From the sequence record OR258281.1: DNA of 64,000 nt; one strand, 5' to 3'. How positions within the stretch are numbered: the first letter of the stretch is position 1; every line of letters starts with the position of its first letter. The translations under genes and the position numbers were made by a program. Below the pieces are notes generated by a model that did no database searches, was not told where the DNA came from, and saw nothing but the letters and a program-made list of their open reading frames with translations. Shown here in pieces: positions 1 to 64,000 of the stretch.

Positions 1-1500
1 AGATCGCCATTACAATTTTATAAAAATAGCACTTAATGTTAAGTACTAAATTATGGTTAATGGTATAATTATAATGAGATTAGTGTGTACTGGAATGTTA
101 TAAAATACGAATATTCGTTTACTAATAATTTGTAAATGTCAATCCTAAAAAATCTGGTTAGACCTCTAGAAAAAAGACGTTTCAAGGAAATTTTGAAGTA
201 CCTTTGAGTACTGGAGAAAAAGTTGGAAGAACAGTAAAAAAAATGTTGAAACATCAGGTGATAGGTGGTATAGTCTTATCACGGTGAAGGAAGAAGGGTA
301 ATTACCCTGAGCCTGGAACTGAGGTTAAACTATCAGGAAGATAGTAACCGAGCATAGACAATAAAATTACCTATGGGCTTATGGGTAACGTTAGTAGTAC
401 TATATTATGAGACTATCCCCCTTATAGTATAGTGCCTGACATTAGTAATTAAAGATTATACACAGCAGTTATTATCTGACGGTACTCATAGTACTGGTAC
501 ATTACGGCCCCTCTCTTACCTGTACTGTATCAGTACTATTGAGTGCCATCAGATACTAATTTAGCAGTATCGGTAAAGTTGCTGCGAGAGAGTTTCTTTA
601 CGTTTGTCTTTCCTCAAAGTGTATATTGGTACTCACTGTCCAGAGTACTCCAATCGCCATATTTTAGCGAGGCAAGGATGCCGCATTTTTTAAGGATGAA
701 AGTTACCCTCAGAAATTAATCCGATAGAAACAATAATCCCTTGTTATAGTACTTCATGGTTATAATTAGTTTGCTAATTGTTTTGAGAGAAATAATTCCA
801 TAGGTAATCATTAGCATCCTAATCATTTCAGGCGTGATAGTCGTACCCGCGATAATTAGCATCCTAATGATCACTTGCGTTATTACTTTTTTTGTGATAC
901 ACGGGTACGACTATACGCACCGCCGATCATGGTTAGATCGCCAGCGTTTACATTTCCGTGTAAGTTTTTAAATTACAATCATAGTACTATATCGTTTCAG
1001 AAAAATCAAATAAATTTTTCGATTGTAAAGATTGATTATTTTGTTTGACAAGATAGGTTAGAATGTAGTACTATATCACTAATCCAGCGAAATGGACTTG
1101 CCCTATAGGGTGGGTAGATCTGTCTATAGTTTGTTATATGAATTTTGGGCAGATCTACCCGCCCACGAGGGTCAAAGCGTTATCTGCCAATGACTTTATA
1201 ATACTATAGTACTTCAGGTTATGCAAGGATTATTTTGAATTGATTTAATAGTTTTTCAATGATAAGGTACTATTACGATTCATTATCCTATATAGGTTAA
1301 CGTGATGAAAAACAAATACAATCAGCCATACTTTCGCGGTATCAGTGTACTTGTTTTCCCATCAAAGAAAAGTTAATTTCAGATACTTTAGTACTGAACA
1401 TCTGTGAACGTGTAATGATCGTGGTTCGATTGTGTGGTGATTTGCATCGAAAAAATGGCCCATTTTTGTTCATGGGTAAACCCTTTGCTTTTTTGTGAAA
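1..1500. other. Non-coding region with direct and inverted repeats and convergent promoters, possibly near a genome end or terminal repeat
   Basis: No credible ORF; ATTAGCATCCTAAT at 810-823 and 855-868; 13-bp inverted repeat ATAGTCGTACCCG 837-849 / CGGGTACGACTAT 902-914. Confidence 0.6.
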
Positions 1501-1851
1501 ATCGTGTAAAAATGAGAAATTCCGGTTAAAGTGGAAAACTCATGATCTTAAGTATAGTCTTCAAGCCGTGTGAGCGTAGTTCAGGCGGCTTTTTTGTTTA
1601 TGACAGTACTAAGGTACTTTTACGGTTATCTGGTACTGTGAGTACTATAGAGGACGTACACGCGTTGTTATATGACGCATATGTAAAGTTACATAATACT
1701 GGCTATCGTGGTTTGGTGCATTTGCAGTTCTATGAGTACTATAGTTCTAAAGAGAATGTACAGTACTTTACGAGGTTCAAAAAAAGTTATCCTAGACACA
1801 TAGAAGTACTTGATCTTTAGTTTTGAGTACTATATACTAACTGGAGGATAT

Positions 1852-2097
1852 ATGCCACAAAGAATATTAAAAGGTACAGAATCTGATTTTGCTCAATTCA
1901 AACGGAAACGTTTTATTGCTATTATTACCGATGATGATGTAATGCATTTTGCGGTACGTTCATTGGATTTAGATAAGAAGCAACAAATCATTCATTGCAA
2001 TGGTGGTTCTGGTCGGTTCTTTGATGAAAGAAGTACTACAATTAGGGAATACATAGGTACTAAATTTAAAGTACTCGCATCTAGAGAATTTTATTGA
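1852..2097 (+). CDS. Hypothetical protein
   Basis: ORF; start moved to the ATG after GGAGG. Confidence 0.7.
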   Translation: MPQRILKGTESDFAQFKRKRFIAIITDDDVMHFAVRSLDLDKKQQIIHCNGGSGRFFDERSTTIREYIGTKFKVLASREFY

Positions 2098-2159
2098 TTT
2101 TTAGTACTTGGTACTGTATAGTACTTACATCGAAAGCAAACATCTATGGGGATAGAGAA

Positions 2160-2420
2160 ATGAGTAAGTCATATAGTGCAACGATGATTGTTAATGGTAC
2201 TACAGGTAAGCCAATAGCTGCTAGTGGTTCTTTCCGTAATATCAGTATTGACGGACGTTTATCGTTAGAGAATGCGAAGAACGTTGCTCGTGAAGCCTTT
2301 AAGAAAGAAGGCGAATATATGGGATTTGCGATTGAACGTACTGAAAAGTTTGTTGAATACAAAAATCCCGTAATGGTTGATACAGTACTAAAGAGTACTG
2401 ACGTTGCTTTCTTGTTTTAA
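2160..2420 (+). CDS. Hypothetical early protein
   Basis: GGGGATAGAGAAATG RBS; start corrected. Confidence 0.75.
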   Translation: MSKSYSATMIVNGTTGKPIAASGSFRNISIDGRLSLENAKNVAREAFKKEGEYMGFAIERTEKFVEYKNPVMVDTVLKSTDVAFLF

Positions 2421-2502
2421 AGTACTAATTAAAAGTACCTTGCATAAGTTATCAGGGTACTTTATAATTAGCACAACAACAAACATCTATGGGGATAGAG
2501 AA

Positions 2503-2988
2503 ATGACAAACGTTAATGTAAGTACTGGTATTTCATACGGCGTTATTAATGCTAATGTTATTGATGGAGATGTTTTACATAACATTTCTTTTGGTTCAAA
2601 CAGTATCGATATTACGATGTTAAGTCTTCGGATTGATCACGCACAAAGTCAGGAAGATATTAATTTTGTACTTCCTGTAATTTCATTAAGTGAAAGTGCT
2701 AACCGCTTTTACAATCGCGTGCAGGAAGCATTAGACGCTACCAGCATTGATTGGGATTCTTTCTACACTGAGCATGAAGAGATTAACAGCGATGTATACA
2801 GTGCGATTGTTGACGGTTGTGAAGTACTTTATAGTACTGATAGCAATACAATCACTGTGATCGATTCACCGTACACGGATAAATTTGCACGTTGTTCTCC
2901 TTGCTATCCTGGTGCCGGGGATCTGAATACCCGCGACAATGATGGCATTAATACTTACACTGTACCTAGCGATTGGATTGTAGCATGA
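2503..2988 (+). CDS. Hypothetical early protein with a RCSPCYPGAGDL Cys motif
   Basis: Cassette promoter and RBS; start corrected. Confidence 0.8.
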   Translation: MTNVNVSTGISYGVINANVIDGDVLHNISFGSNSIDITMLSLRIDHAQSQEDINFVLPVISLSESANRFYNRVQEALDATSIDWDSFYTEHEEINSDVYSAIVDGCEVLYSTDSNTITVIDSPYTDKFARCSPCYPGAGDLNTRDNDGINTYTVPSDWIVA

Positions 2989-3353
2989 AAGTGCGGATAG
3001 CCATTAAGTCAGGTAGTACTTTCCAGTACTGTGAAGGTTCAGTGTTGGAAAGTAATTTTCCACGGGTACTAAAAGAATTGTACTATAATGATAGTTTCCT
3101 TTCTTTACGGAAATTGATTGCTGGTGGTTCTTTTCAGGTACATGGTGAAGTACTTAAACGTGTTAAATCACCGGTTAAGTCTTGCAGTACCTGGGAAGGA
3201 TTAACAAAAGATTGCGTAGTACTTTTCTTTGATACTAACATAAATTACCTGTACTTTTCGCCATATAGCATGTATAGTAATGGTGTACGACAGAAAACGA
3301 AGATTAGTACTAAACATTCTGATTCTTTCAATAACGCGTTACTTTGTGCATAG
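2985..3353 (+). CDS. Hypothetical protein
   Basis: ATGA overlap with the upstream stop. Confidence 0.7.
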   Translation: MKVRIAIKSGSTFQYCEGSVLESNFPRVLKELYYNDSFLSLRKLIAGGSFQVHGEVLKRVKSPVKSCSTWEGLTKDCVVLFFDTNINYLYFSPYSMYSNGVRQKTKISTKHSDSFNNALLCA

Positions 3354-3362
3354 GCGGTTTAT

Positions 3363-3557
3363 ATGGTTATGGAATTGATTGGCCTGTACTTCCTGATTGG
3401 GTTCTTTGTTAGTCCAGTAGTGTACCGTATGGATCAGGTATGTGCTTCTGATTGCGGCCCGTTAACTGATATGTTGATTGCGGTTATTGTCTGGCCTTTC
3501 TTTTGGGTACTGGTAGTATATAACGTACTGACGGACAAGCCTGATAATTCATTCTAA
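3363..3557 (+). CDS. Small membrane protein
   Basis: Two hydrophobic segments. Confidence 0.65.
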   Translation: MVMELIGLYFLIGFFVSPVVYRMDQVCASDCGPLTDMLIAVIVWPFFWVLVVYNVLTDKPDNSF

Positions 3558-3832
3558 TTAGTACTTGAGGCGTTTTCTGATATGGTATTGTTTCAGTACT
3601 ATATCGGAAGACGCCTTTTATTGTTATTGCGAATGCTTCTCATTTACACTTATAGACACATATACACGCCCCTCGGGGACAGGTTTAATATAGCATTCTG
3701 AAGTACTTAACGCAAGGAAAAGAAATAGTATTTTAATTAGTATTAGTACTTAAAAAGTACTTAAAAAGTACTTGCAAAGTATTAGGTACTATAGTACTAT
3801 TATTACATCGAAACGAACGAGGGGATAGAGAA

Positions 3833-4105
3833 ATGTGGCAGATTATTAAAGTACAGGGTACAGTAGGTAAAGCGGTAAACATGGCGGTTCACAGTACTGA
3901 TAAATTACTTAATCATGTAATCCTTCAGAATCATCTTTCAAAGGATTTTGGTAATTTTGTAACTATCGAGTACTTAGAAACAGTTGAAGTACCAGATTTT
4001 AAACTTAACCACAAGGTTGAGCGTGTAATTGCTTTGGATGATATTAAAGCAAGATTTGTAGAAGATACTACTTCATTTGAAGATGATAATAGCGAAGGTA
4101 ATTAA
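3833..4105 (+). CDS. Hypothetical early protein
   Basis: Own promoter and RBS. Confidence 0.75.
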   Translation: MWQIIKVQGTVGKAVNMAVHSTDKLLNHVILQNHLSKDFGNFVTIEYLETVEVPDFKLNHKVERVIALDDIKARFVEDTTSFEDDNSEGN

Positions 4106-4187
4106 GTACTAAAAGTATATTAAAAGTACCTTGCAATATATCTTAGGGTACTTTATAATGTACTTATACCAACAAGGGGATAGAGAA

Positions 4188-4472
4188 ATGACAAATACTA
4201 CTGAAAACCGTAAATTCTACGTGTTGAAAATCAGCGAAAATATTGGTGAGTACGAAGCCAATTCTAAAATACTGGTACAAGTGAAGCCGGATGATCTGGA
4301 TCAATACGTTGAAGATCTTCTGAAAGATTCATGGCGTGGTGAAGCCGACTATAACGAAGAAGATCAAGTTTTTGAAAATGGCGAAGTTTCCTGGTACTTA
4401 ACTGAAGCGATTGAAGTAAAAGACGATGTAGCACAGTACTTAATCCAAATGAATATCTTAAATCTGTTGTAA
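4188..4472 (+). CDS. Hypothetical acidic early protein
   Basis: Cassette promoter and RBS; start corrected. Confidence 0.8.
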   Translation: MTNTTENRKFYVLKISENIGEYEANSKILVQVKPDDLDQYVEDLLKDSWRGEADYNEEDQVFENGEVSWYLTEAIEVKDDVAQYLIQMNILNLL

Positions 4473-4554
4473 GTACTAAGTACTATTAAAAGTATCTTGC
4501 TTAATTAAGTAGGGTACTTTATAATGGTACTTATACAAACAAGGGGATAGAGAA

Positions 4555-4746
4555 ATGACCATTCATTTAATTGCTGTTATTGATTCTAATGGTGCTGGTG
4601 CTCTGGTAACGTTTGAGTCTTCTTCAAGTGATTATGAGGAAGTACAGGAACAATTAGAAAACTGGTTATCAGATGAAGGATATGATAGTACTTATATCAT
4701 CATTGATGATATTCAAAGCTCTAAGCGGGTAGTCAACGGTTTATAA
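4555..4746 (+). CDS. Hypothetical acidic early protein
   Basis: Cassette promoter and RBS. Confidence 0.8.
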   Translation: MTIHLIAVIDSNGAGALVTFESSSSDYEEVQEQLENWLSDEGYDSTYIIIDDIQSSKRVVNGL

Positions 4747-4822
4747 AGTACTATTAAAAGTATCTTGCAATATAATGTAGGGTACTTTATAATGGTACTT
4801 ATACAAACAAGGGGATATAGAA

Positions 4823-4948
4823 ATGGTTGATATTGAAAAAGTACGTGAAGTTATGGAACTACTGCGTGATCAGGGTTTTGTTAATGCTGATGATGATGAA
4901 GAGTTAGATACAGTAACAGAACTTGCATTTAACGCTTTCAATGATTAA
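4823..4948 (+). CDS. 41-aa acidic early protein (not in the ORF track)
   Basis: MVDIEKVREVMELLRDQGFVNADDDEELDTVTELAFNAFND, lying between two cassette promoters with an RBS. Confidence 0.75.
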   Translation: MVDIEKVREVMELLRDQGFVNADDDEELDTVTELAFNAFND

Positions 4949-5032
4949 GTACTGAAGTACTATTAAAAGTATCTTGCAATATATTGTAGGGTACTTTATA
5001 ATGGTACTTAACGAATCAACGGGGATATAAAA

Positions 5033-5269
5033 ATGGGTTCATATCGTATTACTAACAAAGATATCAATGAGAAGATTGATATCTTAAACGAGATGTTTAA
5101 GAATCGCGGCGTTGAGATTGTATTCAAAAATTCACCGCGTAATGATTATGCAGCGGTTGATTACCGTAAAGGTGAAGACAATCTGAATTTCATTTCCGGC
5201 GTTAGTAATCGCGAATGTTACAATATGTTAGAATGTGCGATTTCCGCGATTCACTTGCTAAGTGATTAA
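5033..5269 (+). CDS. Hypothetical early protein
   Basis: Cassette promoter and RBS. Confidence 0.8.
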   Translation: MGSYRITNKDINEKIDILNEMFKNRGVEIVFKNSPRNDYAAVDYRKGEDNLNFISGVSNRECYNMLECAISAIHLLSD

Positions 5270-5361
5270 GTACTTCAGTACTGAAGTATTATTAAAAGTA
5301 CCTTGCAATATATTGTAGGGTACTTTATAATGATACTTACCTTAACAAAGGGGATAGATAA

Positions 5362-5661
5362 ATGCAAGTTAACCTTCATGCCACCAGCTTTCGACTGCGT
5401 GATGATACTGAATCACTAAAAGAAACTGTCGGGCTTGTAAAGTTCCTGGAAGACCATAAAGTACCATTTACCCGGTATACTACGCCTAAAACCTTACAGA
5501 GTGGTATTACCTTCCCTGAAGAAAAGCGGGTACAGTGGCACGAAAACGATCGGGCTGTAGAAATTCCATGCAGTACTATTGAAGAGTTACAAAAGTACTG
5601 TAAAGATTATGATTGTACTTTTATAGTACATGACGAATACATACAAGTTACTTTCCCGTAA
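5362..5661 (+). CDS. Hypothetical early protein
   Basis: Cassette promoter and RBS. Confidence 0.8.
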   Translation: MQVNLHATSFRLRDDTESLKETVGLVKFLEDHKVPFTRYTTPKTLQSGITFPEEKRVQWHENDRAVEIPCSTIEELQKYCKDYDCTFIVHDEYIQVTFP

Positions 5662-5729
5662 TTATTAAAAGTACCTTGCAATTATTATCAGGGTACTTTA
5701 TAATACTTACATATTGAAAGGGGGATAAT

Positions 5730-6101
5730 ATGTATCAGAACATTGAAGTACTTAACACTAAAGAACGCCGGGAAGAAATTGAAAAGTTAGGCAAGATGGC
5801 ACTTGAGACTAATCTTAAGCACAGTACCATTACCCGCTTTTACAAACCTGGTGATGTACGTCATTATGACTTTGATAAGCTGACGCCGGATCTGATTGGC
5901 AAAGTAGTACGCATTGAGTACTACAGTACTGGCAACAATCCCGAAACTGGTATCTGGTCAGGTTGTTATCGTGAGATAATTGGTACTGTAACATACCTGA
6001 CGCCGGGTGTAATTACTAATGTTGGTTATCTGGTACTGGATGGCAATAAGTGTATAAGTGCACATTCAGGCCACGACTTTACACTTGAGGTACTACAATG
6101 A
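5730..6101 (+). CDS. Hypothetical early protein
   Basis: Cassette promoter and RBS. Confidence 0.8.
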   Translation: MYQNIEVLNTKERREEIEKLGKMALETNLKHSTITRFYKPGDVRHYDFDKLTPDLIGKVVRIEYYSTGNNPETGIWSGCYREIIGTVTYLTPGVITNVGYLVLDGNKCISAHSGHDFTLEVLQ

Positions 6102-6328
6102 TCCTGACTCAACACAAAGTAGCAGTAGCCTTGCATAGTATCAGTACTGTTATGCTTAAGTACAGTATTTGTGCTATGGCTGCGGCCTGCGATGGATATA
6201 CGGATAAGCGTATTGAAATCATGATGCAAAATGGTATCAGTGCAGAAGACGCTATTATCCTTGAACGGTTAGAACCGGGTGAGCTGGTGGAATTTGACCT
6301 GGGTAGTGATGCCATAACTTATAATTAG
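6098..6328 (+). CDS. Hypothetical protein
   Basis: ATGA overlap; terminator follows. Confidence 0.7.
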   Translation: MILTQHKVAVALHSISTVMLKYSICAMAAACDGYTDKRIEIMMQNGISAEDAIILERLEPGELVEFDLGSDAITYN

Positions 6329-6337
6329 TACTAAAAT

Positions 6338-6365
6338 AAGCCTTGACTAGTTCAGGGCTTTTTGT
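6338..6365 (+). terminator. Intrinsic terminator overlapping a sigma70 promoter (TTGACT 6343 - 17 bp - TATCTT 6366)
   Basis: AAGCCTTGA-CTAGT-TCAGGGCTT followed by a T-run. Confidence 0.7.
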
Positions 6366-6568
6366 TATCTTAATACCGTCCCCGAGGGGCCGGGAAATGT
6401 AAGTACTTAATGAAATGATAATCATTCGCATTAGCAATCGATTCTAAGCGTGTATCTATATAGAGGGAATGCAACGGGTCGGGTTTAGTACTAAAACGCT
6501 TTATAATGCTTCTGGTGCATTATAAATAGGATTAGTGATTTAGTACTAAACCAAAGGAAGTTTTTATA

Positions 6569-6811
6569 ATGATTAAGCATACAGACATTAACGCAATTCA
6601 GAAATGGCAGGCAGTACCATTTAGCCAGCTAGGTCAACTACTACAGTCAGAAGGTTTTCGATTTGCAAAGGCATTCAGTACTGATGAGATCAGGATCTTC
6701 AAGTCTGACGATAACAAGTACACGATAGTTTTTAACGGTCAGTTGGCTAAGGTGTATCAAGCAGGAAATATGAGACAGTACATTCATATGTTCAGTGTAG
6801 TAAAAGGATAA
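6569..6811 (+). CDS. Hypothetical protein
   Basis: ORF with AAGGA RBS; terminator at about 6813-6836. Confidence 0.75.
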   Translation: MIKHTDINAIQKWQAVPFSQLGQLLQSEGFRFAKAFSTDEIRIFKSDDNKYTIVFNGQLAKVYQAGNMRQYIHMFSVVKG

Positions 6812-7203
6812 GGAAGCCATTGGCTTCCTTTTTTTGTTTGTATTTTATGGGTTTAGTACAAGTACTAATATTTCTCTAAAAAGATGCAAAAAGTACTTGC
6901 ACTAATTTTTCCAGTACTGTAGTATTAACTCCATCGAAGGGCGAGACGGAAACGAATCAAACTAAGATGAAGTTCAAAGGGTTCTGAAAGATGCCTTCTT
7001 ACAAAGACTGCAACTGATTCTCCTTTAGACTTCCTGATGATTGAATACTAAAAATTCAGTCCTTCAGAAAAAGATTTAAAAAGATTTAAAAAGTACTTGC
7101 AGAGTTAGTCGAAACGATGTAAAGTACTATTCAAGCAGTAAGAAACACCAAAAAACAAAAAAACCTTTATACACAAAATACACTGAAAATTGAGGATTAA
7201 AAT

Positions 7204-7950
7204 ATGACAACTTCTACTAAAGCAAACAACAAACCTTCTTCTAAAGCTGGCAACACTAACAAAACGCCTGATAACAACCTGGCGAAAAACACCAACGCGA
7301 AAACCGCTGGTGCGAACAAAGAAGGTACTGAAACCAGCACTGATACCGCTGAAGCTACTCCAGCCGCTGAAGAAGGTTCAAACGCTGAAGGTACTGATAC
7401 CCCGGCGACTGAAGAACAGAAAGCCCAGGCTAAACGTGTAACTCTGATGAGTGCACTGGAAAGCGGCGATGCTCTGGCGGTGGCTGAAGTACTGATTAAA
7501 CAGGGCCGCACTCAGGAGCAGATCGCTTCCTTCGCTGAAACTTTCGGTCAGGCTACTAAATCCTTCGCTGAAGTAGTTGCTAAACAGGAAGCAGAAGCAA
7601 AACAGCGTGCTGCTGAGAAAGAGAAAGCGGATCGTGAACTGGAAGAAGAACGCCAGAAAGCACAGGAAATCGTTGAAGCTGGTAAAAAGGCCGCGATTGA
7701 AGAAATGATTAAAAAGCTGGAAAGTACTGGTATCAAACCAGAAATGGCGGTACAGATTGCAAACAGTACTTTCGGTGGCGGTGCACGTTCAGGCGGTGCA
7801 GCACCAAAAGCAACAGTCCGTGTTAAGTACAAAGATGATCTGTACACTGTTAAAGTAACTGGTAACGACAAAGAAGCAATTAAGAAAATGATTGCTGAAT
7901 CAGGTCTGAGCCGTGCTGACTTCATCAAACAGTACCAGATTTCTGAATAA
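7204..7950 (+). CDS. H-NS-like protein with a low-complexity N-terminal extension
   Basis: Coiled coil, then EEMIKKLESTGIKPE and C-terminal VTGNDKEAIKKMIAESGLSRADFI, resembling H-NS EMLIADGIDPNE and [25 protein letters not shown]. Confidence 0.5.
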   Translation: MTTSTKANNKPSSKAGNTNKTPDNNLAKNTNAKTAGANKEGTETSTDTAEATPAAEEGSNAEGTDTPATEEQKAQAKRVTLMSALESGDALAVAEVLIKQGRTQEQIASFAETFGQATKSFAEVVAKQEAEAKQRAAEKEKADRELEEERQKAQEIVEAGKKAAIEEMIKKLESTGIKPEMAVQIANSTFGGGARSGGAAPKATVRVKYKDDLYTVKVTGNDKEAIKKMIAESGLSRADFIKQYQISE

Positions 7951-8046
7951 GATGTAACGGGGCGGTATACGCCCCATTCTAAGAGGCTTTTGCAAAGTAC
8001 TAGTACAGTTGGATAGTGTTTTATAAAAGTCTCTTAAAATGAACTA

Positions 8047-8075
8047 CAGGACACTCAATTGAGTGTCTTTTTTTT
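8047..8075 (+). terminator. Intrinsic terminator
   Basis: GGACACTC-AATT-GAGTGTCT followed by a T-run. Confidence 0.8.
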
Positions 8076-8169
8076 GTTTGTATCTTTTGATTAAGTACTA
8101 AAATAAATTTGCACTATATCTAGGAATGTATTATAATTACCTTAAGTTAATCAATGGGGGATTACGAAC

Positions 8170-8361
8170 ATGTTCTATCGGGTAGAAGAATACAACAACG
8201 ATGGTTATCTTGACTTGCTGGTTATCACTGAGAAGTCAAAAGCTGAAGTACAGGCAAAGTACCCGGAGGCAAAAGTTAAACTTGTTTCCGACGCGGATAG
8301 CATTGAAACCTGGGACATTGCTGATATGGAAAGCATTACTAAGATTGAGGTACTTAAATGA
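8170..8361 (+). CDS. Hypothetical early protein
   Basis: Promoter and GGGGAT RBS. Confidence 0.75.
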   Translation: MFYRVEEYNNDGYLDLLVITEKSKAEVQAKYPEAKVKLVSDADSIETWDIADMESITKIEVLK

Positions 8362-8753
8362 ATACTGTATTTCAAAGTTTAATGCGTGATGTACTGGCGA
8401 CTTTCGCTGACGTTGTAGTACTGATGCCGCCAAAATCAAGCCTGGATGCGGAGATCGCAATGATCCGCAAACGGATGAAAGAAAGCAAGTTACAGAAGCG
8501 GGAAGCCTTTGCAATTGATGAACTTATCAAAGCACACTATAAATTTACAGGTACATTACATTTAGTACTTGCATATAAGTTTAATGGTGAGCTATACTAT
8601 TCAGGAAATAAGCCGGTTCCATTTATGAAAAGTACTAAGGTACTTCATGATATGAATATGCTTACTCAAACTGACTGGAATAACCTGGAGCGTTATGTAG
8701 TATGGATCAAGTCCGGGCAGATTTACGATAAGGTACATTCAATTAATCACTGA
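8358..8753 (+). CDS. Hypothetical protein
   Basis: ATGA overlap. Confidence 0.75.
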   Translation: MNTVFQSLMRDVLATFADVVVLMPPKSSLDAEIAMIRKRMKESKLQKREAFAIDELIKAHYKFTGTLHLVLAYKFNGELYYSGNKPVPFMKSTKVLHDMNMLTQTDWNNLERYVVWIKSGQIYDKVHSINH

Positions 8754-8829
8754 GTACTATTAAAAGCGTCTTGCTTTATATTGTAGGATGCTTTATAATG
8801 TACTTAATGAATCGACGGGGATAGAGAAA

Positions 8830-9147
8830 ATGTTAGGTACTCCACACAACAAAGCATACAAATACAACTACTTTTTCATTGATAGCTTAGGCGTTCAGTG
8901 CCGGGTTGAAAAGGTTATCTGTTTAGTACCAGGTGCACCAAATATTCATAAGATGATCATTCAGTGGAACCATGCCGCTAAAAAAGGCAACTACTACGAA
9001 TTGATCGGGGAAATACCAGTTAAGGAAGCACTTTTACTGAAAAGTACATCTGGAAGTACTATCCGCGATAACTGGAAATTCCTGGGTAATTTACTGTTTC
9101 ACAGTATCGAACTTTCTTTTAATAAAGTACTACCTAAACTTGCATAA
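8830..9147 (+). CDS. Hypothetical early protein
   Basis: Variant cassette promoter; start corrected. Confidence 0.75.
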   Translation: MLGTPHNKAYKYNYFFIDSLGVQCRVEKVICLVPGAPNIHKMIIQWNHAAKKGNYYELIGEIPVKEALLLKSTSGSTIRDNWKFLGNLLFHSIELSFNKVLPKLA

Positions 9148-9158
9148 GGTAATATATA

Positions 9159-9380
9159 ATGTTAAACTTATCTTGTGGTGCAAGAGTTAAATTTTCCGGT
9201 ACTTTACCTGGCGGATATGAAATTGAAGGTACTGGAGTTGTAAAGACACAAATCGATGATCATTGTAGTGTTTACATCGGTACTATTAAAGTAAATGGCG
9301 AGGATGTTACTAAAAAGTACAGTGCGGAAATTTCCTACCTTATACCCATAGGAATAATTAAGTCAAGTACCCCGGCATAG
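9159..9380 (+). CDS. Hypothetical protein
   Basis: ORF; terminator follows. Confidence 0.7.
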   Translation: MLNLSCGARVKFSGTLPGGYEIEGTGVVKTQIDDHCSVYIGTIKVNGEDVTKKYSAEISYLIPIGIIKSSTPA

Positions 9381-9576
9381 GCTGGGGATTTTTTTTGAGT
9401 ACTTTTAAATTCTCAGGACAGATCTACCCGCCCCTCGGGGTCAGTATTAGAATAGCAAACCAGGTACTTAAAAGCAAGGAAAAGAAATAGTTTATTTCGG
9501 TACTTAATACTATATAGTACTTGCAATGTAATTAGTATTGTAGTACTATTATTGTATTGAAACGAAGGGGGATTGT

Positions 9577-9798
9577 ATGCCGAAGTCATTTAACGCGAGA
9601 AGTAAAGAAAGTACTGGATTACTCTTTATTGATTCAGAAGTATATAACAAAGAGTTTCCTGCTGGTACTACATTAGCAGAGATCAAATCTGCGATGGATA
9701 TTAAAGGGGAAGTATTCATTAAATCCCGGTATGCTAATTCCGTAGAGTACAAATTGAAAGGAAGTACTTACACTTTCACTGTAAAGTTTTTATTCTGA
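9577..9798 (+). CDS. Hypothetical early protein
   Basis: Promoter and RBS. Confidence 0.75.
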   Translation: MPKSFNARSKESTGLLFIDSEVYNKEFPAGTTLAEIKSAMDIKGEVFIKSRYANSVEYKLKGSTYTFTVKFLF

Positions 9799-9874
9799 AT
9801 ACATTAAAAGTACCTTGCAAATAGTATCAGGGTACTTTATAATGTACTTACAGTAAACAAAGGGGATAGAGAAA

Positions 9875-10060
9875 ATGGCTAAATGTACTATTTGTGGTAA
9901 AGAGATTGCACTGAATCCAAGTGCTAAAGAACGTGCGGAAAAGTTCGGTGGAAAGCCGTCTGATTACACTAAGCTGTTTACTACTCACGCGGCATGTTCA
10001 TTACAGAAGCGTTCAGAAGAAAGTACTGAACTTATGCGTAAGCTGGCTGGTGGACAATGA
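9875..10060 (+). CDS. Small protein with CxxC and HxxC motifs (possible Zn binding)
   Basis: MAKCTICGK...THAAC; cassette promoter. Confidence 0.75.
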   Translation: MAKCTICGKEIALNPSAKERAEKFGGKPSDYTKLFTTHAACSLQKRSEESTELMRKLAGGQ

Positions 10061-10242
10061 AACTTTCAAAGCTGAAAGCACTGGTACAGAAACTTGAAGA
10101 TGATAGTACCGGTACTGATCCAGAAGTTTTCTTGTACTCAATTCATGCTCAAGATATACAGTTTGACATCTTAGAAAATGCTGAAAGATTGAGTGCACGA
10201 CAAATGTGTTTTGATGGTAGTTATCACTTACCTATTGAATAA
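10057..10242 (+). CDS. Hypothetical protein, paralog of 10605-10805
   Basis: MKLSKLKALVQKLEDDSTGTD vs MKLSKLKEIVRQLEEESKGTD. Confidence 0.8.
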   Translation: MKLSKLKALVQKLEDDSTGTDPEVFLYSIHAQDIQFDILENAERLSARQMCFDGSYHLPIE

Positions 10243-10313
10243 GTTTATTAAAAGTACTTGCAATATATCAGCGAGTACTTTATAATGTACTTATTGAAAC
10301 GGGGGAATAGATT

Positions 10314-10505
10314 ATGAAACGTTATATCAATGCAAAATCAGGATCAGTAACTGAAACAATCGAAGAACTGGATAGTAAAGATTTCGCAAGTATGAATGAT
10401 TTTAAAAATACCTTAGCTACTCGGGTCGGTTCGCATCGAATGACATTAAAATCATTTAAAGTATATGTTTCTTCTCGTTGTGATAAATCATGGACGGGCA
10501 ACTAA
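10314..10505 (+). CDS. Hypothetical early protein
   Basis: Cassette promoter and RBS. Confidence 0.75.
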   Translation: MKRYINAKSGSVTETIEELDSKDFASMNDFKNTLATRVGSHRMTLKSFKVYVSSRCDKSWTGN

Positions 10506-10604
10506 TCACAAAACGGCGATATTACTGTTTAAGTACAATAAAAGTACTTGTATTAATTAAACGAGTACTTTATAATGTACTTATACCAACAAGGGGATAG
10601 AGAA

Positions 10605-10805
10605 ATGAAACTGTCAAAACTGAAAGAAATTGTACGTCAACTGGAAGAAGAAAGTAAAGGTACTGACGTAGATATTGTACTTTACGATATTGGTATTCCA
10701 GGCCGTGCTCCAAACTATGAGCTTGCATTTCAAAACAACGAATATCCATTAAGTGTTATGCGTGTTGAAAACACGTTTGCACTGCCGCTGGTACTGGTAA
10801 AATAA
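10605..10805 (+). CDS. Hypothetical early protein, paralog of 10057-10242
   Basis: Cassette promoter; start corrected. Confidence 0.8.
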   Translation: MKLSKLKEIVRQLEEESKGTDVDIVLYDIGIPGRAPNYELAFQNNEYPLSVMRVENTFALPLVLVK

Positions 10806-10881
10806 TACATTAAAAGTACTTGCACTATATCAGCGAGTACTTTATAATGTACTTATACAAACAAATACAGGGAATTAAACT

Positions 10882-11094
10882 ATGGTCAGATTAAAGAAAG
10901 GTTCTTTAGTTGGAACCCTGAAAATAACACCACGCGAACATTATACAATGAATGGTTGTGATTGGCGTGATTGTTTAGCTCTTGTGGATGATTCAGGTAA
11001 TTGGCTTAATAGTACCTGGTTTCGTCCAAACGCACACAAAAAGGCATTGAGTTATTTTCTTGAAAATGGCTGGTCTGTAGAAAACGGGGATTAG
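10882..11094 (+). CDS. Hypothetical early protein
   Basis: Cassette promoter. Confidence 0.75.
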   Translation: MVRLKKGSLVGTLKITPREHYTMNGCDWRDCLALVDDSGNWLNSTWFRPNAHKKALSYFLENGWSVENGD

Positions 11095-11098
11095 TCAA

Positions 11099-11353
11099 AT
11101 GAAAGTAATTAAAATCAGTACTTACACGTATGTACCGGACGCGATCTTAAAGGCACTGTCACACATCCAAGAAGGCTGCCCGGACGTGCACCAAGTACAG
11201 TACGACGAAGACGGAAACTGGTTGTACATTAACCGGGATGGTACTGCAACGGATTTCGGGAAAAGTACTGTCAGTATCAATCAGGAAGTACTTGAGCAGG
11301 CGTCTGACGCGGCTTATTCAGTTGGCTATCCTGTAACGTTTGTACTTCCTTAA
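11099..11353 (+). CDS. Hypothetical protein
   Basis: GGGGAT RBS at the end of the upstream gene. Confidence 0.75.
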   Translation: MKVIKISTYTYVPDAILKALSHIQEGCPDVHQVQYDEDGNWLYINRDGTATDFGKSTVSINQEVLEQASDAAYSVGYPVTFVLP

Positions 11354-11428
11354 AGTACTATTAAAAGTATCTTGCAATATATTGTAGGGTACTTTATAAT
11401 GTACTTATACTAACAAGGGGATAGAGAA

Positions 11429-11686
11429 ATGAAAGTATCAGAACTGATTGCAGAATTACTGAAACAGGATCAAAATAAGGATGTAGTAGCGGATGTATGG
11501 TACGCGGATGATATTCGCGAAGCGGCTGAACATCTGGAAAAGCTGACGGATGAGCAATGTCAGAAAATCATTCAGTACTTAGAGCGTAATCCTAACTCTG
11601 AGTATGGCATCAACAACGAGCGTATTATTGATATTGTTGATAACCTGATTGAATCAGGTGAAATTGATTTCGACTACACCATTTAA
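11429..11686 (+). CDS. Hypothetical acidic early protein
   Basis: Cassette promoter and RBS. Confidence 0.8.
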   Translation: MKVSELIAELLKQDQNKDVVADVWYADDIREAAEHLEKLTDEQCQKIIQYLERNPNSEYGINNERIIDIVDNLIESGEIDFDYTI

Positions 11687-11758
11687 TTACATTAAAAGTA
11701 CCTTGCAATATATCTCAGGGTACTTTATAATGTACTTAAATCAACGGGGGATAGTACA

Positions 11759-12205
11759 ATGAGCATTCAAAAACGTTTTATCATGGTTGTAACTGCTGCC
11801 AATCTTCGCGGCCAGCCAATGAAGAAAGCAGAGATTGAAATTACTGAATCTCAAATGAGCAATCAGGATTTCATTCAGAACCTGTTAGATCAGTTAGGAT
11901 CACTGACTGATACTGAACTCACGTATGAGTTTCAGGAAAAAGAAATGAAGTACTTTAACGCCCATGTTAACGTTATCGAGTATGGTAACAAACATAAAGT
12001 ACTTAATACCCTTCGCTTTCTTGTGCAGGCATACGATGCACAAGAAGCCCAAACTCATGTTTATCTTGAGATGGAAAAGATCTTAGTCAAGCGTAATCAG
12101 GAAATTCATCACGTTGCCTATACCGCAATTGATTCTGATTTAGCGAATGATGTACTTGCAAATAATATCAGTACCTTATTCGATGAAACGGATTATTTAA
12201 TTTGA
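11759..12205 (+). CDS. Hypothetical early protein
   Basis: Cassette promoter and RBS. Confidence 0.8.
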   Translation: MSIQKRFIMVVTAANLRGQPMKKAEIEITESQMSNQDFIQNLLDQLGSLTDTELTYEFQEKEMKYFNAHVNVIEYGNKHKVLNTLRFLVQAYDAQEAQTHVYLEMEKILVKRNQEIHHVAYTAIDSDLANDVLANNISTLFDETDYLI

Positions 12206-12300
12206 CGTGGCACTAAAAACGTGCTAAAGTTAATTATACTAAAGTACTATACAAAAGAACGTGTAGTACTTGATAATTAATTTACTCTGGAAGTATAAAG

Positions 12301-12696
12301 ATGAAAGCAGCAATCTATCACTTAATCAAAGCGGATCATACCAAATACAATTCAGTACAGGATTATATCGACGCCTTTAATGAGGGCGATGATACCCTGT
12401 ATAAAAGTATTCATTTTCAAACCTTGAGTACTGATAAGCGTAGTACCGTAGAAAACGCCTGGAATCTTTACCAGGAACAACGGATCGCGGAGCTTAAGAG
12501 TATTGAAGCTGCTCAACGTGAAGAAGAACGCGAGTACTCTAAACCGTACCCTAGCATTACTGAAATACTTAACAAGATCAAGGAAAACCCTGAATTGATA
12601 CCACATTTCGTATCATTGCTTGAGCTTGATAGTACCGTGTATGAGTACCGGGATAATATTCGTAAAGCTATCTGGTACTATAAGAACAATCGTTAA
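12301..12696 (+). CDS. Hypothetical protein
   Basis: 131-aa ORF with an upstream promoter. Confidence 0.75.
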   Translation: MKAAIYHLIKADHTKYNSVQDYIDAFNEGDDTLYKSIHFQTLSTDKRSTVENAWNLYQEQRIAELKSIEAAQREEEREYSKPYPSITEILNKIKENPELIPHFVSLLELDSTVYEYRDNIRKAIWYYKNNR

Positions 12697-12745
12697 AAAG
12701 CAGGGATAGGCGGGATGTTCACCTATCCCTGAAATAACACAGCAA
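12695..12745 (-). ncRNA. Candidate sRNA of about 50 nt
   Basis: Minus-strand TTGACT-17-TAAGGT promoter (12778-12750) and terminator CAGGGATAGG...CCTATCCCTG-CTTTTT. Confidence 0.35.
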
Positions 12746-12825
12746 TTAAACCTTAGTCAGTACTTCAATATAAGTCAAGAACAAAAATGTCATTGACAGA
12801 CTAAGGTATTGTGCTATCTTTAAAT

Positions 12826-12901
12826 TGTATCAGAGAAGTTCATCCATGAGTAGACTCCTTTTTGGGGATAAGAACGCCATCAATCTTATCCCTGCTTTTT
12901 T
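12826..12901 (+). ncRNA. Candidate sRNA of about 75 nt
   Basis: TTGACA (12793) - 16 bp - TATCTT with an extended -10 TG; no ORF; terminator GGGATAAGA...TCTTATCCC-TGCTTTTTT. Confidence 0.45.
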
Positions 12902-13105
12902 GTAGTACTTGATAAATTTTACACATAACTACCCACCCCTCGGGGTCACTGTTACTATAGCACATAGTGCTAATTACGCAAGGAATTATGTTCAAAAAGT
13001 AGAACTAAAAACAAAGAAATATATTATTAAAATAGTACTTAATTCCCCTTGCAGTACTTAATAGTTTTTGATAATATAACTGTATTGAAGCAAGGGGATA
13101 TGAAA

Positions 13106-13333
13106 ATGAAAAACAAAGAGTTGATTGAACAAATCATAAGTCATTTGGATATGGGTAATCCATCCATCGCGGTTGAATTACTCTTTCGCAAACGCCGTAG
13201 TAAAACTTTTGAGTTAAGTGTACTTATTATTGACCTTACTCAAGAGTTGATTGCCAAAGGGCATTATCGTTCTTTGCAATCCATGAAAGATCGTTTAAAC
13301 TGGTACAAAGACAATAATGTTACTTGGGGATAA
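13106..13333 (+). CDS. Hypothetical early protein
   Basis: Promoter and RBS; start corrected. Confidence 0.75.
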   Translation: MKNKELIEQIISHLDMGNPSIAVELLFRKRRSKTFELSVLIIDLTQELIAKGHYRSLQSMKDRLNWYKDNNVTWG

Positions 13334-13336
13334 AAA

Positions 13337-13507
13337 ATGAGTCAATACAATATTCAGAAAGTGTGGGGCGGTTTGGGTAAGCGTGAGTTTGAAGTGCAAT
13401 ATCGCGGTCAGGTAATTGGTACTAAGAGTACTAAACACGAAGCCGAAACTTTGATCCACCAGCACAAAAAAGATTCAGATTCTTTTAAACAGAAAGTACC
13501 TGCTTAA
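13337..13507 (+). CDS. 56-aa hypothetical protein (not in the ORF track)
   Basis: MSQYNIQKVWGGLGKREFEVQYRGQVIG...; GGGGAT RBS. Confidence 0.7.
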   Translation: MSQYNIQKVWGGLGKREFEVQYRGQVIGTKSTKHEAETLIHQHKKDSDSFKQKVPA

Positions 13508-13585
13508 GTTTTTATTAAAAGTACCTTGCAAATAGTATCAGGGTACTTTATAATAAAAATTCATTTACGGAGTGGGGATAGATGA

Positions 13586-13879
13586 ATGTTATTTGCTCTT
13601 ATTGTTTACGTCAATGCTTCACGTAGTGCCATTGTTGGTACTAAAGAAGTTATAGACGAATGGTTTAAAGATCACGATGTATCGTGGTACGATTCAGTTA
13701 CTGTTAATAAGTTAGTACCTGAACATGTATACATGTTAAAGCCATTGAATCACCAGGCTTTAGATGCTCAGTTATTCCGTCAGTTCGGGCTTAATTATAG
13801 TACTGACTGGACGTGGATTAATGAGAATGCATTGCGTCATGATAAGTACGGTTTTATTGCTCAGATTCCAGTAGGTTAA
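13586..13879 (+). CDS. Hypothetical early protein
   Basis: Cassette promoter; terminator at about 13914-13946. Confidence 0.7.
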   Translation: MLFALIVYVNASRSAIVGTKEVIDEWFKDHDVSWYDSVTVNKLVPEHVYMLKPLNHQALDAQLFRQFGLNYSTDWTWINENALRHDKYGFIAQIPVG

Positions 13880-13998
13880 TGAACATCCCCTGTAATTGCT
13901 AATTTTAGCACTGCCCGTTATCACTTTGGTAACGGGCTTTTTTATTTGCATATTATTTGCTGGTACTATATAATGAGTACTCAATCTTAGGGGGATAT

Positions 13999-14454
13999 AT
14001 GAAAGTTTACCGCATCGAATTGAAGTACTCACTGTTAGACGAACAATCTAAGAAGTTTTATAACAGTACTAATCAGGGGCCAATGTGTAACATCTTAGGT
14101 TCATGGATTTACTTACTTAATGGTTATTCCCGGTTAAACCTTTGTACCAGTATTGATTATATGCCTGAACCAGAATCTGATGGCATTTCAGATTGTGGCG
14201 GCTGGCATTTTGGTTTTAAGGATCTTGAGCAATTCGAAATGTTCTTTAACGGTGATATTAATAATCTTGAGTGGTCAGGTTATACTATTGCTGTTTATGA
14301 AGTACCAGAAAAATCAGTACAATTAGGCGGTAAGCAATTATGTTTCATCATGCAGCATTCAGTACTGATTGAGTACTTACCATTGCGTAAGACTATGACC
14401 GATAACAGACGCGAGAAGTACGGTTATCCGAAAAAGACTATTGCAACTGTCTGA
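13999..14454 (+). CDS. Hypothetical early protein
   Basis: RBS; start corrected. Confidence 0.75.
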   Translation: MKVYRIELKYSLLDEQSKKFYNSTNQGPMCNILGSWIYLLNGYSRLNLCTSIDYMPEPESDGISDCGGWHFGFKDLEQFEMFFNGDINNLEWSGYTIAVYEVPEKSVQLGGKQLCFIMQHSVLIEYLPLRKTMTDNRREKYGYPKKTIATV

Positions 14455-14529
14455 TAATTGTGATCGTACCCCCAGGATAAAGATATTAAAAATAGTACTT
14501 GCATATCCTGGGGTACTTTGATAATATAA

Positions 14530-14705
14530 TTGCACTTAAGGACAATAGTCATTAGGTGCATGGTACTAATCAGTACCAATAACGTTTAGAGTAATTGCAT
14601 TGTACATGACGAAAGAACATCCTGCAAGGGGTGTATTTTGTGTGTAGTCCATTCTCCTGGTATGTTCTTTTAACGAATTACCCTTGCATACCAGGAGCTT
14701 TTTAT
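14530..14705 (+). ncRNA. Candidate structured RNA of about 170 nt
   Basis: Promoter TTGCAT near 14498; no ORF; 11-bp stem CTCCTGGTATG 14654-64 / CATACCAGGAG 14687-97 followed by a T-run. Confidence 0.35.
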
Positions 14706-14779
14706 GTTATTATTTTTATCGACCCCGAGGGGCGGATAGTTATATCTAAATTTTAGTACTATTACGGTACTGAAAAATC

Positions 14780-14808
14780 TGAAATGTTTTGTGTTTATGT
14801 TCTATACT
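14780..14808 (+). promoter_or_regulatory. Class-2 promoter TGAAAT-N12-TGTTCTATACT
   Basis: Same geometry at 41526, 45084 and 48604. Confidence 0.75.
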
Positions 14809-14822
14809 ACTGGTATAAAATT

Positions 14823-15375
14823 CTGAATGGTGTACCCGGTTAGTAGTGTTAAGTACTTAAGAGTTAGTACTTGATTGGTACAATACAATAATCCTGATCT
14901 TATCGAAAATGTAGATAGCAGATGAGCAGTCCATACAGTGCGATGTGCAAACGAGACCCGTGTAAATTACTCCAAGTTAATTCAGAGGACACGGCAATGC
15001 GGCACAATAAAGGTACTCAATAATACTGAGAAGTACCCTTGATAGACATATATGGTAAACACCATACCAAAGGTATAAGGGAGTTTACAGTACTAAAAAG
15101 GTTCTTTAGTGCTCTGGATGTATAATATAGATCCGTCCAGTTTTTGTCAAAGGATTTTTCCAGTACTGTAAACAGGTATTTGATTAGTTTGTGTTGATTA
15201 AGTACTTAGATACGTGATGAGCGTAGACCGTTGCAATAGAACACTAATAGGAAGAAACCGGGCAACCCGCTTCCGTCTGAATAAGAATTTAGTACACAAA
15301 ATGTTGATAGCACCAGCGTCAAGTTTCTTTCCCCCTTGTGGGGTATCGAAATGTATCAAAGAAACCGCGTCAAGT
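14823..15375 (+). ncRNA. Large structured ncRNA candidate, copy 1 (about 553 nt)
   Basis: Collinear homology to 48676-49262; 51-nt identical block at 14953-15003; compensatory changes in stems; no conserved ORF. Confidence 0.75.
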
Positions 15376-15594
15376 TATCATCATATAGTTGATTAAGTAC
15401 TTACAAGAGCGTAAGCGATTGGTGTACTTAATCACTAACGGTTTGTCAAAACCGTTTAGTACTAAAACCAGTACAAATACCAGTACTTAAGTACTACAAA
15501 AACTATTATTAAAAGTATTACAAATAGTACTTGTAGAACCAATACTATAAGTGTATAGTACTTACATCGAAACGAAATACAAGGAAGTAAAGAA

Positions 15595-15837
15595 ATGAGT
15601 TCAAGAATGAAGGTACTGAATAAAGTAGTACACGTATATAATGTTCCACAGAAATTCCTTGATAAATGCGTGGTACTGATTAAGCAGTACTTAGCAGGCG
15701 AATTATCAGGCAGGAAGTTAAACAACGGAAAATTTGAAGTACTATCGTTGGGTAGAGAATATCGTGTGCTGGTGGATGGTGATTCCTTTAGGGTTATGAA
15801 TCACAACCACTACAACAAATATATTGATGCAAGATAA
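15595..15837 (+). CDS. ParE/RelE-like toxin-fold small protein (orphan)
   Basis: KQYLAGELSGRKL...LSLGREYRVL...VMNHNHYN resembles minimal ParE-like proteins of plasmids and prophages. Confidence 0.45.
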   Translation: MSSRMKVLNKVVHVYNVPQKFLDKCVVLIKQYLAGELSGRKLNNGKFEVLSLGREYRVLVDGDSFRVMNHNHYNKYIDAR

Positions 15838-15907
15838 TCCTTGCATTACGATTCAGAAATCGATATAGTCTTAGTCAAGCAAACAACGAATATCCGTGGG
15901 GGATAAA

Positions 15908-16279
15908 ATGAAAACTGTAACTACTTACTTCGCAACTCGCACTCTGGCCCGTAACGCTGTTGAAGCACTGAATGGCAAATTCAAAGACTTTGGTACTACT
16001 GCTGCTAAAGGTGAACGTTGGGCCGTGATCCATGAAGTAGCTGAAACTGTAATGGAAGAACAAATCCAGGTACAGGAAAAAGCGGCTGGTGCAGGCATTG
16101 GCAAGTCTTATGTACCGGATGATGAAATCAAAGCACAGATCGCATTGCTGGCCCGTTCAGTACAAAACCATAACGGTACTGTCCGTGTTATTAATCGCCG
16201 CCGGATGAATCGTAGTCACGCGGTGAACCTTAAAGGCAAAACTATCCCGGTAACTACTTACCATCGTCCAGCCGCGTAA
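15908..16279 (+). CDS. Hypothetical early protein
   Basis: Promoter and GGGGGAT RBS; start corrected. Confidence 0.8.
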   Translation: MKTVTTYFATRTLARNAVEALNGKFKDFGTTAAKGERWAVIHEVAETVMEEQIQVQEKAAGAGIGKSYVPDDEIKAQIALLARSVQNHNGTVRVINRRRMNRSHAVNLKGKTIPVTTYHRPAA

Positions 16280-16313
16280 CACTTGTACTTGTAGTAGTAC
16301 TCTATAGTAAATA

Positions 16314-16709
16314 ATGAAAACCTTATTAACATTGGAGTACTACTACATGCCTATTTCATTTGATGATGAACATCTAAACTCGCAAGATCCACGTAAGAAC
16401 AATGATAACGCTAAGTACAATGGCGGGATCGCTGGCACGTCTAAGAAGTGGGATCAATACCACAAGACTAACCCAGGCACAAAGAACGGCTTATACAAAG
16501 CAAGTCGCTCAGTGGGTACAGGTCAGGCGGGGATAGATGCGATGCAGCCCGGTGAAGTCACCGATACATCTACAATGAGTCCTGAAGAGAAGTTTCGTTA
16601 CATGCAGGCTTTAGGTCTATTAGGCGATAAACCGGTACAGGCACAAGCACAGCAAGTACCAGCTAAGCCAGTAATGCAACGTAACCAGCCATTCCGTAGA
16701 GGCCGGTAA
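16314..16709 (+). CDS. Hypothetical protein, probably disordered (start may be 16347)
   Basis: ORF rich in Q/N/G/P. Confidence 0.65.
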   Translation: MKTLLTLEYYYMPISFDDEHLNSQDPRKNNDNAKYNGGIAGTSKKWDQYHKTNPGTKNGLYKASRSVGTGQAGIDAMQPGEVTDTSTMSPEEKFRYMQALGLLGDKPVQAQAQQVPAKPVMQRNQPFRRGR

Positions 16710-16868
16710 GCAGTTTTAACACAAATAGTACTGTACATGGGTACAGTACTTTTAATGTGTACCTGGCGTTTATCCTAATCACACAAAATGATCAAATAAA
16801 TCGTACTTTAAACTTGTACAAGTTTAGAGGTTCATGTATAGTTAATTCATCGACGGGAACAACGGTAA

Positions 16869-17105
16869 ATGAGTTCAGAGACGCAAATACTGGTTCTTAA
16901 CGGTCAGAAGTTCACGATGACTTCTGGTGCAAGACAGATTGATAACGTTGGCGAGGTACTTAATTATCTTTCTTCTGACGATATAAAGAAAGTCCGAAGG
17001 GAAGCTAATATAAGTAAGATCGCAGTACGGCGAAATCCGGTACTAACCCGATTACTAAGCTGTATCTTATTGAAAAGTAGTCAAATTTTGAATGATCGAA
17101 CTTGA
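16869..17105 (+). CDS. Hypothetical protein
   Basis: 78-aa ORF. Confidence 0.6.
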   Translation: MSSETQILVLNGQKFTMTSGARQIDNVGEVLNYLSSDDIKKVRREANISKIAVRRNPVLTRLLSCILLKSSQILNDRT

Positions 17106-17236
17106 GTACTTATTTGATAAAATAGTTTGAAATTTGGCTTGCAATTAAATATTCAGTGCTATACTATACATGCATCCGGTAAGTTAAATGCACTTAAGGA
17201 TGCACTAAAACTACTTTTAATTGTGAGGATTTAACT

Positions 17237-17767
17237 ATGAACGCGACTAATACCACTACTAACCATAGCCGACTGACTCTTGTAAGTACTCTGGAGCAGG
17301 GCAAGCCGTCTATCGTAGCAGAAGTATTATACAAACAGGGTCGCACCGTTGCTGAAGTTAAGCAATTTGATAAAACCCTACGTAAAGCTGTTAAGCTGGC
17401 GAAATCATTGTTTCGTGAAGATGAGAAACGCCGCAAAGAACAGGAAAAAGAACGTATTGCAGCAGAGAAAGCTAAACAGCAACAGGAACAACTGTTACAG
17501 AAAAATGCTTCTCAGGCTATCGAAGCGGCGAAAAATGTACTTCTGGAAACGTTGATCGCTGGTGGTATGAGTGAGAAACAAGCGAAAGAAGTAGTAGCCC
17601 AGGAATTTAGCCATGTTTACCCAATGGGTAAAGTACAGGTATCATTCCGTGGCAAAACCTTTACTACTTCACTTCGCGGAAAAGCGTCAGATGATCTGAA
17701 AGAAGCACTCAAAGCTACTAATATGAGTCGCAAAAGTTTCATCGAACATTTCCAGGTACACGCATAA
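17237..17767 (+). CDS. H-NS-like protein, paralog of 7204-7950
   Basis: LVSTLEQGKPSIVAEVLYKQGRT vs LMSALESGDALAVAEVLIKQGRT; ETLIAGGMSE; SLRGKASDDLKEALKATNMSRKSFI. Confidence 0.5.
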   Translation: MNATNTTTNHSRLTLVSTLEQGKPSIVAEVLYKQGRTVAEVKQFDKTLRKAVKLAKSLFREDEKRRKEQEKERIAAEKAKQQQEQLLQKNASQAIEAAKNVLLETLIAGGMSEKQAKEVVAQEFSHVYPMGKVQVSFRGKTFTTSLRGKASDDLKEALKATNMSRKSFIEHFQVHA

Positions 17768-17799
17768 GTACTGTATAGTGTTACAGTGCTGTATATAAA

Positions 17800-17823
17800 A
17801 GCGGGTTAATTAACCCGCTTTTC
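17800..17823 (+). terminator. Intrinsic terminator (possibly bidirectional)
   Basis: AAAGCGGGTT-AATT-AACCCGCTTTT. Confidence 0.75.
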
Positions 17824-17898
17824 TTGTCTCTTGTGCTTTACTTTGGTTGACAAGCCGATTATAATCTTCACAGTGAAGTTGAAGAAAGGATATAAATT

Positions 17899-18171
17899 AT
17901 GTGTACCCAAAAGAGAAGGATCACTTTTTGTAGATTTGTATCATTGGACAAAAGCCGTACTTTGAAAGAAGAAGTTCAGGATCTGGTAGAAGTACCTGAA
18001 AGTACTTTTAACGAACTGATAACTTTTCAAGATCATTTGTTTAGTGATGATAACGTTAGATGTATAGGGTACATTACTCGTTATTATAATGATTACAATG
18101 AATTACTTGCTATCCAGGACGGCATATCAAAATTCTATGTAAAGGGTACACTGATTGAAACAAAACATTGA
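17899..18171 (+). CDS. Hypothetical protein
   Basis: TTGACA promoter and AAGGA RBS; terminator at about 18176-18205. Confidence 0.75.
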   Translation: MCTQKRRITFCRFVSLDKSRTLKEEVQDLVEVPESTFNELITFQDHLFSDDNVRCIGYITRYYNDYNELLAIQDGISKFYVKGTLIETKH

Positions 18172-18302
18172 TTAAGAAGCCTGCTAACTATTAGCAGGCT
18201 TTTTTGTTTTGTACTAAAAACAAAATAGTACTGAAAACTGCTTGCACTATATCTCATAATACCGTATTATATAAACATACAAACAAATACGGGGATAGAG
18301 AA

Positions 18303-18842
18303 ATGAAATTCAACGAACTTAACGAGAAACAACAAGCTAAAGTACTGGATATGTACCGTTATGCTGAAACTGGTTCTTCTGATTGGTACTCTGAAATCAA
18401 ATCAGATTTTCATGAAGAGTTAGAAGCCGCTGGCTTTAATAATGTTGATAGTCAATTCAGCGGTTTTTGTGTCCAGGGCGACGGGGCAAGTTTCACCTCT
18501 GAAGATATCAACGTCAAGGAAGTACTGACGCATTTAGGAAAGTACCAGTACTATGCACAGAATCACGGTTCATATGTAATTGATAATATGACCGCCGAAA
18601 TTGTACGTAATGACTCGCATTATGTACATGAATACACGATGAGTATTAACATCGTAGAAGGCGATGATGTTTCAGAAGTTAAAAAAGAAATTCTTGAGTA
18701 CGCACGCAACAAGTGCCGTGAGTACTACAAGAAGCTGAATGAAGAATCTGATCGCCTTGAATCGGATGAATCTGTAAAAGAGTACATCGAAGCAAATGAT
18801 ATCGAGTTCGATGTGAAGAAAGAGAACGTGACTTATATCTGA
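18303..18842 (+). CDS. Acidic protein resembling the plasmid family annotated as antitoxin of toxin-antitoxin stability system
   Basis: KFNELNEKQQAKVLD...DW...FSGFCVQGDGASF motif; start corrected. Confidence 0.55.
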   Translation: MKFNELNEKQQAKVLDMYRYAETGSSDWYSEIKSDFHEELEAAGFNNVDSQFSGFCVQGDGASFTSEDINVKEVLTHLGKYQYYAQNHGSYVIDNMTAEIVRNDSHYVHEYTMSINIVEGDDVSEVKKEILEYARNKCREYYKKLNEESDRLESDESVKEYIEANDIEFDVKKENVTYI

Positions 18843-18915
18843 TAATGTATTAAGAGTACCTTGCATTTAATATCAGGGTACTCTATAATACAGTTATTGC
18901 TTAAGAGGGATAACT

Positions 18916-19008
18916 ATGAAAGATGAAATTATCTCATTCAGTACCTTTATCGGCGGATTATTTTGCTTCTTTTTATTAGGCGTACTCGCCTACTTTGCAC
19001 AAGGTTAA
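18916..19008 (+). CDS. 30-aa membrane peptide (not in the ORF track)
   Basis: MKDEIISFSTFIGGLFCFFLLGVLAYFAQG behind a cassette promoter. Confidence 0.6.
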   Translation: MKDEIISFSTFIGGLFCFFLLGVLAYFAQG

Positions 19009-19013
19009 TCTAT

Positions 19014-19388
19014 ATGAAACGTACTATCATCGCTTTAGCTTTATTCTCATTCAGTACTGTATCTTTCGCCAGTAATTCTATTGGCCTTAATGAAGTACAG
19101 AAAACTGATCTGTATTGTGCAGGCTGGAACCAGGCACATATGGAAGCATTTCCTGATGATACCGGGGAATATAACGAAGCACTTAACGCCGTTAACTTCT
19201 TCTATATGAAAGCGGAAGATGATGGATTAAACGACGATGATAGTGCTAAAAGTGCTTTGATGGATAAAGCCTGGAATAAGGGTTATCAGGCATACAATGG
19301 TAATCGTGCCAGTACTATGCCGGATAAATGCTTTAAGCTCTATTCAAAGCACGTACAATCATTAACTGATGCAGAATTGCAGGGTTAA
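19014..19388 (+). CDS. Exported protein with a Sec signal peptide
   Basis: MKRTIIALALFSFSTVSFA; two Cys; start corrected. Confidence 0.75.
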   Translation: MKRTIIALALFSFSTVSFASNSIGLNEVQKTDLYCAGWNQAHMEAFPDDTGEYNEALNAVNFFYMKAEDDGLNDDDSAKSALMDKAWNKGYQAYNGNRASTMPDKCFKLYSKHVQSLTDAELQG

Positions 19389-19461
19389 TAATTATTATAT
19401 AAGCCTTGATTAATTCAAGGCTTTTTTGTATACTCCTTATTAATAACTGATAGGGGGATAT

Positions 19462-19647
19462 ATGTTTATTCAGATCTACGACAAATCAAAGTACAAAAAG
19501 TTCACAGACGCAAGAAAGAACAATGATTATCGTACACTGGAAGTACCAGATGATACAAACCTATTAGTTATTCATAACCTGATTAGTACTGTACAGAGTA
19601 TGTGCAACTATAAATCATTGGCATGGCTTCAGGAGAACAGAATATGA
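19462..19647 (+). CDS. Hypothetical protein
   Basis: Promoter and RBS. Confidence 0.7.
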   Translation: MFIQIYDKSKYKKFTDARKNNDYRTLEVPDDTNLLVIHNLISTVQSMCNYKSLAWLQENRI

Positions 19648-19877
19648 GTACTATACACCAGTATGCTATTGTTGATGAAGAAACTGATTTAGTTATCGGT
19701 AAGTACGTAAGTACTCAAGCCCCGGCTAAAATGCGTAATATACCTTATGCAATAATGGATATCAACGACGTTAAAAGTACTGGTAAAGCATTCTTGAGCC
19801 GGTCAGTTAAGTACTGGGATCAAGTTAAACATCCACTGTACAACTACTTTAAAGATGATAGCGTAGTACTGTTATAA
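19644..19877 (+). CDS. Hypothetical protein
   Basis: ATGA overlap; start corrected. Confidence 0.7.
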   Translation: MSTIHQYAIVDEETDLVIGKYVSTQAPAKMRNIPYAIMDINDVKSTGKAFLSRSVKYWDQVKHPLYNYFKDDSVVLL

Positions 19878-19949
19878 TACATTAAAAGTACCTTGCAAAT
19901 AGTATCAGGGTACTTTATAATGTACTTATACAAACAAGGGGATAAAGAA

Positions 19950-20261
19950 ATGAAAGATAAACTGATTCAAGTAATCAAAGATACCCACGATAGTCAAGAA
20001 AAACGATTCAATCCTGACTTTTTTGTTGACAGCAAACGTATGTCAGACGAAGGTATGTTGATTGTTAAATCACTGATCGGAAATCTGTTTGTCAAAGGTT
20101 ATTCCGAAGAATCAAGAAAAAACTTTGAAGTATTCAAAGACTCTGAAAACTATCGTATTCGTCTTTGGGTATTTGATAGCAACAAGCCTGAAACTTTTAC
20201 TTTCATGTGCAACGCGAATGAAATGGATATCGCTATTAAGTACATTCAGGATTCAATGTAA
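19950..20261 (+). CDS. Hypothetical early protein
   Basis: Cassette promoter; start corrected. Confidence 0.8.
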   Translation: MKDKLIQVIKDTHDSQEKRFNPDFFVDSKRMSDEGMLIVKSLIGNLFVKGYSEESRKNFEVFKDSENYRIRLWVFDSNKPETFTFMCNANEMDIAIKYIQDSM

Positions 20262-20334
20262 GAGTACAATAAAAGTACTTGCAATATATCAGCGAGTACT
20301 TTATAATGTACTTATACAAACGAGGGGATAAGAA

Positions 20335-20601
20335 ATGAGCAGAACTGTTAATTTTAACCCACAAGGTATGGATATTGTATATCTTGGGTTTGATCGTCCT
20401 GAATACATGCAAAGTATTGAAGCATGTTGCGTATTCAAGTACAAAGGATACGAAATTAGTATCAGTACTAAAGGCCGCTACAAAGGTGCGTGCCTGAATG
20501 AACATCTGGTTATTAGCCCGAATGGTACTGAAACGTATATTGCTGATACTGTACAGGCGGCAATTGAATTTGTTGATGCACAATTGAGTACTCAATCATG
20601 A
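20335..20601 (+). CDS. Hypothetical early protein
   Basis: Cassette promoter and RBS. Confidence 0.8.
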   Translation: MSRTVNFNPQGMDIVYLGFDRPEYMQSIEACCVFKYKGYEISISTKGRYKGACLNEHLVISPNGTETYIADTVQAAIEFVDAQLSTQS

Positions 20602-20867
20602 AAGGTAATCGGAAAAAAGTCGATACTGATTGTATCTACAATGTAGTACTTTCGCGGTTCCATCATGAAAGTATTAATGATATGGGTAAACACCAAGTGC
20701 GTAAATTTAAACGTACTGTCGGTATTACTCCTAAAGTAATTGAAATGCTTTCGTATGGTTATCAGTTACCTAGTGCAAAAAGTACCGTAGTTGCTGATTG
20801 TAATGATGATTGGGTTAGTATTGATCCCGGTTCTTTTTGGGAAGAATTTTACGAAACTGAAAAATAA
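20598..20867 (+). CDS. Hypothetical protein
   Basis: ATGA overlap. Confidence 0.7.
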   Translation: MKGNRKKVDTDCIYNVVLSRFHHESINDMGKHQVRKFKRTVGITPKVIEMLSYGYQLPSAKSTVVADCNDDWVSIDPGSFWEEFYETEK

Positions 20868-20939
20868 TACATTAAAAGTATCTTGCATAAGTTATCAGGG
20901 TACTTTATAATGAATTATCAAATCAAGAGGGATAAGCAA

Positions 20940-21422
20940 ATGACTGAATTACCATTACACTATCATATCGCTGATTCAGTTGATATGAACAAATGGCCTG
21001 AGCATTATAATTATTGTGCTCTACAGGCTAACGGTACTCTTTCTTTGTTTGTCTCTCAGCCAGTATTCAAAGAATATCAGAAAAGTGAAAAAATTTATGG
21101 TCATACTGGATATTACCTAAGAACTGAATACTGGAGCGAATTTCGTTGGGAAGGGTCTTTGTCTATCTTTTACCCTATCAAAATCGCTCGGAACCGGTAT
21201 TACGGAGAAATGTTTTTCTCGCGTGAGCAAATCCAGCAGATCAAAGATAATTATGCAAATGACATTCAAGTACAAAAAGAAATAGTACTTGAACAACAAC
21301 GAAAAGAAAAAGAAAAGATACTAAAAGAAGAAAAGAAAGAAAGTTTTCATGCAATGTTACTTGGAATTACTATAGTTTTAGGTATAATAATTATAACAAT
21401 AGCTAAGGCGTTAGAACCATGA
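20940..21422 (+). CDS. Early protein with a C-terminal transmembrane helix
   Basis: Cassette promoter; AMLLGITIVLGIIIITIA. Confidence 0.75.
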   Translation: MTELPLHYHIADSVDMNKWPEHYNYCALQANGTLSLFVSQPVFKEYQKSEKIYGHTGYYLRTEYWSEFRWEGSLSIFYPIKIARNRYYGEMFFSREQIQQIKDNYANDIQVQKEIVLEQQRKEKEKILKEEKKESFHAMLLGITIVLGIIIITIAKALEP

Positions 21423-21655
21423 AAATTGTACCAGTGCCAGAAGTACAGAAGCCTAATAATTATCTAGATAAGGAATTAGATTTCTACCGGGATTTACCGA
21501 AAAGAAAAAAGGTTCCTTGCAAATCCACCAGCACTGTAGTACATTTACACGAGCACAAGATCATAGTAGGTTATGAAAATCTTGGGCCAAATAAAGTACC
21601 TAAAATGACTCCTGAACGCGTCCAGGCTCATATTGAATGGTTGAAAAGTTTATAG
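21419..21655 (+). CDS. Hypothetical protein
   Basis: ATGA overlap. Confidence 0.7.
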   Translation: MKIVPVPEVQKPNNYLDKELDFYRDLPKRKKVPCKSTSTVVHLHEHKIIVGYENLGPNKVPKMTPERVQAHIEWLKSL

Positions 21656-21661
21656 GATCAT

Positions 21662-21883
21662 ATGATGAAGTACAAAATCTATTACCGTATTAAACGCAAA
21701 AAATCACTTGCTAATAGCATTAAGATGGAGTTTAATCTTGAAGCTGAAGATTATCTTAAAGCGGTTGATAAACTTACCCGGTCTATTACAGACTACGAGC
21801 CGGATGTAGAAGTAATTATAATACAAGCATTCTGTGAAGTATATAACAACAACGAAACTGTAGTACTTCCAGAAGATTTATAA
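21662..21883 (+). CDS. Hypothetical protein
   Basis: AGGA RBS. Confidence 0.7.
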   Translation: MMKYKIYYRIKRKKSLANSIKMEFNLEAEDYLKAVDKLTRSITDYEPDVEVIIIQAFCEVYNNNETVVLPEDL

Positions 21884-22093
21884 GAATAAGCACAATCGGC
21901 CTACTATCCCCCTTGCACAATCAGGCCGGTTGTGCTACCTTATTACTTGTCCTCTAGGGGCGGGGAGATATAGTACTAAATGTAAATGATTCTCATTCGT
22001 AATAAAATAATTAAGAATAGTACTAAAAAAGACTTGCACTATAGTTAAGGAAATATTATAGTACTTAACAGGAACAGAGAGGGGGATAACGAG

Positions 22094-22390
22094 ATGCAAG
22101 CAAGTACCTTTATCAAAACTGTACGCACTAATCTGGAAACTGTAATTACTGAATCACAACGCCAGGAATATAAGGCAGAAGTGATCATTAAGCAATTCAA
22201 AGAACGTATGAAGAATGTTCGTGAGTTAGTACTGAAACAAATTACTAACCGCAAAGAACAACAAAAGTATCTTAAGGTACTTAATGATTGTAATGTACAA
22301 TATAAAGATAAGCATTATGATCTTATTGTGATGGACTTCAAAGAATTAAAAACTAAGCTACCTTACATGATCGATTTCATTAAATTGTAA
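22094..22390 (+). CDS. Hypothetical basic early protein
   Basis: Promoter and RBS. Confidence 0.75.
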   Translation: MQASTFIKTVRTNLETVITESQRQEYKAEVIIKQFKERMKNVRELVLKQITNRKEQQKYLKVLNDCNVQYKDKHYDLIVMDFKELKTKLPYMIDFIKL

Positions 22391-22465
22391 GAGTACAATA
22401 AAAGTACTTGTACTATATCAGCAAGTACTTTATAATGTATTCATCAATCAAGAGGGGATAGAAAA

Positions 22466-22699
22466 ATGCATAACAAGTTTAAAGTACGCAAGTGGTCTGA
22501 CGATAAGTTGCAAGCCCGTCCGTATGATGTTGTTTATCTCGATCTGGCTAACAACAACTTGCACTTTCATCCAGATATGCAGTACAGCAATGAAGTAGAT
22601 GCCGCTGTTGCTACTGAAAAGCTGAACCACGCCAGGCAAGCCGCTAACCCTAAACAGTGGCCCATCGATGGCCCTATCCCTGAAGAATATTTGCACTAA
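22466..22699 (+). CDS. Hypothetical early protein
   Basis: Cassette promoter and RBS. Confidence 0.8.
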   Translation: MHNKFKVRKWSDDKLQARPYDVVYLDLANNNLHFHPDMQYSNEVDAAVATEKLNHARQAANPKQWPIDGPIPEEYLH

Positions 22700-22789
22700 A
22701 AAACAAAAGTAGTACTGAAAAAAGACTTGCATATAACATCTAATAGTACTATAATAAGTACATACAAAAAGATATAGGGGAATAAAATC

Positions 22790-23692
22790 ATGGTTATGTC
22801 GTATTCAAACAAAACAGAAAAGCTGATTCCAAGTATCGGTCGTGAACTTCGGGCTAAGTCTCGCCCCCTTACCAATACTGAAATGTTTCAGGCTGCACCG
22901 TCACTGTTTCAGGCACAGGCACACGATTCGCGTTCAAGCCGTTTCAAGCCTATCAGTACTATTGACGTAGTTGATGCGTTACGCACAGAAGGCTTTGAAC
23001 CCTTCTCGGTACTGCAATCCCGTGCTCGCGATGAAAGTAAAATCGACTTCACTAAACATCAGGTACGTTTCCGTAAACGTGAAGAACTGGAAGGCGAACT
23101 GTTGTTGCCTGAATGGAATGAAATCATTCTGGTTAATGCCAACGATGGTACAAGTTCTTACCAGGTAATGGCTGGTGGATTCCGCCAGGCTTGTGCAAAT
23201 GGTTTAGTACTCGGAGACATTAACTGTACTCAACGTGTACACCATAAAGGTTCTAACATCCAAAAAGATGTTATCGAAGGCGTGTACACAGTAGTAAATC
23301 AATTCAAAATGATTGATGAATACAAAGAAGATATGCAACGTACTATGTTGTCAATTGAAGACCGTAATGGTCTGGCAATGGCTGCAATGATCTTCGCCGG
23401 GTTTGATTATCAGGATCTTCCTTATGATCATAAGTTACTGCTGAAAACCCATCGCCATGCTGATAGCGGTCACGATCTCTGGAGTACTTTTAACGTAGTA
23501 CAAGAGAACCTTGTAAAAGGCGGCGTGAAGTATAAGAAGTTTGACGAAGAAAAACAAACAGTACGTAATGTGAGTACTAAAGGTATTACCAGCATCCAAA
23601 AGAATATCCAGGTTAATCAGGGCGTCTGGACTGCTGCTAAAATGCTGATCAATAGTAATCAGGAAAAACAGGACGTACTTGCTTTAGTCTAA
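22790..23692 (+). CDS. DUF932 family protein
   Basis: HDSRSSRFKPISTIDVVDALRTEGF, FTKHQVRFR, EIILVNANDGTSSYQVMAGGFRQACANGLV, DLWSTFNVVQENL. Confidence 0.85.
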   Translation: MVMSYSNKTEKLIPSIGRELRAKSRPLTNTEMFQAAPSLFQAQAHDSRSSRFKPISTIDVVDALRTEGFEPFSVLQSRARDESKIDFTKHQVRFRKREELEGELLLPEWNEIILVNANDGTSSYQVMAGGFRQACANGLVLGDINCTQRVHHKGSNIQKDVIEGVYTVVNQFKMIDEYKEDMQRTMLSIEDRNGLAMAAMIFAGFDYQDLPYDHKLLLKTHRHADSGHDLWSTFNVVQENLVKGGVKYKKFDEEKQTVRNVSTKGITSIQKNIQVNQGVWTAAKMLINSNQEKQDVLALV

Positions 23693-24253
23693 TCCCCCGT
23701 AAAACGCTCTACAAGGAACGTAGAGCCGTTTTACAAAGTACTTGATAAAAGATATTAGGTACTCTGTAAAACGTAATAGAAAGGCAACCAGAAATGAATA
23801 ATATAATCTTTACTGGTGGATTTGCTTTAATCTATATGCTAGTATATGGCTATCAGGAATATGGTTCAGTACTGAATGGCTTAAAACATTTTGCAAAGTT
23901 CATAGTGGGGATGTTATAATGTTTAAACTAATCAGCCTCGTTTGTATTCTGGTAGTAGTATGCCTTATCTGGCAGACTGCCGCAATCTATGTCAGTGCTA
24001 CCCTGGGTTATATGTCTGACTTCATTGCTAACATCAGTGCATTCAGCTTTATCAAAATTCAATAGTACTGTACCGGATTCTATATAATTTCGAGTACTCA
24101 ACAAAGTAAACACGAATCATAGAAATTTTGGTACACCCTTGAGCACTCAGGGAAAATTTCGCAAGTACGTGAGCACATATGCGGATCATGCCTGTACCCA
24201 TACATTACACGTACAGATACACATCATACAAATATATACGCGAGGGTACTTGC

Positions 24254-24619
24254 ATGTACTTACCTAATAATGTATCATTAATATCAGTTGATGGTTCAGT
24301 GAGAATCAGTAAATGTACAGATGAAGTTAATCCGTACCTGGTTTATCATTTAGGTACTTGCACAGTGCATAAAAGTACCTTAGAGGAAGCTATCGATCAT
24401 TGTACTAAACGTTATCAAGCTCGCTTCCCAAAAGAAACAAAAGTACTTGCAAAAGATATTAAACGTGGTATGATCGTTTGTACAGAAGGTTATCCATACG
24501 GTTCAGTTAAGTTCAATAACCGTAATGTTGATGAAGACCAGGATCATCGCCAGTTAGTACTCTTCTCGCAAGATACTATTACGTTAGATTCCAGTGCTGT
24601 ACTGACAGTACTGAAATAA
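24254..24619 (+). CDS. Hypothetical protein
   Basis: GAGGG RBS; start corrected. Confidence 0.65.
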   Translation: MYLPNNVSLISVDGSVRISKCTDEVNPYLVYHLGTCTVHKSTLEEAIDHCTKRYQARFPKETKVLAKDIKRGMIVCTEGYPYGSVKFNNRNVDEDQDHRQLVLFSQDTITLDSSAVLTVLK

Positions 24620-25077
24620 TACCAAATATGGCCGGTACTTGACAAAACTCTATCCCCCTAGAGTCAAGTACTGGCCGCCTCTTTTTATCCCCAAAATACA
24701 TTTTTACCCTAACCCCTAATTGTATCACATCCTGAGCCAAAAAACAAGTCCGACCAGCACGAATTGCTTAGATGCGAATACGAATGATAATGATTCTCAT
24801 TTCAGTCAAAGGCCACATCTACCCGCCCCTCGGGGTCAGTATTAATATAACAGAACTGAAAAATAATTGCAAGTACTACAGCACTATTTGTTTAAATGCG
24901 AATGAGAATCATTTACAACAATGATCGCATCTCCCCACCCCTCGGGGTCAACTACATAGTACTAAACCAGTACTGAAAAAGCAAGGGAATATATCAAAAT
25001 AAAGGTACTTATTTGTACTTGCAGAATCATTTCAGGAAAGGTATAGTACTTACATCGAAATTACGGGGATAGACAAA

Positions 25078-25485
25078 ATGAATAAAGAACAGGCTATTGC
25101 AGTACTGCGAGTACTGAAGAACATCCGCACTTGTGTAGATAATCAAGATACTTATATCCCTGGCGTGGGCGATTGCCATAATCAGGATGCAAGATATCGC
25201 AGTCCGTTTAACCTGTCTAAATCTTTCGGGATTTGCTGGCATGTATACGCCCACACATCCGGCGATCTCGGGATCGATATTGAGTTTCTTAAACCGGTAT
25301 TTGTTGAATTAGGTTATAAGTCTGATGCCTACCCGGTGGAAAGTACTGTACTGCCTGAAGGCGACAATGATTATTGGTTTGAAAATCGTAGTAATTACGA
25401 TCTGTACTTCAGCGATAACAAGTACTCAAAAGTACGGTATGAGTTATTAGAAAAGCTGATTAAGTACTTTGAAAATAAATTGTAA
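25078..25485 (+). CDS. Hypothetical early protein
   Basis: Promoter and RBS. Confidence 0.8.
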   Translation: MNKEQAIAVLRVLKNIRTCVDNQDTYIPGVGDCHNQDARYRSPFNLSKSFGICWHVYAHTSGDLGIDIEFLKPVFVELGYKSDAYPVESTVLPEGDNDYWFENRSNYDLYFSDNKYSKVRYELLEKLIKYFENKL

Positions 25486-25584
25486 TTGGTAATAATCAGT
25501 ACTTGCAAAGTACAGTACTATCAATTACTATTAGTACTCAAAGCGGGGAAATGACTTCCCCGCCGTAATAGGGGATTAAAGATT

Positions 25585-25893
25585 ATGGCACGTAAAACCA
25601 CTAAGATTTGTTCACTGATGTTATCAGAGCACGATTCACAACGTAATGCGATCCTTCTCAATAAAAGCACCACAGATAAAGAGAAAGTACTGCAATTGCG
25701 TGAAATTAATGCAATGATAGAATCGTTGCTGATGAAATCAAACTGCTATCATGGTTTCCAGTACCCGGATTTAGAGGGTTTGCGTAAAGTTCAGGCAGAA
25801 TATGAATCCACGCCAGGCAGCGACTACGGTACTGTAGTACTTGATTCTGTAGCTGAAAATAACCGTATGTATATCGGTCTCCGCGACTGGTAA
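25585..25893 (+). CDS. Hypothetical early protein
   Basis: Promoter, 5-prime hairpin leader and RBS. Confidence 0.8.
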   Translation: MARKTTKICSLMLSEHDSQRNAILLNKSTTDKEKVLQLREINAMIESLLMKSNCYHGFQYPDLEGLRKVQAEYESTPGSDYGTVVLDSVAENNRMYIGLRDW

Positions 25894-25989
25894 AAGTTTT
25901 TATTAAAAGTACCTTGCATATATCGTAGGGTACTTTATAATGAAATCTAAATCAGAGAATGATTCTTTGATGTACCAGGGGGAAAGATT

Positions 25990-26199
25990 ATGGCACTGTA
26001 TACCCGTTCTTTATTCAGTACTAAAAACATCGCGACACAAGTCGAAAGATATTACATGATGGTTTGTGATGCTCCACGCCGAATCAGTAAGGCGGAATAC
26101 CTGGAGTACAAACAAACGGCGATCCGTAAAGATTCAATGAGTACCGAAATTACTAAAAAATGCATCCGTCATTTTACTACCTGTTACTATGACGTATAA
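25990..26199 (+). CDS. Hypothetical early protein
   Basis: Cassette promoter. Confidence 0.75.
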   Translation: MALYTRSLFSTKNIATQVERYYMMVCDAPRRISKAEYLEYKQTAIRKDSMSTEITKKCIRHFTTCYYDV

Positions 26200-26428
26200 A
26201 ATATTTTCGAAATAATGTAATTGCCGCTTGTATTCCAGGCGGCAGTTTGATACATTGAAGTTGACCCCGAGGGGTGGGGAGATCCAATCATATACATAGC
26301 AGGCTAATAGTTCAGTACTGAACTAACAAAAATAGTACTAAAATAAATTTGCAATATATCCATTCATCCTGTACATTAGTACTTAACAGGTAAGCAATGA
26401 CGCTTAACCTAATATGGGGATTAAAATT

Positions 26429-26899
26429 ATGAATGCTATTCAGTTCGCTGCAAAGGTTAAAGAATCATTCCTGAAGTACTTCCCTAATGGTTTCTTAGGA
26501 TCTAGTAAGTACCAGTTAGGCGGCGGGATTCACTTCACGGCTGGCCTGGTTTCGAATGCTAACGATATTTCTTCCGGGTACAGGGTAAATGATATCATTT
26601 CCCTTTCTTTCGGTATTCACGACAATGTTAAGTACAACACAGAAGAAGAGATCCAGGGTAAGATCGTGATTGAATTTGTACAAAACAGCTTCAGTACTAA
26701 ACCCGAGCCAGGTTCTTACATGGCGATGGGCCGGGTAAAGATCCCCGCACGTAAGATCAACAACACACCAGAAAAAGCAATTGAAAGCCTGGATAAAGTA
26801 TTCCAGAAAACAGCAGAATTGATAAAAGCTGAAGTACTTAAGAATAACTTATACCGCCAGGAAAACATAAACGAAAAGTACTTAAACAGTATCAAATAA
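26429..26899 (+). CDS. Hypothetical early protein
   Basis: RBS; start corrected. Confidence 0.8.
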   Translation: MNAIQFAAKVKESFLKYFPNGFLGSSKYQLGGGIHFTAGLVSNANDISSGYRVNDIISLSFGIHDNVKYNTEEEIQGKIVIEFVQNSFSTKPEPGSYMAMGRVKIPARKINNTPEKAIESLDKVFQKTAELIKAEVLKNNLYRQENINEKYLNSIK

Positions 26900-26979
26900 A
26901 TTTGCTTATAGTACCGAGTACTGATATATTACTACTCAAAGGGGGAAATGATTTCCCCCTAATAATGGGGATTAAAATT

Positions 26980-27402
26980 ATGAGTACTTTTACTTTAGCA
27001 ACATATACTTACAACAACACCACTAATGAAGTACTTCACCATACTAACAGTGAACGTACTAAACTTTGGTACGCTAACCACGGCATCTCTAAGCACCTGG
27101 ATTCATTGCAGGAAATGGAGATCCCCGCGTCAAACCTGCTCATGATCGCCCTGGGCTGGGCTGGTGGCACTATCCATATGGTAGCCAGTGAAACAGGTCT
27201 GACTGTCCAGGAGATTTTGGATCTGGAACAGGTGAAGCCGGTACAATCCCGCGAGGAAATTACCCCGTATGGCTTCGGTATGATGTACGGTACTAAGAAC
27301 ATGGATCAGTATAAAGGAAATGTACAGTACTGGCGTGGAGTATTAGAAAATACTATCCAGTACAAAAAAAGTAAAATTAATTATAAATTGTACTTGAACT
27401 AA
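26980..27402 (+). CDS. Hypothetical protein, paralog of 30021-30371
   Basis: LMIALGWAGGTIHMVASETGLTVQEILDL...YKGNVQYWRGVL. Confidence 0.8.
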   Translation: MSTFTLATYTYNNTTNEVLHHTNSERTKLWYANHGISKHLDSLQEMEIPASNLLMIALGWAGGTIHMVASETGLTVQEILDLEQVKPVQSREEITPYGFGMMYGTKNMDQYKGNVQYWRGVLENTIQYKKSKINYKLYLN

Positions 27403-27470
27403 GGAACTGTATTTGATACCTTAGTACTCAAAGGGGGAAATGATTTCCCCCTGTAATTGGGGATAGTAAA

Positions 27471-27938
27471 ATGAACAAATTCAAAGCGGTTTCAGAAGTA
27501 CTCAAGAACGGCAGGAAATCAGTAGATGGTACTGAATGGAATTACATGTTCCAGGGTACTCGCTTCGCTTGCATCTCTAAACAGGATGGAAAGTATTTTG
27601 TACACTATGAAGGCCGCACTACAGCATTGCAATCTTATCCTAATTTTATGAAAGCGATTGCTTTTGTCGCGGATCTGTATTGCCGTCTGTATAACTCCGC
27701 TGTGTGTGCTGGTGGTACTGAAGTAACTTTCTATCGTGACATCACTGTTTATGTCGGTACTGATGGAAAGCCTTACACTAAGCTGGCCGGGAAGTTCTCA
27801 TTAGTCCAGGTATTCGGGAACTGCTATCAGCACCTCTCAAAGTACTATAGCGATGTAATGTCTGATATTGAAATCGGTTACTTTGCGGATGTAATGGAAC
27901 AGGCTATTAGTGATTATTTGAACCGCGACGACGAATAG
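27471..27938 (+). CDS. Hypothetical early protein
   Basis: Promoter, hairpin leader and RBS. Confidence 0.8.
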   Translation: MNKFKAVSEVLKNGRKSVDGTEWNYMFQGTRFACISKQDGKYFVHYEGRTTALQSYPNFMKAIAFVADLYCRLYNSAVCAGGTEVTFYRDITVYVGTDGKPYTKLAGKFSLVQVFGNCYQHLSKYYSDVMSDIEIGYFADVMEQAISDYLNRDDE

Positions 27939-28016
27939 TACTGGTATTGCTCCACCAATAATGTATAATAAGTACTTCGGGGAATCAAATGGTTCCCCAT
28001 TACTGAGGGTAGCGGG

Positions 28017-28493
28017 ATGAATACTGACAACAATTTGCAGGTACTGGCTGAAGCAATGCAATCCATCGTAAACGCAAACGGTGTTGATGCATGTATCGCG
28101 TACTGTGAAAGTGTTTATTCTAGTACCTTCAGAACTGATTCTGTTGTTACACTTAACGATTTTGATTGTGATTGTGATTGTGACCCGGCTGAAGTACTCC
28201 GTACCTTAACCGATTCAGCCGCCGAATATCTTGCAGTCTTAAACGGTGTAGTACTCAATGAACCTTTAGGGTTCACTCCATCAATCGATGATGAAGATTT
28301 CGAGTACTATCCAGACCCTGGCGAGATGAACGCCGAACTGATACAGCCATATAAAGAGCAGGCACGGGCTTTAGTACTCAATAACTTGGAGTTCGTTATC
28401 CTGGTTAACTACAAAGGGGAAGAAGCCGGATATATGGTAAAAGAAGCCGCTCAGAGTTTAAGTCTGTACAAGGGAAAGTACAACTACGTTTAA
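28017..28493 (+). CDS. Hypothetical acidic protein with a DCDCDCD repeat
   Basis: 158-aa ORF. Confidence 0.7.
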   Translation: MNTDNNLQVLAEAMQSIVNANGVDACIAYCESVYSSTFRTDSVVTLNDFDCDCDCDPAEVLRTLTDSAAEYLAVLNGVVLNEPLGFTPSIDDEDFEYYPDPGEMNAELIQPYKEQARALVLNNLEFVILVNYKGEEAGYMVKEAAQSLSLYKGKYNYV

Positions 28494-28646
28494 CATCCCC
28501 CGAAATATTCCCACATACGGATCGTGTGGGATATTTCACCCTTTCTTGTACTAATAGCACTTTATGTTCTTGCAATATATCCCACGATAAACGATAATAA
28601 GTACTCAAGGCAAGCATGATGCAAAGCCAACCAGGGGATAAAGAAC

Positions 28647-28871
28647 ATGAAATTAGTAATCCGTGATCATAAGTTCGGTGACATTCTTTCAGTAGTTTTT
28701 GATATTACTATCGCACCAACTGCTAATAGTACCGTAACAACTGAAGATGGGTCATATGAAATTTTTGAAGTAGCATATGATTACAAAAACGGGCATGTAA
28801 ATGCATACACAGAAGAATATGATCATGAGCCGGTCGAGTACTACACCAAGACCGCCGAATTGATTAAATAG
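28647..28871 (+). CDS. Hypothetical early protein
   Basis: Promoter, hairpin leader and RBS. Confidence 0.8.
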   Translation: MKLVIRDHKFGDILSVVFDITIAPTANSTVTTEDGSYEIFEVAYDYKNGHVNAYTEEYDHEPVEYYTKTAELIK

Positions 28872-29659
28872 TCTCTTTACAAATCTTTACAAACCAGCCC
28901 TTGCACCCGCAGGGGCTTTTTGTTATCTTAATACTGACCCCGAGGGGCGGGGAGATGTAGCTGTATATAATAATGATTCTCATTCGCATTAAGTACTAAC
29001 ACGTCGCAATCATTCAGTACCCAATCATTTTATACAAAATCATTAGCATACTATTAATCACATATAATAGTAATCACCGTGAGTTACTATTTGCTTACTA
29101 AGCTAATGATTAAAGTACAAAACTATCAGATCCCAAATCATTAACAATGTAATAATCACTATAGTTATTATCTATAATCAAATCATTTAGTACTAAACAG
29201 TTAGGATGCTAACTATTACATGAAGTACTACAAGATAAGATATAATTAGCACGCTAAGTAATTCGCTGCCTGGACGCATTTCGCCGGGAATTACAAGATG
29301 CAGAAACTATATCAGTAGTCAATAGCTAATAGTACTTTATTTCAATTTTGCTTAATTCTGACATTATATACAGTACTCTAAAACGCTCTGTAACGCATTC
29401 TAAGCGTTTTTACCCAAAAGCTAACCAAGTGTACTGGTACTACACAGATCTCTTCACCACGAGCGAAATAGTATATGTCAATACTAAACTATAAAAATAA
29501 ATGAAAAATAATAGTACTTCAGGCTTGACTTATATAGTACTGAAGTACAATTAAGTACTGAAAAATAATTATAGAAATCGCTTGCCAGTACTGTACCAAA
29601 AGCGTATATTAGTAATCGAAGGGCGAGCATGATGCGATGCCTAATAGGGGATAAAGAAC

Positions 29660-29911
29660 ATGAAAGCACAATTCGTAGTAGTATCTAACTCAATGTTTAA
29701 TCTGAAAACTACTGGCGATCAGTCAGCTTATGAAGCGTTTAAAGCGATTTTTACTAAGCACTTCAATTCCTTTGATATTCGCCCACAAGCGGCACGCGGT
29801 ATCGAAAACATCACCGTGTACAAAACTACTGGTGCAGCCCTGGCCGCTTTTGAAGCAGAAGCCCTGGCAGCAGGTATTGAGTTTCAGGAAGCAGAAGTTC
29901 CAAAATATTAA
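29660..29911 (+). CDS. Hypothetical early protein
   Basis: Promoter, hairpin leader and RBS. Confidence 0.8.
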   Translation: MKAQFVVVSNSMFNLKTTGDQSAYEAFKAIFTKHFNSFDIRPQAARGIENITVYKTTGAALAAFEAEALAAGIEFQEAEVPKY

Positions 29912-30020
29912 TATCAACCAGGGGCATTAAGTTGCCCCACTTGATTAAGTACTTTAGCCAGTAGAGTACTTAATCAAGTCCATCGCCGGACACAGTACAT
30001 CATGATTAAGGAACTGAAAT

Positions 30021-30371
30021 ATGAGCTTGTACTTATTGTTATCTGTATTGCTTGGGGAGTGCTTCAGTACTGGTGAAGAAGATTCACCTAATATACAGAA
30101 CTGTACTTTAGTACTCATCCGTGCACTGAACATGACTGATGGAGATGTGTACGCTTTAGCCAGGATCACCGGGCTGTCAGTACAAGATATCGTGAACCTT
30201 TCAACTCACGAGCACCAGACCCGCGAAGATGCTACCGGTATTAATGACTTCGGTCGCGGCAGAAACTTCGGGTACAGTCCTGACGAAATAGATAAGTTTA
30301 AAGGTAATACCGATTATTGGAAAGGTGTTCTATATAATCAATATTACAAAGAAAGTACTTTACTCGCTTGA
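30021..30371 (+). CDS. Hypothetical protein, paralog of 26980-27402
   Basis: LIRALNMTDGDVYALARITGLSVQDIVNL...FKGNTDYWKGVL. Confidence 0.75.
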   Translation: MSLYLLLSVLLGECFSTGEEDSPNIQNCTLVLIRALNMTDGDVYALARITGLSVQDIVNLSTHEHQTREDATGINDFGRGRNFGYSPDEIDKFKGNTDYWKGVLYNQYYKESTLLA

Positions 30372-30438
30372 GTACTTTCCTGTACAATAGAATCTCAATA
30401 GGGGAAATGATTTCCCCTAGCACCAGGGGATAAAGATT

Positions 30439-30636
30439 ATGACTAATACTGACGTTACCTTACTTGCTTCAAAGGCTCTTTCCTATCTGCACCTCGGAAC
30501 TTGCGAGGCTATCGAGAGGGTAGTAGGTAAGTTCACTGAAGAGAACAAAGATCTACATAGTGCGGTATTCGATGAACTGGAAGAAATTATGTACCCGCAT
30601 GGTAAAGGTGAAGATGCGGCGTACTACGAGTACTAA
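30439..30636 (+). CDS. Hypothetical acidic early protein
   Basis: Promoter, hairpin leader and RBS. Confidence 0.8.
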   Translation: MTNTDVTLLASKALSYLHLGTCEAIERVVGKFTEENKDLHSAVFDELEEIMYPHGKGEDAAYYEY

Positions 30637-30839
30637 TAAAATAAATTACTAATAGTACTAATCAGCCCTTGCATATGCAGGGGCTTTTTGTTATCTTAGT
30701 ACTGACCCCGAGGGGCGGGTAGATTTGTCTAAAATTTATTATCATTAAGTACTAAAAAGTACTTGCACTATATTGCTGGTGGATGTATATTGAGTACTCA
30801 AGGCAAGCATGATGCAAGCCACTATCAGGGGATTAGATT

Positions 30840-31094
30840 ATGAAATTAGTAACCGCACTGGCTAAAAAGTTCTTTGTAGAAGAATCAAGCGAAATTGTTG
30901 AGGATGAAACTGTTTCGAGTATCTTCGTATACGAAGAAGAAGACGATGCAGAACATATGGTTAGGTTTAGTACTACTGATAACGTTAATTACACAGTTAA
31001 CAATGTGTTCAGTAACCTGGCTCATGGTACAGTACTCACAGAGAAAGAGATTAAAGCATTACTGAAAAATAATTCTATTAAACAGAAAGAATAG
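30840..31094 (+). CDS. Hypothetical acidic early protein
   Basis: Promoter, hairpin leader and RBS. Confidence 0.8.
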   Translation: MKLVTALAKKFFVEESSEIVEDETVSSIFVYEEEDDAEHMVRFSTTDNVNYTVNNVFSNLAHGTVLTEKEIKALLKNNSIKQKE

Positions 31095-31172
31095 TATTGC
31101 AATCTAAACGGTAAAGTACTATATTAATAACTCAAGGCGGTAATGGTTACCGCCAGTATCGGGGGATACAAA

Positions 31173-31604
31173 ATGAAATCATCTGCACTGGCTCGTTTCG
31201 CTCAATCTATCGGTATGGAAGTTGTTAACAATTCACAGGGCGACAACCTCAACCGTGAAGCCTTTGTGTATAGGTTCAAACGCTTTGAAGGTTCAGTACT
31301 GTACAAGATGCACAGGGCCGCCGGTTTTGATTCATGCATTAAGTACATCGTTATCAATGCAGAAGTTAACAAAGAACAGTACTACAAGTGTACTGCTACT
31401 TTCGGCATCGATAATTGTCCTAACTTTGCCGATGCAGAATGGCAACGCGAGTTGTACATCGCTGTACATAAGATGGTAGTACATAACGATCCATCATTCC
31501 TTAAGTCATTGGGCGGGGAGTTCGATAACGTTCAGCTTCTGAACTATATCAACTTTGATCCACTCCATGCACCACGCCCCGCGTCTGCCTATCTCCATGC
31601 ATAA
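31173..31604 (+). CDS. Hypothetical early protein
   Basis: RBS; start corrected. Confidence 0.8.
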   Translation: MKSSALARFAQSIGMEVVNNSQGDNLNREAFVYRFKRFEGSVLYKMHRAAGFDSCIKYIVINAEVNKEQYYKCTATFGIDNCPNFADAEWQRELYIAVHKMVVHNDPSFLKSLGGEFDNVQLLNYINFDPLHAPRPASAYLHA

Positions 31605-31673
31605 CGCTTGACAGTATATTAAAGCCGCTGGCATAATCCCCAGCGGCTTTATCATATCTATAAGGGGAACCCT

Positions 31674-31877
31674 ATGACCTATACTGTTACGCACCTGCTG
31701 GGGCATATACACGGCACATACAACGATAGTACTACTGCACACACTGAAGTACTCAAGCTGTTACCATTAAGTAAGAGCAAAGCATCTAAGCTACTCAACC
31801 GCCTGGCTGGTTCCAGGGCTGGCAGTACTATACGGGTGGAGTACGACAACTGTGAGGTAACTGTTACAGTACAGTAA
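31674..31877 (+). CDS. Hypothetical early protein
   Basis: TTGACA promoter and RBS. Confidence 0.75.
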   Translation: MTYTVTHLLGHIHGTYNDSTTAHTEVLKLLPLSKSKASKLLNRLAGSRAGSTIRVEYDNCEVTVTVQ

Positions 31878-32057
31878 CTATAACGTACTAAATTATACTA
31901 GAGTCAAATTATAACTAAGCTAATAATAATCTTAGGTACTTTTTATTTGTACAGGTAATCCCTTAACATTTCCTTACACAAAATAAATTGACTGTAACAA
32001 AATTATTTGCTTACTAAAGGCGGGTTCTGCTTAGCCGCTTTTAAATCTTAGTTAATA

Positions 32058-32170
32058 GTACTAAATTCTGTACTAAATTCTGTACTAAATTCTGTACTAA
32101 ATTCTGTACTAAATTCTGAGTACATTCTGTACTTCATTCTATGTACATTGTCCCGGCCCGGATAATGTAC
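32058..32170. repeat. Tandem 12-bp repeat (GTACTAAATTCT x5, then degenerate copies) and a hairpin
   Basis: Five exact units at 32058-32117; GTACATTGTCC...GGATAATGTAC inverted repeat at about 32143-32170. Confidence 0.9.
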
Positions 32171-32258
32171 TACATTCTGTATCACACTCTGTATTGGATT
32201 TACTTAATATTAGAGATATGTGTGCTGACCTTGAAGTAATAGTACAACGGCTTAAAAA

Positions 32259-32831
32259 ATGAATAAAATAAAAAAGGTTCCAGTACTTAGTACCTCCCCT
32301 AAAGGTAATTACACAATGAGAGATATAAAAGAACTACAAGCTAAAGCACAATCATTCAATAAGGTACTCAAGTACCTTTTAGATGATATGTCGTATAAAG
32401 CACGGTACTATAAAACAAAATTTGGCCATGTAGTGACTCTAACTAAAAGAGTATCATTATCATCAGTAAGGTGTCGGCATGGTACTCTATTTTGTATAGA
32501 TCATAGTGAAAATAATAGTAGAATTAAGACCTCCGACATTGACGGTTCATATCAGGAACGGTTAGCTGATACTCGTGCTCTACGAATCAATAACAACATA
32601 TATGTACAGGATATAAAAACCAAAATAACAATACAGGTTCTTGCTGACGAAGTACAGAATGATTCATTTGCTTTGAGCACGGTACTATCCAATGAAGCCT
32701 ATGAATTAGTACTTCTAATATCTATGGTTGATATTACTTCAGTACAGGATGAAGGATTATATATGTTCAGTTTATGTACAAGATATATTGATGAGTTGCT
32801 TATAGGTATTGAGAATGAAGAATTATATTAA
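32259..32831 (+). CDS. FNLS-motif paralog family member 1
   Basis: VQNDSFALSTVL. Confidence 0.8.
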   Translation: MNKIKKVPVLSTSPKGNYTMRDIKELQAKAQSFNKVLKYLLDDMSYKARYYKTKFGHVVTLTKRVSLSSVRCRHGTLFCIDHSENNSRIKTSDIDGSYQERLADTRALRINNNIYVQDIKTKITIQVLADEVQNDSFALSTVLSNEAYELVLLISMVDITSVQDEGLYMFSLCTRYIDELLIGIENEELY

Positions 32832-33342
32832 TGATGGTTTACATGACGATGTACCTAAGCTTAAGTTAATACTTGAGTACCTTTATGATATGGATAAGTA
32901 TTCACAGAGAGACTTTGAAACCATAAATGTACTGTGTGATACCCATGGAAAGGTGGTGTACTGCAAAGCTAAGAGTACTAAACATGGTGTTTATAACGCA
33001 TTGGTAGCGTTCAATAAAGACGGTTCACCTTTAGTTGACTTTAGTACTTCAGTGAATAGAATAAGTTTGTTAGGTTCATCAAGAATAACTCATAATGTAT
33101 TGAGTAATGAGTACTTAGTACAGGACATTGAAACTAAATTCAGTGAAGTGCTTACTGAGGAACAGGTTATTGATGATTATTTTGCATTAAGTACTACTAT
33201 GGATGCAGAATTGCTGGATATGGTGCTATTACATGCTAATCTATACCGAGAACTATCATATGAGTTTCAGAAACTCAATATTGCTTTATTCAAAAACTGC
33301 ATTGGTATGATACCTAAATTTTACGATGAGTTATCAAAATGA
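32815..33342 (+). CDS. FNLS-motif family member 2
   Basis: VIDDYFALSTTM. Confidence 0.8.
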   Translation: MKNYINDGLHDDVPKLKLILEYLYDMDKYSQRDFETINVLCDTHGKVVYCKAKSTKHGVYNALVAFNKDGSPLVDFSTSVNRISLLGSSRITHNVLSNEYLVQDIETKFSEVLTEEQVIDDYFALSTTMDAELLDMVLLHANLYRELSYEFQKLNIALFKNCIGMIPKFYDELSK

Positions 33343-33812
33343 GCACACTGAATAAAGATCATATTGTTGAAAATCTTCTTAAAGCTTTTACAGAACTCAA
33401 TACTTTAGGCGAGGATGAACGGGTAGCACGAAAAAATTTAGACTTACATAACGAAGGTTTTTTTAAAGCTTCAAGAATCAGTGATTACTCCCGTACTAAC
33501 AATACCGTACTCTGTATCAGCGGTTGTAATGTAACATACCATACGCCATCATTAAGTGCTTCAATTCGTCCTTATGTAAAAATTATGAACACACTGGCTG
33601 GTGTGCATTCATATAAAGATGGTGTAGCTGAAGACCTTTCAATATGTACTTTTGACGAGTACAGGTTTCAGTACAGTACTTACATGAGTACCGAAATAAT
33701 GATTGGTCTGGAATGTTTATACACCCTGTACAAGAATAATTTAACACCAAAAGGTACTAGTATTTCATTGTACTGTGACAATTTGGACTGTCTGGAAAAT
33801 ATATATGAATGA
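33339..33812 (+). CDS. FNLS-motif family member 3 (divergent)
   Basis: FDEYRFQYSTYM. Confidence 0.7.
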   Translation: MSTLNKDHIVENLLKAFTELNTLGEDERVARKNLDLHNEGFFKASRISDYSRTNNTVLCISGCNVTYHTPSLSASIRPYVKIMNTLAGVHSYKDGVAEDLSICTFDEYRFQYSTYMSTEIMIGLECLYTLYKNNLTPKGTSISLYCDNLDCLENIYE

Positions 33813-34245
33813 TTTATTAGGATTAGAAGAACTCAAGTACTACAGTTCTGTACTTCAGGGTGCATTAAACCATTTACATAAACATGGTGGTACTCATATG
33901 TTTACTGACTTCAGGACTTTGAGTGCATTTTTAACTGTTTATAACGGGTCAGAATCACATTTTTCGATTCTTTATGGTACTTCTATACTCTATCCTGAAT
34001 ACTTTAAAATAAGTACTGGTGCAAAATTAAAGCAATTCAATTATCACGAATTGAGTACTGAAACAATTTTCAATGCTAGTATGTTAGGTGAATTTACTAA
34101 CAAATTTATCAATGAAATGTTGATTGCAGGTTCAGTAAAAAATCCATTCAAAGATAACTCGGTGCATGTTAATTTCAGCAGACTGTATAACGATACTGAT
34201 AAAATTATTGAAATACTTAAGGATGGGAGTATTCTATGTTTGTAA
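33805..34245 (+). CDS. FNLS-motif family member 4
   Basis: STETIFNASML. Confidence 0.75.
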   Translation: MNDLLGLEELKYYSSVLQGALNHLHKHGGTHMFTDFRTLSAFLTVYNGSESHFSILYGTSILYPEYFKISTGAKLKQFNYHELSTETIFNASMLGEFTNKFINEMLIAGSVKNPFKDNSVHVNFSRLYNDTDKIIEILKDGSILCL

Positions 34246-34748
34246 ATGAAATCAGGGTACTACAGAAGTGTATTGATATTCTCAGTGCACAGAGGGGAGG
34301 TACTTTCACAAAATCTGGTCTTAAGATTGAGATTAGTATGGACAGTACTACCATCAGCAGTCCTAACGGCTTCAGCTTCATCAATATTAATACCCCAGCA
34401 GTAACTTTACTTCTTATAGAATGTAGTAATAATGGTGGTGTATTTTTAAAAAATGAACATAACGAAAGTGATATATTATGTATGGATAGAGTGCTTAATA
34501 TATATGAAAACGATATTCCTCTTCAGATTAATCTTGATGATATTAAGAACTGTACCCCGGACGAAAAGTTTAACTTAAGTGTAATGTATTCTGAGAGAAC
34601 TCTTAAGTACGTTGATATTCTTTTGGGATTGGACGTGTCAGCATTTAACGAATTCTTCCTAAACATTGAATGGTTCGAAAGTTATTATAACGATATAGAA
34701 CTTATTGTGGATGGTATAGATATTGAGGAAATTTGGGGAGATAAATAA
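34236..34748 (+). CDS. FNLS-motif family member 5
   Basis: TPDEKFNLSVMY. Confidence 0.8.
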   Translation: MFVNEIRVLQKCIDILSAQRGGTFTKSGLKIEISMDSTTISSPNGFSFININTPAVTLLLIECSNNGGVFLKNEHNESDILCMDRVLNIYENDIPLQINLDDIKNCTPDEKFNLSVMYSERTLKYVDILLGLDVSAFNEFFLNIEWFESYYNDIELIVDGIDIEEIWGDK

Positions 34749-34816
34749 GAGCATTTTTGATGAAACGAAAATTACGATCCTGAAAAAATTTTCGCTTCTT
34801 TTTTTTTTAATAGAAT

Positions 34817-35362
34817 ATGAAAGGGTTCCGCGATATGGAGCACGACGAATACGTAGATGTTATGGTGAAGCTAATAAAGAAAGCCGCATCATTAACAAAT
34901 GGAATATTCTCATACGTACTTGGAGAGAAAGAAGAATTAGTGTTTAGAAAAAGTACCAGTTATGTTACTTGCGAGTTCTTTACTAATGATGTGTGGGAAA
35001 ATTTATTTTTCATTACTACTCCTACTGATTCTACTTGTGATTTCATGAGGAGTTATCCAAAGATATACAGTGAAAATGTACAGTACAAGTCAGACACTGA
35101 AGAGTACTGGACCATTGATGGGAAGTGTGTTTGTTATACTTCAGACGAGGTAAAAGACAGTTCTTTTTATTTTAATTTAAGTTTAGTAACCCAAAGTATA
35201 AGATTACTTAATCATATTAAAATCTTACAGTGCTTTAGAGAAACTGAAGAAGCACAAAACCTTCTCAATACTGATGGTTATCATGTAATGATATATAAGT
35301 TTTCAGATACAATTACACAGAATCTGGTAAAGATCTTAGAGGAAGGAAAGATTAAAAAATGA
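34817..35362 (+). CDS. FNLS-motif family member 6
   Basis: KDSSFYFNLSLV. Confidence 0.8.
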   Translation: MKGFRDMEHDEYVDVMVKLIKKAASLTNGIFSYVLGEKEELVFRKSTSYVTCEFFTNDVWENLFFITTPTDSTCDFMRSYPKIYSENVQYKSDTEEYWTIDGKCVCYTSDEVKDSSFYFNLSLVTQSIRLLNHIKILQCFRETEEAQNLLNTDGYHVMIYKFSDTITQNLVKILEEGKIKK

Positions 35363-35895
35363 ATTCTAGCGAAGAGTACACAATAGATGTAGTACTGAAG
35401 TTGATACAGAAATCAAGTACATTACCAAGATCATGGTATACGGAACTTGAACAGCACGGAAAATTATGTTTACATTCTTCTAATTACGGTACTAGGATAA
35501 ATTGTAGTATTTTAATTTCTTCAGTATGGCATACTTTGTTTTACTTACTTAAAAATACTGATTCCGAACATCTTTATATGAAAGAAAATCCAACCCGTTA
35601 TGCTGATATACTTCTTTATAGTTCAGATAACCCAAATGATTATTTCCTATTAGAAGATACTATGAGTAAGTGTAGTACTGAAGAAGCACTGGACTATTCT
35701 TATCATTTTAACCTTAATTTAGAAAATAGAGGGTTAATGTCAAGAAGTATTAAAATAGCACAAAAATTCAGAGAGACAGAAGAAGAACAAGTGCTACTTT
35801 CAAATAAGGGGTATCAGTTATTGTTGTACTCTTTTCCTGATAGTATTACATCTGATATAGTAAAGATCTTAGAGGAAGGAGTATTGAGGAAATGA
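35359..35895 (+). CDS. FNLS-motif family member 7 (close paralog of member 6)
   Basis: LDYSYHFNLNLE; shared end VKILEEG. Confidence 0.8.
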   Translation: MNSSEEYTIDVVLKLIQKSSTLPRSWYTELEQHGKLCLHSSNYGTRINCSILISSVWHTLFYLLKNTDSEHLYMKENPTRYADILLYSSDNPNDYFLLEDTMSKCSTEEALDYSYHFNLNLENRGLMSRSIKIAQKFRETEEEQVLLSNKGYQLLLYSFPDSITSDIVKILEEGVLRK

Positions 35896-36392
35896 CCGAT
35901 GTTATTGAATTCAGTACTAAACTGTTTGATGAGTGTGAAAATTACATTACACGGTTCTTTGAAGATCCTAGTATTCTAGACAAAGAGCATCATACTGACC
36001 ATCCTGTATATAATAATCTTAACTACTACGGTAAGGTTGAATTAAACAACAATGAACCTTATTCATATATAACAAGTAGATTTTCACGACGAGCATTATT
36101 ATGCTTAGTACTTTCGGATGAGAGCACTGAGGATGAGTTACATGAAGAATTTGAAACAACCGATTCTTCTTATATACTAAGAACTAAAAATTACATATCT
36201 ACATCCTGTGGTATTCATTCGGTCCATGATATAAAAGACGATTCTTACTGTTTCAATCTGATGACACTAATGAGTACTGAAGAAATTGAAATAGTAAAAT
36301 TCATGTGCAGTCCTAGATTTGACAAATACAAGTACATGTATTTTATACCAAAGGACGTAATTTATACCATAGGATGTAATTTCTCCGTATGA
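35892..36392 (+). CDS. FNLS-motif family member 8
   Basis: KDDSYCFNLMTLM. Confidence 0.8.
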   Translation: MTDVIEFSTKLFDECENYITRFFEDPSILDKEHHTDHPVYNNLNYYGKVELNNNEPYSYITSRFSRRALLCLVLSDESTEDELHEEFETTDSSYILRTKNYISTSCGIHSVHDIKDDSYCFNLMTLMSTEEIEIVKFMCSPRFDKYKYMYFIPKDVIYTIGCNFSV

Positions 36393-36408
36393 TAATTAGG
36401 AACATGAA

Positions 36409-36885
36409 ATGAAAACTGACATTGCAAAAAGAGCAGTACAGGTATTCTCGGAAGTATATGAAAAAAACTCAGCTATATGCCGTGATAAAAAACCAAACGG
36501 GATCACCATAGCACGTACTGAAGAAGTTCTTATTGTTCACGATACTAAGTCTCAGATATGTATTCAAACCTACGATATGTACAGTTTTTATGTTAAGCAA
36601 AATCATCTTCTAACTGATAATTTTGTTTATCTGGACAACTATATTATCGCATTTAAGTGTATTAAAACAAATAATTTTTATGAACACAAGCTGAACTTTA
36701 TTGATACTTTCAAGGATGATTACTTTTCATTGAGTACCGTGATGGAAATTGAAGTACTTGACATGATACTGATTGCCATTGAATTAAGAAAACAGTTCTC
36801 TGAAAAAGGTTATACTTCGTTTTGTGTATTTGGTTCTATAACCGACGATTTTATTTCAAAAGTACAGGCTGCTAATAATGAATGA
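36409..36885 (+). CDS. FNLS-motif family member 9
   Basis: FKDDYFSLSTVM. Confidence 0.8.
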   Translation: MKTDIAKRAVQVFSEVYEKNSAICRDKKPNGITIARTEEVLIVHDTKSQICIQTYDMYSFYVKQNHLLTDNFVYLDNYIIAFKCIKTNNFYEHKLNFIDTFKDDYFSLSTVMEIEVLDMILIAIELRKQFSEKGYTSFCVFGSITDDFISKVQAANNE

Positions 36886-37369
36886 AGAAGAAAAGATACT
36901 AAAGGTACTGGAATATTTTTGTGATACGAAAACTAAAAATGTTCTATACTCTCTTTATAAAGAAATTGTAAAACGTGATCTAATTCGCAATCCCGGTGCT
37001 GAATATTCATTTATGTTAAAGAATGACATAACTTTAAATTACAGTGCTCAAGAATTTTCATTATCACTTCATGGGTTTGGATGGATTACTACATCTTCTA
37101 GCTATCAGATTTACGTTGACAAATATACCAAAAGTACCTCAGAATTATTCTTGTACCAGTATAACGATGCTGAGCACAGTGTTGATTTAAATTCAGTACA
37201 TGAAGATGATGTATTATTTAACAGTACTTTAACTATTCCTGAAACGTACTGGAATAACTTTTGTTTAAGTTATATAATATCTTTTTTTATTAGTCATTTA
37301 CCACCTGGTATTTGTACTTATACCCGCAGATTTATGCTTAAGGCTATGATTGATGAATATAAATTATGA
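36878..37369 (+). CDS. FNLS-motif family member 10
   Basis: HEDDVLFNSTLT. Confidence 0.8.
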   Translation: MNEEEKILKVLEYFCDTKTKNVLYSLYKEIVKRDLIRNPGAEYSFMLKNDITLNYSAQEFSLSLHGFGWITTSSSYQIYVDKYTKSTSELFLYQYNDAEHSVDLNSVHEDDVLFNSTLTIPETYWNNFCLSYIISFFISHLPPGICTYTRRFMLKAMIDEYKL

Positions 37370-37853
37370 TGAATTTAATTTGATTGCGGAAAAGTTGAAT
37401 AAACTAATTCAGTTAGTTCCAGTGAAAAAAGGTAATTCATTTATTGATTCCGAGAGTACTAATAAACGTTATTTAGTTACAAGGGCTGGTGCCGTTTCCT
37501 TACTTCCCATAGTAATTCAAGATTGGTACAAACCACACGGTAATAAGATAATTACCTTTGTGAAGAGTAAAGAACTGACACGAATGAATTCGGCTTATGT
37601 AAATTACAGTACTGCGTTATTCAATACTCAAATAAAATTACCGGGTAATAACGGAAGTACGTATGAAGTAATAAAGAAGGCTGATCTTTGCAACAAAGAT
37701 GATTTCTTTAATATGACACTGATTTACGACTGGCACATTGTACAACAACTTTATGTACTTCAGATTCTCAAAGAAAAGTATAATATAAAGACTGTATTTC
37801 TGTACAAAGACACATTCGATTATCTTGATGATTTATTAACTCTGGACTATTAA
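37350..37853 (+). CDS. FNLS-motif family member 11
   Basis: NKDDFFNMTLIY. Confidence 0.8.
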   Translation: MMNINYDEFNLIAEKLNKLIQLVPVKKGNSFIDSESTNKRYLVTRAGAVSLLPIVIQDWYKPHGNKIITFVKSKELTRMNSAYVNYSTALFNTQIKLPGNNGSTYEVIKKADLCNKDDFFNMTLIYDWHIVQQLYVLQILKEKYNIKTVFLYKDTFDYLDDLLTLDY

Positions 37854-37854
37854 C

Positions 37855-38322
37855 ATGAGTACTTCTGATGAACTAATCAGTTGTTTGGAAATTGTATTCG
37901 ATAAAGCTTTAGAACTTATAATTTATCCTAATACGGTAGATAGTGTAACCTTCGACAAAAATATATTCTACATTGAAGCCCGAAAAACTTACATGAGTGT
38001 TTATGCAAGTGCCTCTTTCAATGGAGTATATACTAGTGGAGTTGTACAACAATATAATAATTCAGATGAAAATATTCTTTCAAGAATGATTGAAAGTACT
38101 GAAACTATATATCGTTTTAATGAAGTACTGGTATATAATGGTAAGGTATTAGACCTTGCAGATTTGAAAGATGAGGATTACTTTTTCAATCTTTCATTAA
38201 TATATGATGAGATGGTTCTTGGATGTATTAAATTATTATGTACTACAAGGTTTGAAACTATGCGTTATTCGTACATTAGACCTATGATGTTGGCAGAAGC
38301 ATGGAAAAGTAGAAATGATTGA
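37855..38322 (+). CDS. FNLS-motif family member 12
   Basis: KDEDYFFNLSLIY. Confidence 0.8.
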   Translation: MSTSDELISCLEIVFDKALELIIYPNTVDSVTFDKNIFYIEARKTYMSVYASASFNGVYTSGVVQQYNNSDENILSRMIESTETIYRFNEVLVYNGKVLDLADLKDEDYFFNLSLIYDEMVLGCIKLLCTTRFETMRYSYIRPMMLAEAWKSRND

Positions 38323-38758
38323 GTACTCAATAATTCCAGAACTATTGAAAAATGCAATTAGTACCTTAAGTACTGGTGAAAGTAATATTATAGAAAATTT
38401 CAGGACTCATAAAATAAAAAAATATGAAACCATAATCCATTACGGACCCGCACAAATTAACATGGGTTCATATAGTTATAATCTTGGAATAGAAGATGAT
38501 GTTGCTAAAATAATAAATCAAAGATTCAAAAATAAAAATTATACAGTAGCACATCGCCACCGGGACGTATTGATTTTTGATTCTAAAATCATTGATATTA
38601 ATAGCGTAGATGACAAGGATTATGCATTCAACCTTATTCTTGATGGAATAGAAGTACATCATATTGAATTAATATCTGTACTATCTAAATTAGTAATCCC
38701 ACCGGACCATGGATTTTTCTTACGTATCTATAACTTTGACAGTATGAAAACATTATGA
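38315..38758 (+). CDS. FNLS-motif family member 13
   Basis: DDKDYAFNLILD. Confidence 0.8.
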   Translation: MIEYSIIPELLKNAISTLSTGESNIIENFRTHKIKKYETIIHYGPAQINMGSYSYNLGIEDDVAKIINQRFKNKNYTVAHRHRDVLIFDSKIIDINSVDDKDYAFNLILDGIEVHHIELISVLSKLVIPPDHGFFLRIYNFDSMKTL

Positions 38759-39204
38759 AAAAACTAGAATTAGTACATGAGTGGTTCACTTTACTTAAAT
38801 GGTATTACGATAATAAGAAACAAGGTCATTTTTATCACAAGGATATTATTATATACAGTGAAGATACTAAGTACTTTATTCGAAGTCATTACACTAAAAG
38901 TTTTTTATTTTTCATACCATCATATGAATTTGCGATGAAATTTGGAACAGATGAAAAAAGATATAGTGTTTTTAGTGGGAGTGGTGGTTCAGCAGTACTT
39001 CAGGAAAACTATGGGATCAACGGTTTAGTACTGAATAAAGAAGATGTTAAGAATGATTATCAATATTTTAACTCATTGATGCTTGGCGATTTTGATAGTG
39101 AGAATTTAAAAATACTTGAAGCTATTAATGAGTACTTTCCTGATTACCCAATAATTATGTCATATGACAACCGATTTGATGAACACCTAATGTATGAAAA
39201 CTAA
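38755..39204 (+). CDS. FNLS-motif family member 14
   Basis: KNDYQYFNSLML. Confidence 0.8.
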   Translation: MKKLELVHEWFTLLKWYYDNKKQGHFYHKDIIIYSEDTKYFIRSHYTKSFLFFIPSYEFAMKFGTDEKRYSVFSGSGGSAVLQENYGINGLVLNKEDVKNDYQYFNSLMLGDFDSENLKILEAINEYFPDYPIIMSYDNRFDEHLMYEN

Positions 39205-39637
39205 AACACTTAAAGATGTATCAGATGCTTTATGGCGTATATATTTCGGAAATGAAAAACTTACTGTATTCGATAAAGCTAAAATCTGCCCACGTAATAT
39301 CACTCTAAGTTCTGGTGTCAACCATCACATTGCAAACTACAAGGGTGATAATATGGTATATATGTTCTTTAATGACGATATATACAAAAGAAGTATGGTG
39401 AACCCTAATATGAGTGAAATTGTAATAGTACATGAAGAGAATATACTTTACAATAAGTACTGTATTAAAACTGATGACGTTTTAAATGACTACCAGTTGT
39501 TTAATACCAGCACATTATTAGACAATGAAAGTACTGAAATTATCAGACATGTTATTGAATTTGAGTTCAGATTTGATAAAATTAAACAATACATATTTGA
39601 TCCGTACTTAGTTAAGGGATATTTAAATGAAAAATAA
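39194..39637 (+). CDS. FNLS-motif family member 15
   Basis: LNDYQLFNTSTLL. Confidence 0.8.
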   Translation: MKTKTLKDVSDALWRIYFGNEKLTVFDKAKICPRNITLSSGVNHHIANYKGDNMVYMFFNDDIYKRSMVNPNMSEIVIVHEENILYNKYCIKTDDVLNDYQLFNTSTLLDNESTEIIRHVIEFEFRFDKIKQYIFDPYLVKGYLNEK

Positions 39638-40133
39638 GCTGATCGATGAACTACAAGAGTTCAAAAGAGTTACAGATATTTTCAATAATACCCTTGGTAA
39701 TATAAGTACTGAGGGTCGTCTACTGTTAACGTATGAAACTCAGGATGAATCATTACTGGCTGTTAGTGTTCGTGATGAACACTCAAGTATTTCATTCAAG
39801 TGGCATTCTATATTAACTTATTTTAAGTTAGATGAAGATTGTAGTAATTTAGATCCTACATTACTTGCTTCAATTGCAGTTAGAAACAATTCTATAGTAC
39901 TAGATAGACATAAATTACATATAAAAGAAAATTCTGATACTTTTTATTTTAATGATCTCAATGACGACCAAGATCTGTTTAATCATCGTATTATGTTGGA
40001 AGAAAATATCTTGATGTGCATTGAATGTGCTTTGTGTGTTAAAATACCAGAAGAATATCAGGTATGCGTTATTGATATGGCAGCTTTTGACAATTACATT
40101 TACCGTAAACTTATAGATTTAACCTATGACTGA
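39627..40133 (+). CDS. FNLS-motif family member 16
   Basis: NDDQDLFNHRIML. Confidence 0.75.
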   Translation: MKNKLIDELQEFKRVTDIFNNTLGNISTEGRLLLTYETQDESLLAVSVRDEHSSISFKWHSILTYFKLDEDCSNLDPTLLASIAVRNNSIVLDRHKLHIKENSDTFYFNDLNDDQDLFNHRIMLEENILMCIECALCVKIPEEYQVCVIDMAAFDNYIYRKLIDLTYD

Positions 40134-40187
40134 TAAGCTTGATAAAATAACAGATAAGTTCAATTTAATTAGAACCGGGAAAATTTT

Positions 40188-40700
40188 ATGAAAAAATTAT
40201 CAAAGAAAATAAAAGGACTTCAGTACCTTATTGATTTTAGTATTGACATAGCTTTGCATGATGGACTGTATTACCATAATCCATCTAAGCAAGGTCGTAA
40301 TGGTGGTGTTTTTGTGAACAAAAATCAGGGGTATCAAAGAGAGCTAACATCCATACAATTTCGAGACAATTCATGTTCTCAATGGCATCCAGTTTTTTCT
40401 CTTAGTGTAAATGAAGGAAGAAAGAATTATGGAATTGTTGTTCTGAACAAAAATCAAGAAATTATAATTAATGATGTCGTTTATCCATTGGGTATGGATA
40501 AAGATGACAAATTTAATTTCACAATTAGTACTGATGTATATTATCTTGAATGGTATGAAGTACTTTCACGTATAAAGCTACCTGACGAAGTACACGGATT
40601 CTGTCTGCATCATAAGATGGACTTCATTGAATGTTTAAACATCGTTAATAAAACTAAGAAGCAATATGTTAAAAAAGAAAACAGCACTGGAAGTACTTGA
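40188..40700 (+). CDS. FNLS-motif family member 17
   Basis: DKDDKFNFTIS. Confidence 0.8.
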   Translation: MKKLSKKIKGLQYLIDFSIDIALHDGLYYHNPSKQGRNGGVFVNKNQGYQRELTSIQFRDNSCSQWHPVFSLSVNEGRKNYGIVVLNKNQEIIINDVVYPLGMDKDDKFNFTISTDVYYLEWYEVLSRIKLPDEVHGFCLHHKMDFIECLNIVNKTKKQYVKKENSTGST

Positions 40701-41073
40701 GTACGTAAAAAGTTATGAAATTGACTACCAATACCATAGACATGATGATTACAAAGAACATAATGGTTCACATGTTTATGGTACTTTTCAAGACCAGTAT
40801 CATAATGAGTTCGCATTCTTCTACTATAATACAGTAATAGTAATGGATTATGACGGGAGTTTTGATATTGAAATGGATTATGGATTAGAAGAATATTATC
40901 TAGGTCAAAGAACTGAACTCAATAAGGACGATTATTTTAATTTCAGTTTAGAGTACAATGTACAGATTCCTTACGAAGTATGTTTAGAAATAATTGAGTA
41001 CTTTAAGAAATTAATCGAATTAGGATTAAGAGTGAATATTAAATACGGAATGATAACTTTATATGAAGAATGA
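40666..41073 (+). CDS. FNLS-motif family member 18
   Basis: NKDDYFNFSLEY. Confidence 0.8.
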   Translation: MLKKKTALEVLEYVKSYEIDYQYHRHDDYKEHNGSHVYGTFQDQYHNEFAFFYYNTVIVMDYDGSFDIEMDYGLEEYYLGQRTELNKDDYFNFSLEYNVQIPYEVCLEIIEYFKKLIELGLRVNIKYGMITLYEE

Positions 41074-41482
41074 TGTTGATTTACTTGGACATGTAGAAAA
41101 ATGTTTCAGTTTTGTAGATGCGTTGAAATTTAACAAAGAACTTAATATGGATAAGTACTACGTTTTAGATTTTGGCAGTTATAACGTATTGCAATATAGA
41201 AATGACACTATCAGAAAAGAGTTTTGTAGATTTAATACAGTAGAACAAATCAGGGTTAGTATCTGGAAAGGTGGATTTAAAATAAATTACAATTCCAGTA
41301 CTAAAAAATTCAGAATCATATTTGGGATGGAATTCGTAACAGCAGACACGTTCAGCAAAGCAATGTCTGAATACTATCTCAATTGTCCAGCATTAATGAT
41401 AGAAAACGATCTGGATCTTAAGAATATTGAGGAAGTACTGTTGACTCCTTCTTACCTCGGATTTATCTTCATATTAAGTTGA
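41063..41482 (+). CDS. Hypothetical protein (no clear family motif)
   Basis: Overlapping ORF in the array. Confidence 0.7.
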   Translation: MKNDVDLLGHVEKCFSFVDALKFNKELNMDKYYVLDFGSYNVLQYRNDTIRKEFCRFNTVEQIRVSIWKGGFKINYNSSTKKFRIIFGMEFVTADTFSKAMSEYYLNCPALMIENDLDLKNIEEVLLTPSYLGFIFILS

Positions 41483-41525
41483 GGTGAAGTACCGAATAAA
41501 AATGTGTAAATACTTATGATACCGG

Positions 41526-41554
41526 TGAAACGGATTTCAAAAGTGTTCTATACT
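41526..41554 (+). promoter_or_regulatory. Class-2 promoter TGAAAC-N12-TGTTCTATACT
   Basis: Exact geometry shared by four sites. Confidence 0.75.
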
Positions 41555-41577
41555 ATAGTAGTAACAAAGGAGTTAAC

Positions 41578-42036
41578 ATGGAAGTTAAAGTGCTAGAAAA
41601 GGAGCAAGGATCTGCTTCAGACGTAATCGACCAGGATGGATTTAAAGTACATGATATAATGTTCAGCTACCGTGACTTAGTACAGTGTCTGATTTTATGT
41701 AGTGCCTCATTAGTTGAAAATATTTCCAGCCCATACGTCAACGCTATTATGGTTACTATTAACCGCAAAGAGAAAAATATTATCTGTGCACCTATGATGT
41801 ACAATCGATACTTTTCCCGTAAACTTAAAAAAACCGACAATGATGTTAAGATCAACACTTATATCAGAGAGAATGCTAACAGTACTGTATTCCTGTTGAG
41901 TACTGGATTTCTAATTGATAACTTTGAAATACGCATGGGACTTCATGATTTTCTAGTTGACGAAGAACAGCCGTTCGTATATATTGACGCAGCAGATATT
42001 GAAAGTTTAACAGTACCAAACCCACTGGTTGTATAA
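41578..42036 (+). CDS. Hypothetical protein
   Basis: AAGGAG RBS downstream of a class-2 promoter. Confidence 0.8.
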   Translation: MEVKVLEKEQGSASDVIDQDGFKVHDIMFSYRDLVQCLILCSASLVENISSPYVNAIMVTINRKEKNIICAPMMYNRYFSRKLKKTDNDVKINTYIRENANSTVFLLSTGFLIDNFEIRMGLHDFLVDEEQPFVYIDAADIESLTVPNPLVV

Positions 42037-42053
42037 TGTAGAGAGGAATCCCA

Positions 42054-42212
42054 ATGTCCAAGAAGAAAAAACCAAAAGTACAGAACTTCGTTCATAAGCA
42101 CATGGAAGAATTTAACCGAGCACAGACGCACGAAGATCAGAAGAAAGCACAGAAGAAAGGTAAAGTTAAACATAAAGGACGTGATTGGGACACGTCCTTT
42201 CTTTTTGGGTAA
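42054..42212 (+). pseudogene. Small basic protein apparently split by a -1 frameshift in an A-run (sequencing error or slippage)
   Basis: ATG at 42054 with a GAGAGG RBS; the -1 frame gives NFVHKHMEEFNRAQTHEDQKKAQKKGKVKHKGRDW, like small basic phage proteins. Confidence 0.4.
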
Positions 42213-42217
42213 AAATC

Positions 42218-43015
42218 ATGGACTTCAAAAAGTACACACTGCATGAGCACATAGAGTACGCGAAAGATTCATATTATATGGATCATCCAATTGATATTGC
42301 ATGTACTATTCCTAAAGAAAATTATATTCAAACCAGAACCGGAAATACTACAGTTGACGATATTAGAGTTAATGGCTTAATAACCTTAAGAAACAGCGTT
42401 CAAGCTATAAGTGTTGGCAAGTACACTATAAGTATATGTGGTGCTTTATGGTATCAAAGTAAGCATGATACTGAGATTATTAGACTACCAAATGTTCATT
42501 TTACTACTTCTAACAATAGAATAACTAATAAGTACTACAGCTTAGGATCAGTGAAAATTCATTATAACGTAACTGATTCGAAAACTATAGCAATTCATAT
42601 GTCAGACAAGTACCATTACAAGATTACACAACAGCCTAGCAAAACAAAAAAAGATTACAGTATTAACGGTATTAATATGTGGGAAGAAGCTACCAGTACT
42701 GGAAAGATTGTGAAAAGTTTTATTTCTAAAGGTACATTTAAAGTACGAATGGAAAAAAAGGTTTCTCAAACTGAAGGCATTGCATATGTGAAATTGGGTA
42801 ATACCACTGTTAATTTCATATTCGAAGGTGAACCATCATTTATTCGATTGCTCAGTAATAAGTTTGTATTTAATTTGCTTATTGATACTGAATTGGGTTC
42901 CATAATAAAGGAAGCCCGTACTATTGTTACAGAAGCAATTACAGAATTATGCAAAGTACATCCTACTAAACAGAACGCAGAAAAACTTATTGAGTACTAT
43001 ACTAATGGACATTAA
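42218..43015 (+). CDS. Hypothetical protein, beta-rich
   Basis: 265-aa ORF; start corrected. Confidence 0.75.
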   Translation: MDFKKYTLHEHIEYAKDSYYMDHPIDIACTIPKENYIQTRTGNTTVDDIRVNGLITLRNSVQAISVGKYTISICGALWYQSKHDTEIIRLPNVHFTTSNNRITNKYYSLGSVKIHYNVTDSKTIAIHMSDKYHYKITQQPSKTKKDYSINGINMWEEATSTGKIVKSFISKGTFKVRMEKKVSQTEGIAYVKLGNTTVNFIFEGEPSFIRLLSNKFVFNLLIDTELGSIIKEARTIVTEAITELCKVHPTKQNAEKLIEYYTNGH

Positions 43016-43409
43016 TCAACGAATTATTAATGTGTTCGATGACATTAATACTTTCAGATATTCAGAATCAAAAGATTATAAATTCGAACGTGGATTAGCT
43101 AAATGCAGGTCAGACAACATAATGTTATATAAAGACCTATTTCCTAATCTCTATGATTTTTATGCAGTCTTTCTTAAAAGAAATTATCATTTCACACTTT
43201 ATCACACTAATGATAGTACATATTATATATACGATCATAAATTAGTACTGGATATTAATGAAGAATATCAAATACCTATTACTAATAAAGACATTTATTT
43301 TAATACATCCCTTTCACACGATCTTCTTCCGTTTGAACTTATTACGGAGATAGAACATAAAGCAATAAAATTGCGTGGCAATTTGTCAATTTATACGAGT
43401 GCAATGTAA
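43005..43409 (+). CDS. FNLS-motif family member 19
   Basis: TNKDIYFNTSLSH. Confidence 0.8.
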   Translation: MDINQRIINVFDDINTFRYSESKDYKFERGLAKCRSDNIMLYKDLFPNLYDFYAVFLKRNYHFTLYHTNDSTYYIYDHKLVLDINEEYQIPITNKDIYFNTSLSHDLLPFELITEIEHKAIKLRGNLSIYTSAM

Positions 43410-43828
43410 TGGATGAGAAAATATTAAACTTCACAGATAAATTTTGCAAAGAAACAATTGTAAAAGGTAAAACCGGGTTTATTGATACTGAAATTTTTGT
43501 TACTAAAAAGAACGGCGGTGCTCATAGAATTTATAAGGATGACAAGAATCCTACTTCATTAAACTATTACGCAAGATATTGCGGCAGTCACGTTGCTCAT
43601 ATTTTAATTATAATTCCAGAAGTAAAATTCTTTATTACTAGTAATGAAATACGATTAATGACACCTAGTACTGTACTATATGTAGTAGTTGAAGACGAAT
43701 CTGCTCTGTTTAATTACTCACTGAACGATAATCTTGTACTATCCTTCAGTACCCTAAAAACATTACAGAAGAATTTAGAACTATTTAAAGATGAATATAG
43801 TCTAAAAATTTACGGTGATGAATTATGA
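43409..43828 (+). CDS. FNLS-motif family member 20
   Basis: EDESALFNYSLN. Confidence 0.8.
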   Translation: MDEKILNFTDKFCKETIVKGKTGFIDTEIFVTKKNGGAHRIYKDDKNPTSLNYYARYCGSHVAHILIIIPEVKFFITSNEIRLMTPSTVLYVVVEDESALFNYSLNDNLVLSFSTLKTLQKNLELFKDEYSLKIYGDEL

Positions 43829-44253
43829 AAAAAGAAAAATTCTTCAAGCTGATTGAAGTACTAAAGACCTTTAATGAACATGCACCTGACATTCCACATA
43901 ATGTGGTGCATAAAATGAGCCATTGGTACTATAAAAAGACCGGCTATATTTTTACATTATATAACGAACGGTCGTGTACTAAAGCGGTTGCTGGCGTATC
44001 GTATGAGCGTAAAAATAATAACAATATCATTTTTAACTCTGAGTATGCTTTAAAGTTTCATGAAGAGTATGTTGTTCTCTCAACAGTAGAAGATGTTACC
44101 ATTTACGATAAGAATATCAAAGTAAGTAAAGCTGACTATTTCAATTTAACTTTATTACATAATATTCCCTTCAGCTACGAAGATATAGAAAATATTTTTG
44201 AAGTTTTAAAAAGTACTGGACCAGAATTTTTTATTTCATTGGAAAAACTATGA
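43825..44253 (+). CDS. FNLS-motif family member 21
   Basis: SKADYFNLTLLH. Confidence 0.8.
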   Translation: MKKEKFFKLIEVLKTFNEHAPDIPHNVVHKMSHWYYKKTGYIFTLYNERSCTKAVAGVSYERKNNNNIIFNSEYALKFHEEYVVLSTVEDVTIYDKNIKVSKADYFNLTLLHNIPFSYEDIENIFEVLKSTGPEFFISLEKL

Positions 44254-44720
44254 CAAAGAAGGAAGAACTACTAAAGGTACTAAATGATTTAGAGATGTTG
44301 TATCATTCATTTTATGATCTTACAAAAGAATATACTAAAATTGTTTATAGTTATTTTAATATAGAAGCAAATGAAGATACCATAAACATTCGTTCAAATA
44401 AAAATGATATAATGTTTGCAAGAATATATCGTAAAAATGATAGACCATTTTATTATAATTGCAGTGCTTTGTACATAGAAGGAATTGCTGATAATTTGTT
44501 CTTTTATGAAGGAAATTTATATCTTTCTAATGGAAGTAATGAAGAACTGGAACTTCTTTTTAAGTTAGTACCAGAAAATAAAGATTTATTATTCCCTTTA
44601 AGTACTAGAATTGAAATTGCTTTAACTTATGAAGAACTACTGAAAATTGGTTCTTTTATGGGAAATAAAGATATTGTAATAGATTTATATGATTTACCTA
44701 GTATTGTAGAACATTACTAG
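44250..44720 (+). CDS. FNLS-motif family member 22
   Basis: NKDLLFPLSTRIEIALTYEEL. Confidence 0.75.
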   Translation: MTKKEELLKVLNDLEMLYHSFYDLTKEYTKIVYSYFNIEANEDTINIRSNKNDIMFARIYRKNDRPFYYNCSALYIEGIADNLFFYEGNLYLSNGSNEELELLFKLVPENKDLLFPLSTRIEIALTYEELLKIGSFMGNKDIVIDLYDLPSIVEHY

Positions 44721-44752
44721 TATTATTTTAATTAACATGGAGAACTAAAAAA

Positions 44753-45076
44753 ATGGATTATATTCTGTATTTTAAAAATGACGAACCTAAGATTATCTGG
44801 TTCGACCGAAAACGTGCACCATATGCTGCTGAAGAACGTACAGTAGATGGACATACATTCTGGCTAAGTTCATGTACATATCGTGCAGCACTGAATAGTA
44901 TTATCCAGCGTAGTACTATTGAACGTGACCCGGAAAAACTTAGAAAGTACGAAGCAGTACTAATGGATATTATTGATCCAAAGCGTGGAGACGGATTTAC
45001 TATTCTGATGGAGACATTTGATAAATGGCATGAGCTATTGAATATCAATTGCGAGATCCCCGAGGAATATCAGTAA
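44753..45076 (+). CDS. Hypothetical protein
   Basis: GGAG RBS. Confidence 0.75.
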   Translation: MDYILYFKNDEPKIIWFDRKRAPYAAEERTVDGHTFWLSSCTYRAALNSIIQRSTIERDPEKLRKYEAVLMDIIDPKRGDGFTILMETFDKWHELLNINCEIPEEYQ

Positions 45077-45083
45077 AAAAGCA

Positions 45084-45112
45084 TGAAACGATTAGGAGAG
45101 GTGTTCTATACT
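45084..45112 (+). promoter_or_regulatory. Class-2 promoter TGAAAC-N12-TGTTCTATACT
   Basis: Exact geometry shared by four sites. Confidence 0.75.
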
Positions 45113-45145
45113 ACTAATGTTACCAACCTAACAGGATTCTAAAAA

Positions 45146-45547
45146 ATGAAAGAGATCGGCAAAATTCTACAGACCATCGGCGGCGTTATTCTTGTACAGA
45201 CTGCAAACGAGTCCCGCCTGTACTGCATTGAAGATCTGGAACACGTTAATGAACTGACCATCGGGCAGCTATTCAATGCAGCACGTATGTATAACAGCAA
45301 GTCTAAAGAGGAATATGGCAACCTTTGGCCTCACCTGTGTATTCAGGAAGGGGAACGTAAAGGCGAGCGTTCACAGCAGTTTGAAACGATTTCTGGCGTA
45401 CTCAAGAAGTGCAGCAACGACTTAGAACGTTTACAGTTGGTATTCGCACAACTGCAAGAAGAATTCCCTGAAATTCTCACTAAAGAGAAGACTCAGAATC
45501 AGCTTGATGTGTACAAGGAAGCAATTGGATTTCTTTCTAGAACATAA
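45146..45547 (+). CDS. Hypothetical protein
   Basis: Downstream of a class-2 promoter. Confidence 0.8.
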   Translation: MKEIGKILQTIGGVILVQTANESRLYCIEDLEHVNELTIGQLFNAARMYNSKSKEEYGNLWPHLCIQEGERKGERSQQFETISGVLKKCSNDLERLQLVFAQLQEEFPEILTKEKTQNQLDVYKEAIGFLSRT

Positions 45548-45571
45548 CTAAAGATAAAGGAACTATATTAT

Positions 45572-45943
45572 ATGTCAAAGGATAATGACAAAATTGATCT
45601 GTTCGCAGAGATAAACGAAATCTACAAAAAGCGTGTACAGGATAAAGAAGTAACTCTGCCTGCTCCAGAAAATGCTTTCATTTTTGAAGATGATGAAGTA
45701 CCAGAGCAGGAAGAAGATGTACAACGTACAGTAACGGTTATTGCAGAATCCAAAAGAAAAATGAATTCCAATACTCCGGTACGATCTCAGGAAGAGTACG
45801 AAGAACATATTCTTAGTACTCATTTTGAGACTATGACTAAAGAAGACGGCAGTACTTACGAAGTTAAGGTTACTGTACTAAAACCAGGTATCAATCCTCT
45901 TGAGAATATGAAACCTGCTTATTGTTACGCGACAAGTTCATAA
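45572..45943 (+). CDS. Hypothetical acidic protein
   Basis: AAGGA RBS; terminator at about 45947-45972. Confidence 0.8.
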   Translation: MSKDNDKIDLFAEINEIYKKRVQDKEVTLPAPENAFIFEDDEVPEQEEDVQRTVTVIAESKRKMNSNTPVRSQEEYEEHILSTHFETMTKEDGSTYEVKVTVLKPGINPLENMKPAYCYATSS

Positions 45944-45987
45944 TTCAAAAGGGAGCCTTATGCTCCCTTTTTCTGTTTAAGGACCAA

Positions 45988-46761
45988 ATGAAAAGCTTAT
46001 CTCAAATCAAAAAAGAAGCCAATGAAATCAAGTCTTCTTTCTATAATAAATGTAATGAAATCCATCCTAAACTTTTAAGTACGCTTGTTTATGAAGATAT
46101 TAGTGACCATACTCTATACAATGATGATCTTCTGGATAGATTCAAAGAAATACTAAAGGAAGTAAACATTGCTAATTCTAACATCTGGTATGAAGTAAAA
46201 GATTACTTTTTAGATGTAGTACTGGACTACTATGAGCACGGCATTGATATTGGTTATCATGAAAATGGCGAAGAGTTTCTTACCAGATTTGGAGAAATAC
46301 TGATTGATTTCAATGTGTACAGTCCTTCGTTTCAGCTTGAGCCATTATATAAGGCGGTAATAGGATATCGTAATTATATTGAACTAGTTCCTTTCTGGAA
46401 AAAGTCAATTGATATGTATCTTCCTGAACGTGGTTTTTATACTAAAGCATTATCTAAGAATTCACCACAAGAATATATTAATGGTATGAAATTAGCATCT
46501 GAAACTGACAAGTTAAGTACTAATGAAATATTTCTACTATGTGTTAAAGCTGATATACAAAGTCCGTATGACATGCATATTAGTGTGCGTGATCCAAAAA
46601 ATCAAGATCTTAAAAAGTATCAAGAAAGTTATATCAACACCGTTGTTATGCATAAAGCACTTGAAGAACTTCTTAAACTTGAACCAAACAAATCATACAT
46701 AATGGATGATATTTGTAGAGAAGATAATGAATTGAAGATTTTTATTAGGGGAGACTTCTAA
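45988..46761 (+). CDS. Hypothetical protein
   Basis: Start corrected to the ATG after the terminator and AAGGA. Confidence 0.8.
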   Translation: MKSLSQIKKEANEIKSSFYNKCNEIHPKLLSTLVYEDISDHTLYNDDLLDRFKEILKEVNIANSNIWYEVKDYFLDVVLDYYEHGIDIGYHENGEEFLTRFGEILIDFNVYSPSFQLEPLYKAVIGYRNYIELVPFWKKSIDMYLPERGFYTKALSKNSPQEYINGMKLASETDKLSTNEIFLLCVKADIQSPYDMHISVRDPKNQDLKKYQESYINTVVMHKALEELLKLEPNKSYIMDDICREDNELKIFIRGDF

Positions 46762-47531
46762 TGCTTTTTACGTGTATGTACGGTGCAACTGATTTAAAAA
46801 CTTCTCCATTAACTGTGATGGCTAATAACAATACTATATCTAACTATTTTGCCAATCATGGGAAGTTTGAACTTGAAAAACAATTCAGTTCTTGGGGTAA
46901 AGGAAAATGTGAACATTTTTCAGATAGCAGTAATTTCTTAGTTGATATTCCTAATAAGCTAATTTTTAATATTATGATGGAGGAAAATGTTCCTAAGATC
47001 CCTACTATATATGTTGACTACTTTAGAAAAAAACTTTACGTGTGTAATAAGGTTGCGGATATTTTTGAAAAACATAATGGTGCATGGGCTAGAGTTCATC
47101 ATAATAAAGAAAAATTCTTTGAATGGGACACCGACGAAGAAGTACAAGAACAACATTTTTTGTATGAAGTACCAGATGAAGATTATGATGACATTTATAA
47201 AGTACTGGAGCCATACATCACTTATGATTTTGAAAGAAAAATCAATAAAGTAATTAATTCGTTTCCAGAAATACGTGGTTATAAAAATTATGTTATCTCA
47301 GGTTTAGTTTCATCGTTGCAAGACATTGAGACACAAAAAGAGTTCAGAATTAATACTGATATTGAATTTTGGAAATTCTTAGTATTTGATCTATTCAATA
47401 TGAATTTCATTTCAGATTATGAAAAACGTTTTCCAAGAAAAATTGATATTCTCCGTACTCACATGGGACGTTTTCATTCACATTACTTAGAAACAGGCAA
47501 TAACGATTATGACCCGACAATTGAAAAATAA
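46761..47531 (+). CDS. Hypothetical protein
   Basis: 256-aa ORF with TAATG coupling. Confidence 0.8.
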   Translation: MLFTCMYGATDLKTSPLTVMANNNTISNYFANHGKFELEKQFSSWGKGKCEHFSDSSNFLVDIPNKLIFNIMMEENVPKIPTIYVDYFRKKLYVCNKVADIFEKHNGAWARVHHNKEKFFEWDTDEEVQEQHFLYEVPDEDYDDIYKVLEPYITYDFERKINKVINSFPEIRGYKNYVISGLVSSLQDIETQKEFRINTDIEFWKFLVFDLFNMNFISDYEKRFPRKIDILRTHMGRFHSHYLETGNNDYDPTIEK

Positions 47532-48588
47532 AAGCAATACTCACATTGAGCATCTGGATGATACGGTACTTTACAATCCTGATATTACCATCAAGCACCT
47601 GAATAAAGTACAACAAGGTACTGAAACAAGTACTCTTAAATGGGATGGTGCACCAAGTATTGTACTAGGTAAATTTGACCATATTGCAATGGTTGGTACA
47701 AAATCTTTCTTCAGTAAAAATGAAACTAACTATGTAAGTACTGAAGAAATTATTGCTGCCGGTCTGTCATCTGAACTTTCATATATCCTCATCGTTGCCC
47801 TTGAATACGCTAAGGACCATATAAATGAAGGTCAGTTGATTCAGGGTGATGTAATGTTTTGTACTGATGATAAGAAGGTTCAAAATGATAAAATCCAGTT
47901 CGGTTTAAATCTTATTAAGTACGCAGTTCCTAAAGAATTGCCTGAATATGAACTTATCAAAAATGCGAAGATTGGTATTGCATTCCACACTGAATATGAT
48001 GCAGATTATAATGCATCACCAATCAAAGAGTTGCCTGAAAGTTCTGAAGTTCTATACGTATTTGATCAGTACCAGTGTACTCTTCAGGATGCAGAAAACC
48101 AGAGCTTTCATGATAATTCAACATATTGCTCTATGCTGATAGACTATGCTCATAAGATTAAGCAATTTCAGGGTACTACATTGCACAATCTGACTGAGTA
48201 TCATGAATTATACCGTAAGTACAAAACGATGCGGCTGCGTTATTTTGATATGGTATGTAGTGCTGACCATGAAGATTTTGAAAAATTCTGTTTTGGAGAA
48301 CTGTCAGAAAAGTTATTCAATCCAGAATATAAATATCTCGCTAGACAGAATGCACTTCAGCATATGTTGGAATTTAACAAAGTACTAAAAGATACTTCTA
48401 AGTACTTTATGTTACTTAGTGCATTTACATTTACTTCACAGCAACTAGTAATACATAACTTAGAAAGTACTAAAGAACATAATATTAGTGCAGAACATGA
48501 AGGATTAGTAGTTAGTACTGATGAATACATTATTAAGTACGTTGATAAGAAGAACTTTACGAAGTTAAACAATAGTAAACGTACTTAA
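47509..48588 (+). CDS. Ligase-like covalent nucleotidyltransferase-superfamily protein (HxEH...KWDG type)
   Basis: THIEHLDD; motif I TLKWDGAPS; GTKSFF; QGDVMF; motif IV EHEGLVV; motif V IIKYVD. Confidence 0.65.
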   Translation: MTRQLKNKSNTHIEHLDDTVLYNPDITIKHLNKVQQGTETSTLKWDGAPSIVLGKFDHIAMVGTKSFFSKNETNYVSTEEIIAAGLSSELSYILIVALEYAKDHINEGQLIQGDVMFCTDDKKVQNDKIQFGLNLIKYAVPKELPEYELIKNAKIGIAFHTEYDADYNASPIKELPESSEVLYVFDQYQCTLQDAENQSFHDNSTYCSMLIDYAHKIKQFQGTTLHNLTEYHELYRKYKTMRLRYFDMVCSADHEDFEKFCFGELSEKLFNPEYKYLARQNALQHMLEFNKVLKDTSKYFMLLSAFTFTSQQLVIHNLESTKEHNISAEHEGLVVSTDEYIIKYVDKKNFTKLNNSKRT

Positions 48589-48603
48589 CAGAACATTTTT
48601 TTC

Positions 48604-48632
48604 TGAAACTTATTGGAAATGTGTTCTATACT
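48604..48632 (+). promoter_or_regulatory. Class-2 promoter TGAAAC-N12-TGTTCTATACT
   Basis: Immediately upstream of ncRNA copy 2. Confidence 0.75.
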
Positions 48633-48675
48633 ATAGGGAGAAAGATATTTTCTCTCTTTTAATTTAGACAAAAAC

Positions 48676-49262
48676 CTGACTGATATACCCGCTTAGTAGT
48701 GGATTATACATAAGAGATTGTGTGATCCTGGTATAATAATTAAAACCTGATCCTATCGAAAAGTAGATGGCAGATGAGTTGTTCAGACAGAACGATGAGC
48801 AAATGAGACCCGTGTAAATTACTCCAAGTTAATTCAGAGGACACGGCAATGCGGCTCAATAAAGATGGAAAGAGAATACAAGTACTCCATCCTAGATAGA
48901 CATATAAGGATCGCACCTTACCAACATGTATAAGGGATTCTATTACTCGTAATGGATTTGGCGACGGAATTATACAATATAGTTACGTCCAGAATTTGAG
49001 TACTTAGAAGACGTATTTGAAGTGTTCATGTACTTTAAATGCGTAGAGTAGTGATGAGCTACGACCGTTGCAATATGAACTGCGATAGGAAGAAACAGGG
49101 CAACCCGCTTCCGTTTAGTACAAGATAATTGTATCTGAAATTCGTAACATGAATTGATACTGGCTACCAGCGTCAAGATTAAAACCAAAGAAGTATTTTG
49201 GAATTTAGTTTTTCATTCCCCCGTTGTGGGGGATAGAATTGAATCAACAAACCGCGTCAAGT
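48676..49262 (+). ncRNA. Large structured ncRNA candidate, copy 2 (about 587 nt)
   Basis: Homolog of 14823-15375; identical block at 48805-48855; terminator at about 49416-49443. Confidence 0.75.
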
Positions 49263-49457
49263 ATAGTAGCTGTTAAAGCTTTGAGTACTTCTTAGGATTT
49301 AATCTAGTAAATCAAAGAATATAAATTATTCATAAGAAATGAACGTAGTGAATTTCGTTGGATAATTTAGGATTAGATGAACGAAGTTCAGATAAGCCTT
49401 GTAGTTGAAAACCAAAAGAGAGATCACTGTATCTCTCTTTTTTATTGTGAGTCATAA

Positions 49458-49973
49458 ATGCATAGCGTATATAAACAGTTTAATGGTAGTACAAGTCCTG
49501 CAATGCCGTCAGTTTTTAATGGATATAAAATTGTTTTTCAGCCCAATGGCAAAATCCTTTGGTCTATAGAGAAATACCAAAATAATATACGAATGCCTGA
49601 TTTCAAAATACGTTTCCGTCCTAGTGCATATGATAATGTACTTAATTCAGTACTCATCAATTACTCATGCATCATCTACAACTCAAATGGTGCAAAACTA
49701 CGAGAGTATTACACAGATGATTTAAACTCATTTTATGGTGAAAGAGTCGTTTATAGAGATGGAAAAAAGTGCAGTGAGTACTGGAATAAAATTAATGAAG
49801 TAACCACAGAGGTATTACAGATCACGGGTGGAGTACTTGATTCTGAACTGTTCAGCACTGAAGACAGATTCAATCTGTATATTAAATATGGTACACCATT
49901 TAAGTTCTATGATGAATTCAGAATTGATGATAAAGAAATACAGGAAATAGTTGAGTTCTGCAAGAGCAGATAA
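49458..49973 (+). CDS. FNLS-motif family member 23
   Basis: STEDRFNLYIKY. Confidence 0.75.
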   Translation: MHSVYKQFNGSTSPAMPSVFNGYKIVFQPNGKILWSIEKYQNNIRMPDFKIRFRPSAYDNVLNSVLINYSCIIYNSNGAKLREYYTDDLNSFYGERVVYRDGKKCSEYWNKINEVTTEVLQITGGVLDSELFSTEDRFNLYIKYGTPFKFYDEFRIDDKEIQEIVEFCKSR

Positions 49974-49982
49974 GGAAGTAGC

Positions 49983-50546
49983 ATGGATGCTAAAAAGAAA
50001 CAAAGTAAAACAGCAGCACCTAAGAAAAGAAATCTTGGAGTACATTTCACCTCTAAATCACAGACATGGAATACACCTAAAGACTTCTTCAATAAGATTG
50101 ATGCTGAATGGAAATTTGAAGTTGATACCGCATGTCTGAAAGAAAGTGCACTATGTTCTGAGTACTTTACTCCTGAAACTGATGGATTAGGTTCATCATG
50201 GGATCAGAAAGTATGCTGGAATAACCCACCATATGATGACATTAAGACCTGGATTAAGAAGTGTTATACTGAATATGTTGCTGGTGCTACGGTCGTACAG
50301 TTGATTCCATCACGTACTGATACCAAAGCATTTCATGAGTACGCATTTGAATATGCTACTGCAATATGTTTCATTAAAGGACGCCTGAAGTTTGATAACC
50401 CTACTCTTCCTTCGTGGAAAGCAGATGGTTCACATACCAAAAGTCCCGCACCATTCCCGTCTTGTCTTATTATATTTGATGACAATTTAACTGATGAGAA
50501 AATGAAAGTACTTCAAAGTATAGGTACTGTCGTTAAGAAACTATGA
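49983..50546 (+). CDS. dam: Phage-type DNA N6-adenine methyltransferase (Dam, PF05869-like)
   Basis: SKSQTWNTPKDFF; catalytic WNNPPY; VVQLIPSRTDTKAFH; ICFIKGRLKF. Confidence 0.85.
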   Translation: MDAKKKQSKTAAPKKRNLGVHFTSKSQTWNTPKDFFNKIDAEWKFEVDTACLKESALCSEYFTPETDGLGSSWDQKVCWNNPPYDDIKTWIKKCYTEYVAGATVVQLIPSRTDTKAFHEYAFEYATAICFIKGRLKFDNPTLPSWKADGSHTKSPAPFPSCLIIFDDNLTDEKMKVLQSIGTVVKKL

Positions 50547-51037
50547 AAATAATTGAAATCCTGAAAGAAACTTTTGAGAATTTAGATAGTCTTATCCCTA
50601 ATATAAGAAACTTTGATGATTTATGGTATTTCACCAATTTACCTAACACATATCTGACAGACGAGGAAGAATTGGATGGTATGCCTACTGTTATTCAGTA
50701 CATCTATAATATAGATCACTATCAGCAATGGTTCAGTCTATCATCCCAAGATGTTTTTACTGGTGTTACTATATTTGTACCTGATAATAACGATTATCAA
50801 CGATATTATTATAACTTAAGTAGTGTTCTGGATTTAAGACTAAAAGTATATTCTAATGTTAGCTCAGAACCTGTACCTTTACCAATTACTGATGACACTT
50901 ATTTTAATTTTTCGATGCAGCAGGAAATGAAACTTACTCATGAAGAAATGATTGAGATTGAGAAATATTTTAATAAGTACCAAAAGGTGATTGATAAGTA
51001 CAAATTAAACATTGAGATAGTGATGAAGAGACAATAA
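50543..51037 (+). CDS. FNLS-motif family member 24
   Basis: TDDTYFNFSMQ. Confidence 0.8.
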   Translation: MKIIEILKETFENLDSLIPNIRNFDDLWYFTNLPNTYLTDEEELDGMPTVIQYIYNIDHYQQWFSLSSQDVFTGVTIFVPDNNDYQRYYYNLSSVLDLRLKVYSNVSSEPVPLPITDDTYFNFSMQQEMKLTHEEMIEIEKYFNKYQKVIDKYKLNIEIVMKRQ

Positions 51038-51570
51038 TGACATTAATGGAAAGAATAACTCAGGGTTTTAATGTCTTTGAGGTCACAAAAAACTTTGTAG
51101 AAAAAGATTATGATGTGGACTATGAAGGTGATTACTACTATTTTAACAGTAATAAATTAGACGGCCATTCTATAATGAATGGCCTTTTTTATCAATGTTG
51201 TGATTATAAAAATGATTCTATAAGTTCACATTTAGATTTTGAAGATATTTTATCAAGAAATAATTACTTCTGGCTTTCATTAAACCAAAAGGACGATAAT
51301 GGTCATTTAATTTGTCTCTATCCTACACATGATAATGATGAAAACTATATTAGATATTGTTTCAACGTAGACGAAACAGTTGACTTATACTCAGCCGAAG
51401 GACATGTAAAACTTGAAACTCTTATTTCTGCTGATGATATTTTTAATGCAAGAATTCAGAATTTTTATGTACAACTCACTGAGGAAGAATTAAAAGTAAT
51501 TAATGGTTATATCAAAAAGTACTCAAAGTACTATGATATGTATGGATTCGATATTGAGATAGTTTTATGA
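51037..51570 (+). CDS. FNLS-motif family member 25
   Basis: SADDIFNARIQ. Confidence 0.75.
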   Translation: MTLMERITQGFNVFEVTKNFVEKDYDVDYEGDYYYFNSNKLDGHSIMNGLFYQCCDYKNDSISSHLDFEDILSRNNYFWLSLNQKDDNGHLICLYPTHDNDENYIRYCFNVDETVDLYSAEGHVKLETLISADDIFNARIQNFYVQLTEEELKVINGYIKKYSKYYDMYGFDIEIVL

Positions 51571-51794
51571 AATCAGAAGGTGTAAAAGATATTGTGGTAT
51601 GGCTTGAAAATGAATGTAAGAAAGCCAAAGCTAAAGTACTGCAAGCTAAAGCTGAACGGAAAGATTCTCACTGGTTAAGCCACGAATATCTGGATAAACA
51701 GATTGAAATTGCAGAAGCTGAACTAGATACTCTAGTACGAGTAAAAATTAGTACTGAAAAATATATGAGGAAGCTACGCCATGAAGCTCAGTAA
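51567..51794 (+). CDS. Hypothetical helical protein
   Basis: ATGA overlap. Confidence 0.7.
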   Translation: MKSEGVKDIVVWLENECKKAKAKVLQAKAERKDSHWLSHEYLDKQIEIAEAELDTLVRVKISTEKYMRKLRHEAQ

Positions 51795-51897
51795 ATTTTT
51801 TTGTTTTATTGGAATGCACAACTACGAAGAAATAACTGAACTGGAAGCAAGATATTTGGAATGTAGCTGTTGTGGCAAACCATACGTTATGTGTTAA
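51781..51897 (+). CDS. 38-aa Cys/His peptide (DUF1660-like; not in the ORF track)
   Basis: MKLSKFFCFIGMHNY...ECSCCGKPY. Confidence 0.55.
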   Translation: MKLSKFFCFIGMHNYEEITELEARYLECSCCGKPYVMC

Positions 51898-51907
51898 GAG
51901 GTATAAA

Positions 51908-52126
51908 ATGATCGTTGCATTACATATTACATCAGAAAGTGGTGACCATTATCTACAATTATACAAAGATCGTTCACCATACCAGATTCGTGAAGAATTA
52001 TGGGGTGAAGAATCGTATTATGGTTGTAGTATTAATTATGAAGTACTTGATTGTTCTGAGTCTGAAGAGAAACAACTTAATGAAGTACTGGAAGAGGTAC
52101 AAGAAGAATCTTGGAATTGGGGTTAA
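51908..52126 (+). CDS. Hypothetical acidic protein
   Basis: GAGG RBS; start corrected. Confidence 0.7.
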   Translation: MIVALHITSESGDHYLQLYKDRSPYQIREELWGEESYYGCSINYEVLDCSESEEKQLNEVLEEVQEESWNWG

Positions 52127-52665
52127 TGAGTACTTGTATTGTAATTTTTGGAAGAATGAATCTTCCACATAATGGACATGGCCTTCTCTTTGAGAAGGCT
52201 CTTTTTTTGCAAAGAGAAAATCCAGAAAAGGACATAAAAATCTTCCTAAGTACGCAGTGTAACATCAAAAATCCTCTTCCATTTGATGTGAAAAAAGAGT
52301 ATATTAAACGTCTCTTTCCTTGCATTGCGAACTTCGTCGAGGATAAATCATACTCTGAACTATTCAGCATTATGAGATACCTGGATGAAAAGTACCAGAA
52401 CATAGAATTACTTGTTGGTTCAGACCGAGTACAGCATTTCGAAGAAATACTTAATCGATACAATTATAGTCAATACGATTACGATACTATAACAGTACAT
52501 AACTGTGGTGAACGTTCTTCTAATGATCTAAGTGGTACAAGTATGCGTTCATATGTACATAGTAAAGATTATGAAAAATTCAGTACTTCATTACCTGATG
52601 TATCAGATGAACTAAAACAAGAATTCTATAAAACTTCAGCGAGATATATGAATGTCAAGACTTGA
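52126..52665 (+). CDS. HIGH-superfamily nucleotidyltransferase (cytidylyltransferase-like)
   Basis: IFGRMNLPHNGH, LLVGSDRV, LSGTSMR motifs. Confidence 0.8.
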   Translation: MSTCIVIFGRMNLPHNGHGLLFEKALFLQRENPEKDIKIFLSTQCNIKNPLPFDVKKEYIKRLFPCIANFVEDKSYSELFSIMRYLDEKYQNIELLVGSDRVQHFEEILNRYNYSQYDYDTITVHNCGERSSNDLSGTSMRSYVHSKDYEKFSTSLPDVSDELKQEFYKTSARYMNVKT

Positions 52666-53092
52666 TCCTGAACTTAGTAAAGCTATTGTTATTATGGGTA
52701 AGATGTGTAACGAGTATTCGGATTTAGATTACTTTATAAGACATGCTCAAGACGAAGCTTATTTTTGTTCAATAAAACATAAAATGGTACTTAGCCGGTA
52801 TGGTTCTAATATTGGCTTTTATGAAACTACTAATACAACAAGACGTAGTTTTGGTTATATTTTACTGAATGCTGATTATCAAAAAAGGTTAAGAGTGTTC
52901 GACAATGGAAGTTTAATATATGCAAAATCAAGGTACTGCTGGATAGATTACAAGAACGATATTAGTTTTGATAAGTCAGACGAGTACTTTGAACATTTAA
53001 TGAATTATGACATTAAACTACTATACACTGACTTTGCCTTTATTGATGAAGTTTTTGATGACATTGACTGTAGAGTGGAAATATATCTATGA
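52652..53092 (+). CDS. FNLS-motif family member 26
   Basis: KSDEYFEHLMNYDI. Confidence 0.7.
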   Translation: MSRLDPELSKAIVIMGKMCNEYSDLDYFIRHAQDEAYFCSIKHKMVLSRYGSNIGFYETTNTTRRSFGYILLNADYQKRLRVFDNGSLIYAKSRYCWIDYKNDISFDKSDEYFEHLMNYDIKLLYTDFAFIDEVFDDIDCRVEIYL

Positions 53093-53508
53093 GAGTACAA
53101 TATGAAATAGTAAAAGCTATTCAAAAATTTATTGATACTAAAGGTACTAACTGGAAAGAAAATTGTGTATCACCTATTATACTAGGTATAGATTTGAGTA
53201 TTGTATATTCTAAATCTTATTACATTATTAAGAAAGAATCAAATTTTGTAGGAATGCATATTCCATCTGATGAAGAGAACTTGATATACCTTGACCGCGA
53301 TATGTGTTTAACATGGGATGAAGAAAAGGTTACTCATGGTGATGTAAATGAAAATAATGTTCAGGTTTACCATAAACCACTAACCCGTGATGATTATTTT
53401 AATCTTCAACTCATAGTACAGAACTTTGATATTACGTTTGAAGAATTCATTGACATGATCTCATATAATCATGAATTCTTAAGAATAGATGTAGAGGAAA
53501 ATAATTGA
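53089..53508 (+). CDS. FNLS-motif family member 27
   Basis: TRDDYFNLQLI. Confidence 0.8.
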   Translation: MRVQYEIVKAIQKFIDTKGTNWKENCVSPIILGIDLSIVYSKSYYIIKKESNFVGMHIPSDEENLIYLDRDMCLTWDEEKVTHGDVNENNVQVYHKPLTRDDYFNLQLIVQNFDITFEEFIDMISYNHEFLRIDVEENN

Positions 53509-53966
53509 GTACACTACTTGAACGTTTAGATATATTACTTAAATTATCTCAGTTAGATACTCTTAAACTAATGTATCCTTCTAATTCGTCTCATGCATTT
53601 ATCCTGCCATATGAAGTGCAAGTTATATGCAAAGGTGTATATAATCTTCTCCATTGTACTGAACATAAATTACTTGGGGTGCTTACTGAAGGTTATTGGG
53701 TTAAACAGCCCGGCGAAATAGAAATTGAATATCGTGATTTCAATGTATTTTTCACCCAAGAAGAATGTAGAATTACTTGTTACCAGCCTGAAGATATATG
53801 GAAAGAAGACCCCGACGAATTGGTAGTAAAAAGTAAAGAAGATTTCTTTAATTTAATGTTAGTACGTGAATTGCCAATAAGTTACAACGATTATGAAGAC
53901 CTTATGTTGTATAGTAATGAATTCAATAAGCATGTAACAATTTATATGGTGGATCTGCATGTTTAA
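53505..53966 (+). CDS. FNLS-motif family member 28
   Basis: SKEDFFNLMLVRELPISY. Confidence 0.8.
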   Translation: MSTLLERLDILLKLSQLDTLKLMYPSNSSHAFILPYEVQVICKGVYNLLHCTEHKLLGVLTEGYWVKQPGEIEIEYRDFNVFFTQEECRITCYQPEDIWKEDPDELVVKSKEDFFNLMLVRELPISYNDYEDLMLYSNEFNKHVTIYMVDLHV

Positions 53967-54237
53967 GTACAACAGCTTGTTTTGGGAAGAGAGTAATAAT
54001 GCTGGTCATCGCCAGATTAAAATTAGTGCCTTTTCAAGAGACATTGCAGTAATTAATGCTACAAGGACCGATTCTGTATGGCGTTGTACTTTCGTTCCAT
54101 TAGGATTTAAGTTCAGTACTGAAGAAATGGGTGAACTTCAGAAGTGCATCAAATACTCAGAAGAGTTGATGAAGATGATGGTACTTGAAGATTTAAGTAC
54201 AGATGATTTAGATGCATTTATCGATACAATAAAATGA
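53959..54237 (+). CDS. Hypothetical protein
   Basis: Overlapping ORF. Confidence 0.7.
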   Translation: MFKYNSLFWEESNNAGHRQIKISAFSRDIAVINATRTDSVWRCTFVPLGFKFSTEEMGELQKCIKYSEELMKMMVLEDLSTDDLDAFIDTIK

Positions 54238-54246
54238 GAAACTAAA

Positions 54247-54687
54247 ATGTATAATTTGAAAAATGCAATACAGTTATTGGTTAAAGTTTACCATAAAAGA
54301 CATTATATTATGGGAAATGTTTTCGATACTTTCACTAAACTTGATGATTTCGAATGTAAGTACTACGCAGGTTGTATTATTGCAAAATGCGATAACTCAG
54401 GAATGATGGTTACCGTTATGAGACCACGACAGAATTATAAAAATTCTGGAATTGATATATATCTGGATGACAATTATTTCCCTACATCTTTTTTCTACAG
54501 GAAAGATAATGATGTAATTTTTCAGTCCGGTACTCAACATTTGTTTGACATTAACAGTACCACAGATGATCATTTTAATGCGATGATTGATGATGATTTG
54601 CCGTTCTCACTTGATGATATTATATTCGGTATAAAACAATTTGAACAAATAAGAACAACTTGTACTATTACATATAAGAAAATTTGA
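54247..54687 (+). CDS. FNLS-motif family member 29
   Basis: TTDDHFNAMIDDDLPFS. Confidence 0.75.
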   Translation: MYNLKNAIQLLVKVYHKRHYIMGNVFDTFTKLDDFECKYYAGCIIAKCDNSGMMVTVMRPRQNYKNSGIDIYLDDNYFPTSFFYRKDNDVIFQSGTQHLFDINSTTDDHFNAMIDDDLPFSLDDIIFGIKQFEQIRTTCTITYKKI

Positions 54688-54688
54688 T

Positions 54689-55135
54689 ATGAACATTGAA
54701 AGTTTAAAGCTTTTGTTCAGAACTATAGAAGAATTTCACAACTACCCCAATAAAAACGACTTCTACAATGCGGTAATGTTGAGTACTGGAATTATTTTGA
54801 AACGTAATGAATATAGTTCTGAATTTTTTGTAGGGAAAAACGAAGTTCAAAACTACGGTCTTAGTATTGCAGTACGGAATTTTTCTTATCTGATGATAAA
54901 TTTCAGAAAGGATAGCAGTATTGCATGTAGAATATTATATGAATCTGGACACTTGAAAATTTATGATGTTCATTCTGGTATTACTACCGATCTTGAGGGT
55001 GAAATCGGTAAAGAGGATATATTCAACTTAAATTTTAATCATGAGTTTGCAATTGATTATGAATTTATTGAACTACTAAACAAGTACCATCCGGTACTTG
55101 ATAATTATACTATTAAGGCGTTAATAAATGTGTGA
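54689..55135 (+). CDS. FNLS-motif family member 30
   Basis: GKEDIFNLNFNH. Confidence 0.8.
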   Translation: MNIESLKLLFRTIEEFHNYPNKNDFYNAVMLSTGIILKRNEYSSEFFVGKNEVQNYGLSIAVRNFSYLMINFRKDSSIACRILYESGHLKIYDVHSGITTDLEGEIGKEDIFNLNFNHEFAIDYEFIELLNKYHPVLDNYTIKALINV

Positions 55136-55556
55136 ATTTAAATTGTTATTCGAAGTTTTCGAGTTTATGAATGAAATCAAAAGTACTGATGAACTTGAAG
55201 AATTGTGCAAAGTAACATTCGATGAAGCTGGTGATGGATATAAAATACTTAGACTGCCAAATTCATATAACATATATAAAGGTAATGTTTTTAAATTTCG
55301 TGTTTATATGAACAGAAGTAATGGGTCATTTGATACTGGTACGCATAGACCACGTTCATACCATGTAGAAGACAATAAGTTTATTATCCGACACAAATAC
55401 AAAAAACAAAGCACGGAATTAGATCTACCTATCTCTAAAGATGAGTTCTTCAACTTAAGTATTTCAAATGATTATAAATTTACATATGAAGAGTTGGTGA
55501 AAGCTGGTGAAATCCTCAGTACTATTAATTACCAAATTTTATGCTTTGTTGATTAG
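55128..55556 (+). CDS. FNLS-motif family member 31
   Basis: SKDEFFNLSISN. Confidence 0.8.
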   Translation: MCEFKLLFEVFEFMNEIKSTDELEELCKVTFDEAGDGYKILRLPNSYNIYKGNVFKFRVYMNRSNGSFDTGTHRPRSYHVEDNKFIIRHKYKKQSTELDLPISKDEFFNLSISNDYKFTYEELVKAGEILSTINYQILCFVD

Positions 55557-55567
55557 GGTAGTATATT

Positions 55568-56071
55568 ATGAGTTCAGAATATACTCCAAAAGACATAATG
55601 GTAGAAATGATGTTAGAACGCAGAGAGACTTCTTTTGATAATCTAAGGTACTTGATGTTCAATCCAGTACCGGTTAGAAATCCAGGACTATTAACTTTAG
55701 CAAGTTCTATTATTGAAGATTATGATACTGTTCAATACATCATGCCAGAACTTGCGTATCATAGTATCGAAAGTAACGAAGAATATTTAAACACTTTAAT
55801 TCAAAAATACAAGTTCATAAAAGATAATTTTCATAATTATATTCTTTCAGTACTACAGTACTTACGCAGTTTAGATGATAAAGAGTATTGGGTACTTATA
55901 AATTCACCGTATGGATATAGTGTATCATTCGGTGATGAAACAGGCACCTTTTGTAATCTATACTTTACTGAGTTGGACTACAAAAAACACGTGCTATCAC
56001 CTAATTTATTATTGGATAAAATTCATTTTAAATCATTTAATAACGAAAAAATTGAGGTCTTACGGCCTTAA
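55568..56071 (+). CDS. Hypothetical protein
   Basis: 167-aa ORF. Confidence 0.75.
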   Translation: MSSEYTPKDIMVEMMLERRETSFDNLRYLMFNPVPVRNPGLLTLASSIIEDYDTVQYIMPELAYHSIESNEEYLNTLIQKYKFIKDNFHNYILSVLQYLRSLDDKEYWVLINSPYGYSVSFGDETGTFCNLYFTELDYKKHVLSPNLLLDKIHFKSFNNEKIEVLRP

Positions 56072-56086
56072 TATTCAGGAAATTAT

Positions 56087-56542
56087 ATGTTCATTGATGA
56101 TGCAAAAGTAGAAAAATGGTACATAACTCTTGGGAATGGTGGTGAGTTTTTGGGCTATCTTCCGGTATATTCTGCCGATTATACATACTATACAATTCAG
56201 AATATCAATCAAAATTGTGAGTTCGATAGGGTATCAGTAGTACTAGGATATGAAAACTCTGACCGTCTCTCCTTAATTGAAATGAGCTACTACGAGCTAT
56301 TGTCAAAAGCAGAATTTAAAGCAAGAAAATTTCGTGGATCTTATGAAGATTTCCTTGCTAAACGTGATGAAATCCTTGATAATATCTTCAGGAATCCATA
56401 TTTTATTGTCTTTGTTGGATGTGATGATGGTGACATATGTATGCGATTCAAAGATAAAGAACATGCATTAAAGTACCTTACTGAACAGATTGTGTACTTC
56501 GATGAGGTATATCAAGACCCTAACATGATGATTTATAACTAA
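56087..56542 (+). CDS. Hypothetical protein
   Basis: 151-aa ORF. Confidence 0.75.
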   Translation: MFIDDAKVEKWYITLGNGGEFLGYLPVYSADYTYYTIQNINQNCEFDRVSVVLGYENSDRLSLIEMSYYELLSKAEFKARKFRGSYEDFLAKRDEILDNIFRNPYFIVFVGCDDGDICMRFKDKEHALKYLTEQIVYFDEVYQDPNMMIYN

Positions 56543-56551
56543 GGATAAGAT

Positions 56552-57187
56552 ATGTCCAGTACTGAATATACAAAACTAAAAACAAAAGTATTTGGTCTAC
56601 TTGAAGGTATGACCATCATGGACCCTAAGTACTTCAAAGTACGTGAAGCACTAATCTATGGTGAAACGGTACATACCGGTACACGTAAAGATGGTTCTCC
56701 CGAATTTTCACATCAGATGGAAATGTTAGCTATCGCGATTAATTTCCATACAATGATGCTTGATCCGTACTCGGTTTATCTTGCAATTATTACGCATGAT
56801 ATGTATGAAGATTACCCACAAATCTTACCTACATTGCGTACTAAATTTCCTGAAGCTGAACAATACTCATTACGTCTGAGTAAGTACAAAGATACATCGG
56901 AACGTGAATACAGTTCTTACTTCCGTGAAATTGCAACATGTCCAGTTTCATCTGTAGTAAAACTGATCGACCGTATTCACAATCTCAGTACTGCACCGGG
57001 TGCTTTCAGTAACAAGAAAATGCTTGAGTACAGTGCAGAAGCAAAGCAGTACTTTCTTCCTATGCTTAAAGAAGCACGTAATTTACATAATCAGCGTACT
57101 GTATATGAAATCCTTAAAAGTTTCTTGGTAACTGAAATGAAAATTATTGACAAACTGCTGGGTGACAAAGATGAAAAAACTGTTTGA
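56552..57187 (+). CDS. HD-domain (p)ppGpp-hydrolase-like protein (SpoT/Mesh1 type)
   Basis: HTGTRKDGSPEFSH, THDMYED, VKLIDRIHNL. Confidence 0.8.
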   Translation: MSSTEYTKLKTKVFGLLEGMTIMDPKYFKVREALIYGETVHTGTRKDGSPEFSHQMEMLAIAINFHTMMLDPYSVYLAIITHDMYEDYPQILPTLRTKFPEAEQYSLRLSKYKDTSEREYSSYFREIATCPVSSVVKLIDRIHNLSTAPGAFSNKKMLEYSAEAKQYFLPMLKEARNLHNQRTVYEILKSFLVTEMKIIDKLLGDKDEKTV

Positions 57188-57413
57188 AGTACTATTCCGA
57201 TTCTTTAAACATATTGCATTTATTTGCTACTTCTCTGTAGTTGTAGTATTGCTAATACTGTTAGATTGGATGTTTGTATACATACTGGATGATGCCACCA
57301 GTACTGGTTTAGGTATTGTCGGAACTATTATGTTCTTTTTCAATATAGTAGCGTTCTGGTTAACAGTAGTAGAAGTGTTTAAGAAGTACATAAAGACAAA
57401 AAAGGAGCAGTAA
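57171..57413 (+). CDS. Two-TM membrane protein
   Basis: Two hydrophobic helices; start corrected. Confidence 0.7.
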   Translation: MKKLFEVLFRFFKHIAFICYFSVVVVLLILLDWMFVYILDDATSTGLGIVGTIMFFFNIVAFWLTVVEVFKKYIKTKKEQ

Positions 57414-57443
57414 TAATATAATCTAAGCAAAGGAGTTGCATAA

Positions 57444-58178
57444 ATGGATAATATTAAATTTAGCGTTGAAATGGCGAACGAGCTTAATAAAAGCCGATTC
57501 CAATCACTCACACCAGTAATGGCAGAAAACGCTGTAGCAGCCGCTATAGACGGTGTGAGTTGTGGTAAGGCTAACTATCTGGCAGATGCTTATAGTCCTG
57601 TGAACAGCATACAGTACTCAGTTAAGACATATAAGGATCAGTTCGTCCAGAAATATATGGATGGTGAGGTGCAGGAAGAACGTATGTTCACTGATTACAT
57701 TATCGAACGTCGAATTTCAGGTGTAAAAGACCCGAACGATTCCGCTGATGTAGTAATGACTGAAGTACTACAAGATATATATGATAACGAAGCAGTCTCT
57801 AAAAATCATTATGGTGTGCAGTATACTAATACAGTACTCTTAGGTTACGCGGAAGACGATTCTTATTTCTATTTCAGAAGTACAGTAGTTCCATACGAAT
57901 ATCAGGCACCTTCTTATTGTGAGGTTAAGTACTTTACCGAAAACAATAAGAATTTCAATAAGCATGTTGGAAACCGTGAAGCAATACTTGGTTATAATAA
58001 TGATGGTATGTGTATCTATAAATGGACTACACCTAACTCTCAGGTTTATACCAGAACTTTACAGAAGAAATATGACTTGAGAGAACACGACTCATTCTAT
58101 TTCAAAATCCAGAAATGTGTATATATCAGACCATCTGATGATGAACTGAAAGCACACATAATTCCGTTTGGTTTTTAA
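57444..58178 (+). CDS. Hypothetical protein
   Basis: AAGGAG RBS; 244 aa; terminator at about 58183-58210. Confidence 0.8.
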   Translation: MDNIKFSVEMANELNKSRFQSLTPVMAENAVAAAIDGVSCGKANYLADAYSPVNSIQYSVKTYKDQFVQKYMDGEVQEERMFTDYIIERRISGVKDPNDSADVVMTEVLQDIYDNEAVSKNHYGVQYTNTVLLGYAEDDSYFYFRSTVVPYEYQAPSYCEVKYFTENNKNFNKHVGNREAILGYNNDGMCIYKWTTPNSQVYTRTLQKKYDLREHDSFYFKIQKCVYIRPSDDELKAHIIPFGF

Positions 58179-58222
58179 ATTATAGGGTACTTTTAAGTAC
58201 CCTTTTATTTTGGATATTAATT

Positions 58223-58990
58223 ATGACAGTAAGAATGAAAGACACAGAGACATTCATTTATCGTGCTTCACAAGTACATAATGATACTTATGACTATAGT
58301 AAAGTACACTATGTTAACAGTACTACTAAGGTAAAGATATTGTGCAGAGAGCATGGTGAATTTGAAATGTTACCTGGAAACCACATCTCTGGTAAAAATG
58401 GATGTTCTAAATGTTCTGGTAAACACAAATATAGTACTTCTGAATTTATTCAAATGTCTAAAGCTAGGTTTGGGGTAGCCCTAGATTATTCAAAAACTAT
58501 GTATGTTAACCGTGAAACTAAAGTAGTATTAACATGTAAAAAACACGGTGACTTTAGCGTAGTTCCATCTGCACACTTATTAGCAAGGACAGCATGTCCG
58601 AATTGTTTTAAATGGGATCTTGATTCATTCAAGATGCATTGTTCTAGATTAAATAAAAACAAATTTGATTACAGCAAAGTTAAATTTAATAGCGTAGATG
58701 AACGAGTAACCATAATTTGTCCGGTACATGGTGAATTTGAACAGCTTGTGTACTCACATTTGGGTGGGAGTGGCTGCACTAATTGCAGTAAAACTAAAGC
58801 TTGGGATAAGGAACGTTTTGTTGAGTATTTTACCGAAAAATACAAAGGTCTAGATAATTATGATAAAGTTCTATATGTAAATCAACATACCAAAGTTACA
58901 GTTACCTGTAATGAACATGGTGATTACGATATATTGCCACTGAATTATAAGGTCAATCGTTGTAAAAAATGTAGAGGTACTAGTCGATGA
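58223..58990 (+). CDS. Protein of four homing-endonuclease-associated Zn-binding repeats, with no nuclease domain seen
   Basis: 4x about 63-aa F...YDYSKV.Y.N...KV...C..HG.F......H....GC..C. Confidence 0.75.
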   Translation: MTVRMKDTETFIYRASQVHNDTYDYSKVHYVNSTTKVKILCREHGEFEMLPGNHISGKNGCSKCSGKHKYSTSEFIQMSKARFGVALDYSKTMYVNRETKVVLTCKKHGDFSVVPSAHLLARTACPNCFKWDLDSFKMHCSRLNKNKFDYSKVKFNSVDERVTIICPVHGEFEQLVYSHLGGSGCTNCSKTKAWDKERFVEYFTEKYKGLDNYDKVLYVNQHTKVTVTCNEHGDYDILPLNYKVNRCKKCRGTSR

Positions 58991-59175
58991 ACTCCTTAAA
59001 AAAGATCTGGTACAGTACTAATTTCAGAGTATTTGTACTTCTTATTCCTACTTATTTTATTTTTCTATTTCCTATTTTGTACTACACTATTCCGTATGTT
59101 TATATAGGTTTAGTACTTCAAGTAGTTTATATCGGTCTTATTATTCTTGCGTGGAAGTATAATAACGATGAATAA
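58987..59175 (+). CDS. Small membrane protein
   Basis: Two hydrophobic segments. Confidence 0.65.
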   Translation: MNSLKKIWYSTNFRVFVLLIPTYFIFLFPILYYTIPYVYIGLVLQVVYIGLIILAWKYNNDE

Positions 59176-59710
59176 AATCATTAAAGATATAATAGATATT
59201 CATTTACAATTGAGTGCTGAATATCTAAAATTCTATAAAGACGACCAAACTTACTATGATGAAATAACTTTGAAATTTATACCTAACTTTGAAACTAAGC
59301 AAGATTATGAAAAATTTAGTATTTATGGGGGTGGTATTAGTTACGAAAGTAGAAAGATATATAACAAATATAGCACTAAAATTTATAGTAAAGAATCTGA
59401 TTATTGTGGATATTTAACTTCTTATTTTGGTTGTAACCGAAATGATTCTTGGATATATAAGTCAACTAATAGTTCAGTACTTGCTAAAGATTTAATGTTA
59501 GTAACACCAAATAAAAATATTAGAATCCAAGACTCAGACGTTGAATTACCATATAATCTCATAAGTAAGGACGAGTATTTCAACTTGTCTTTAGAACATG
59601 ACATTCCATCATATGAACTGTATCACTTGGGTTTAAAGCTTAGTAATGATATTAACAGTACTGTTGAATTACTAATGAATGAAAAAATATTGGAACTGGT
59701 CAAAAAATGA
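59168..59710 (+). CDS. FNLS-motif family member 32
   Basis: SKDEYFNLSLEHDIPSYELY. Confidence 0.85.
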   Translation: MNKIIKDIIDIHLQLSAEYLKFYKDDQTYYDEITLKFIPNFETKQDYEKFSIYGGGISYESRKIYNKYSTKIYSKESDYCGYLTSYFGCNRNDSWIYKSTNSSVLAKDLMLVTPNKNIRIQDSDVELPYNLISKDEYFNLSLEHDIPSYELYHLGLKLSNDINSTVELLMNEKILELVKK

Positions 59711-60261
59711 ATAACATTATAAAACATTTTTTAGACATTCATGTACGTCTTACTAATGAGTACTTCTTAGTATATGATACTGATATTTCATCTAAAAGTC
59801 AGCATGGGTATCTTAAACCAAATTTTACAGAAAATATTGAAGAAGAACATTATTCAATTATTGGAAAGGGTTACCACTATGGTAACCATAAAAGTAACAA
59901 CAAGTACATGGCTACTGTCAAGAACAAAGAAGACAAACCGTGTCTGCATTTTGTAACCCACTTTGGTAATGACAAGATCGGAAACACATGCATCTATCGT
60001 ATTAAAGAAGATAATGCTTTGATGGTAGATGGTATGGTGATGAGGAATTGTCAAGGTCTAAAAGTACATAAAACTAATAGAGTACTTCCATTAGGGTTGA
60101 TACCAAAAGATGAGTACTTTAACTTAAGCCTAGAGAACGAAATCCCTTCATATGAGCTTTATCTATTAGGAATACAGAACTATAGTACATTTCCGGGGTA
60201 TGTAGCTTGTAAAATTTATGAACCTTTACTGGATTTAATTAAGGTACTTAATTATGAATAA
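59707..60261 (+). CDS. FNLS-motif family member 33
   Basis: PKDEYFNLSLENEIPSYELY. Confidence 0.85.
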   Translation: MNNIIKHFLDIHVRLTNEYFLVYDTDISSKSQHGYLKPNFTENIEEEHYSIIGKGYHYGNHKSNNKYMATVKNKEDKPCLHFVTHFGNDKIGNTCIYRIKEDNALMVDGMVMRNCQGLKVHKTNRVLPLGLIPKDEYFNLSLENEIPSYELYLLGIQNYSTFPGYVACKIYEPLLDLIKVLNYE

Positions 60262-60784
60262 ATTAGAGCATATCATTTTTATACATAGTAAATCTGTAAC
60301 ATCTTTTGCAAGAATTTTTAGTACTACAAAATCTGAACTCACCGAAGATGAAAAATTCGTTAATCCTTGCTTTAAAAGTAATGATGATTTTGATGATGTA
60401 GAAACTTTATCCTTTGGGTATAAACATGGTTCTGCAAAAACCAATAATATGATAATCACACACTTTGGTTTTGGTGGGAAAGCTATAGGTAACATTACAA
60501 CGTATTTTGAAAATAATAGCATTAAGTTCAATCATAACTCGTGCAAAATAACGAAAGATGGAATAACTGTCAATGATAGTGATGTTTATGAATGTCGTAA
60601 TGATGAATTAAAAATCGTCACTATTGAACCGGATTATACTAAAGATGAATATTTCAATCTGAGTTTAGAATATAATTTATGTAAGTTTGAATTATTTGAG
60701 TACTCAAAACTTGTTAGGATGTATGTACCCTGCACGGCTTCGATATTATTAACTCCAGATATATTAGGATTTGACCTATTATGA
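60254..60784 (+). CDS. FNLS-motif family member 34
   Basis: TKDEYFNLSLEYNLCKFELF. Confidence 0.85.
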   Translation: MNKLEHIIFIHSKSVTSFARIFSTTKSELTEDEKFVNPCFKSNDDFDDVETLSFGYKHGSAKTNNMIITHFGFGGKAIGNITTYFENNSIKFNHNSCKITKDGITVNDSDVYECRNDELKIVTIEPDYTKDEYFNLSLEYNLCKFELFEYSKLVRMYVPCTASILLTPDILGFDLL

Positions 60785-61356
60785 CTCAATATCAGTTAGA
60801 TTTATTTTTAAGTACTCACTCCGATAAATGTGAAGAATTTAGAAAGAATTGGTATAGTATTAATTGTAAAATACATAATAAAGGTGGTGGTGATATTAGT
60901 GTAGAAGCTTCACTATCACAAGATGTAGATCTTGACGGATATACATTTAAATTTGTTGGATTTAATTATGACGAAGATATTTCAACCTGTAAGCTAACTA
61001 CGTATATTACTAATAATGATGATGTGTTATTTGCATTAGAAAGTTATTTTATGCCAGAACCATCAGATGATGATAAACCTGAAGTCCATTACCATATGAC
61101 TAATAACGAATTAAGTGCTATATGCTCTGACCACGTTATGATAACTCAAAACCGGCAGATGAAACTTTATAAAAATGAGACTAATTACAAGATTCTGGAG
61201 ATAGATGAATGTAATTTGTCCAAAGATGAGTATTTTAATTTATCATTAGAATACATTATGCCAAGTTATGAACTTTATAAACACGCACAAAATTATCATA
61301 AATCCTGCCCTTATAACTCAATAATGTATTTTACTGAACGTAGTTTAAAATTATGA
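60781..61356 (+). CDS. FNLS-motif family member 35
   Basis: SKDEYFNLSLEYIMPSYELY. Confidence 0.85.
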   Translation: MTQYQLDLFLSTHSDKCEEFRKNWYSINCKIHNKGGGDISVEASLSQDVDLDGYTFKFVGFNYDEDISTCKLTTYITNNDDVLFALESYFMPEPSDDDKPEVHYHMTNNELSAICSDHVMITQNRQMKLYKNETNYKILEIDECNLSKDEYFNLSLEYIMPSYELYKHAQNYHKSCPYNSIMYFTERSLKL

Positions 61357-61886
61357 AATCAAACACAATCTTAAAATATATGCGTATGCATAATAAAGAA
61401 GTTAAGAAATTTAAAGAAAGATACAGAGAAGAACCTAATGTTGAACGTGGTGTGGATGGTAATTATCTGTGTTCATCAAGAAAAGAAGTTAATCTAAATG
61501 GATTAGTTTTTGTTTATAAAGGTTTTAAAAATAATGGGTACAATCCTTGTTTTATAACATGTGCTTATAATAAAAATTACGAACCTGTTGTTCAGTTCAA
61601 TACTTTTTTCTCACATACATACAGAGAACAAGAAATAACTGAAAGTTTAAAAAACTTGGATAATAAAATGAGTTCTGAATATTTTAGAATTTCATATAAA
61701 ACCAACATGTTTTTGGCGGGAGAAATGAGAGATCTAAGTAATCTTATATCAAAGGACGAGTACTTTAATCTAAGTTTGCAATATGAACTGTGTCCATATG
61801 AATTATATCTATTAGGTATTAAATTGAATTCTTCTATTTCGAATACAGTAGAAATACTAATTACACCAAAATTACTGGAATTATAA
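61353..61886 (+). CDS. FNLS-motif family member 36
   Basis: SKDEYFNLSLQYELCPYELY. Confidence 0.85.
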   Translation: MKSNTILKYMRMHNKEVKKFKERYREEPNVERGVDGNYLCSSRKEVNLNGLVFVYKGFKNNGYNPCFITCAYNKNYEPVVQFNTFFSHTYREQEITESLKNLDNKMSSEYFRISYKTNMFLAGEMRDLSNLISKDEYFNLSLQYELCPYELYLLGIKLNSSISNTVEILITPKLLEL

Positions 61887-63028
61887 TGAAAGATAATAAA
61901 AAACTATATGACGAATTGATGGCTCTTTGCGATACAACTGAAGTATTTTATTTTAAAGACCATACTAATCTTGACAAGACGTATCGTATTTTCGATTATC
62001 GCCTTGCAAGCTATACTGATTTCTGCCAGCCAAGTGCATTGGAATGTCGTGGAACTATGTTTGAAGTTACGGAAAATGGTGAGTTTATTAAACTTGCAGC
62101 CCGTACAATGGACAAGTTCTTTAACTATGGTGAAAATCCATTTACTATGTTTGACCAGAATATTTCAAGTTCAGAAATTGAAATGGCAATCGATAAACTG
62201 GATGGTTCATTGATTAGTACTTTCATGAATGGTGATGTTCGTGTTCAGTGTAAATCTAAAGGTTCACTGTCATCTGACCATGCAGTACTGGCTAATAAAT
62301 TACTACATAATGATCAGAAGAAAGAAAATGAAGTAGCTATTCTGGAGTCCTATGGGTATACAGTTAACTTCGAACTTCTTTCTCCTGAGTTACGTATTGT
62401 TGTTCCTTACCAGAAAGATGAATTACGTTTCCTGAATGCACGTCATCGTATTAGTGGTGAATATCTTCCAATGGAAGAATTAAAAGAAAACTATCCAGAA
62501 CTGTATAGTACTTCAGTATATCAGGATGGTTATATTTCTAAAGATGTACCAATGAAAGAAACATTACATCAAACAGTACTAGCAGTCCGAGAGATGAAGG
62601 GTGATATTGAAGGTTTTGTATTCAAGTTAAAATCCGGTACATTCTTTAAGGTTAAAACTGATAAGTACTGTGCTTTACATCACACAAAAGATTCAATTAA
62701 TGTTGACTCTAATCTTTTTAACGCAGTACTTGAGGGTGCAACAGATGATCTACGTCAATTGTTTGCAACGGATGAGTACTGTATTACTAAAATAAAAAAG
62801 ATGGAACACTTGGTGTTCTCGACCTATAATAACATTATAGATGTTGTGACTAAGTTTTACGAAAGCAACAAACATCTTGAGCGAAAGGAATTCGCTTTGA
62901 AGGTCCAGAAAGAATTAGATCCATCAATCGGAAAACATGGTTTAGCATTCATTATGTACTCAGGCAACACGCCGGATTATAAACTAGTAATGCAGAAAAA
63001 CATGAAATACATTCTAGAAGGGTTTTAA
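61886..63028 (+). CDS. rnlA: RNA ligase 1 (T4 Rnl1-like)
   Basis: IFDYRLASYTDF, ALECRGTMF, KFFNYGENP, KLDGSLIST, NFELLSP, EGFVF, KVKT. Confidence 0.9.
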   Translation: MKDNKKLYDELMALCDTTEVFYFKDHTNLDKTYRIFDYRLASYTDFCQPSALECRGTMFEVTENGEFIKLAARTMDKFFNYGENPFTMFDQNISSSEIEMAIDKLDGSLISTFMNGDVRVQCKSKGSLSSDHAVLANKLLHNDQKKENEVAILESYGYTVNFELLSPELRIVVPYQKDELRFLNARHRISGEYLPMEELKENYPELYSTSVYQDGYISKDVPMKETLHQTVLAVREMKGDIEGFVFKLKSGTFFKVKTDKYCALHHTKDSINVDSNLFNAVLEGATDDLRQLFATDEYCITKIKKMEHLVFSTYNNIIDVVTKFYESNKHLERKEFALKVQKELDPSIGKHGLAFIMYSGNTPDYKLVMQKNMKYILEGF

Positions 63029-63053
63029 TACATAAGCCAGACAGGGAGTAGTT

Positions 63054-63347
63054 ATGGCTGAACCTAAGTATAAATTGAAAAAAGGTACTGTTAGAACACC
63101 AGAAGAACATAGAATGATACTTCAGGAAATAGACACGTTACATAAGAAAAAATCTGCTGTAGGTGTACATAAATCTAAAAAGAGAATCTATAACACTTTT
63201 GGTATTAGCAGTACTAAGTACAAAAAGACAAAGAAACCCCAAGAGCAAAAAGAACGTGTTCACATGCGAGAGATCTACGGATCGGATTTCTCAAATAATG
63301 TTAAACACACTGAAGACCTTACTTATAGAAAGAAAAAGTTCATATGA
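63054..63347 (+). CDS. Hypothetical basic protein
   Basis: GGGAG RBS. Confidence 0.7.
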   Translation: MAEPKYKLKKGTVRTPEEHRMILQEIDTLHKKKSAVGVHKSKKRIYNTFGISSTKYKKTKKPQEQKERVHMREIYGSDFSNNVKHTEDLTYRKKKFI

Positions 63348-63568
63348 GAAAGCGTGTTAAAATGCTTACCCTTACTGTTAATGATAAACAGTACGTTATG
63401 CTTAAGCAGGACGGGTTCAATAACAAAACAGTACTTAACAATATCGTAGTAACTTTATGTGAGAATGGTGAAGAATATTATATTCTTGACCAGGATAAAA
63501 TCTTTGTAACCAAAACCGGAATGTTCCATCTTGAGATGGAATTGAGTTCCGAAATCGAATTTTACTAA
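63344..63568 (+). CDS. Hypothetical protein
   Basis: ATGA overlap. Confidence 0.7.
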   Translation: MRKRVKMLTLTVNDKQYVMLKQDGFNNKTVLNNIVVTLCENGEEYYILDQDKIFVTKTGMFHLEMELSSEIEFY

Positions 63569-63580
63569 GAGGATATAAAA

Positions 63581-63808
63581 GTGAACGTTCAGACAATTCA
63601 TAGCGTAGTTCAAGATGAAACAGTACTTAAATTCAACTCACTGAAAGATTACTTCAGATGTATTGAGTTTCTTGATGAACGAAATTTAAAATGGACACCA
63701 CTCACTTATAGTTCACTAAAAGATAAAGCAAGTATTCGTGTTGCAGAACATGAACTAATTATTATAACAAATAGATTTGGAATGGATAAATGGCTAAAAT
63801 CGTATTAA
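63581..63808 (+). CDS. Hypothetical protein
   Basis: GAGGA RBS, GTG start. Confidence 0.65.
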   Translation: MNVQTIHSVVQDETVLKFNSLKDYFRCIEFLDERNLKWTPLTYSSLKDKASIRVAEHELIIITNRFGMDKWLKSY

Positions 63809-64000
63809 CTTACGGTCCACCCGGATGTGGAAAAAGTACTTGGGCTGTACAAAAGCTTTCTAAAATGAAAGGTAAAACAGTAATCGTGAATCTTGATGAT
63901 TTACGTTCTACTATGTTTGGTTCCCTAGATAATTACAAGTACAATAACGATAATGAGAAGTACGTAAGAACAGTACAGTGCTCTCAGGTTGAAGAACTTG
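63790..64000 (+). CDS. pseT: Polynucleotide kinase, 5-prime part truncated by the window end (not in the ORF track)
   Basis: MAKIVLTYGPPGCGKSTWA...VNLDDLR; P-loop and DxxR pattern as in T4 Pnk; near rnlA. Confidence 0.85.
   Translation, partial: MAKIVLTYGPPGCGKSTWAVQKLSKMKGKTVIVNLDDLRSTMFGSLDNYKYNNDNEKYVRTVQCSQVEEL

Follow-up and report, generated by a model that had tools for sequence, protein, structure and literature searches.

Copies A and B, two intergenic regions in the genome of Xanthomonas phage XaC1, very probably encode a large folded RNA that belongs to no catalogued family. XaC1 is a jumbo phage of the RaK2/121Q/GAP32-like kind, and the window that we analyzed comprises positions 1 to 64000 of its sequence (OR258281.1). 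Copy A denotes the region 14823-15375 and copy B the region 48676-49262, both on the plus strand. We are equally confident that the RNA is a plus-strand transcript made from its own promoter, and it is also highly likely that its conserved fold contains at least 13 helices, two pseudoknots, and a three-way junction. An earlier note on this DNA had counted two copies; the XaC1 genome has five.

The RNA family probably does something important, since these are real, intricately folded genes that occur five times per genome and are carried by relatives and by bacterial islands. To our knowledge, very few bacterial or phage RNAs of more than 500 nt with complex conserved folds have been described (e.g., ROOL, GOLLD, and OLE), and each earlier large ornate RNA opened a new question. 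Unusual features of this one are its five copies that share a strand and keep their positions in a genome of 350 kb, its phage-specific promoter class linked to DNA-synthesis genes, and its repeated transfer into small integrative islands with candidate defense genes. Whatever the function (origin RNA, antitermination device, scaffold, or ribozyme), it would be a new RNA player in jumbo-phage biology, and the island RNAs would suggest that there is a new class of chromosomal islands that respond to phages. The family lives in cultivable coliphages that can be propagated on laboratory E. coli (e.g., 121Q, PBECO4, and phAPEC6) and is therefore directly testable.

Covariation and fold of the RNA

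The earlier note had described A and B as collinear in noncoding DNA and as having no ORF in common, and both statements hold. The collinear alignment has identical bases at 392 of 533 aligned positions (73.5%), the copies fill unannotated gaps of 1.1 kb (A) and 0.87 kb (B) with plus-strand genes on either side, and a search for an ORF common to both found none. The three shared blocks listed there are also present: a 51-nt identical block (14953-15003 in copy A and 48805-48855 in copy B), a 29/30 block, ATAGGAAGAAAC[C/A]GGGCAACCCGCTTCCGT (at 15247 and 49085), and a block at the 3′ end, AAACCGCGTCAAGT (at 15362 and 49249). From shuffles, 0 such block matches are expected. On the basis of alignments and covariation, the conserved core of copy A spans 14815 to 15375, with an approximate start inferred from the −10 box and an end set by repeat R2, and that of copy B, which has the same helices, spans 48640 to 49262. 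A 107-position covariance model of the 3′ core (CM R1) scored 84.9 bits on copy A (E = 2e-15, at 15222-15323) and 91 bits on copy B (E = 1e-16).

The central claim of the earlier note, a large covarying structured noncoding RNA, was upheld in wider alignments of 38 to 45 sequences, with slid pairings and 500 shuffles as controls. In total, the fold comprises 13 helices with 63 base pairs, two pseudoknots included; it is 95 to 97% paired, against 31 to 56% for slid pairings, and compensatory changes occur in 46 of the 63 pairs. The 3′ domain is 97.5% paired (47 to 56% when slid), with compensatory changes in 17 of 26 pairs, and the 5′ domain is 94.9% paired (31 to 38% when slid), with such changes in 29 of 37 pairs. 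In both domains, the observed covariation score was reached by 0 of 500 shuffles. The G-U pairs are compatible with the plus strand only, and many unpaired bases in the fold are invariant. Compensatory covariation on one strand, with no conserved ORF, marks the family as a structured noncoding RNA.

The 5′ domain opens with pseudoknot P2, whose 5′ strand, CUGAAUGG (14823-14830), pairs with CCAUACAG (14931-14938) in the loop of hairpin Py; across the family, compensatory change is found in seven of its eight pairs. We read the XaC1 coordinates of P2 directly from the sequence because this end of the RNA is misplaced in the family alignment. Next comes an insertion found only in the XaC1 lineage (14831-14882), consisting of a helix, UGUACC/GGUACA, around the hairpin AAGUACU-UAAGAGUU-AGUACUU; copy B has UAUACC/GGUAUA at this place (48684/48730), and other phages have one short hairpin instead. 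Hairpin Px (14894-14921; CUG..CU-U-AUC/GAU-AG..CAG), with the conserved loop GAAAAUGUA, is 92.7% paired and has compensatory changes in seven of eight pairs. Hairpin Py (14926-14941; GCA/UGC), whose 10-nt loop takes part in P2, is 100% paired (UA 23, AU 9, CG 6). The long-range helix P3 (14944-15006; UGUGC at 14944-48 with GCACA at 15002-06) encloses the 51-nt block and helix P4 (CCGUGU at 14958-63 with ACACGG at 14989-94). Beyond it lie hairpins P5 (15012-15037; GGUAC/GUACC), with compensatory changes in all five pairs, and P6 (15051-15066; UAUG/CAUA), flanked by the invariant GAUAGACAUAU and UAAGGGAG. The variable middle region (15087-15221) holds lineage-specific hairpins, including the module UAUAAUAUAGAUCCGUCCAG, which in other paralogues is found within helix Pb. 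The helices of copy B in this domain, likewise on the plus strand, are P2 (48676-83/48783-90), Px (48747-73), P3 (48796-800/48854-58), P4 (48810-13/48843-46), P5 (48864-68/48887-91), and P6 (48905-08/48917-20).

At the center of the 3′ domain is a three-way junction (15230-15293) formed by Pa (ACUAA 15243-47/UUAGU 15289-93), Pb (15277-79/15283-85), and Pc (GGAAG 15250-54/CUUCC 15270-74), together with a pseudoknot between GUUGC (15230-34) and GCAAC in the Pc loop (15262-66). Helices 1 to 4 of the domain are 96 to 100% paired, with compensatory change in 14 of 18 pairs. The junction is followed by repeat R1, ACCAGCGUCAAG (15312-15323), a C-run/G-run hairpin (15327-15348; CCCCC-UUGU-GGGG), and repeat R2, AAACCGCGUCAAGU (15362-15375), the last strongly conserved block. 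R1 resembles R2, and the two vary in parallel across the family; the hairpin between them is 93% paired, and in about half of the sequences it contains U-G pairs that fit the plus strand only. The equivalents in copy B, on the same strand, are the pseudoknot at 49067-71/49100-04, Pa at 49081-85/49142-46, Pc at 49088-92/49108-12, R1 at 49166-77, the C/G hairpin at 49215-36, and R2 at 49249-62. We rejected a local R1 hairpin (GACGA/UCGUC), which fits many sequences but fails in some paralogue types, and a GAC/GUC pairing from RNAalifold, which is invariant save for two sequences that break it. A pairing partner of R2 was sought in the alignment, and none could be fixed.

Several of these helices had been drawn in the earlier note. 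Its CCGTGT/ACACGG stem is P4, and its TATGGT/ACCATA versus TAAGG/CCTTA pairing is P6 (TATGG/CCATA versus TAAGG/CCTTA). The GGAAG/CTTCC stem is real as Pc, but the proposed GCAA loop is instead a 15-nt loop whose GCAAC pairs with the upstream GUUGC. TGTACC/GGTACA versus TATACC/GGTATA is also a real helix, although not a family-wide one, as it belongs to the XaC1-lineage insertion, within which the proposed AAGTACT/AGTACTT hairpin is found as well.

Promoters, flanks, and distribution in phages and bacteria

As the earlier note had suggested, copies A and B lie behind the same class of promoter, CTGAAA-N18-TATACT, with TGTTCTATACT in both. The promoter of copy A spans 14779-14808 (a −35-like CTGAAA, an 18-nt spacer, and TGTTC-TATACT) and that of copy B 48603-48632, both on the plus strand. 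The same class stands ahead of every copy of the family and is phage specific, with a −35 element of TGAAAC(G) and a −10 element of TATAAT/TATACT. The RNA promoters match the divergent “TGAAACG/TATA” promoter class known from phages CBB and GAP32 (PMC5259590). In CBB, which encodes its own sigma factor, 11 of 18 promoters of the TGAAACG class are upstream of DNA-synthesis genes (PMC5259590). XaC1_549 is a phage sigma factor of the CBB kind.

Each copy opens a transcription unit just past an upstream terminator; at copy B, a terminator-like hairpin (48635-48657, plus strand) overlaps the predicted transcript start. The core of the RNA measures ∼560 to 620 nt, and most copies have a further tail of ∼150 nt. 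The tail of copy B (49263-49445, plus strand) contains a hairpin (49336-49356) with the family-conserved loop GAACGUAGUGA and an intrinsic terminator (49414-49441) that ends 17 nt ahead of the start of XaC1_103, a gene without a promoter of its own. Roughly half of all copies, and four of the five in XaC1, have the hairpin with GAACGUAGUGA; copy A lacks it. Of 49 phage copies, 22 have a canonical stem-plus-U7-8 terminator inside the RNA or after it, and conserved sequence extends past it. The GC content of the RNA copies is above that of their flanks, and on family average R2 is followed by a 50-nt AT-rich trough. At four of the five genome positions, a plus-strand ORF lies 85 to 165 nt downstream with no terminator between. 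The copy beside endonuclease VII, which is conserved across genera, ends at a bidirectional terminator with minus-strand genes beyond. Downstream ORFs vary by paralogue type, and no fixed downstream partner gene was found across the paralogues. An HNH endonuclease gene adjoins the 117.7-kb copy of XaC1.

A collection of homologues by blastn, as the earlier note had proposed, yielded 132 to 291 places in 61 to 71 jumbo-phage records, with four or five per genome, and the family is conserved throughout the RaK2-like clade. The five XaC1 copies start at 15.2, 49.1, 117.7, 209.4, and 303.6 kb, all on the plus strand and with a smallest gap of 34 kb. GAP32, CBB, and Serratia phage BF also have five copies each, 53 to 84 kb apart and all on the plus strand. 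In several genera, the same genome positions are kept on one strand, 50 to 95 kb apart, and the paralogues cluster by genome position across genera; the like spacing across genomes amounts to one observation, inherited by all of them. In some records, small hypothetical ORFs are annotated over the RNA.

Single intact copies also occur in chromosomes of Enterobacterales (Serratia, Citrobacter, Enterobacter, and Escherichia coli), where they lie in small low-GC islands. On nine bacterial contigs, one of them a complete chromosome of Serratia fonticola, the covariance model scored 77 to 94 bits, and these scores equal those of the phage copies; among E. coli genomes, the RNA was found in 2 of 5,426. 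The islands encode an integrase and CI-like and Cro-like proteins, in the order integrase, RNA, cI (on the opposite strand), and then cro and later genes on the strand of the RNA. The phage-type promoter (−35 TGAAAC) is found ahead of the island RNA, too. Island RNAs fall at three separate places in the RNA tree, which indicates that the islands have acquired the RNA at least three times. Candidate defense cargo of the islands comprises PDC-M45 and PDC-S73. A conserved island protein of 286 amino acids (F1) had no match in Pfam, PHROG, or PADLOC, and tblastn against 50,697 phage records found none either. A blastn search of PLSDB plasmids found no match.

Comparison with known RNA families

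The earlier note saw no hallmarks of group I or II introns, RNase P, transfer-messenger RNA (tmRNA), or 6S RNA, and Rfam and ARAGORN bear this out. A cmscan of the whole window against Rfam 15 gave 0 matches at the gathering score, and at E ≤ 10 the regions 14600-15600 and 48500-49500 matched only microRNA, snoRNA, and small RNA families at chance level. The intron models (Intron_gpI, Intron_gpII, and D1-D4) had no match at E ≤ 10, and the copies are intergenic with promoters of their own. RNase P RNA, tmRNA, 6S RNA, and SRP RNA had no match with Rfam models or ARAGORN, the latter finding no tRNA or tmRNA gene in the 64-kb window. Hand comparisons with motifs of the hammerhead, CR-IV/V of RNase P, the P/Q/R/S elements of group I introns, and C/D boxes gave nothing collinear or supported by a model; CAAUAUAGAUCCGUCC, which sits in an optional module, bears what we take to be a loose resemblance to the group I “S” element. 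In the related jumbo phage PA5oct, noncoding transcripts (“lncRNAs”) have been defined by RNA sequencing (PMC7318152). We rejected ncRNA002 and ncRNA004 of that phage as homologues of any but a very distant kind, as CM R1, a model of the 3′ core only, had no match in them at E ≤ 10.

The earlier note left a choice between membership of a ROOL- or GOLLD-like class and an undescribed class. ROOL (RF03087) had no match at the gathering score in the window or at E ≤ 10 in either copy, and GOLLD (RF01998) had no Rfam match. The second option is supported because strong covariation is combined with no Rfam match and no conserved ORF; a search of the literature, including jumbo-phage papers, found no description of the family. 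ROOL and GOLLD are large (∼0.5 to 0.8 kb), highly structured, pseudoknotted noncoding RNAs of phages and prophage-like elements, and the XaC1 RNA is like them in these respects. It differs from them in its lack of an Rfam sequence or structure match, in the absence of nearby tRNA genes in the window, in its hosts, which are Gram-negative enterobacterial jumbo phages, and in its five dispersed copies per genome. The pRNA of phi29 is likewise a structured RNA encoded by a phage, and it functions in multimeric form during a DNA transaction, but it has 120 to 174 nt, is single copy, and is unrelated in sequence.

Other likenesses are of position and context. HK022 putL/putR and EAR directly follow a promoter, they head long operons of genes in the same orientation, a phage genome has more than one of them, and terminators lie downstream; these elements, however, have ∼70 to 120 nt and two stem-loops, compared with ∼560 nt in XaC1, and one conserved copy of the XaC1 family has no downstream operon. 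In T4, middle promoters serve as origins, their transcripts being the primers of replication; a plasmid with such an origin is replicated once T4 infects the cell and is also packaged. ColE1 RNA II is a folded primer of ∼550 nt. The XaC1 RNA resembles RNA II as a folded transcript of about that length and resembles ori(uvsY) and ori(34) in that these are transcripts from phage middle-type promoters, with several origins per genome. A further likeness to the T4 origins is that its promoter class is tied to DNA-synthesis genes (PMC5259590). There is no sequence similarity to RNA II or the T4 origins, a T4 origin requires a fold nowhere near as conserved or knotted, and unlike ColE1, no RNA I-like antisense regulator was seen.

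Possible functions

Our leading, if weak, reading, with a probability of roughly one in three, is that the molecule may be a replication-origin primer RNA that benefits its own DNA. The benefit would fall to the encoding DNA because islands have captured intact promoter-RNA units at least three times, and the phage alone would profit from a functional copy made in trans. In an infected cell, the RNA promoter would be fired by the transcription machinery of the phage, and the folded transcript would stay on its template near its 3′ part, as in ColE1 RNA II or T4 ori(uvsY) and ori(34). That part contains the R1/R2 repeats, a U-run, and the C-run/G-run hairpin, followed by the AT-rich stretch, and the transcript would there prime leading-strand synthesis by a T4-like phage replisome. 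Five same-strand origins could in this way serve the ∼350-kb genome, and an island with one copy would be amplified by the infecting jumbo phage. What the sequences show is the family with its fold, strand, promoter class, copy number, positions, and occurrence in islands; we infer the timing of transcription, the action in cis, and the priming. A doubtful extension is that the RNAs are structure-dependent, RNA-primed origins of RaK2-like jumbo phages, or some other carrier-benefiting element, turned on by the sigma factor of the phage, and that the islands are the first recognized jumbo-phage satellites, amplified by their helper through a stolen origin RNA.

We counted the promoter class, the dispersed same-strand copies, the capture by islands, and the AT-rich trough after R2 as indirect support for the origin reading. 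Against it, cumulative GC skew has no inflection at the copies, and the RNA and its flanks have the same GC skew. An elaborate fold is not needed in T4 origin transcripts, and many invariant junction bases with pseudoknots are more typical of ribozymes, riboswitches, and ribonucleoprotein or scaffold RNAs. The plus-strand ORF without a terminator at four of the five positions is leader-like, the spacing is a single inherited observation with a gap in XaC1 of down to 34 kb, and an island might also profit from a trans-acting copy if the RNA gave immunity or defense.

A close and similarly tentative alternative is a trans-acting “ornate” RNA of the ROOL/GOLLD/OLE kind, made abundantly from several strong promoters as a free folded molecule. 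It could serve as a homo- or hetero-oligomeric scaffold or cage, as part of a ribonucleoprotein, as a ribozyme, or as a decoy for host or phage factors, and the islands would hold it as immunity or antiphage cargo. The complex, strongly conserved fold with its two pseudoknots and many invariant unpaired bases would suit such a role, as would the several copies, the existence of a self-contained unit with promoter and terminator, and the candidate defense genes PDC-M45 and PDC-S73. Like ROOL and GOLLD, the RNA is carried by phages and prophage-like islands, and it has no fixed cis target, because downstream genes differ between paralogues. However, the island copies are not obvious dominant-negative decoys, since they are intact and their scores match those of phage copies, and it is not evident what an island would gain by providing a functional phage RNA in trans. 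The RNA has no accompanying partner protein gene, and a uniform strand and dispersed, conserved positions would not be required. The position of each copy at the head of a transcription unit, right after an upstream terminator, recalls instead a cis-acting operon-head RNA that, while nascent, holds or modifies polymerase for processive antitermination, as HK022 put or EAR does; middle-phase transcription would then pass terminators over tens of kilobases, and in islands, jumbo-phage infection would make transcription read through the repressor gene and on into the operon on the cro side. The copies are co-oriented with genes (in islands, with cro and later genes), the next plus-strand ORF follows without a terminator at four of five positions, 22 of 49 phage copies have terminators within or after the RNA with conserved sequence beyond, and the copy B terminator stands 17 nt before the promoterless XaC1_103. 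We nevertheless consider antitermination, the other close rival, rather unlikely, as the endonuclease VII-side copy, conserved across genera, meets a bidirectional terminator and minus-strand genes, and ∼560 nt with two pseudoknots is far above the size of any known antitermination RNA.

Two further explanations would deny the RNA a service to its carrier or deny the RNA itself. That no RNA is involved, and that the unit is a repeat acting at the level of DNA (e.g., an array bound by proteins) or the remains of a protein-coding gene, is exceedingly improbable: the unit is repeated and dispersed, and small hypothetical ORFs are annotated in some records, but compensatory double changes affect 46 of 63 pairs, the U-G pairs would be C-A mismatches on the opposite strand, and the copies have no ORF in common. 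A mobile cassette of a selfish kind (e.g., an intron that has degenerated and has no ORF, or some other RNA-based element) that spreads among the intergenic regions of phages and islands would account for multiple copies in unrelated contexts, repeated transfer between phages and islands, the HNH endonuclease gene beside the 117.7-kb copy, and the alikeness of R1 and R2, as duplicated target or junction sequences. We regard it as very unlikely, as no Rfam group I or II intron matched at E ≤ 10, no polymorphism between empty and filled sites was seen, and every copy is intergenic, never inside a gene, and is preceded by a promoter of its own. Moreover, the positions have long been stable across genera, and the paralogues are under purifying selection with compensatory changes.

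Copies in XaC1 and related jumbo phages

The window corresponds exactly to nucleotides 1 to 64000 of Xanthomonas phage XaC1 (OR258281.1), which has a genome of 348,967 bp and is related to the jumbo phages RaK2, 121Q, PBECO4, GAP32, and CBB. RNA gene copies A (14815-15375) and B (48640-49262) of XaC1 occupy stretches without annotation between + strand genes (14455-15594 and 48589-49457, respectively). The earlier note had described 14823-15375 and 48676-49262 as collinear noncoding regions with no common ORF, and this description holds: 392 of 533 aligned positions are identical, no ORF shared by the copies was found, and the matching blocks were recovered at 14953 and 48805 (51 nt, identical), at 15247 and 49085 (30 nt), and at 15362 and 49249 (AAACCGCGTCAAGT, 3′ block). 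Both copies also follow the same promoter, as had been claimed (CTGAAA-N18-TATACT, with TGTTC just before the TATACT box).

Collection of homologues by blastn, which the note had proposed, placed the element in 61 to 71 phage records at 132 to 291 places, usually four or five per genome, in phages of Escherichia, Salmonella, Klebsiella, Erwinia, Serratia, Yersinia, Cronobacter, and Pectobacterium. Two IMG/VR pattern scans yielded 61 loci, and 49 distinct full-length sequences were assembled from the loci collected. Ahead of every copy stand a −10 box of the TGTGnTATAAT type and a −35 element, TGAAAC or TGGAAC. The same promoter class, in which −35 TGAAACG replaces TTGACA, is known from CBB and is present in GAP32 too; 11 of 18 CBB promoters of this class precede a gene block in which DNA-synthesis genes are numerous, and CBB encodes its own sigma factor (PMC5259590). 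The XaC1 sigma factor gene is XaC1_549. The promoter core TGTTCTATACT recurs exactly at three more + strand sites of the window (36940, 41544, and 45102), so the class drives other units in this region too. The promoter of copy B (48603-48657 region) is followed by a terminator-like hairpin (48635-48657), with the predicted start inside the 5′ arm; incoming upstream transcripts would stop at this hairpin, and promoter-started transcripts would carry it incomplete.

With a covariance model of the 3′ core (107 positions), we located five XaC1 copies, all on the + strand, with cores starting at 15,222, 49,059, 117,699, 209,388, and 303,610; this search covered all but two stretches of the genome, and the blastn total is five places. 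GAP32, CBB, and Serratia phage BF likewise have five copies each, all on the + strand, at about 33 to 36, 93 to 99, 175 to 178, 259 to 262, and 336 to 341 kb. The smallest gap in GAP32 is 53 kb; by our own calculation, five random points on a circle of this size would have a smallest gap at least as large with a probability of ∼0.005. The spacing is inherited and counts as one observation. No genome or metagenomic contig has copies on both strands. In the GAP32/CBB/BF/Yersinia group, paralogues from different genera cluster by genome position, which indicates that the duplications are old and that each copy has been kept. The five XaC1 copies are mutual closest relatives (68 to 80% identity).

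The genes downstream of the copies vary with position. At four of five positions, a + strand ORF starts 85 to 165 nt past R2, the second of two 3′ repeats, with no terminator between, and the copy adjacent to endonuclease VII ends at a bidirectional terminator facing − strand baseplate genes. The RNA has a GC content of 0.36 to 0.48, against 0.32 in its flanks, and is followed by a 50-nt AT-rich trough (0.26); GC skew at the copies showed nothing distinctive. An HNH endonuclease gene (XaC1 116689-117324) lies directly upstream of the third XaC1 copy. Between ∼2000 and 36000 of the window, many 200-nt bins contain exact 20-mers common to other parts of the window, which points to small paralogous genes or to regulatory cassettes present more than once.

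Fold and comparison with catalogued RNAs

The covarying structure proposed from the two copies was borne out when wider alignments were scored against specified structures, with slid partners and 500 shuffles as controls. The 3′ domain (45 sequences) consists of a three-way junction of Pa, Pc, and Pb, a pseudoknot between an upstream GUUGC and the GCAAC of the 15-nt Pc loop, and a C-run/G-run hairpin. The paired fraction of cells over its 26 pairs is 97.5%, compared with 47 to 56% for slid partners; 17 pairs change on both sides, and none of the 500 shuffles scored as high. The 5′ domain (38 sequences) contains the pseudoknot P2, formed by a 5′ segment and the loop of the Py hairpin, the bulged hairpin Px with its conserved loop GAAAANGUA, the long-range helix P3 around P4, and hairpins P5 and P6 located 3′ of P3/P4. 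Here, 94.9% of cells are paired over 37 pairs (31 to 38% for slid partners), 29 pairs are compensatory, and again no shuffle scored as high. U-G pairs are frequent, for example in the C/G hairpin of half the sequences; as these become C-A mismatches when the opposite strand is read, the structure belongs to the + strand RNA.

Several long unpaired stretches are nearly invariant (AGAUGAG, GGCAAUGCGGC..AUAAAG, GAUAGACAUAU, UAAGGGAG, CGACCGUU, and GAAAC.G..AACCCGC), which points to tertiary contacts or to an active site or one for binding. The 3′ repeats R1 and R2 are alike (A[C/U]C.N.CGUCA[A]G) and vary in parallel across the family; no pairing partner for them could be fixed in the family alignments. 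A canonical intrinsic terminator (stem plus U7-8) lies between R1 and the C/G hairpin in 22 of 49 phage copies, and in these the conserved sequence extends past it. A tail hairpin whose loop, GAACGNAGUGA, is conserved occurs in about half of all copies, copy B (49336-49356) among them; copy A lacks it. A further hairpin, (U)ACAAUAUAGAUCCGUCC(A), occurs at 15117-15140 and 48976-48993 and in other loci of the family at differing insertion points, after UAAGGGAG in some paralogues and inside Pb in others; it is apparently a structural module able to transpose, and it perhaps makes tertiary contacts. Several variable hairpins (e.g., 14851-14872) are built from the palindrome AGTACT, which is ∼14-fold overrepresented in the window (365 occurrences versus 25.6 expected from shuffles), in both genic and intergenic sites.

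The earlier note had left the choice between a ROOL- or GOLLD-like class and an undescribed one. The Rfam 15 scan it called for gave zero matches over the entire window at the gathering score and chance-level matches only for either copy at an E value of ≤10, which supports the second option and not the first. The resemblance to ROOL and GOLLD is one of general character (large, ornate, and phage associated), whereas the multicopy genomic organization and the link to islands have no counterpart there. ARAGORN found no tRNA or tmRNA in the window, and no description of a comparable RNA was found in the literature, including jumbo-phage papers. In the related phage PA5oct, four "lncRNAs" have been defined by RNA-seq (PMC7318152); the two compared with the covariance model, ncRNA002 and ncRNA004, did not match it. 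The terminal hairpin of ncRNA004, UUCCUUCCC-AAAC-GGGGAGGAA (1080-1115 of PA5oct locus L070), recalls the C-run/G-run hairpin, a likeness that may reflect very remote kinship or chance. With neither an Rfam family nor a paper found for it, we rate the XaC1-type RNA as a new class.

Copies in bacterial islands

A bacterial genome scan followed by the covariance model recovered nine full-length bacterial copies (77 to 94 bits). They are in contigs assigned to Serratia fonticola (complete chromosome), Serratia sp., Citrobacter amalonaticus, Enterobacter chinensis, Silvania, Buttiauxella, two other Enterobacteriaceae assemblies, and a 2.8-kb contig assigned to Clostridium, which is probably misbinned. 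In E. coli, 2 of 5,426 complete genomes have the RNA. Each bacterial copy sits within a low-GC island (0.30 to 0.40) in host DNA of 0.55 to 0.60. In most loci a tyrosine integrase or large serine recombinase comes first, followed by the RNA, an S24 repressor of the CI type encoded on the opposite strand, a winged-helix protein resembling Cro, and a 286-aa protein of no assigned function; an LprI-like protein and a DNA invertase occur together in the Buttiauxella locus only. Two islands deviate. That of S. fonticola has an integrase, two ParB/RepB-like genes, and then the RNA on the opposite strand, behind a phage-type promoter (TTGAAAC-N17-TGTGCTATACT). The ∼10.5-kb island of E. coli LR-29-1 (15997-26341 of locus L096), between ffs and ybaA, has the RNA in an unannotated gap and holds the candidate defense system PDC-M45.

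PDC-M45 is a dual-OB plus DUF488 system adjoining DUF4326; XaC1 has its own DUF4326 protein (XaC1_214), and PDC-S73 is another candidate defense cargo. The islands (L096, L075, L081, L083, L085, L087, L089, and L094) are small, low in GC, and integrative, with variable cargo, and look like satellites or defense islands responsive to jumbo phages. At the edge of the S. fonticola island, beside the RNA, two tandem rof genes (modulator of Rho-dependent termination; 4775-5490 of L089) occupy a region of intermediate GC.

In the RNA tree, island copies fall in three places: eight group with the XaC1 clade (support, 97/98), the Citrobacter RNA joins the "341-kb" type (96/90), and the E. coli RNA joins the endonuclease VII type (88/86). 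There have thus been at least three transfers of promoter-plus-RNA units between jumbo phages and islands.

Possible function

The analysis shows the family itself, with its fold, strand, promoter, copy number, and distribution; any role of the RNA is proposed. The island RNAs are intact and appear to depend on a phage-type promoter, and a working copy supplied in trans from an island would only help the phage. That such units were captured repeatedly therefore suggests a benefit to the DNA carrying them. Of the models of this kind, the most specific one, to which we give a probability of about 0.3, is an origin or primer RNA. T4 initiates replication at several origins, each a middle promoter whose transcript serves as the primer, and a plasmid with a T4 origin is amplified and packaged once the phage infects. 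ColE1 RNA II is a folded transcript of ∼550 nt that is able to act as a primer. A T4-like replisome is reported for CBB (PMC5259590); such a replisome would use the folded transcript as its origin or primer RNA, five same-strand origins would serve the 350-kb genome, and islands would borrow one origin from the phage. Five same-strand copies in 350 kb and islands with one would fit this model.

Nearly as likely is an ornate RNA acting in trans as a scaffold, cage, RNP component, ribozyme, or decoy, a reading that the depth of structural conservation favors. A put-like antitermination leader fits in part: the internal and downstream terminators agree with it, as does the position of the RNA at the head of operons, but the endonuclease VII copy does not. 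A repeat acting at the DNA level is unlikely, and so is a selfish cassette.

A separate observation concerns the host of XaC1, which is entered in OR258281.1 as Xanthomonas vesicatoria. The genome has a GC content of ∼29 to 41%, all relatives infect Enterobacterales, and the XaC1 RNA copies are closest to those of enterobacterial islands; the stated host may deserve a check.

Follow-up and report, generated by a model that had tools for sequence, protein, structure and literature searches.

Paralogous genes have been reported in giant phage genomes. About 10% of the gene products of RaK2 are paralogous (PMC3622015), 22 paralogous ORFs have been described in CBB, where the short-ORF regions adjoining the repeat are proposed to hold early genes (PMC5259590), and Bacillus phage G carries about 35 copies of a zinc ribbon, a number termed unprecedented in that report (PMC7824862). 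Xanthomonas phage XaC1 is a 349-kb Rak2-like jumbo myovirus with a terminal repeat of 32,031 bp (PMC11273794). We analysed a window comprising bases 1-64,000 of its sequence record (OR258281.1), in which an earlier note had reported an array of 36 paralogs at positions 32,259-61,886; a comparison over 8 kb showed a 1:1 match to the record with the same coordinates. These genes belong to a real, lineage-specific, hypervariable and tandemly amplified family that was previously undescribed.

Family members were identified by an iterative HMM census of six-frame ORFs. The decoys were 1,770 ORFs of matched composition that had been reversed or shuffled. The census recruited exactly 36 members within 32,259-61,886 (Table 1), the same count as reported earlier, and zero decoys. 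At E <= 0.01, 0 of 1,770 decoys matched versus 70-79 real matches, every one of them on the + strand. A C-terminal model trained on the 32-40 kb genes only placed eight 40-62 kb members above all decoys and unrelated ORFs, and hhalign of the 32-40 kb set against the 40-62 kb set gave an E-value of 2e-4. The proposed profile-HMM check for homology among members was significant, decoy-controlled and cross-validated between positional sets. XaC1_92 has an FN-like string, but the profile gives no support for its membership. The family had been described for the 32-62 kb span only, yet the whole XaC1 genome holds 79 copies, the 43 outside the array lying at about 84-110, 123, 261-262 and 302-343 kb, and together they account for 14% of the genes (about a seventh) and 10.6% of the DNA. 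Searches of Pfam, PHROG, NCBIfam and PADLOC with family members returned no covering family, in keeping with the earlier statement that no named function was known.

Table 1. Members of the family in the array, all recruited by the census HMM; additional support and features are given under remarks
Gene	Position	Strand	Length (aa)	Remarks
XaC1_71	32259..32831	+	190	first gene past terminal repeat; also annotation
XaC1_72	32815..33342	+	175	motif string DDYFALST
XaC1_73	33339..33812	+	157	divergent motif (Phe-Gln)
XaC1_74	33805..34245	+	146	
XaC1_75	34236..34748	+	170	leave-one-out E 1.7e-8
XaC1_76	34835..35362	+	175	
XaC1_77	35359..35895	+	178	close paralogue of XaC1_76
XaC1_78	35892..36392	+	166	
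XaC1_79	36409..36885	+	158	
XaC1_80	36878..37369	+	163	
XaC1_81	37353..37853	+	166	
XaC1_82	37855..38322	+	155	
XaC1_83	38315..38758	+	147	
XaC1_84	38755..39204	+	149	
XaC1_85	39194..39637	+	147	
XaC1_86	39627..40133	+	168	
XaC1_87	40188..40700	+	170	
XaC1_88	40666..41073	+	135	bridges 32-40 kb and 40-56 kb sets
XaC1_93	43005..43409	+	134	orthologue dN/dS 0.26
XaC1_94	43409..43828	+	139	orthologue dN/dS 0.29
XaC1_95	43825..44253	+	142	orthologue dN/dS 0.23; low-confidence structure model
XaC1_96	44250..44720	+	156	Phe-Pro replaces Phe-Asn
XaC1_103	49458..49973	+	171	directly upstream of Dam-type methyltransferase
XaC1_105	50543..51037	+	164	
XaC1_106	51037..51570	+	177	
XaC1_110	52652..53092	+	146	Phe-Glu replaces Phe-Asn
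XaC1_111	53089..53508	+	139	
XaC1_112	53505..53966	+	153	
XaC1_114	54247..54687	+	146	
XaC1_115	54689..55135	+	148	
XaC1_116	55128..55556	+	142	
XaC1_124	59168..59710	+	180	confident structure model; orthologue dN/dS 0.29
XaC1_125	59707..60261	+	184	orthologue dN/dS 0.21
XaC1_126	60254..60784	+	176	orthologue dN/dS 0.09
XaC1_127	60781..61356	+	191	
XaC1_128	61353..61886	+	177	last member before T4-type RNA ligase 1

The layout first described, co-oriented and mostly overlapping ORFs of about 135-190 aa filling roughly half of the region, agrees with measurement: all 36 lie on the + strand and span 134-191 aa, directly neighbouring members overlap in 24 of 29 pairs, usually by 4 or 8 nt, and the genes sum to 17,448 nt, or 59% of the span. 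The physical neighbour is the best paralogue for 26 of the 79 members, where 2.0 were expected and 2000 permutations never gave more than 11, which fits the local tandem duplication proposed for the array. The first family gene begins 228 bp past the end of the terminal repeat, and the runs of densely packed family genes sit in regions adjoining this long repeat, between conserved backbone genes. The backbone genes have PHROG families and the same gene order as in XbC2; the family genes have neither. The interleaved enzymes, described earlier as counter-defence-type, are a methyltransferase of the Dam type, a cytidylyltransferase, a gene resembling an HNH/DUF723 endonuclease, and a weak match to HD; directly downstream of the array come T4-type RNA ligase 1 and polynucleotide kinase.

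The suggested check for a shared fold by structure prediction yielded, from one 58-member alignment, a confident single-domain model for one member, XaC1_124 (pLDDT 90.9, pTM 0.83), running from an N-terminal helix through an antiparallel sheet to a helix hairpin that begins at the motif. All copies are predicted to keep this one alpha+beta fold of N-terminal helix, antiparallel sheet and C-terminal helix hairpin, as small, soluble, single-domain proteins; a TM-like window occurs in just 1 of 79 members, and the median pI is 5.45. Foldseek of the model against the PDB gave no significant match, and no enzyme, known sponge, tail-tube or capsid fold was found. Profile matches to members outside the training set often cover most of the domain (for example profile positions 5-151, 6-143 and 2-139 of 156), and the beta region holds a conserved Tyr position (61 Tyr and 8 Phe of 72) and a conserved Asp position (45 Asp and 8 Glu of 62), which contradicts the claim that the members share only a C-terminal module.

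All six motif strings quoted earlier (DDYFALST, DEKFNLSV, DDFFNMTL, DDYFNFSL, EDFFNLML and DEYFNLSL) were found. The motif Phe is invariant (79/79) and is followed by Asn in 68 members, with a replacement in the other 11; among the 36 array members, 20-62 residues (median 42) separate it from the C-terminus. Position -5 is Ser, Asp or Thr in 54 of 79, which are typical helix N-cap residues, and the first turn of the helix carries acidic residues. Since the motif also lies within the predicted core helix, a structural explanation is possible. In XaC1_124-128, nine consecutive motif residues are identical although the paralogues are just 24-36% identical, and these residues use different codons, both Ser codon families included, so that selection acts on the protein. 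Identity among these genes is 0.52 in the hairpin versus 0.17 in the sheet. The hairpin is the best-conserved part, and the sheet and loops have almost completely diverged, with insertions and deletions; the description of a hypervariable family whose C-terminal motif is under strong constraint stands. The motif stretch is also present in distant metagenomic relatives. A MucBP-repeat surface protein of Gram-positive origin matches the motif as well.

In relatives, gene order is unchanged and amino-acid identity is 58-92%. Family copies are kept by purifying selection, as measured in six orthologue pairs (dN/dS 0.09-0.29; 0-0.165 for eight neighbouring non-family genes). Diversifying selection had been predicted outside the motif, but pooled dN/dS was 0.28 in the middle and 0.21 in the motif, purifying in all regions, and the variable region gave no sign of positive selection.

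Arrays of the genera Mimasvirus and Eneladusvirus (XbC2_35-44, CBB_53-58 and GAP32_048-056) fall in PHROGs 23172, 27532, 24375, 23379 and 26432, all 'hypothetical' and containing no XaC1 members. As in XaC1, these arrays, those of XbC2 and CBB among them, are co-oriented and tightly packed and begin right behind the long direct terminal repeat. In 14 of 32 genes examined, the stretch acidic-acidic-x-aromatic-Phe-Gln-x-Leu/Met-Thr occurs at ~70% of the length, usually followed a few positions on by Pro and acidic residues; it parallels the XaC1 stretch, with Gln in place of Asn. These proteins are ~200 aa long, against ~155 aa in XaC1, and number about 6-10 copies per genome, against 79. The XaC1 profile matches XbC2_41 (E 5e-5), and hhalign of the two motifs gave P 0.018 (reversed controls ~0.9); on tool-made alignments hhalign gave E 0.09, and the reverse search of the Mimasvirus/Eneladusvirus profile against XaC1 found nothing. 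The major capsid proteins of these phages share 88.5% identity with that of XaC1. This sequence evidence suggests that the Mimasvirus post-repeat array is probably related to the XaC1 family. The best structural matches of the XaC1_124 model in BFVD are uncharacterised Rak2-like phage proteins, such as Klebsiella phage RaK2 H6X4N8 (197 aa), with E-values of 5e-4 and 1.9e-3 and probability 1.00 over ~165-171 aligned columns, but with TM-scores of just 0.34-0.37 and 10-12% sequence identity; more weak Foldseek matches came from GAP32, N1M2, BF and fHe-Yen9-03.

We tentatively read the family, with a probability of roughly 0.45, as a host-takeover or counter-defence library of non-virion binders. 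By analogy with the probably homologous CBB array, its proteins would not be part of the virion; CBB_53-60 are absent from the main text of the CBB paper, including its table of 55 virion proteins identified by mass spectrometry (PMC5259590). Expression may be early or mid infection, alongside the methyltransferase and RNA-repair genes. With its divergent sheet face, each copy would target a host or competitor protein of its own, and the conserved hairpin would mainly hold the fold together. Against this reading, some positive selection might be anticipated in the variable region of an arms-race library, and the conserved polar residues (sheet Asp and Tyr; hairpin Asp/Glu, Asn and Glu) could mark a common ligand or partner site.

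The earlier note had instead proposed that a constant module docks on one common partner, either a phage or host machine or a self-assembling scaffold, and that variable domains sample many targets; in the present model the hairpin would dock and the variable sheet would bring different targets to that partner. The near-constancy of the Phe and Asn favours such docking, as does the recurrence of the motif stretch in the metagenomic relatives; the nine-residue identity in XaC1_124-128, which includes Lys, Asp, Glu, Asn and Ser encoded by differing codons, would seem more than packing usually demands. A helical wheel of predicted helix 134-143 places Asp/Glu, Asn and a later Glu on one possibly exposed stripe, and the XaC1 annotation includes a Clp protease (ClpP-type), an ATP-dependent protease (Lon-type) and a ClpS-domain protein as possible phage partners. 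However, the motif is integral to the predicted core helix, with a typical N-cap and hydrophobic positions, and, as the sheet also holds conserved residues, the constant part does not form a module of its own. No similarity to F-box, PRANC or another adaptor family was found in Pfam. We consider a docking hairpin unlikely. A single small-molecule or metal site formed by the sheet Asp and Tyr with the hairpin Asp/Glu, Asn and Glu, as in a signalling-nucleotide sponge or hydrolase whose paralogues differ in specificity, would account for six polar or aromatic positions conserved among 79 very divergent sequences, in small, soluble, mildly acidic proteins adjoining genes for nucleotides and RNA repair. 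Yet Phe alone is invariant, 11 members have another residue in place of the Asn, many lack the sheet Asp or have it replaced, and the PDB search matched no enzyme or known sponge. We know of no precedent for a genome with 79 enzymes or sponges of a single kind, and such a site is quite improbable.

Very unlikely is a set of variant virion or assembly proteins, whether internal head, decoration or scaffold-like. Rak2-like virions are complex, with many minor proteins (PMC5259590, PMC3622015), and the 40-62 kb profile weakly matches the PBSX tail-tube-like XkdM over its full length, but that match (E 0.1) is not significant and the confident model retrieved no tail-tube or capsid fold. The family genes are surrounded by small ORFs of early type and lie a long way from the structural module (~138-253 kb), and the positionally equivalent CBB genes are missing from the main text that lists the 55 virion proteins (PMC5259590). 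Recurrence of a short motif in small ORFs that are unrelated, by chance or through a bias towards AT-rich composition, could be argued from pairwise searches that connect small clusters only, sub-group profile-profile alignments of just ~27-40 columns and the Gram-positive match, but it is refuted by the decoy control, cross-validation between positional sets, whole-domain matches and the confident fold from 58 members.

Two known families resemble the proteins in outline. Polymorphic toxin systems carry tandem immunity-protein arrays (SUKH/SMI1-KNR4 and similar) that likewise consist of small divergent alpha+beta paralogues of ~150 aa; the XaC1 family differs in having no Pfam SUKH/Imm match, no fold match and no toxin gene among the genes neighbouring its arrays. 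The p32/gC1qR (MAM33) fold shares with XaC1_124 an N-terminal helix, consecutive antiparallel strands and C-terminal helices, and turned up in both sets of Foldseek matches, aligned over nearly the full length; the match falls short of significance (E 1.5, probability 0.04-0.05, TM about 0.2), and Pfam gives no MAM33 match.

Large eukaryotic DNA viruses carry terminal multigene families and ankyrin-PRANC/F-box expansions. The earlier comparison with these holds as an analogy only, as sequence and fold searches found no similarity and the conserved element of XaC1 belongs to the core of the domain; the likeness lies in tandem duplicates that diverge fast, sit close to the genome termini and retain a conserved element at the C-terminus. 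As in phage G, a single small domain has been amplified many times in a giant phage genome, but in XaC1 the fold is different, the copies lie near the genome ends and their number is about twice as high.

We have found that Xanthomonas phage XaC1 carries a new family of single-domain proteins that has been amplified in tandem to 79 copies, is maintained by selection and lies beside the genome ends. XaC1 is a lytic jumbo myovirus infecting X. vesicatoria, with a genome of 348,967 bp (35% G+C; 550 ORFs, 426 hypothetical proteins) whose direct, non-permuted terminal repeat measures 32,031 bp; the paper describing this genome makes no mention of paralogues or duplication (PMC11273794). The window represents the opening 64 kb of the XaC1 record (OR258281.1), to which its 40,000-48,000 segment aligns with 100% identity at matching coordinates. 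The span under study, 32,259-61,886, starts 228 bp downstream of the terminal repeat and is annotated with 58 genes, all on the plus strand, of which 56 are hypothetical and the remaining two encode a Dam-type methyltransferase and a cytidylyltransferase. The major head protein of XaC1 shares 88.5% identity with those of GAP32, CBB, BF and XbC2, which places XaC1 among the Rak2-like jumbo phages. This clade combines low-GC genomes with very different hosts. G+C content passes from ~35-41% in the terminal repeat (1-32,000) to 29-35% across the arrays (32,000-62,000), and GC skew is positive along the whole window. Between the reported terminal-repeat end (32,031) and the first family gene lie perfect tandem copies of a 12-nt unit, together with a degenerate copy. 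No tRNA or Rfam family was detected in the 64-kb window.

Family members were counted by iterative profile search of six-frame ORFs, with a recruitment cut-off of E <= 1e-3; the same ORFs, reversed or shuffled, served as decoys. The remainder of the XaC1 record was examined as separate 50-kb loci with the same profiles. The census recruited 36 ORFs in the span, 43 elsewhere in XaC1 and none of the decoys, so that the family occupies 14% of the ORFs and 10.6% of the DNA. An earlier note on this DNA had also counted 36 paralogous ORFs, and all six motif strings that it quoted are found in the window. The array that it described is therefore real, although the family is not confined to it, given the 43 further copies. 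Members in the span range from 134 to 191 aa and together account for 59% of its length, and 24 of 29 adjacent pairs overlap, chiefly by 4 or 8 nt. Several of the extra members intermingle with tRNA genes, close to a sigma-factor gene in the right-hand end region of XaC1.

By eye, ~37 genes have a Phe-Asn stretch after acidic residues. Pairwise BLASTP and phmmer searches linked genes only within clusters of 2-7, and a profile approach was therefore adopted; leave-one-out analysis with one global MAFFT profile returned many marginal scores. Both were superseded by cross-validated, decoy-controlled profiles. A C-terminal model built from the genes at 32-40 kb alone placed eight of the 40-62 kb genes ahead of all reversed decoys and unrelated ORFs, the converse model gave a result in the same direction, and hhalign between the two sets returned an E value of 2e-4. 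Chance recurrence, as opposed to a real family, is excluded. XaC1_92, 89, 90, 113 and 117 were rejected as members on profile tests, and the same test detected no members in the terminal repeat. XaC1_92 has an FN-like string near its C-terminus and no profile, PHROG or Pfam match, and its rate of evolution matches that of the family genes (70.6% identity to its orthologue, dN/dS 0.15).

Positions of family genes, related arrays and other features in XaC1 and related phages (L-numbers denote separately read loci)
Feature	Location	Strand	Description
12-nt tandem repeat	window 32,058-32,118; degenerate copy 32,167-32,191		~5 units of GTACTAAATTCT
43 further family members	~84-86, 90.6-91.6, 101-105.5, 108-110, 123.4 kb	+	small ORFs, profile match
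43 further family members, continued	261-262.5, 302.5-309.5, 314.6-316.2, 328-335.4, 342.9 kb	+	small ORFs, profile match
XaC1_92	window 42,218-43,015		265 aa, rejected as member
XaC1_122	window 58,223-58,990		HNH/DUF723 zinc-ribbon endonuclease-like
Non-coding element, XaC1 copies	window 48,589-49,457; 14,817-15,375 (terminal repeat); L006 3311-3916; L009 45003-45657; L011 39184-39793
Non-coding element, XbC2	L014 28,854-29,232
TGAAAC-N17-TATACT element	window 14,780; 41,526; 45,084; 48,604; weaker 55,936	+
~200-aa paralogue array, XbC2	L014 17,647-24,093
~200-aa paralogue array, CBB	L017 2951-6570
~200-aa paralogue array, GAP32	L018 2415-7509
P0023, metagenomic	L007 39-2051		670 aa, LPXTG surface protein

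The AlphaFold2 model of XaC1_124, generated from a 58-sequence alignment, is a confident single domain (pLDDT 90.9, pTM 0.83). Residues 3-23 form a helix, nine strands fall within residues 29-120, two further helices occupy 134-143 and 149-159, and the chain closes with a strand (167-171) and a short helix. The assignment of the motif to the opening of the C-terminal helix hairpin comes from this model. A model of XaC1_95 (19 sequences) is poor, with a pLDDT of 58, and its Foldseek matches were discarded as meaningless; its order of elements is that of XaC1_124. The motif Phe is present in all 79 aligned members and is followed by Asn in 68. Relative to this Phe, Asp or Glu occupies position -3 in 63/79 and position -2 in 58/79, Ser, Asp or Thr occupies -5 in 54/79, and Leu occupies +4 in 41/79; a Glu opens the second helix in 42/77. 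Conservation extends into the sheet, where a central-strand position is Tyr in 61 and Phe in 8 of 72 sequences, and a residue closing an early strand is Asp in 45 and Glu in 8 of 62. The 40-62 kb profile (156 positions) often matched members outside its training set over most of its length. Thus, the members share one domain, with a confident model for one of them, and the view that only a C-terminal module is held in common does not stand. The residue types at -5 and in the acidic first turn suit the needs of a helix N-cap, and Phe and the +4 Leu lie on the same helical face, so that much of the motif is explicable as hairpin core. Only one of the 79 members has a transmembrane-like hydrophobic window and the median pI is 5.45, which indicates that the proteins are soluble and mildly acidic.

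Constraint on the motif is apparent in XaC1_124-128: at an overall identity of 24-36%, all five share an unbroken run of nine motif residues. The underlying codons differ at almost every position, with Ser drawn from both codon families. Neither gene conversion nor a signal in the DNA can therefore be the source of the identical motif, which reflects strong protein-level constraint. The five are more alike in the hairpin (identity 0.52) than in the sheet (0.17). For dN/dS estimates, XaC1 was compared with homologues on two metagenomic contigs of the same gene order, providing six orthologue pairs. Values were 0.09-0.29 in six family genes versus 0-0.165 in eight neighboring non-family genes, and the family therefore evolves somewhat faster than its neighbors. 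Because the family values are purifying, every tested copy is maintained. When pooled by region, dN/dS was 0.18 in the N-terminal helix, 0.28 in the middle, 0.21 in the motif region and 0.14 in the tail. The diversifying selection expected outside the motif was not seen in the middle region by this coarse regional estimate from six pairs.

The best-scoring paralogue is the physical neighbor for 26 of the 79 members, versus 2.0 expected and a maximum of 11 in 2000 permutations. This confirms, as had been proposed from the positional clustering of motif variants, that the copies arose by local tandem duplication. There are no long DNA repeats among the copies, and the duplications are accordingly old.

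Searches for relatives bore out the earlier statement that the family has no named function. Among 58 members and relatives scanned, no Pfam, NCBIfam or PADLOC model matched, the last of these covering anti-phage defence, and PHROG gave two isolated matches, both to families of unknown function. One of the 58 sequences matches phrog_16210 (unknown function) at E 1e-12. The lack of any Pfam family in this set means that no F-box or PRANC domain was detected, and the comparison with those adaptors is one of analogy only. A profile search of 1.84 billion representative proteins returned only 33 matches, chiefly the XaC1 genes themselves, orthologues sharing 57-92% identity and a small number of remoter metagenomic relatives. 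The metagenomic relatives examined stand in tandem with similar-sized ORFs, and the motif stretch persists in most of the distant ones. A word-indexed protein search returned near-orthologues only, and tblastn of XaC1_124 against 50,697 phage records gave no match beyond XaC1. With the XaC1_124 model, Foldseek found nothing significant in the PDB (best E 0.5, TM <= 0.30); in a viral structure library, uncharacterized proteins from Rak2-like phages, RaK2 among them, ranked best (E 5e-4, probability 1.0, TM 0.36).

Several candidate relationships were rejected. The order of elements in the XaC1_124 model is that of p32/gC1qR (MAM33); the Foldseek match to this fold is insignificant (E 1.5-1.6, TM 0.20-0.22). 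A SUKH or polymorphic-toxin immunity role was set aside in view of no Pfam match, no PDB fold match and no toxin domain in neighboring genes. Profile searches against PDB sequences gave PrimPol and XkdM at E 0.03-0.1, which were treated as noise; the XkdM-like tail-tube match, at E 0.1, was also missing from the Foldseek matches of the confident model. The metagenomic protein P0023, one of the 33 profile matches and a Gram-positive LPXTG surface protein with MucBP_2 repeats, has four motif-like stretches, one per repeat, plus a following Pro..Tyr-Glu-Leu, the likeness extending over ~20-35 residues per repeat. No MucBP domain was found in the phage members scanned with Pfam (n=58), and P0023 was rejected as a relative on account of its surface-protein architecture, the likeness being judged convergence or chance.

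XaC1 and the Mimasvirus XbC2 have a common backbone order of methyltransferase, cytidylyltransferase, RNA ligase 1, polynucleotide kinase, DNA ligase and ClpP. These backbone genes belong to PHROG families, and the family genes are insertions between them. XaC1_122, directly upstream of XaC1_124-128, is possibly a homing endonuclease. The comparison with related phages covered the opening 50 kb of XbC2 and 12.5-kb pieces from CBB and from GAP32, each of which contains an array of ~200-aa paralogues. In XaC1, XbC2 and CBB alike, the array begins directly after the terminal repeat (repeat end/first array gene: 32,031 (PMC11273794)/32,259, 17,581/17,647 and 22,456/22,520, respectively). At an equivalent relative position, 14 of the 32 array genes examined in XbC2, CBB and GAP32 have an acidic-acidic-x-aromatic-Phe-Gln-x-Leu/Met-Thr stretch, which is the Phe-Gln equivalent of the Phe-Asn motif of XaC1; Pro and acidic residues usually come next. 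The XaC1 profile gave a single match, to XbC2_41 (E 5e-5), and hhalign of the XaC1 and related-array motifs gave P 0.018 against ~0.9 for reversed controls; the reverse search, with a related-array profile against XaC1, gave no signal, and hhalign on other alignments gave E 0.09. Array genes of XbC2 fall into at least five separate unknown families (PHROGs 23172, 27532, 24375, 23379 and 26432), none of which matched any of the 58 scanned members of the XaC1 family. On these sequence comparisons, the XaC1 family and the Mimasvirus/Eneladusvirus arrays are probably distantly homologous.

An 870-bp gap within the span has no ORF above 72 aa and matches, at ~70% identity, unannotated DNA of 70 Rak2-like phage records. 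The element within it is ~600 nt long and has five copies in XaC1, always in unannotated DNA and each after a TGAAAC-N17-TATACT element. For six copies, RNAalifold predicted 100 pairs, 46 of them with compensatory changes, and no Rfam family matched at threshold; the element is likely an undescribed multi-copy structured RNA. The TGAAAC-N17-TATACT element, in which an 11-mer around the -10 part has five exact copies, matches the 'divergent RpoD-like' promoter (-35 TGAAACG) described for CBB and GAP32 (PMC5259590). It lies upstream of the backbone genes XaC1_90 and XaC1_98 and of the non-coding element, not of the family arrays. A scan for sigma-70 consensus sites found 78 versus 86.5 in shuffled sequence, and with no excess over shuffled sequence, no timing was inferred from it.

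We hypothesize that the family is a set of non-virion binders that would be expressed early or in the middle of infection, with the divergent sheet face of each copy directed at a different host or competitor target. This is the likeliest function, to which we assign a probability of roughly 45%. The reading offered in the earlier note, in which the motif would be a constant module docking many adaptors on one common partner, is unlikely. The extraordinary identity of polar motif residues and the presence of XaC1's own Clp, Lon and ClpS genes speak for it, and against it the motif is part of the domain core and conserved residues occur in the sheet too. A specific form, in which the hairpin would dock on one phage-encoded machine such as a Clp/Lon-type protease or ClpS-like protein and the 79 paralogues would form a substrate-adaptor library delivering host proteins, is improbable; if true, a bacterial virus would possess an equivalent of the F-box/PRANC expansions known from eukaryotic viruses, based on a fold without a solved relative. 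That the conserved positions instead serve a shared ligand or catalytic site has little probability, less than either binders or adaptors. In CBB, short-ORF regions beside the repeat have been proposed as early genes, and CBB_53-60 are absent from the main text of that paper, including its table of 55 virion proteins (PMC5259590); a virion role is very improbable and likewise ranks below binders and adaptors.

If the copies are target-specific binders, they would provide a ready-made natural set of inhibitors and a handle on the large genome size of Rak2-like phages. Since all tested copies are under purifying selection, XaC1 bears the cost of retaining dozens of different versions. In related phages a smaller array probably follows directly on the terminal repeat, and the family may be a general element, as yet unexplored, in the interaction of Rak2-like jumbo phages with their hosts. 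One undescribed domain here makes up 79 genes, which amounts to 14% of all genes and more than 10% of the DNA. Its confidently predicted fold has no PDB relative, and among 1.84 billion representative proteins the domain is seen only in XaC1 and a handful of uncultured relatives. Expansions of paralogues are already known from jumbo phages and have so far been handled as a footnote. A comparative survey called a 35-copy case unprecedented (PMC7824862), and the 79 copies of XaC1 are about twice that number.
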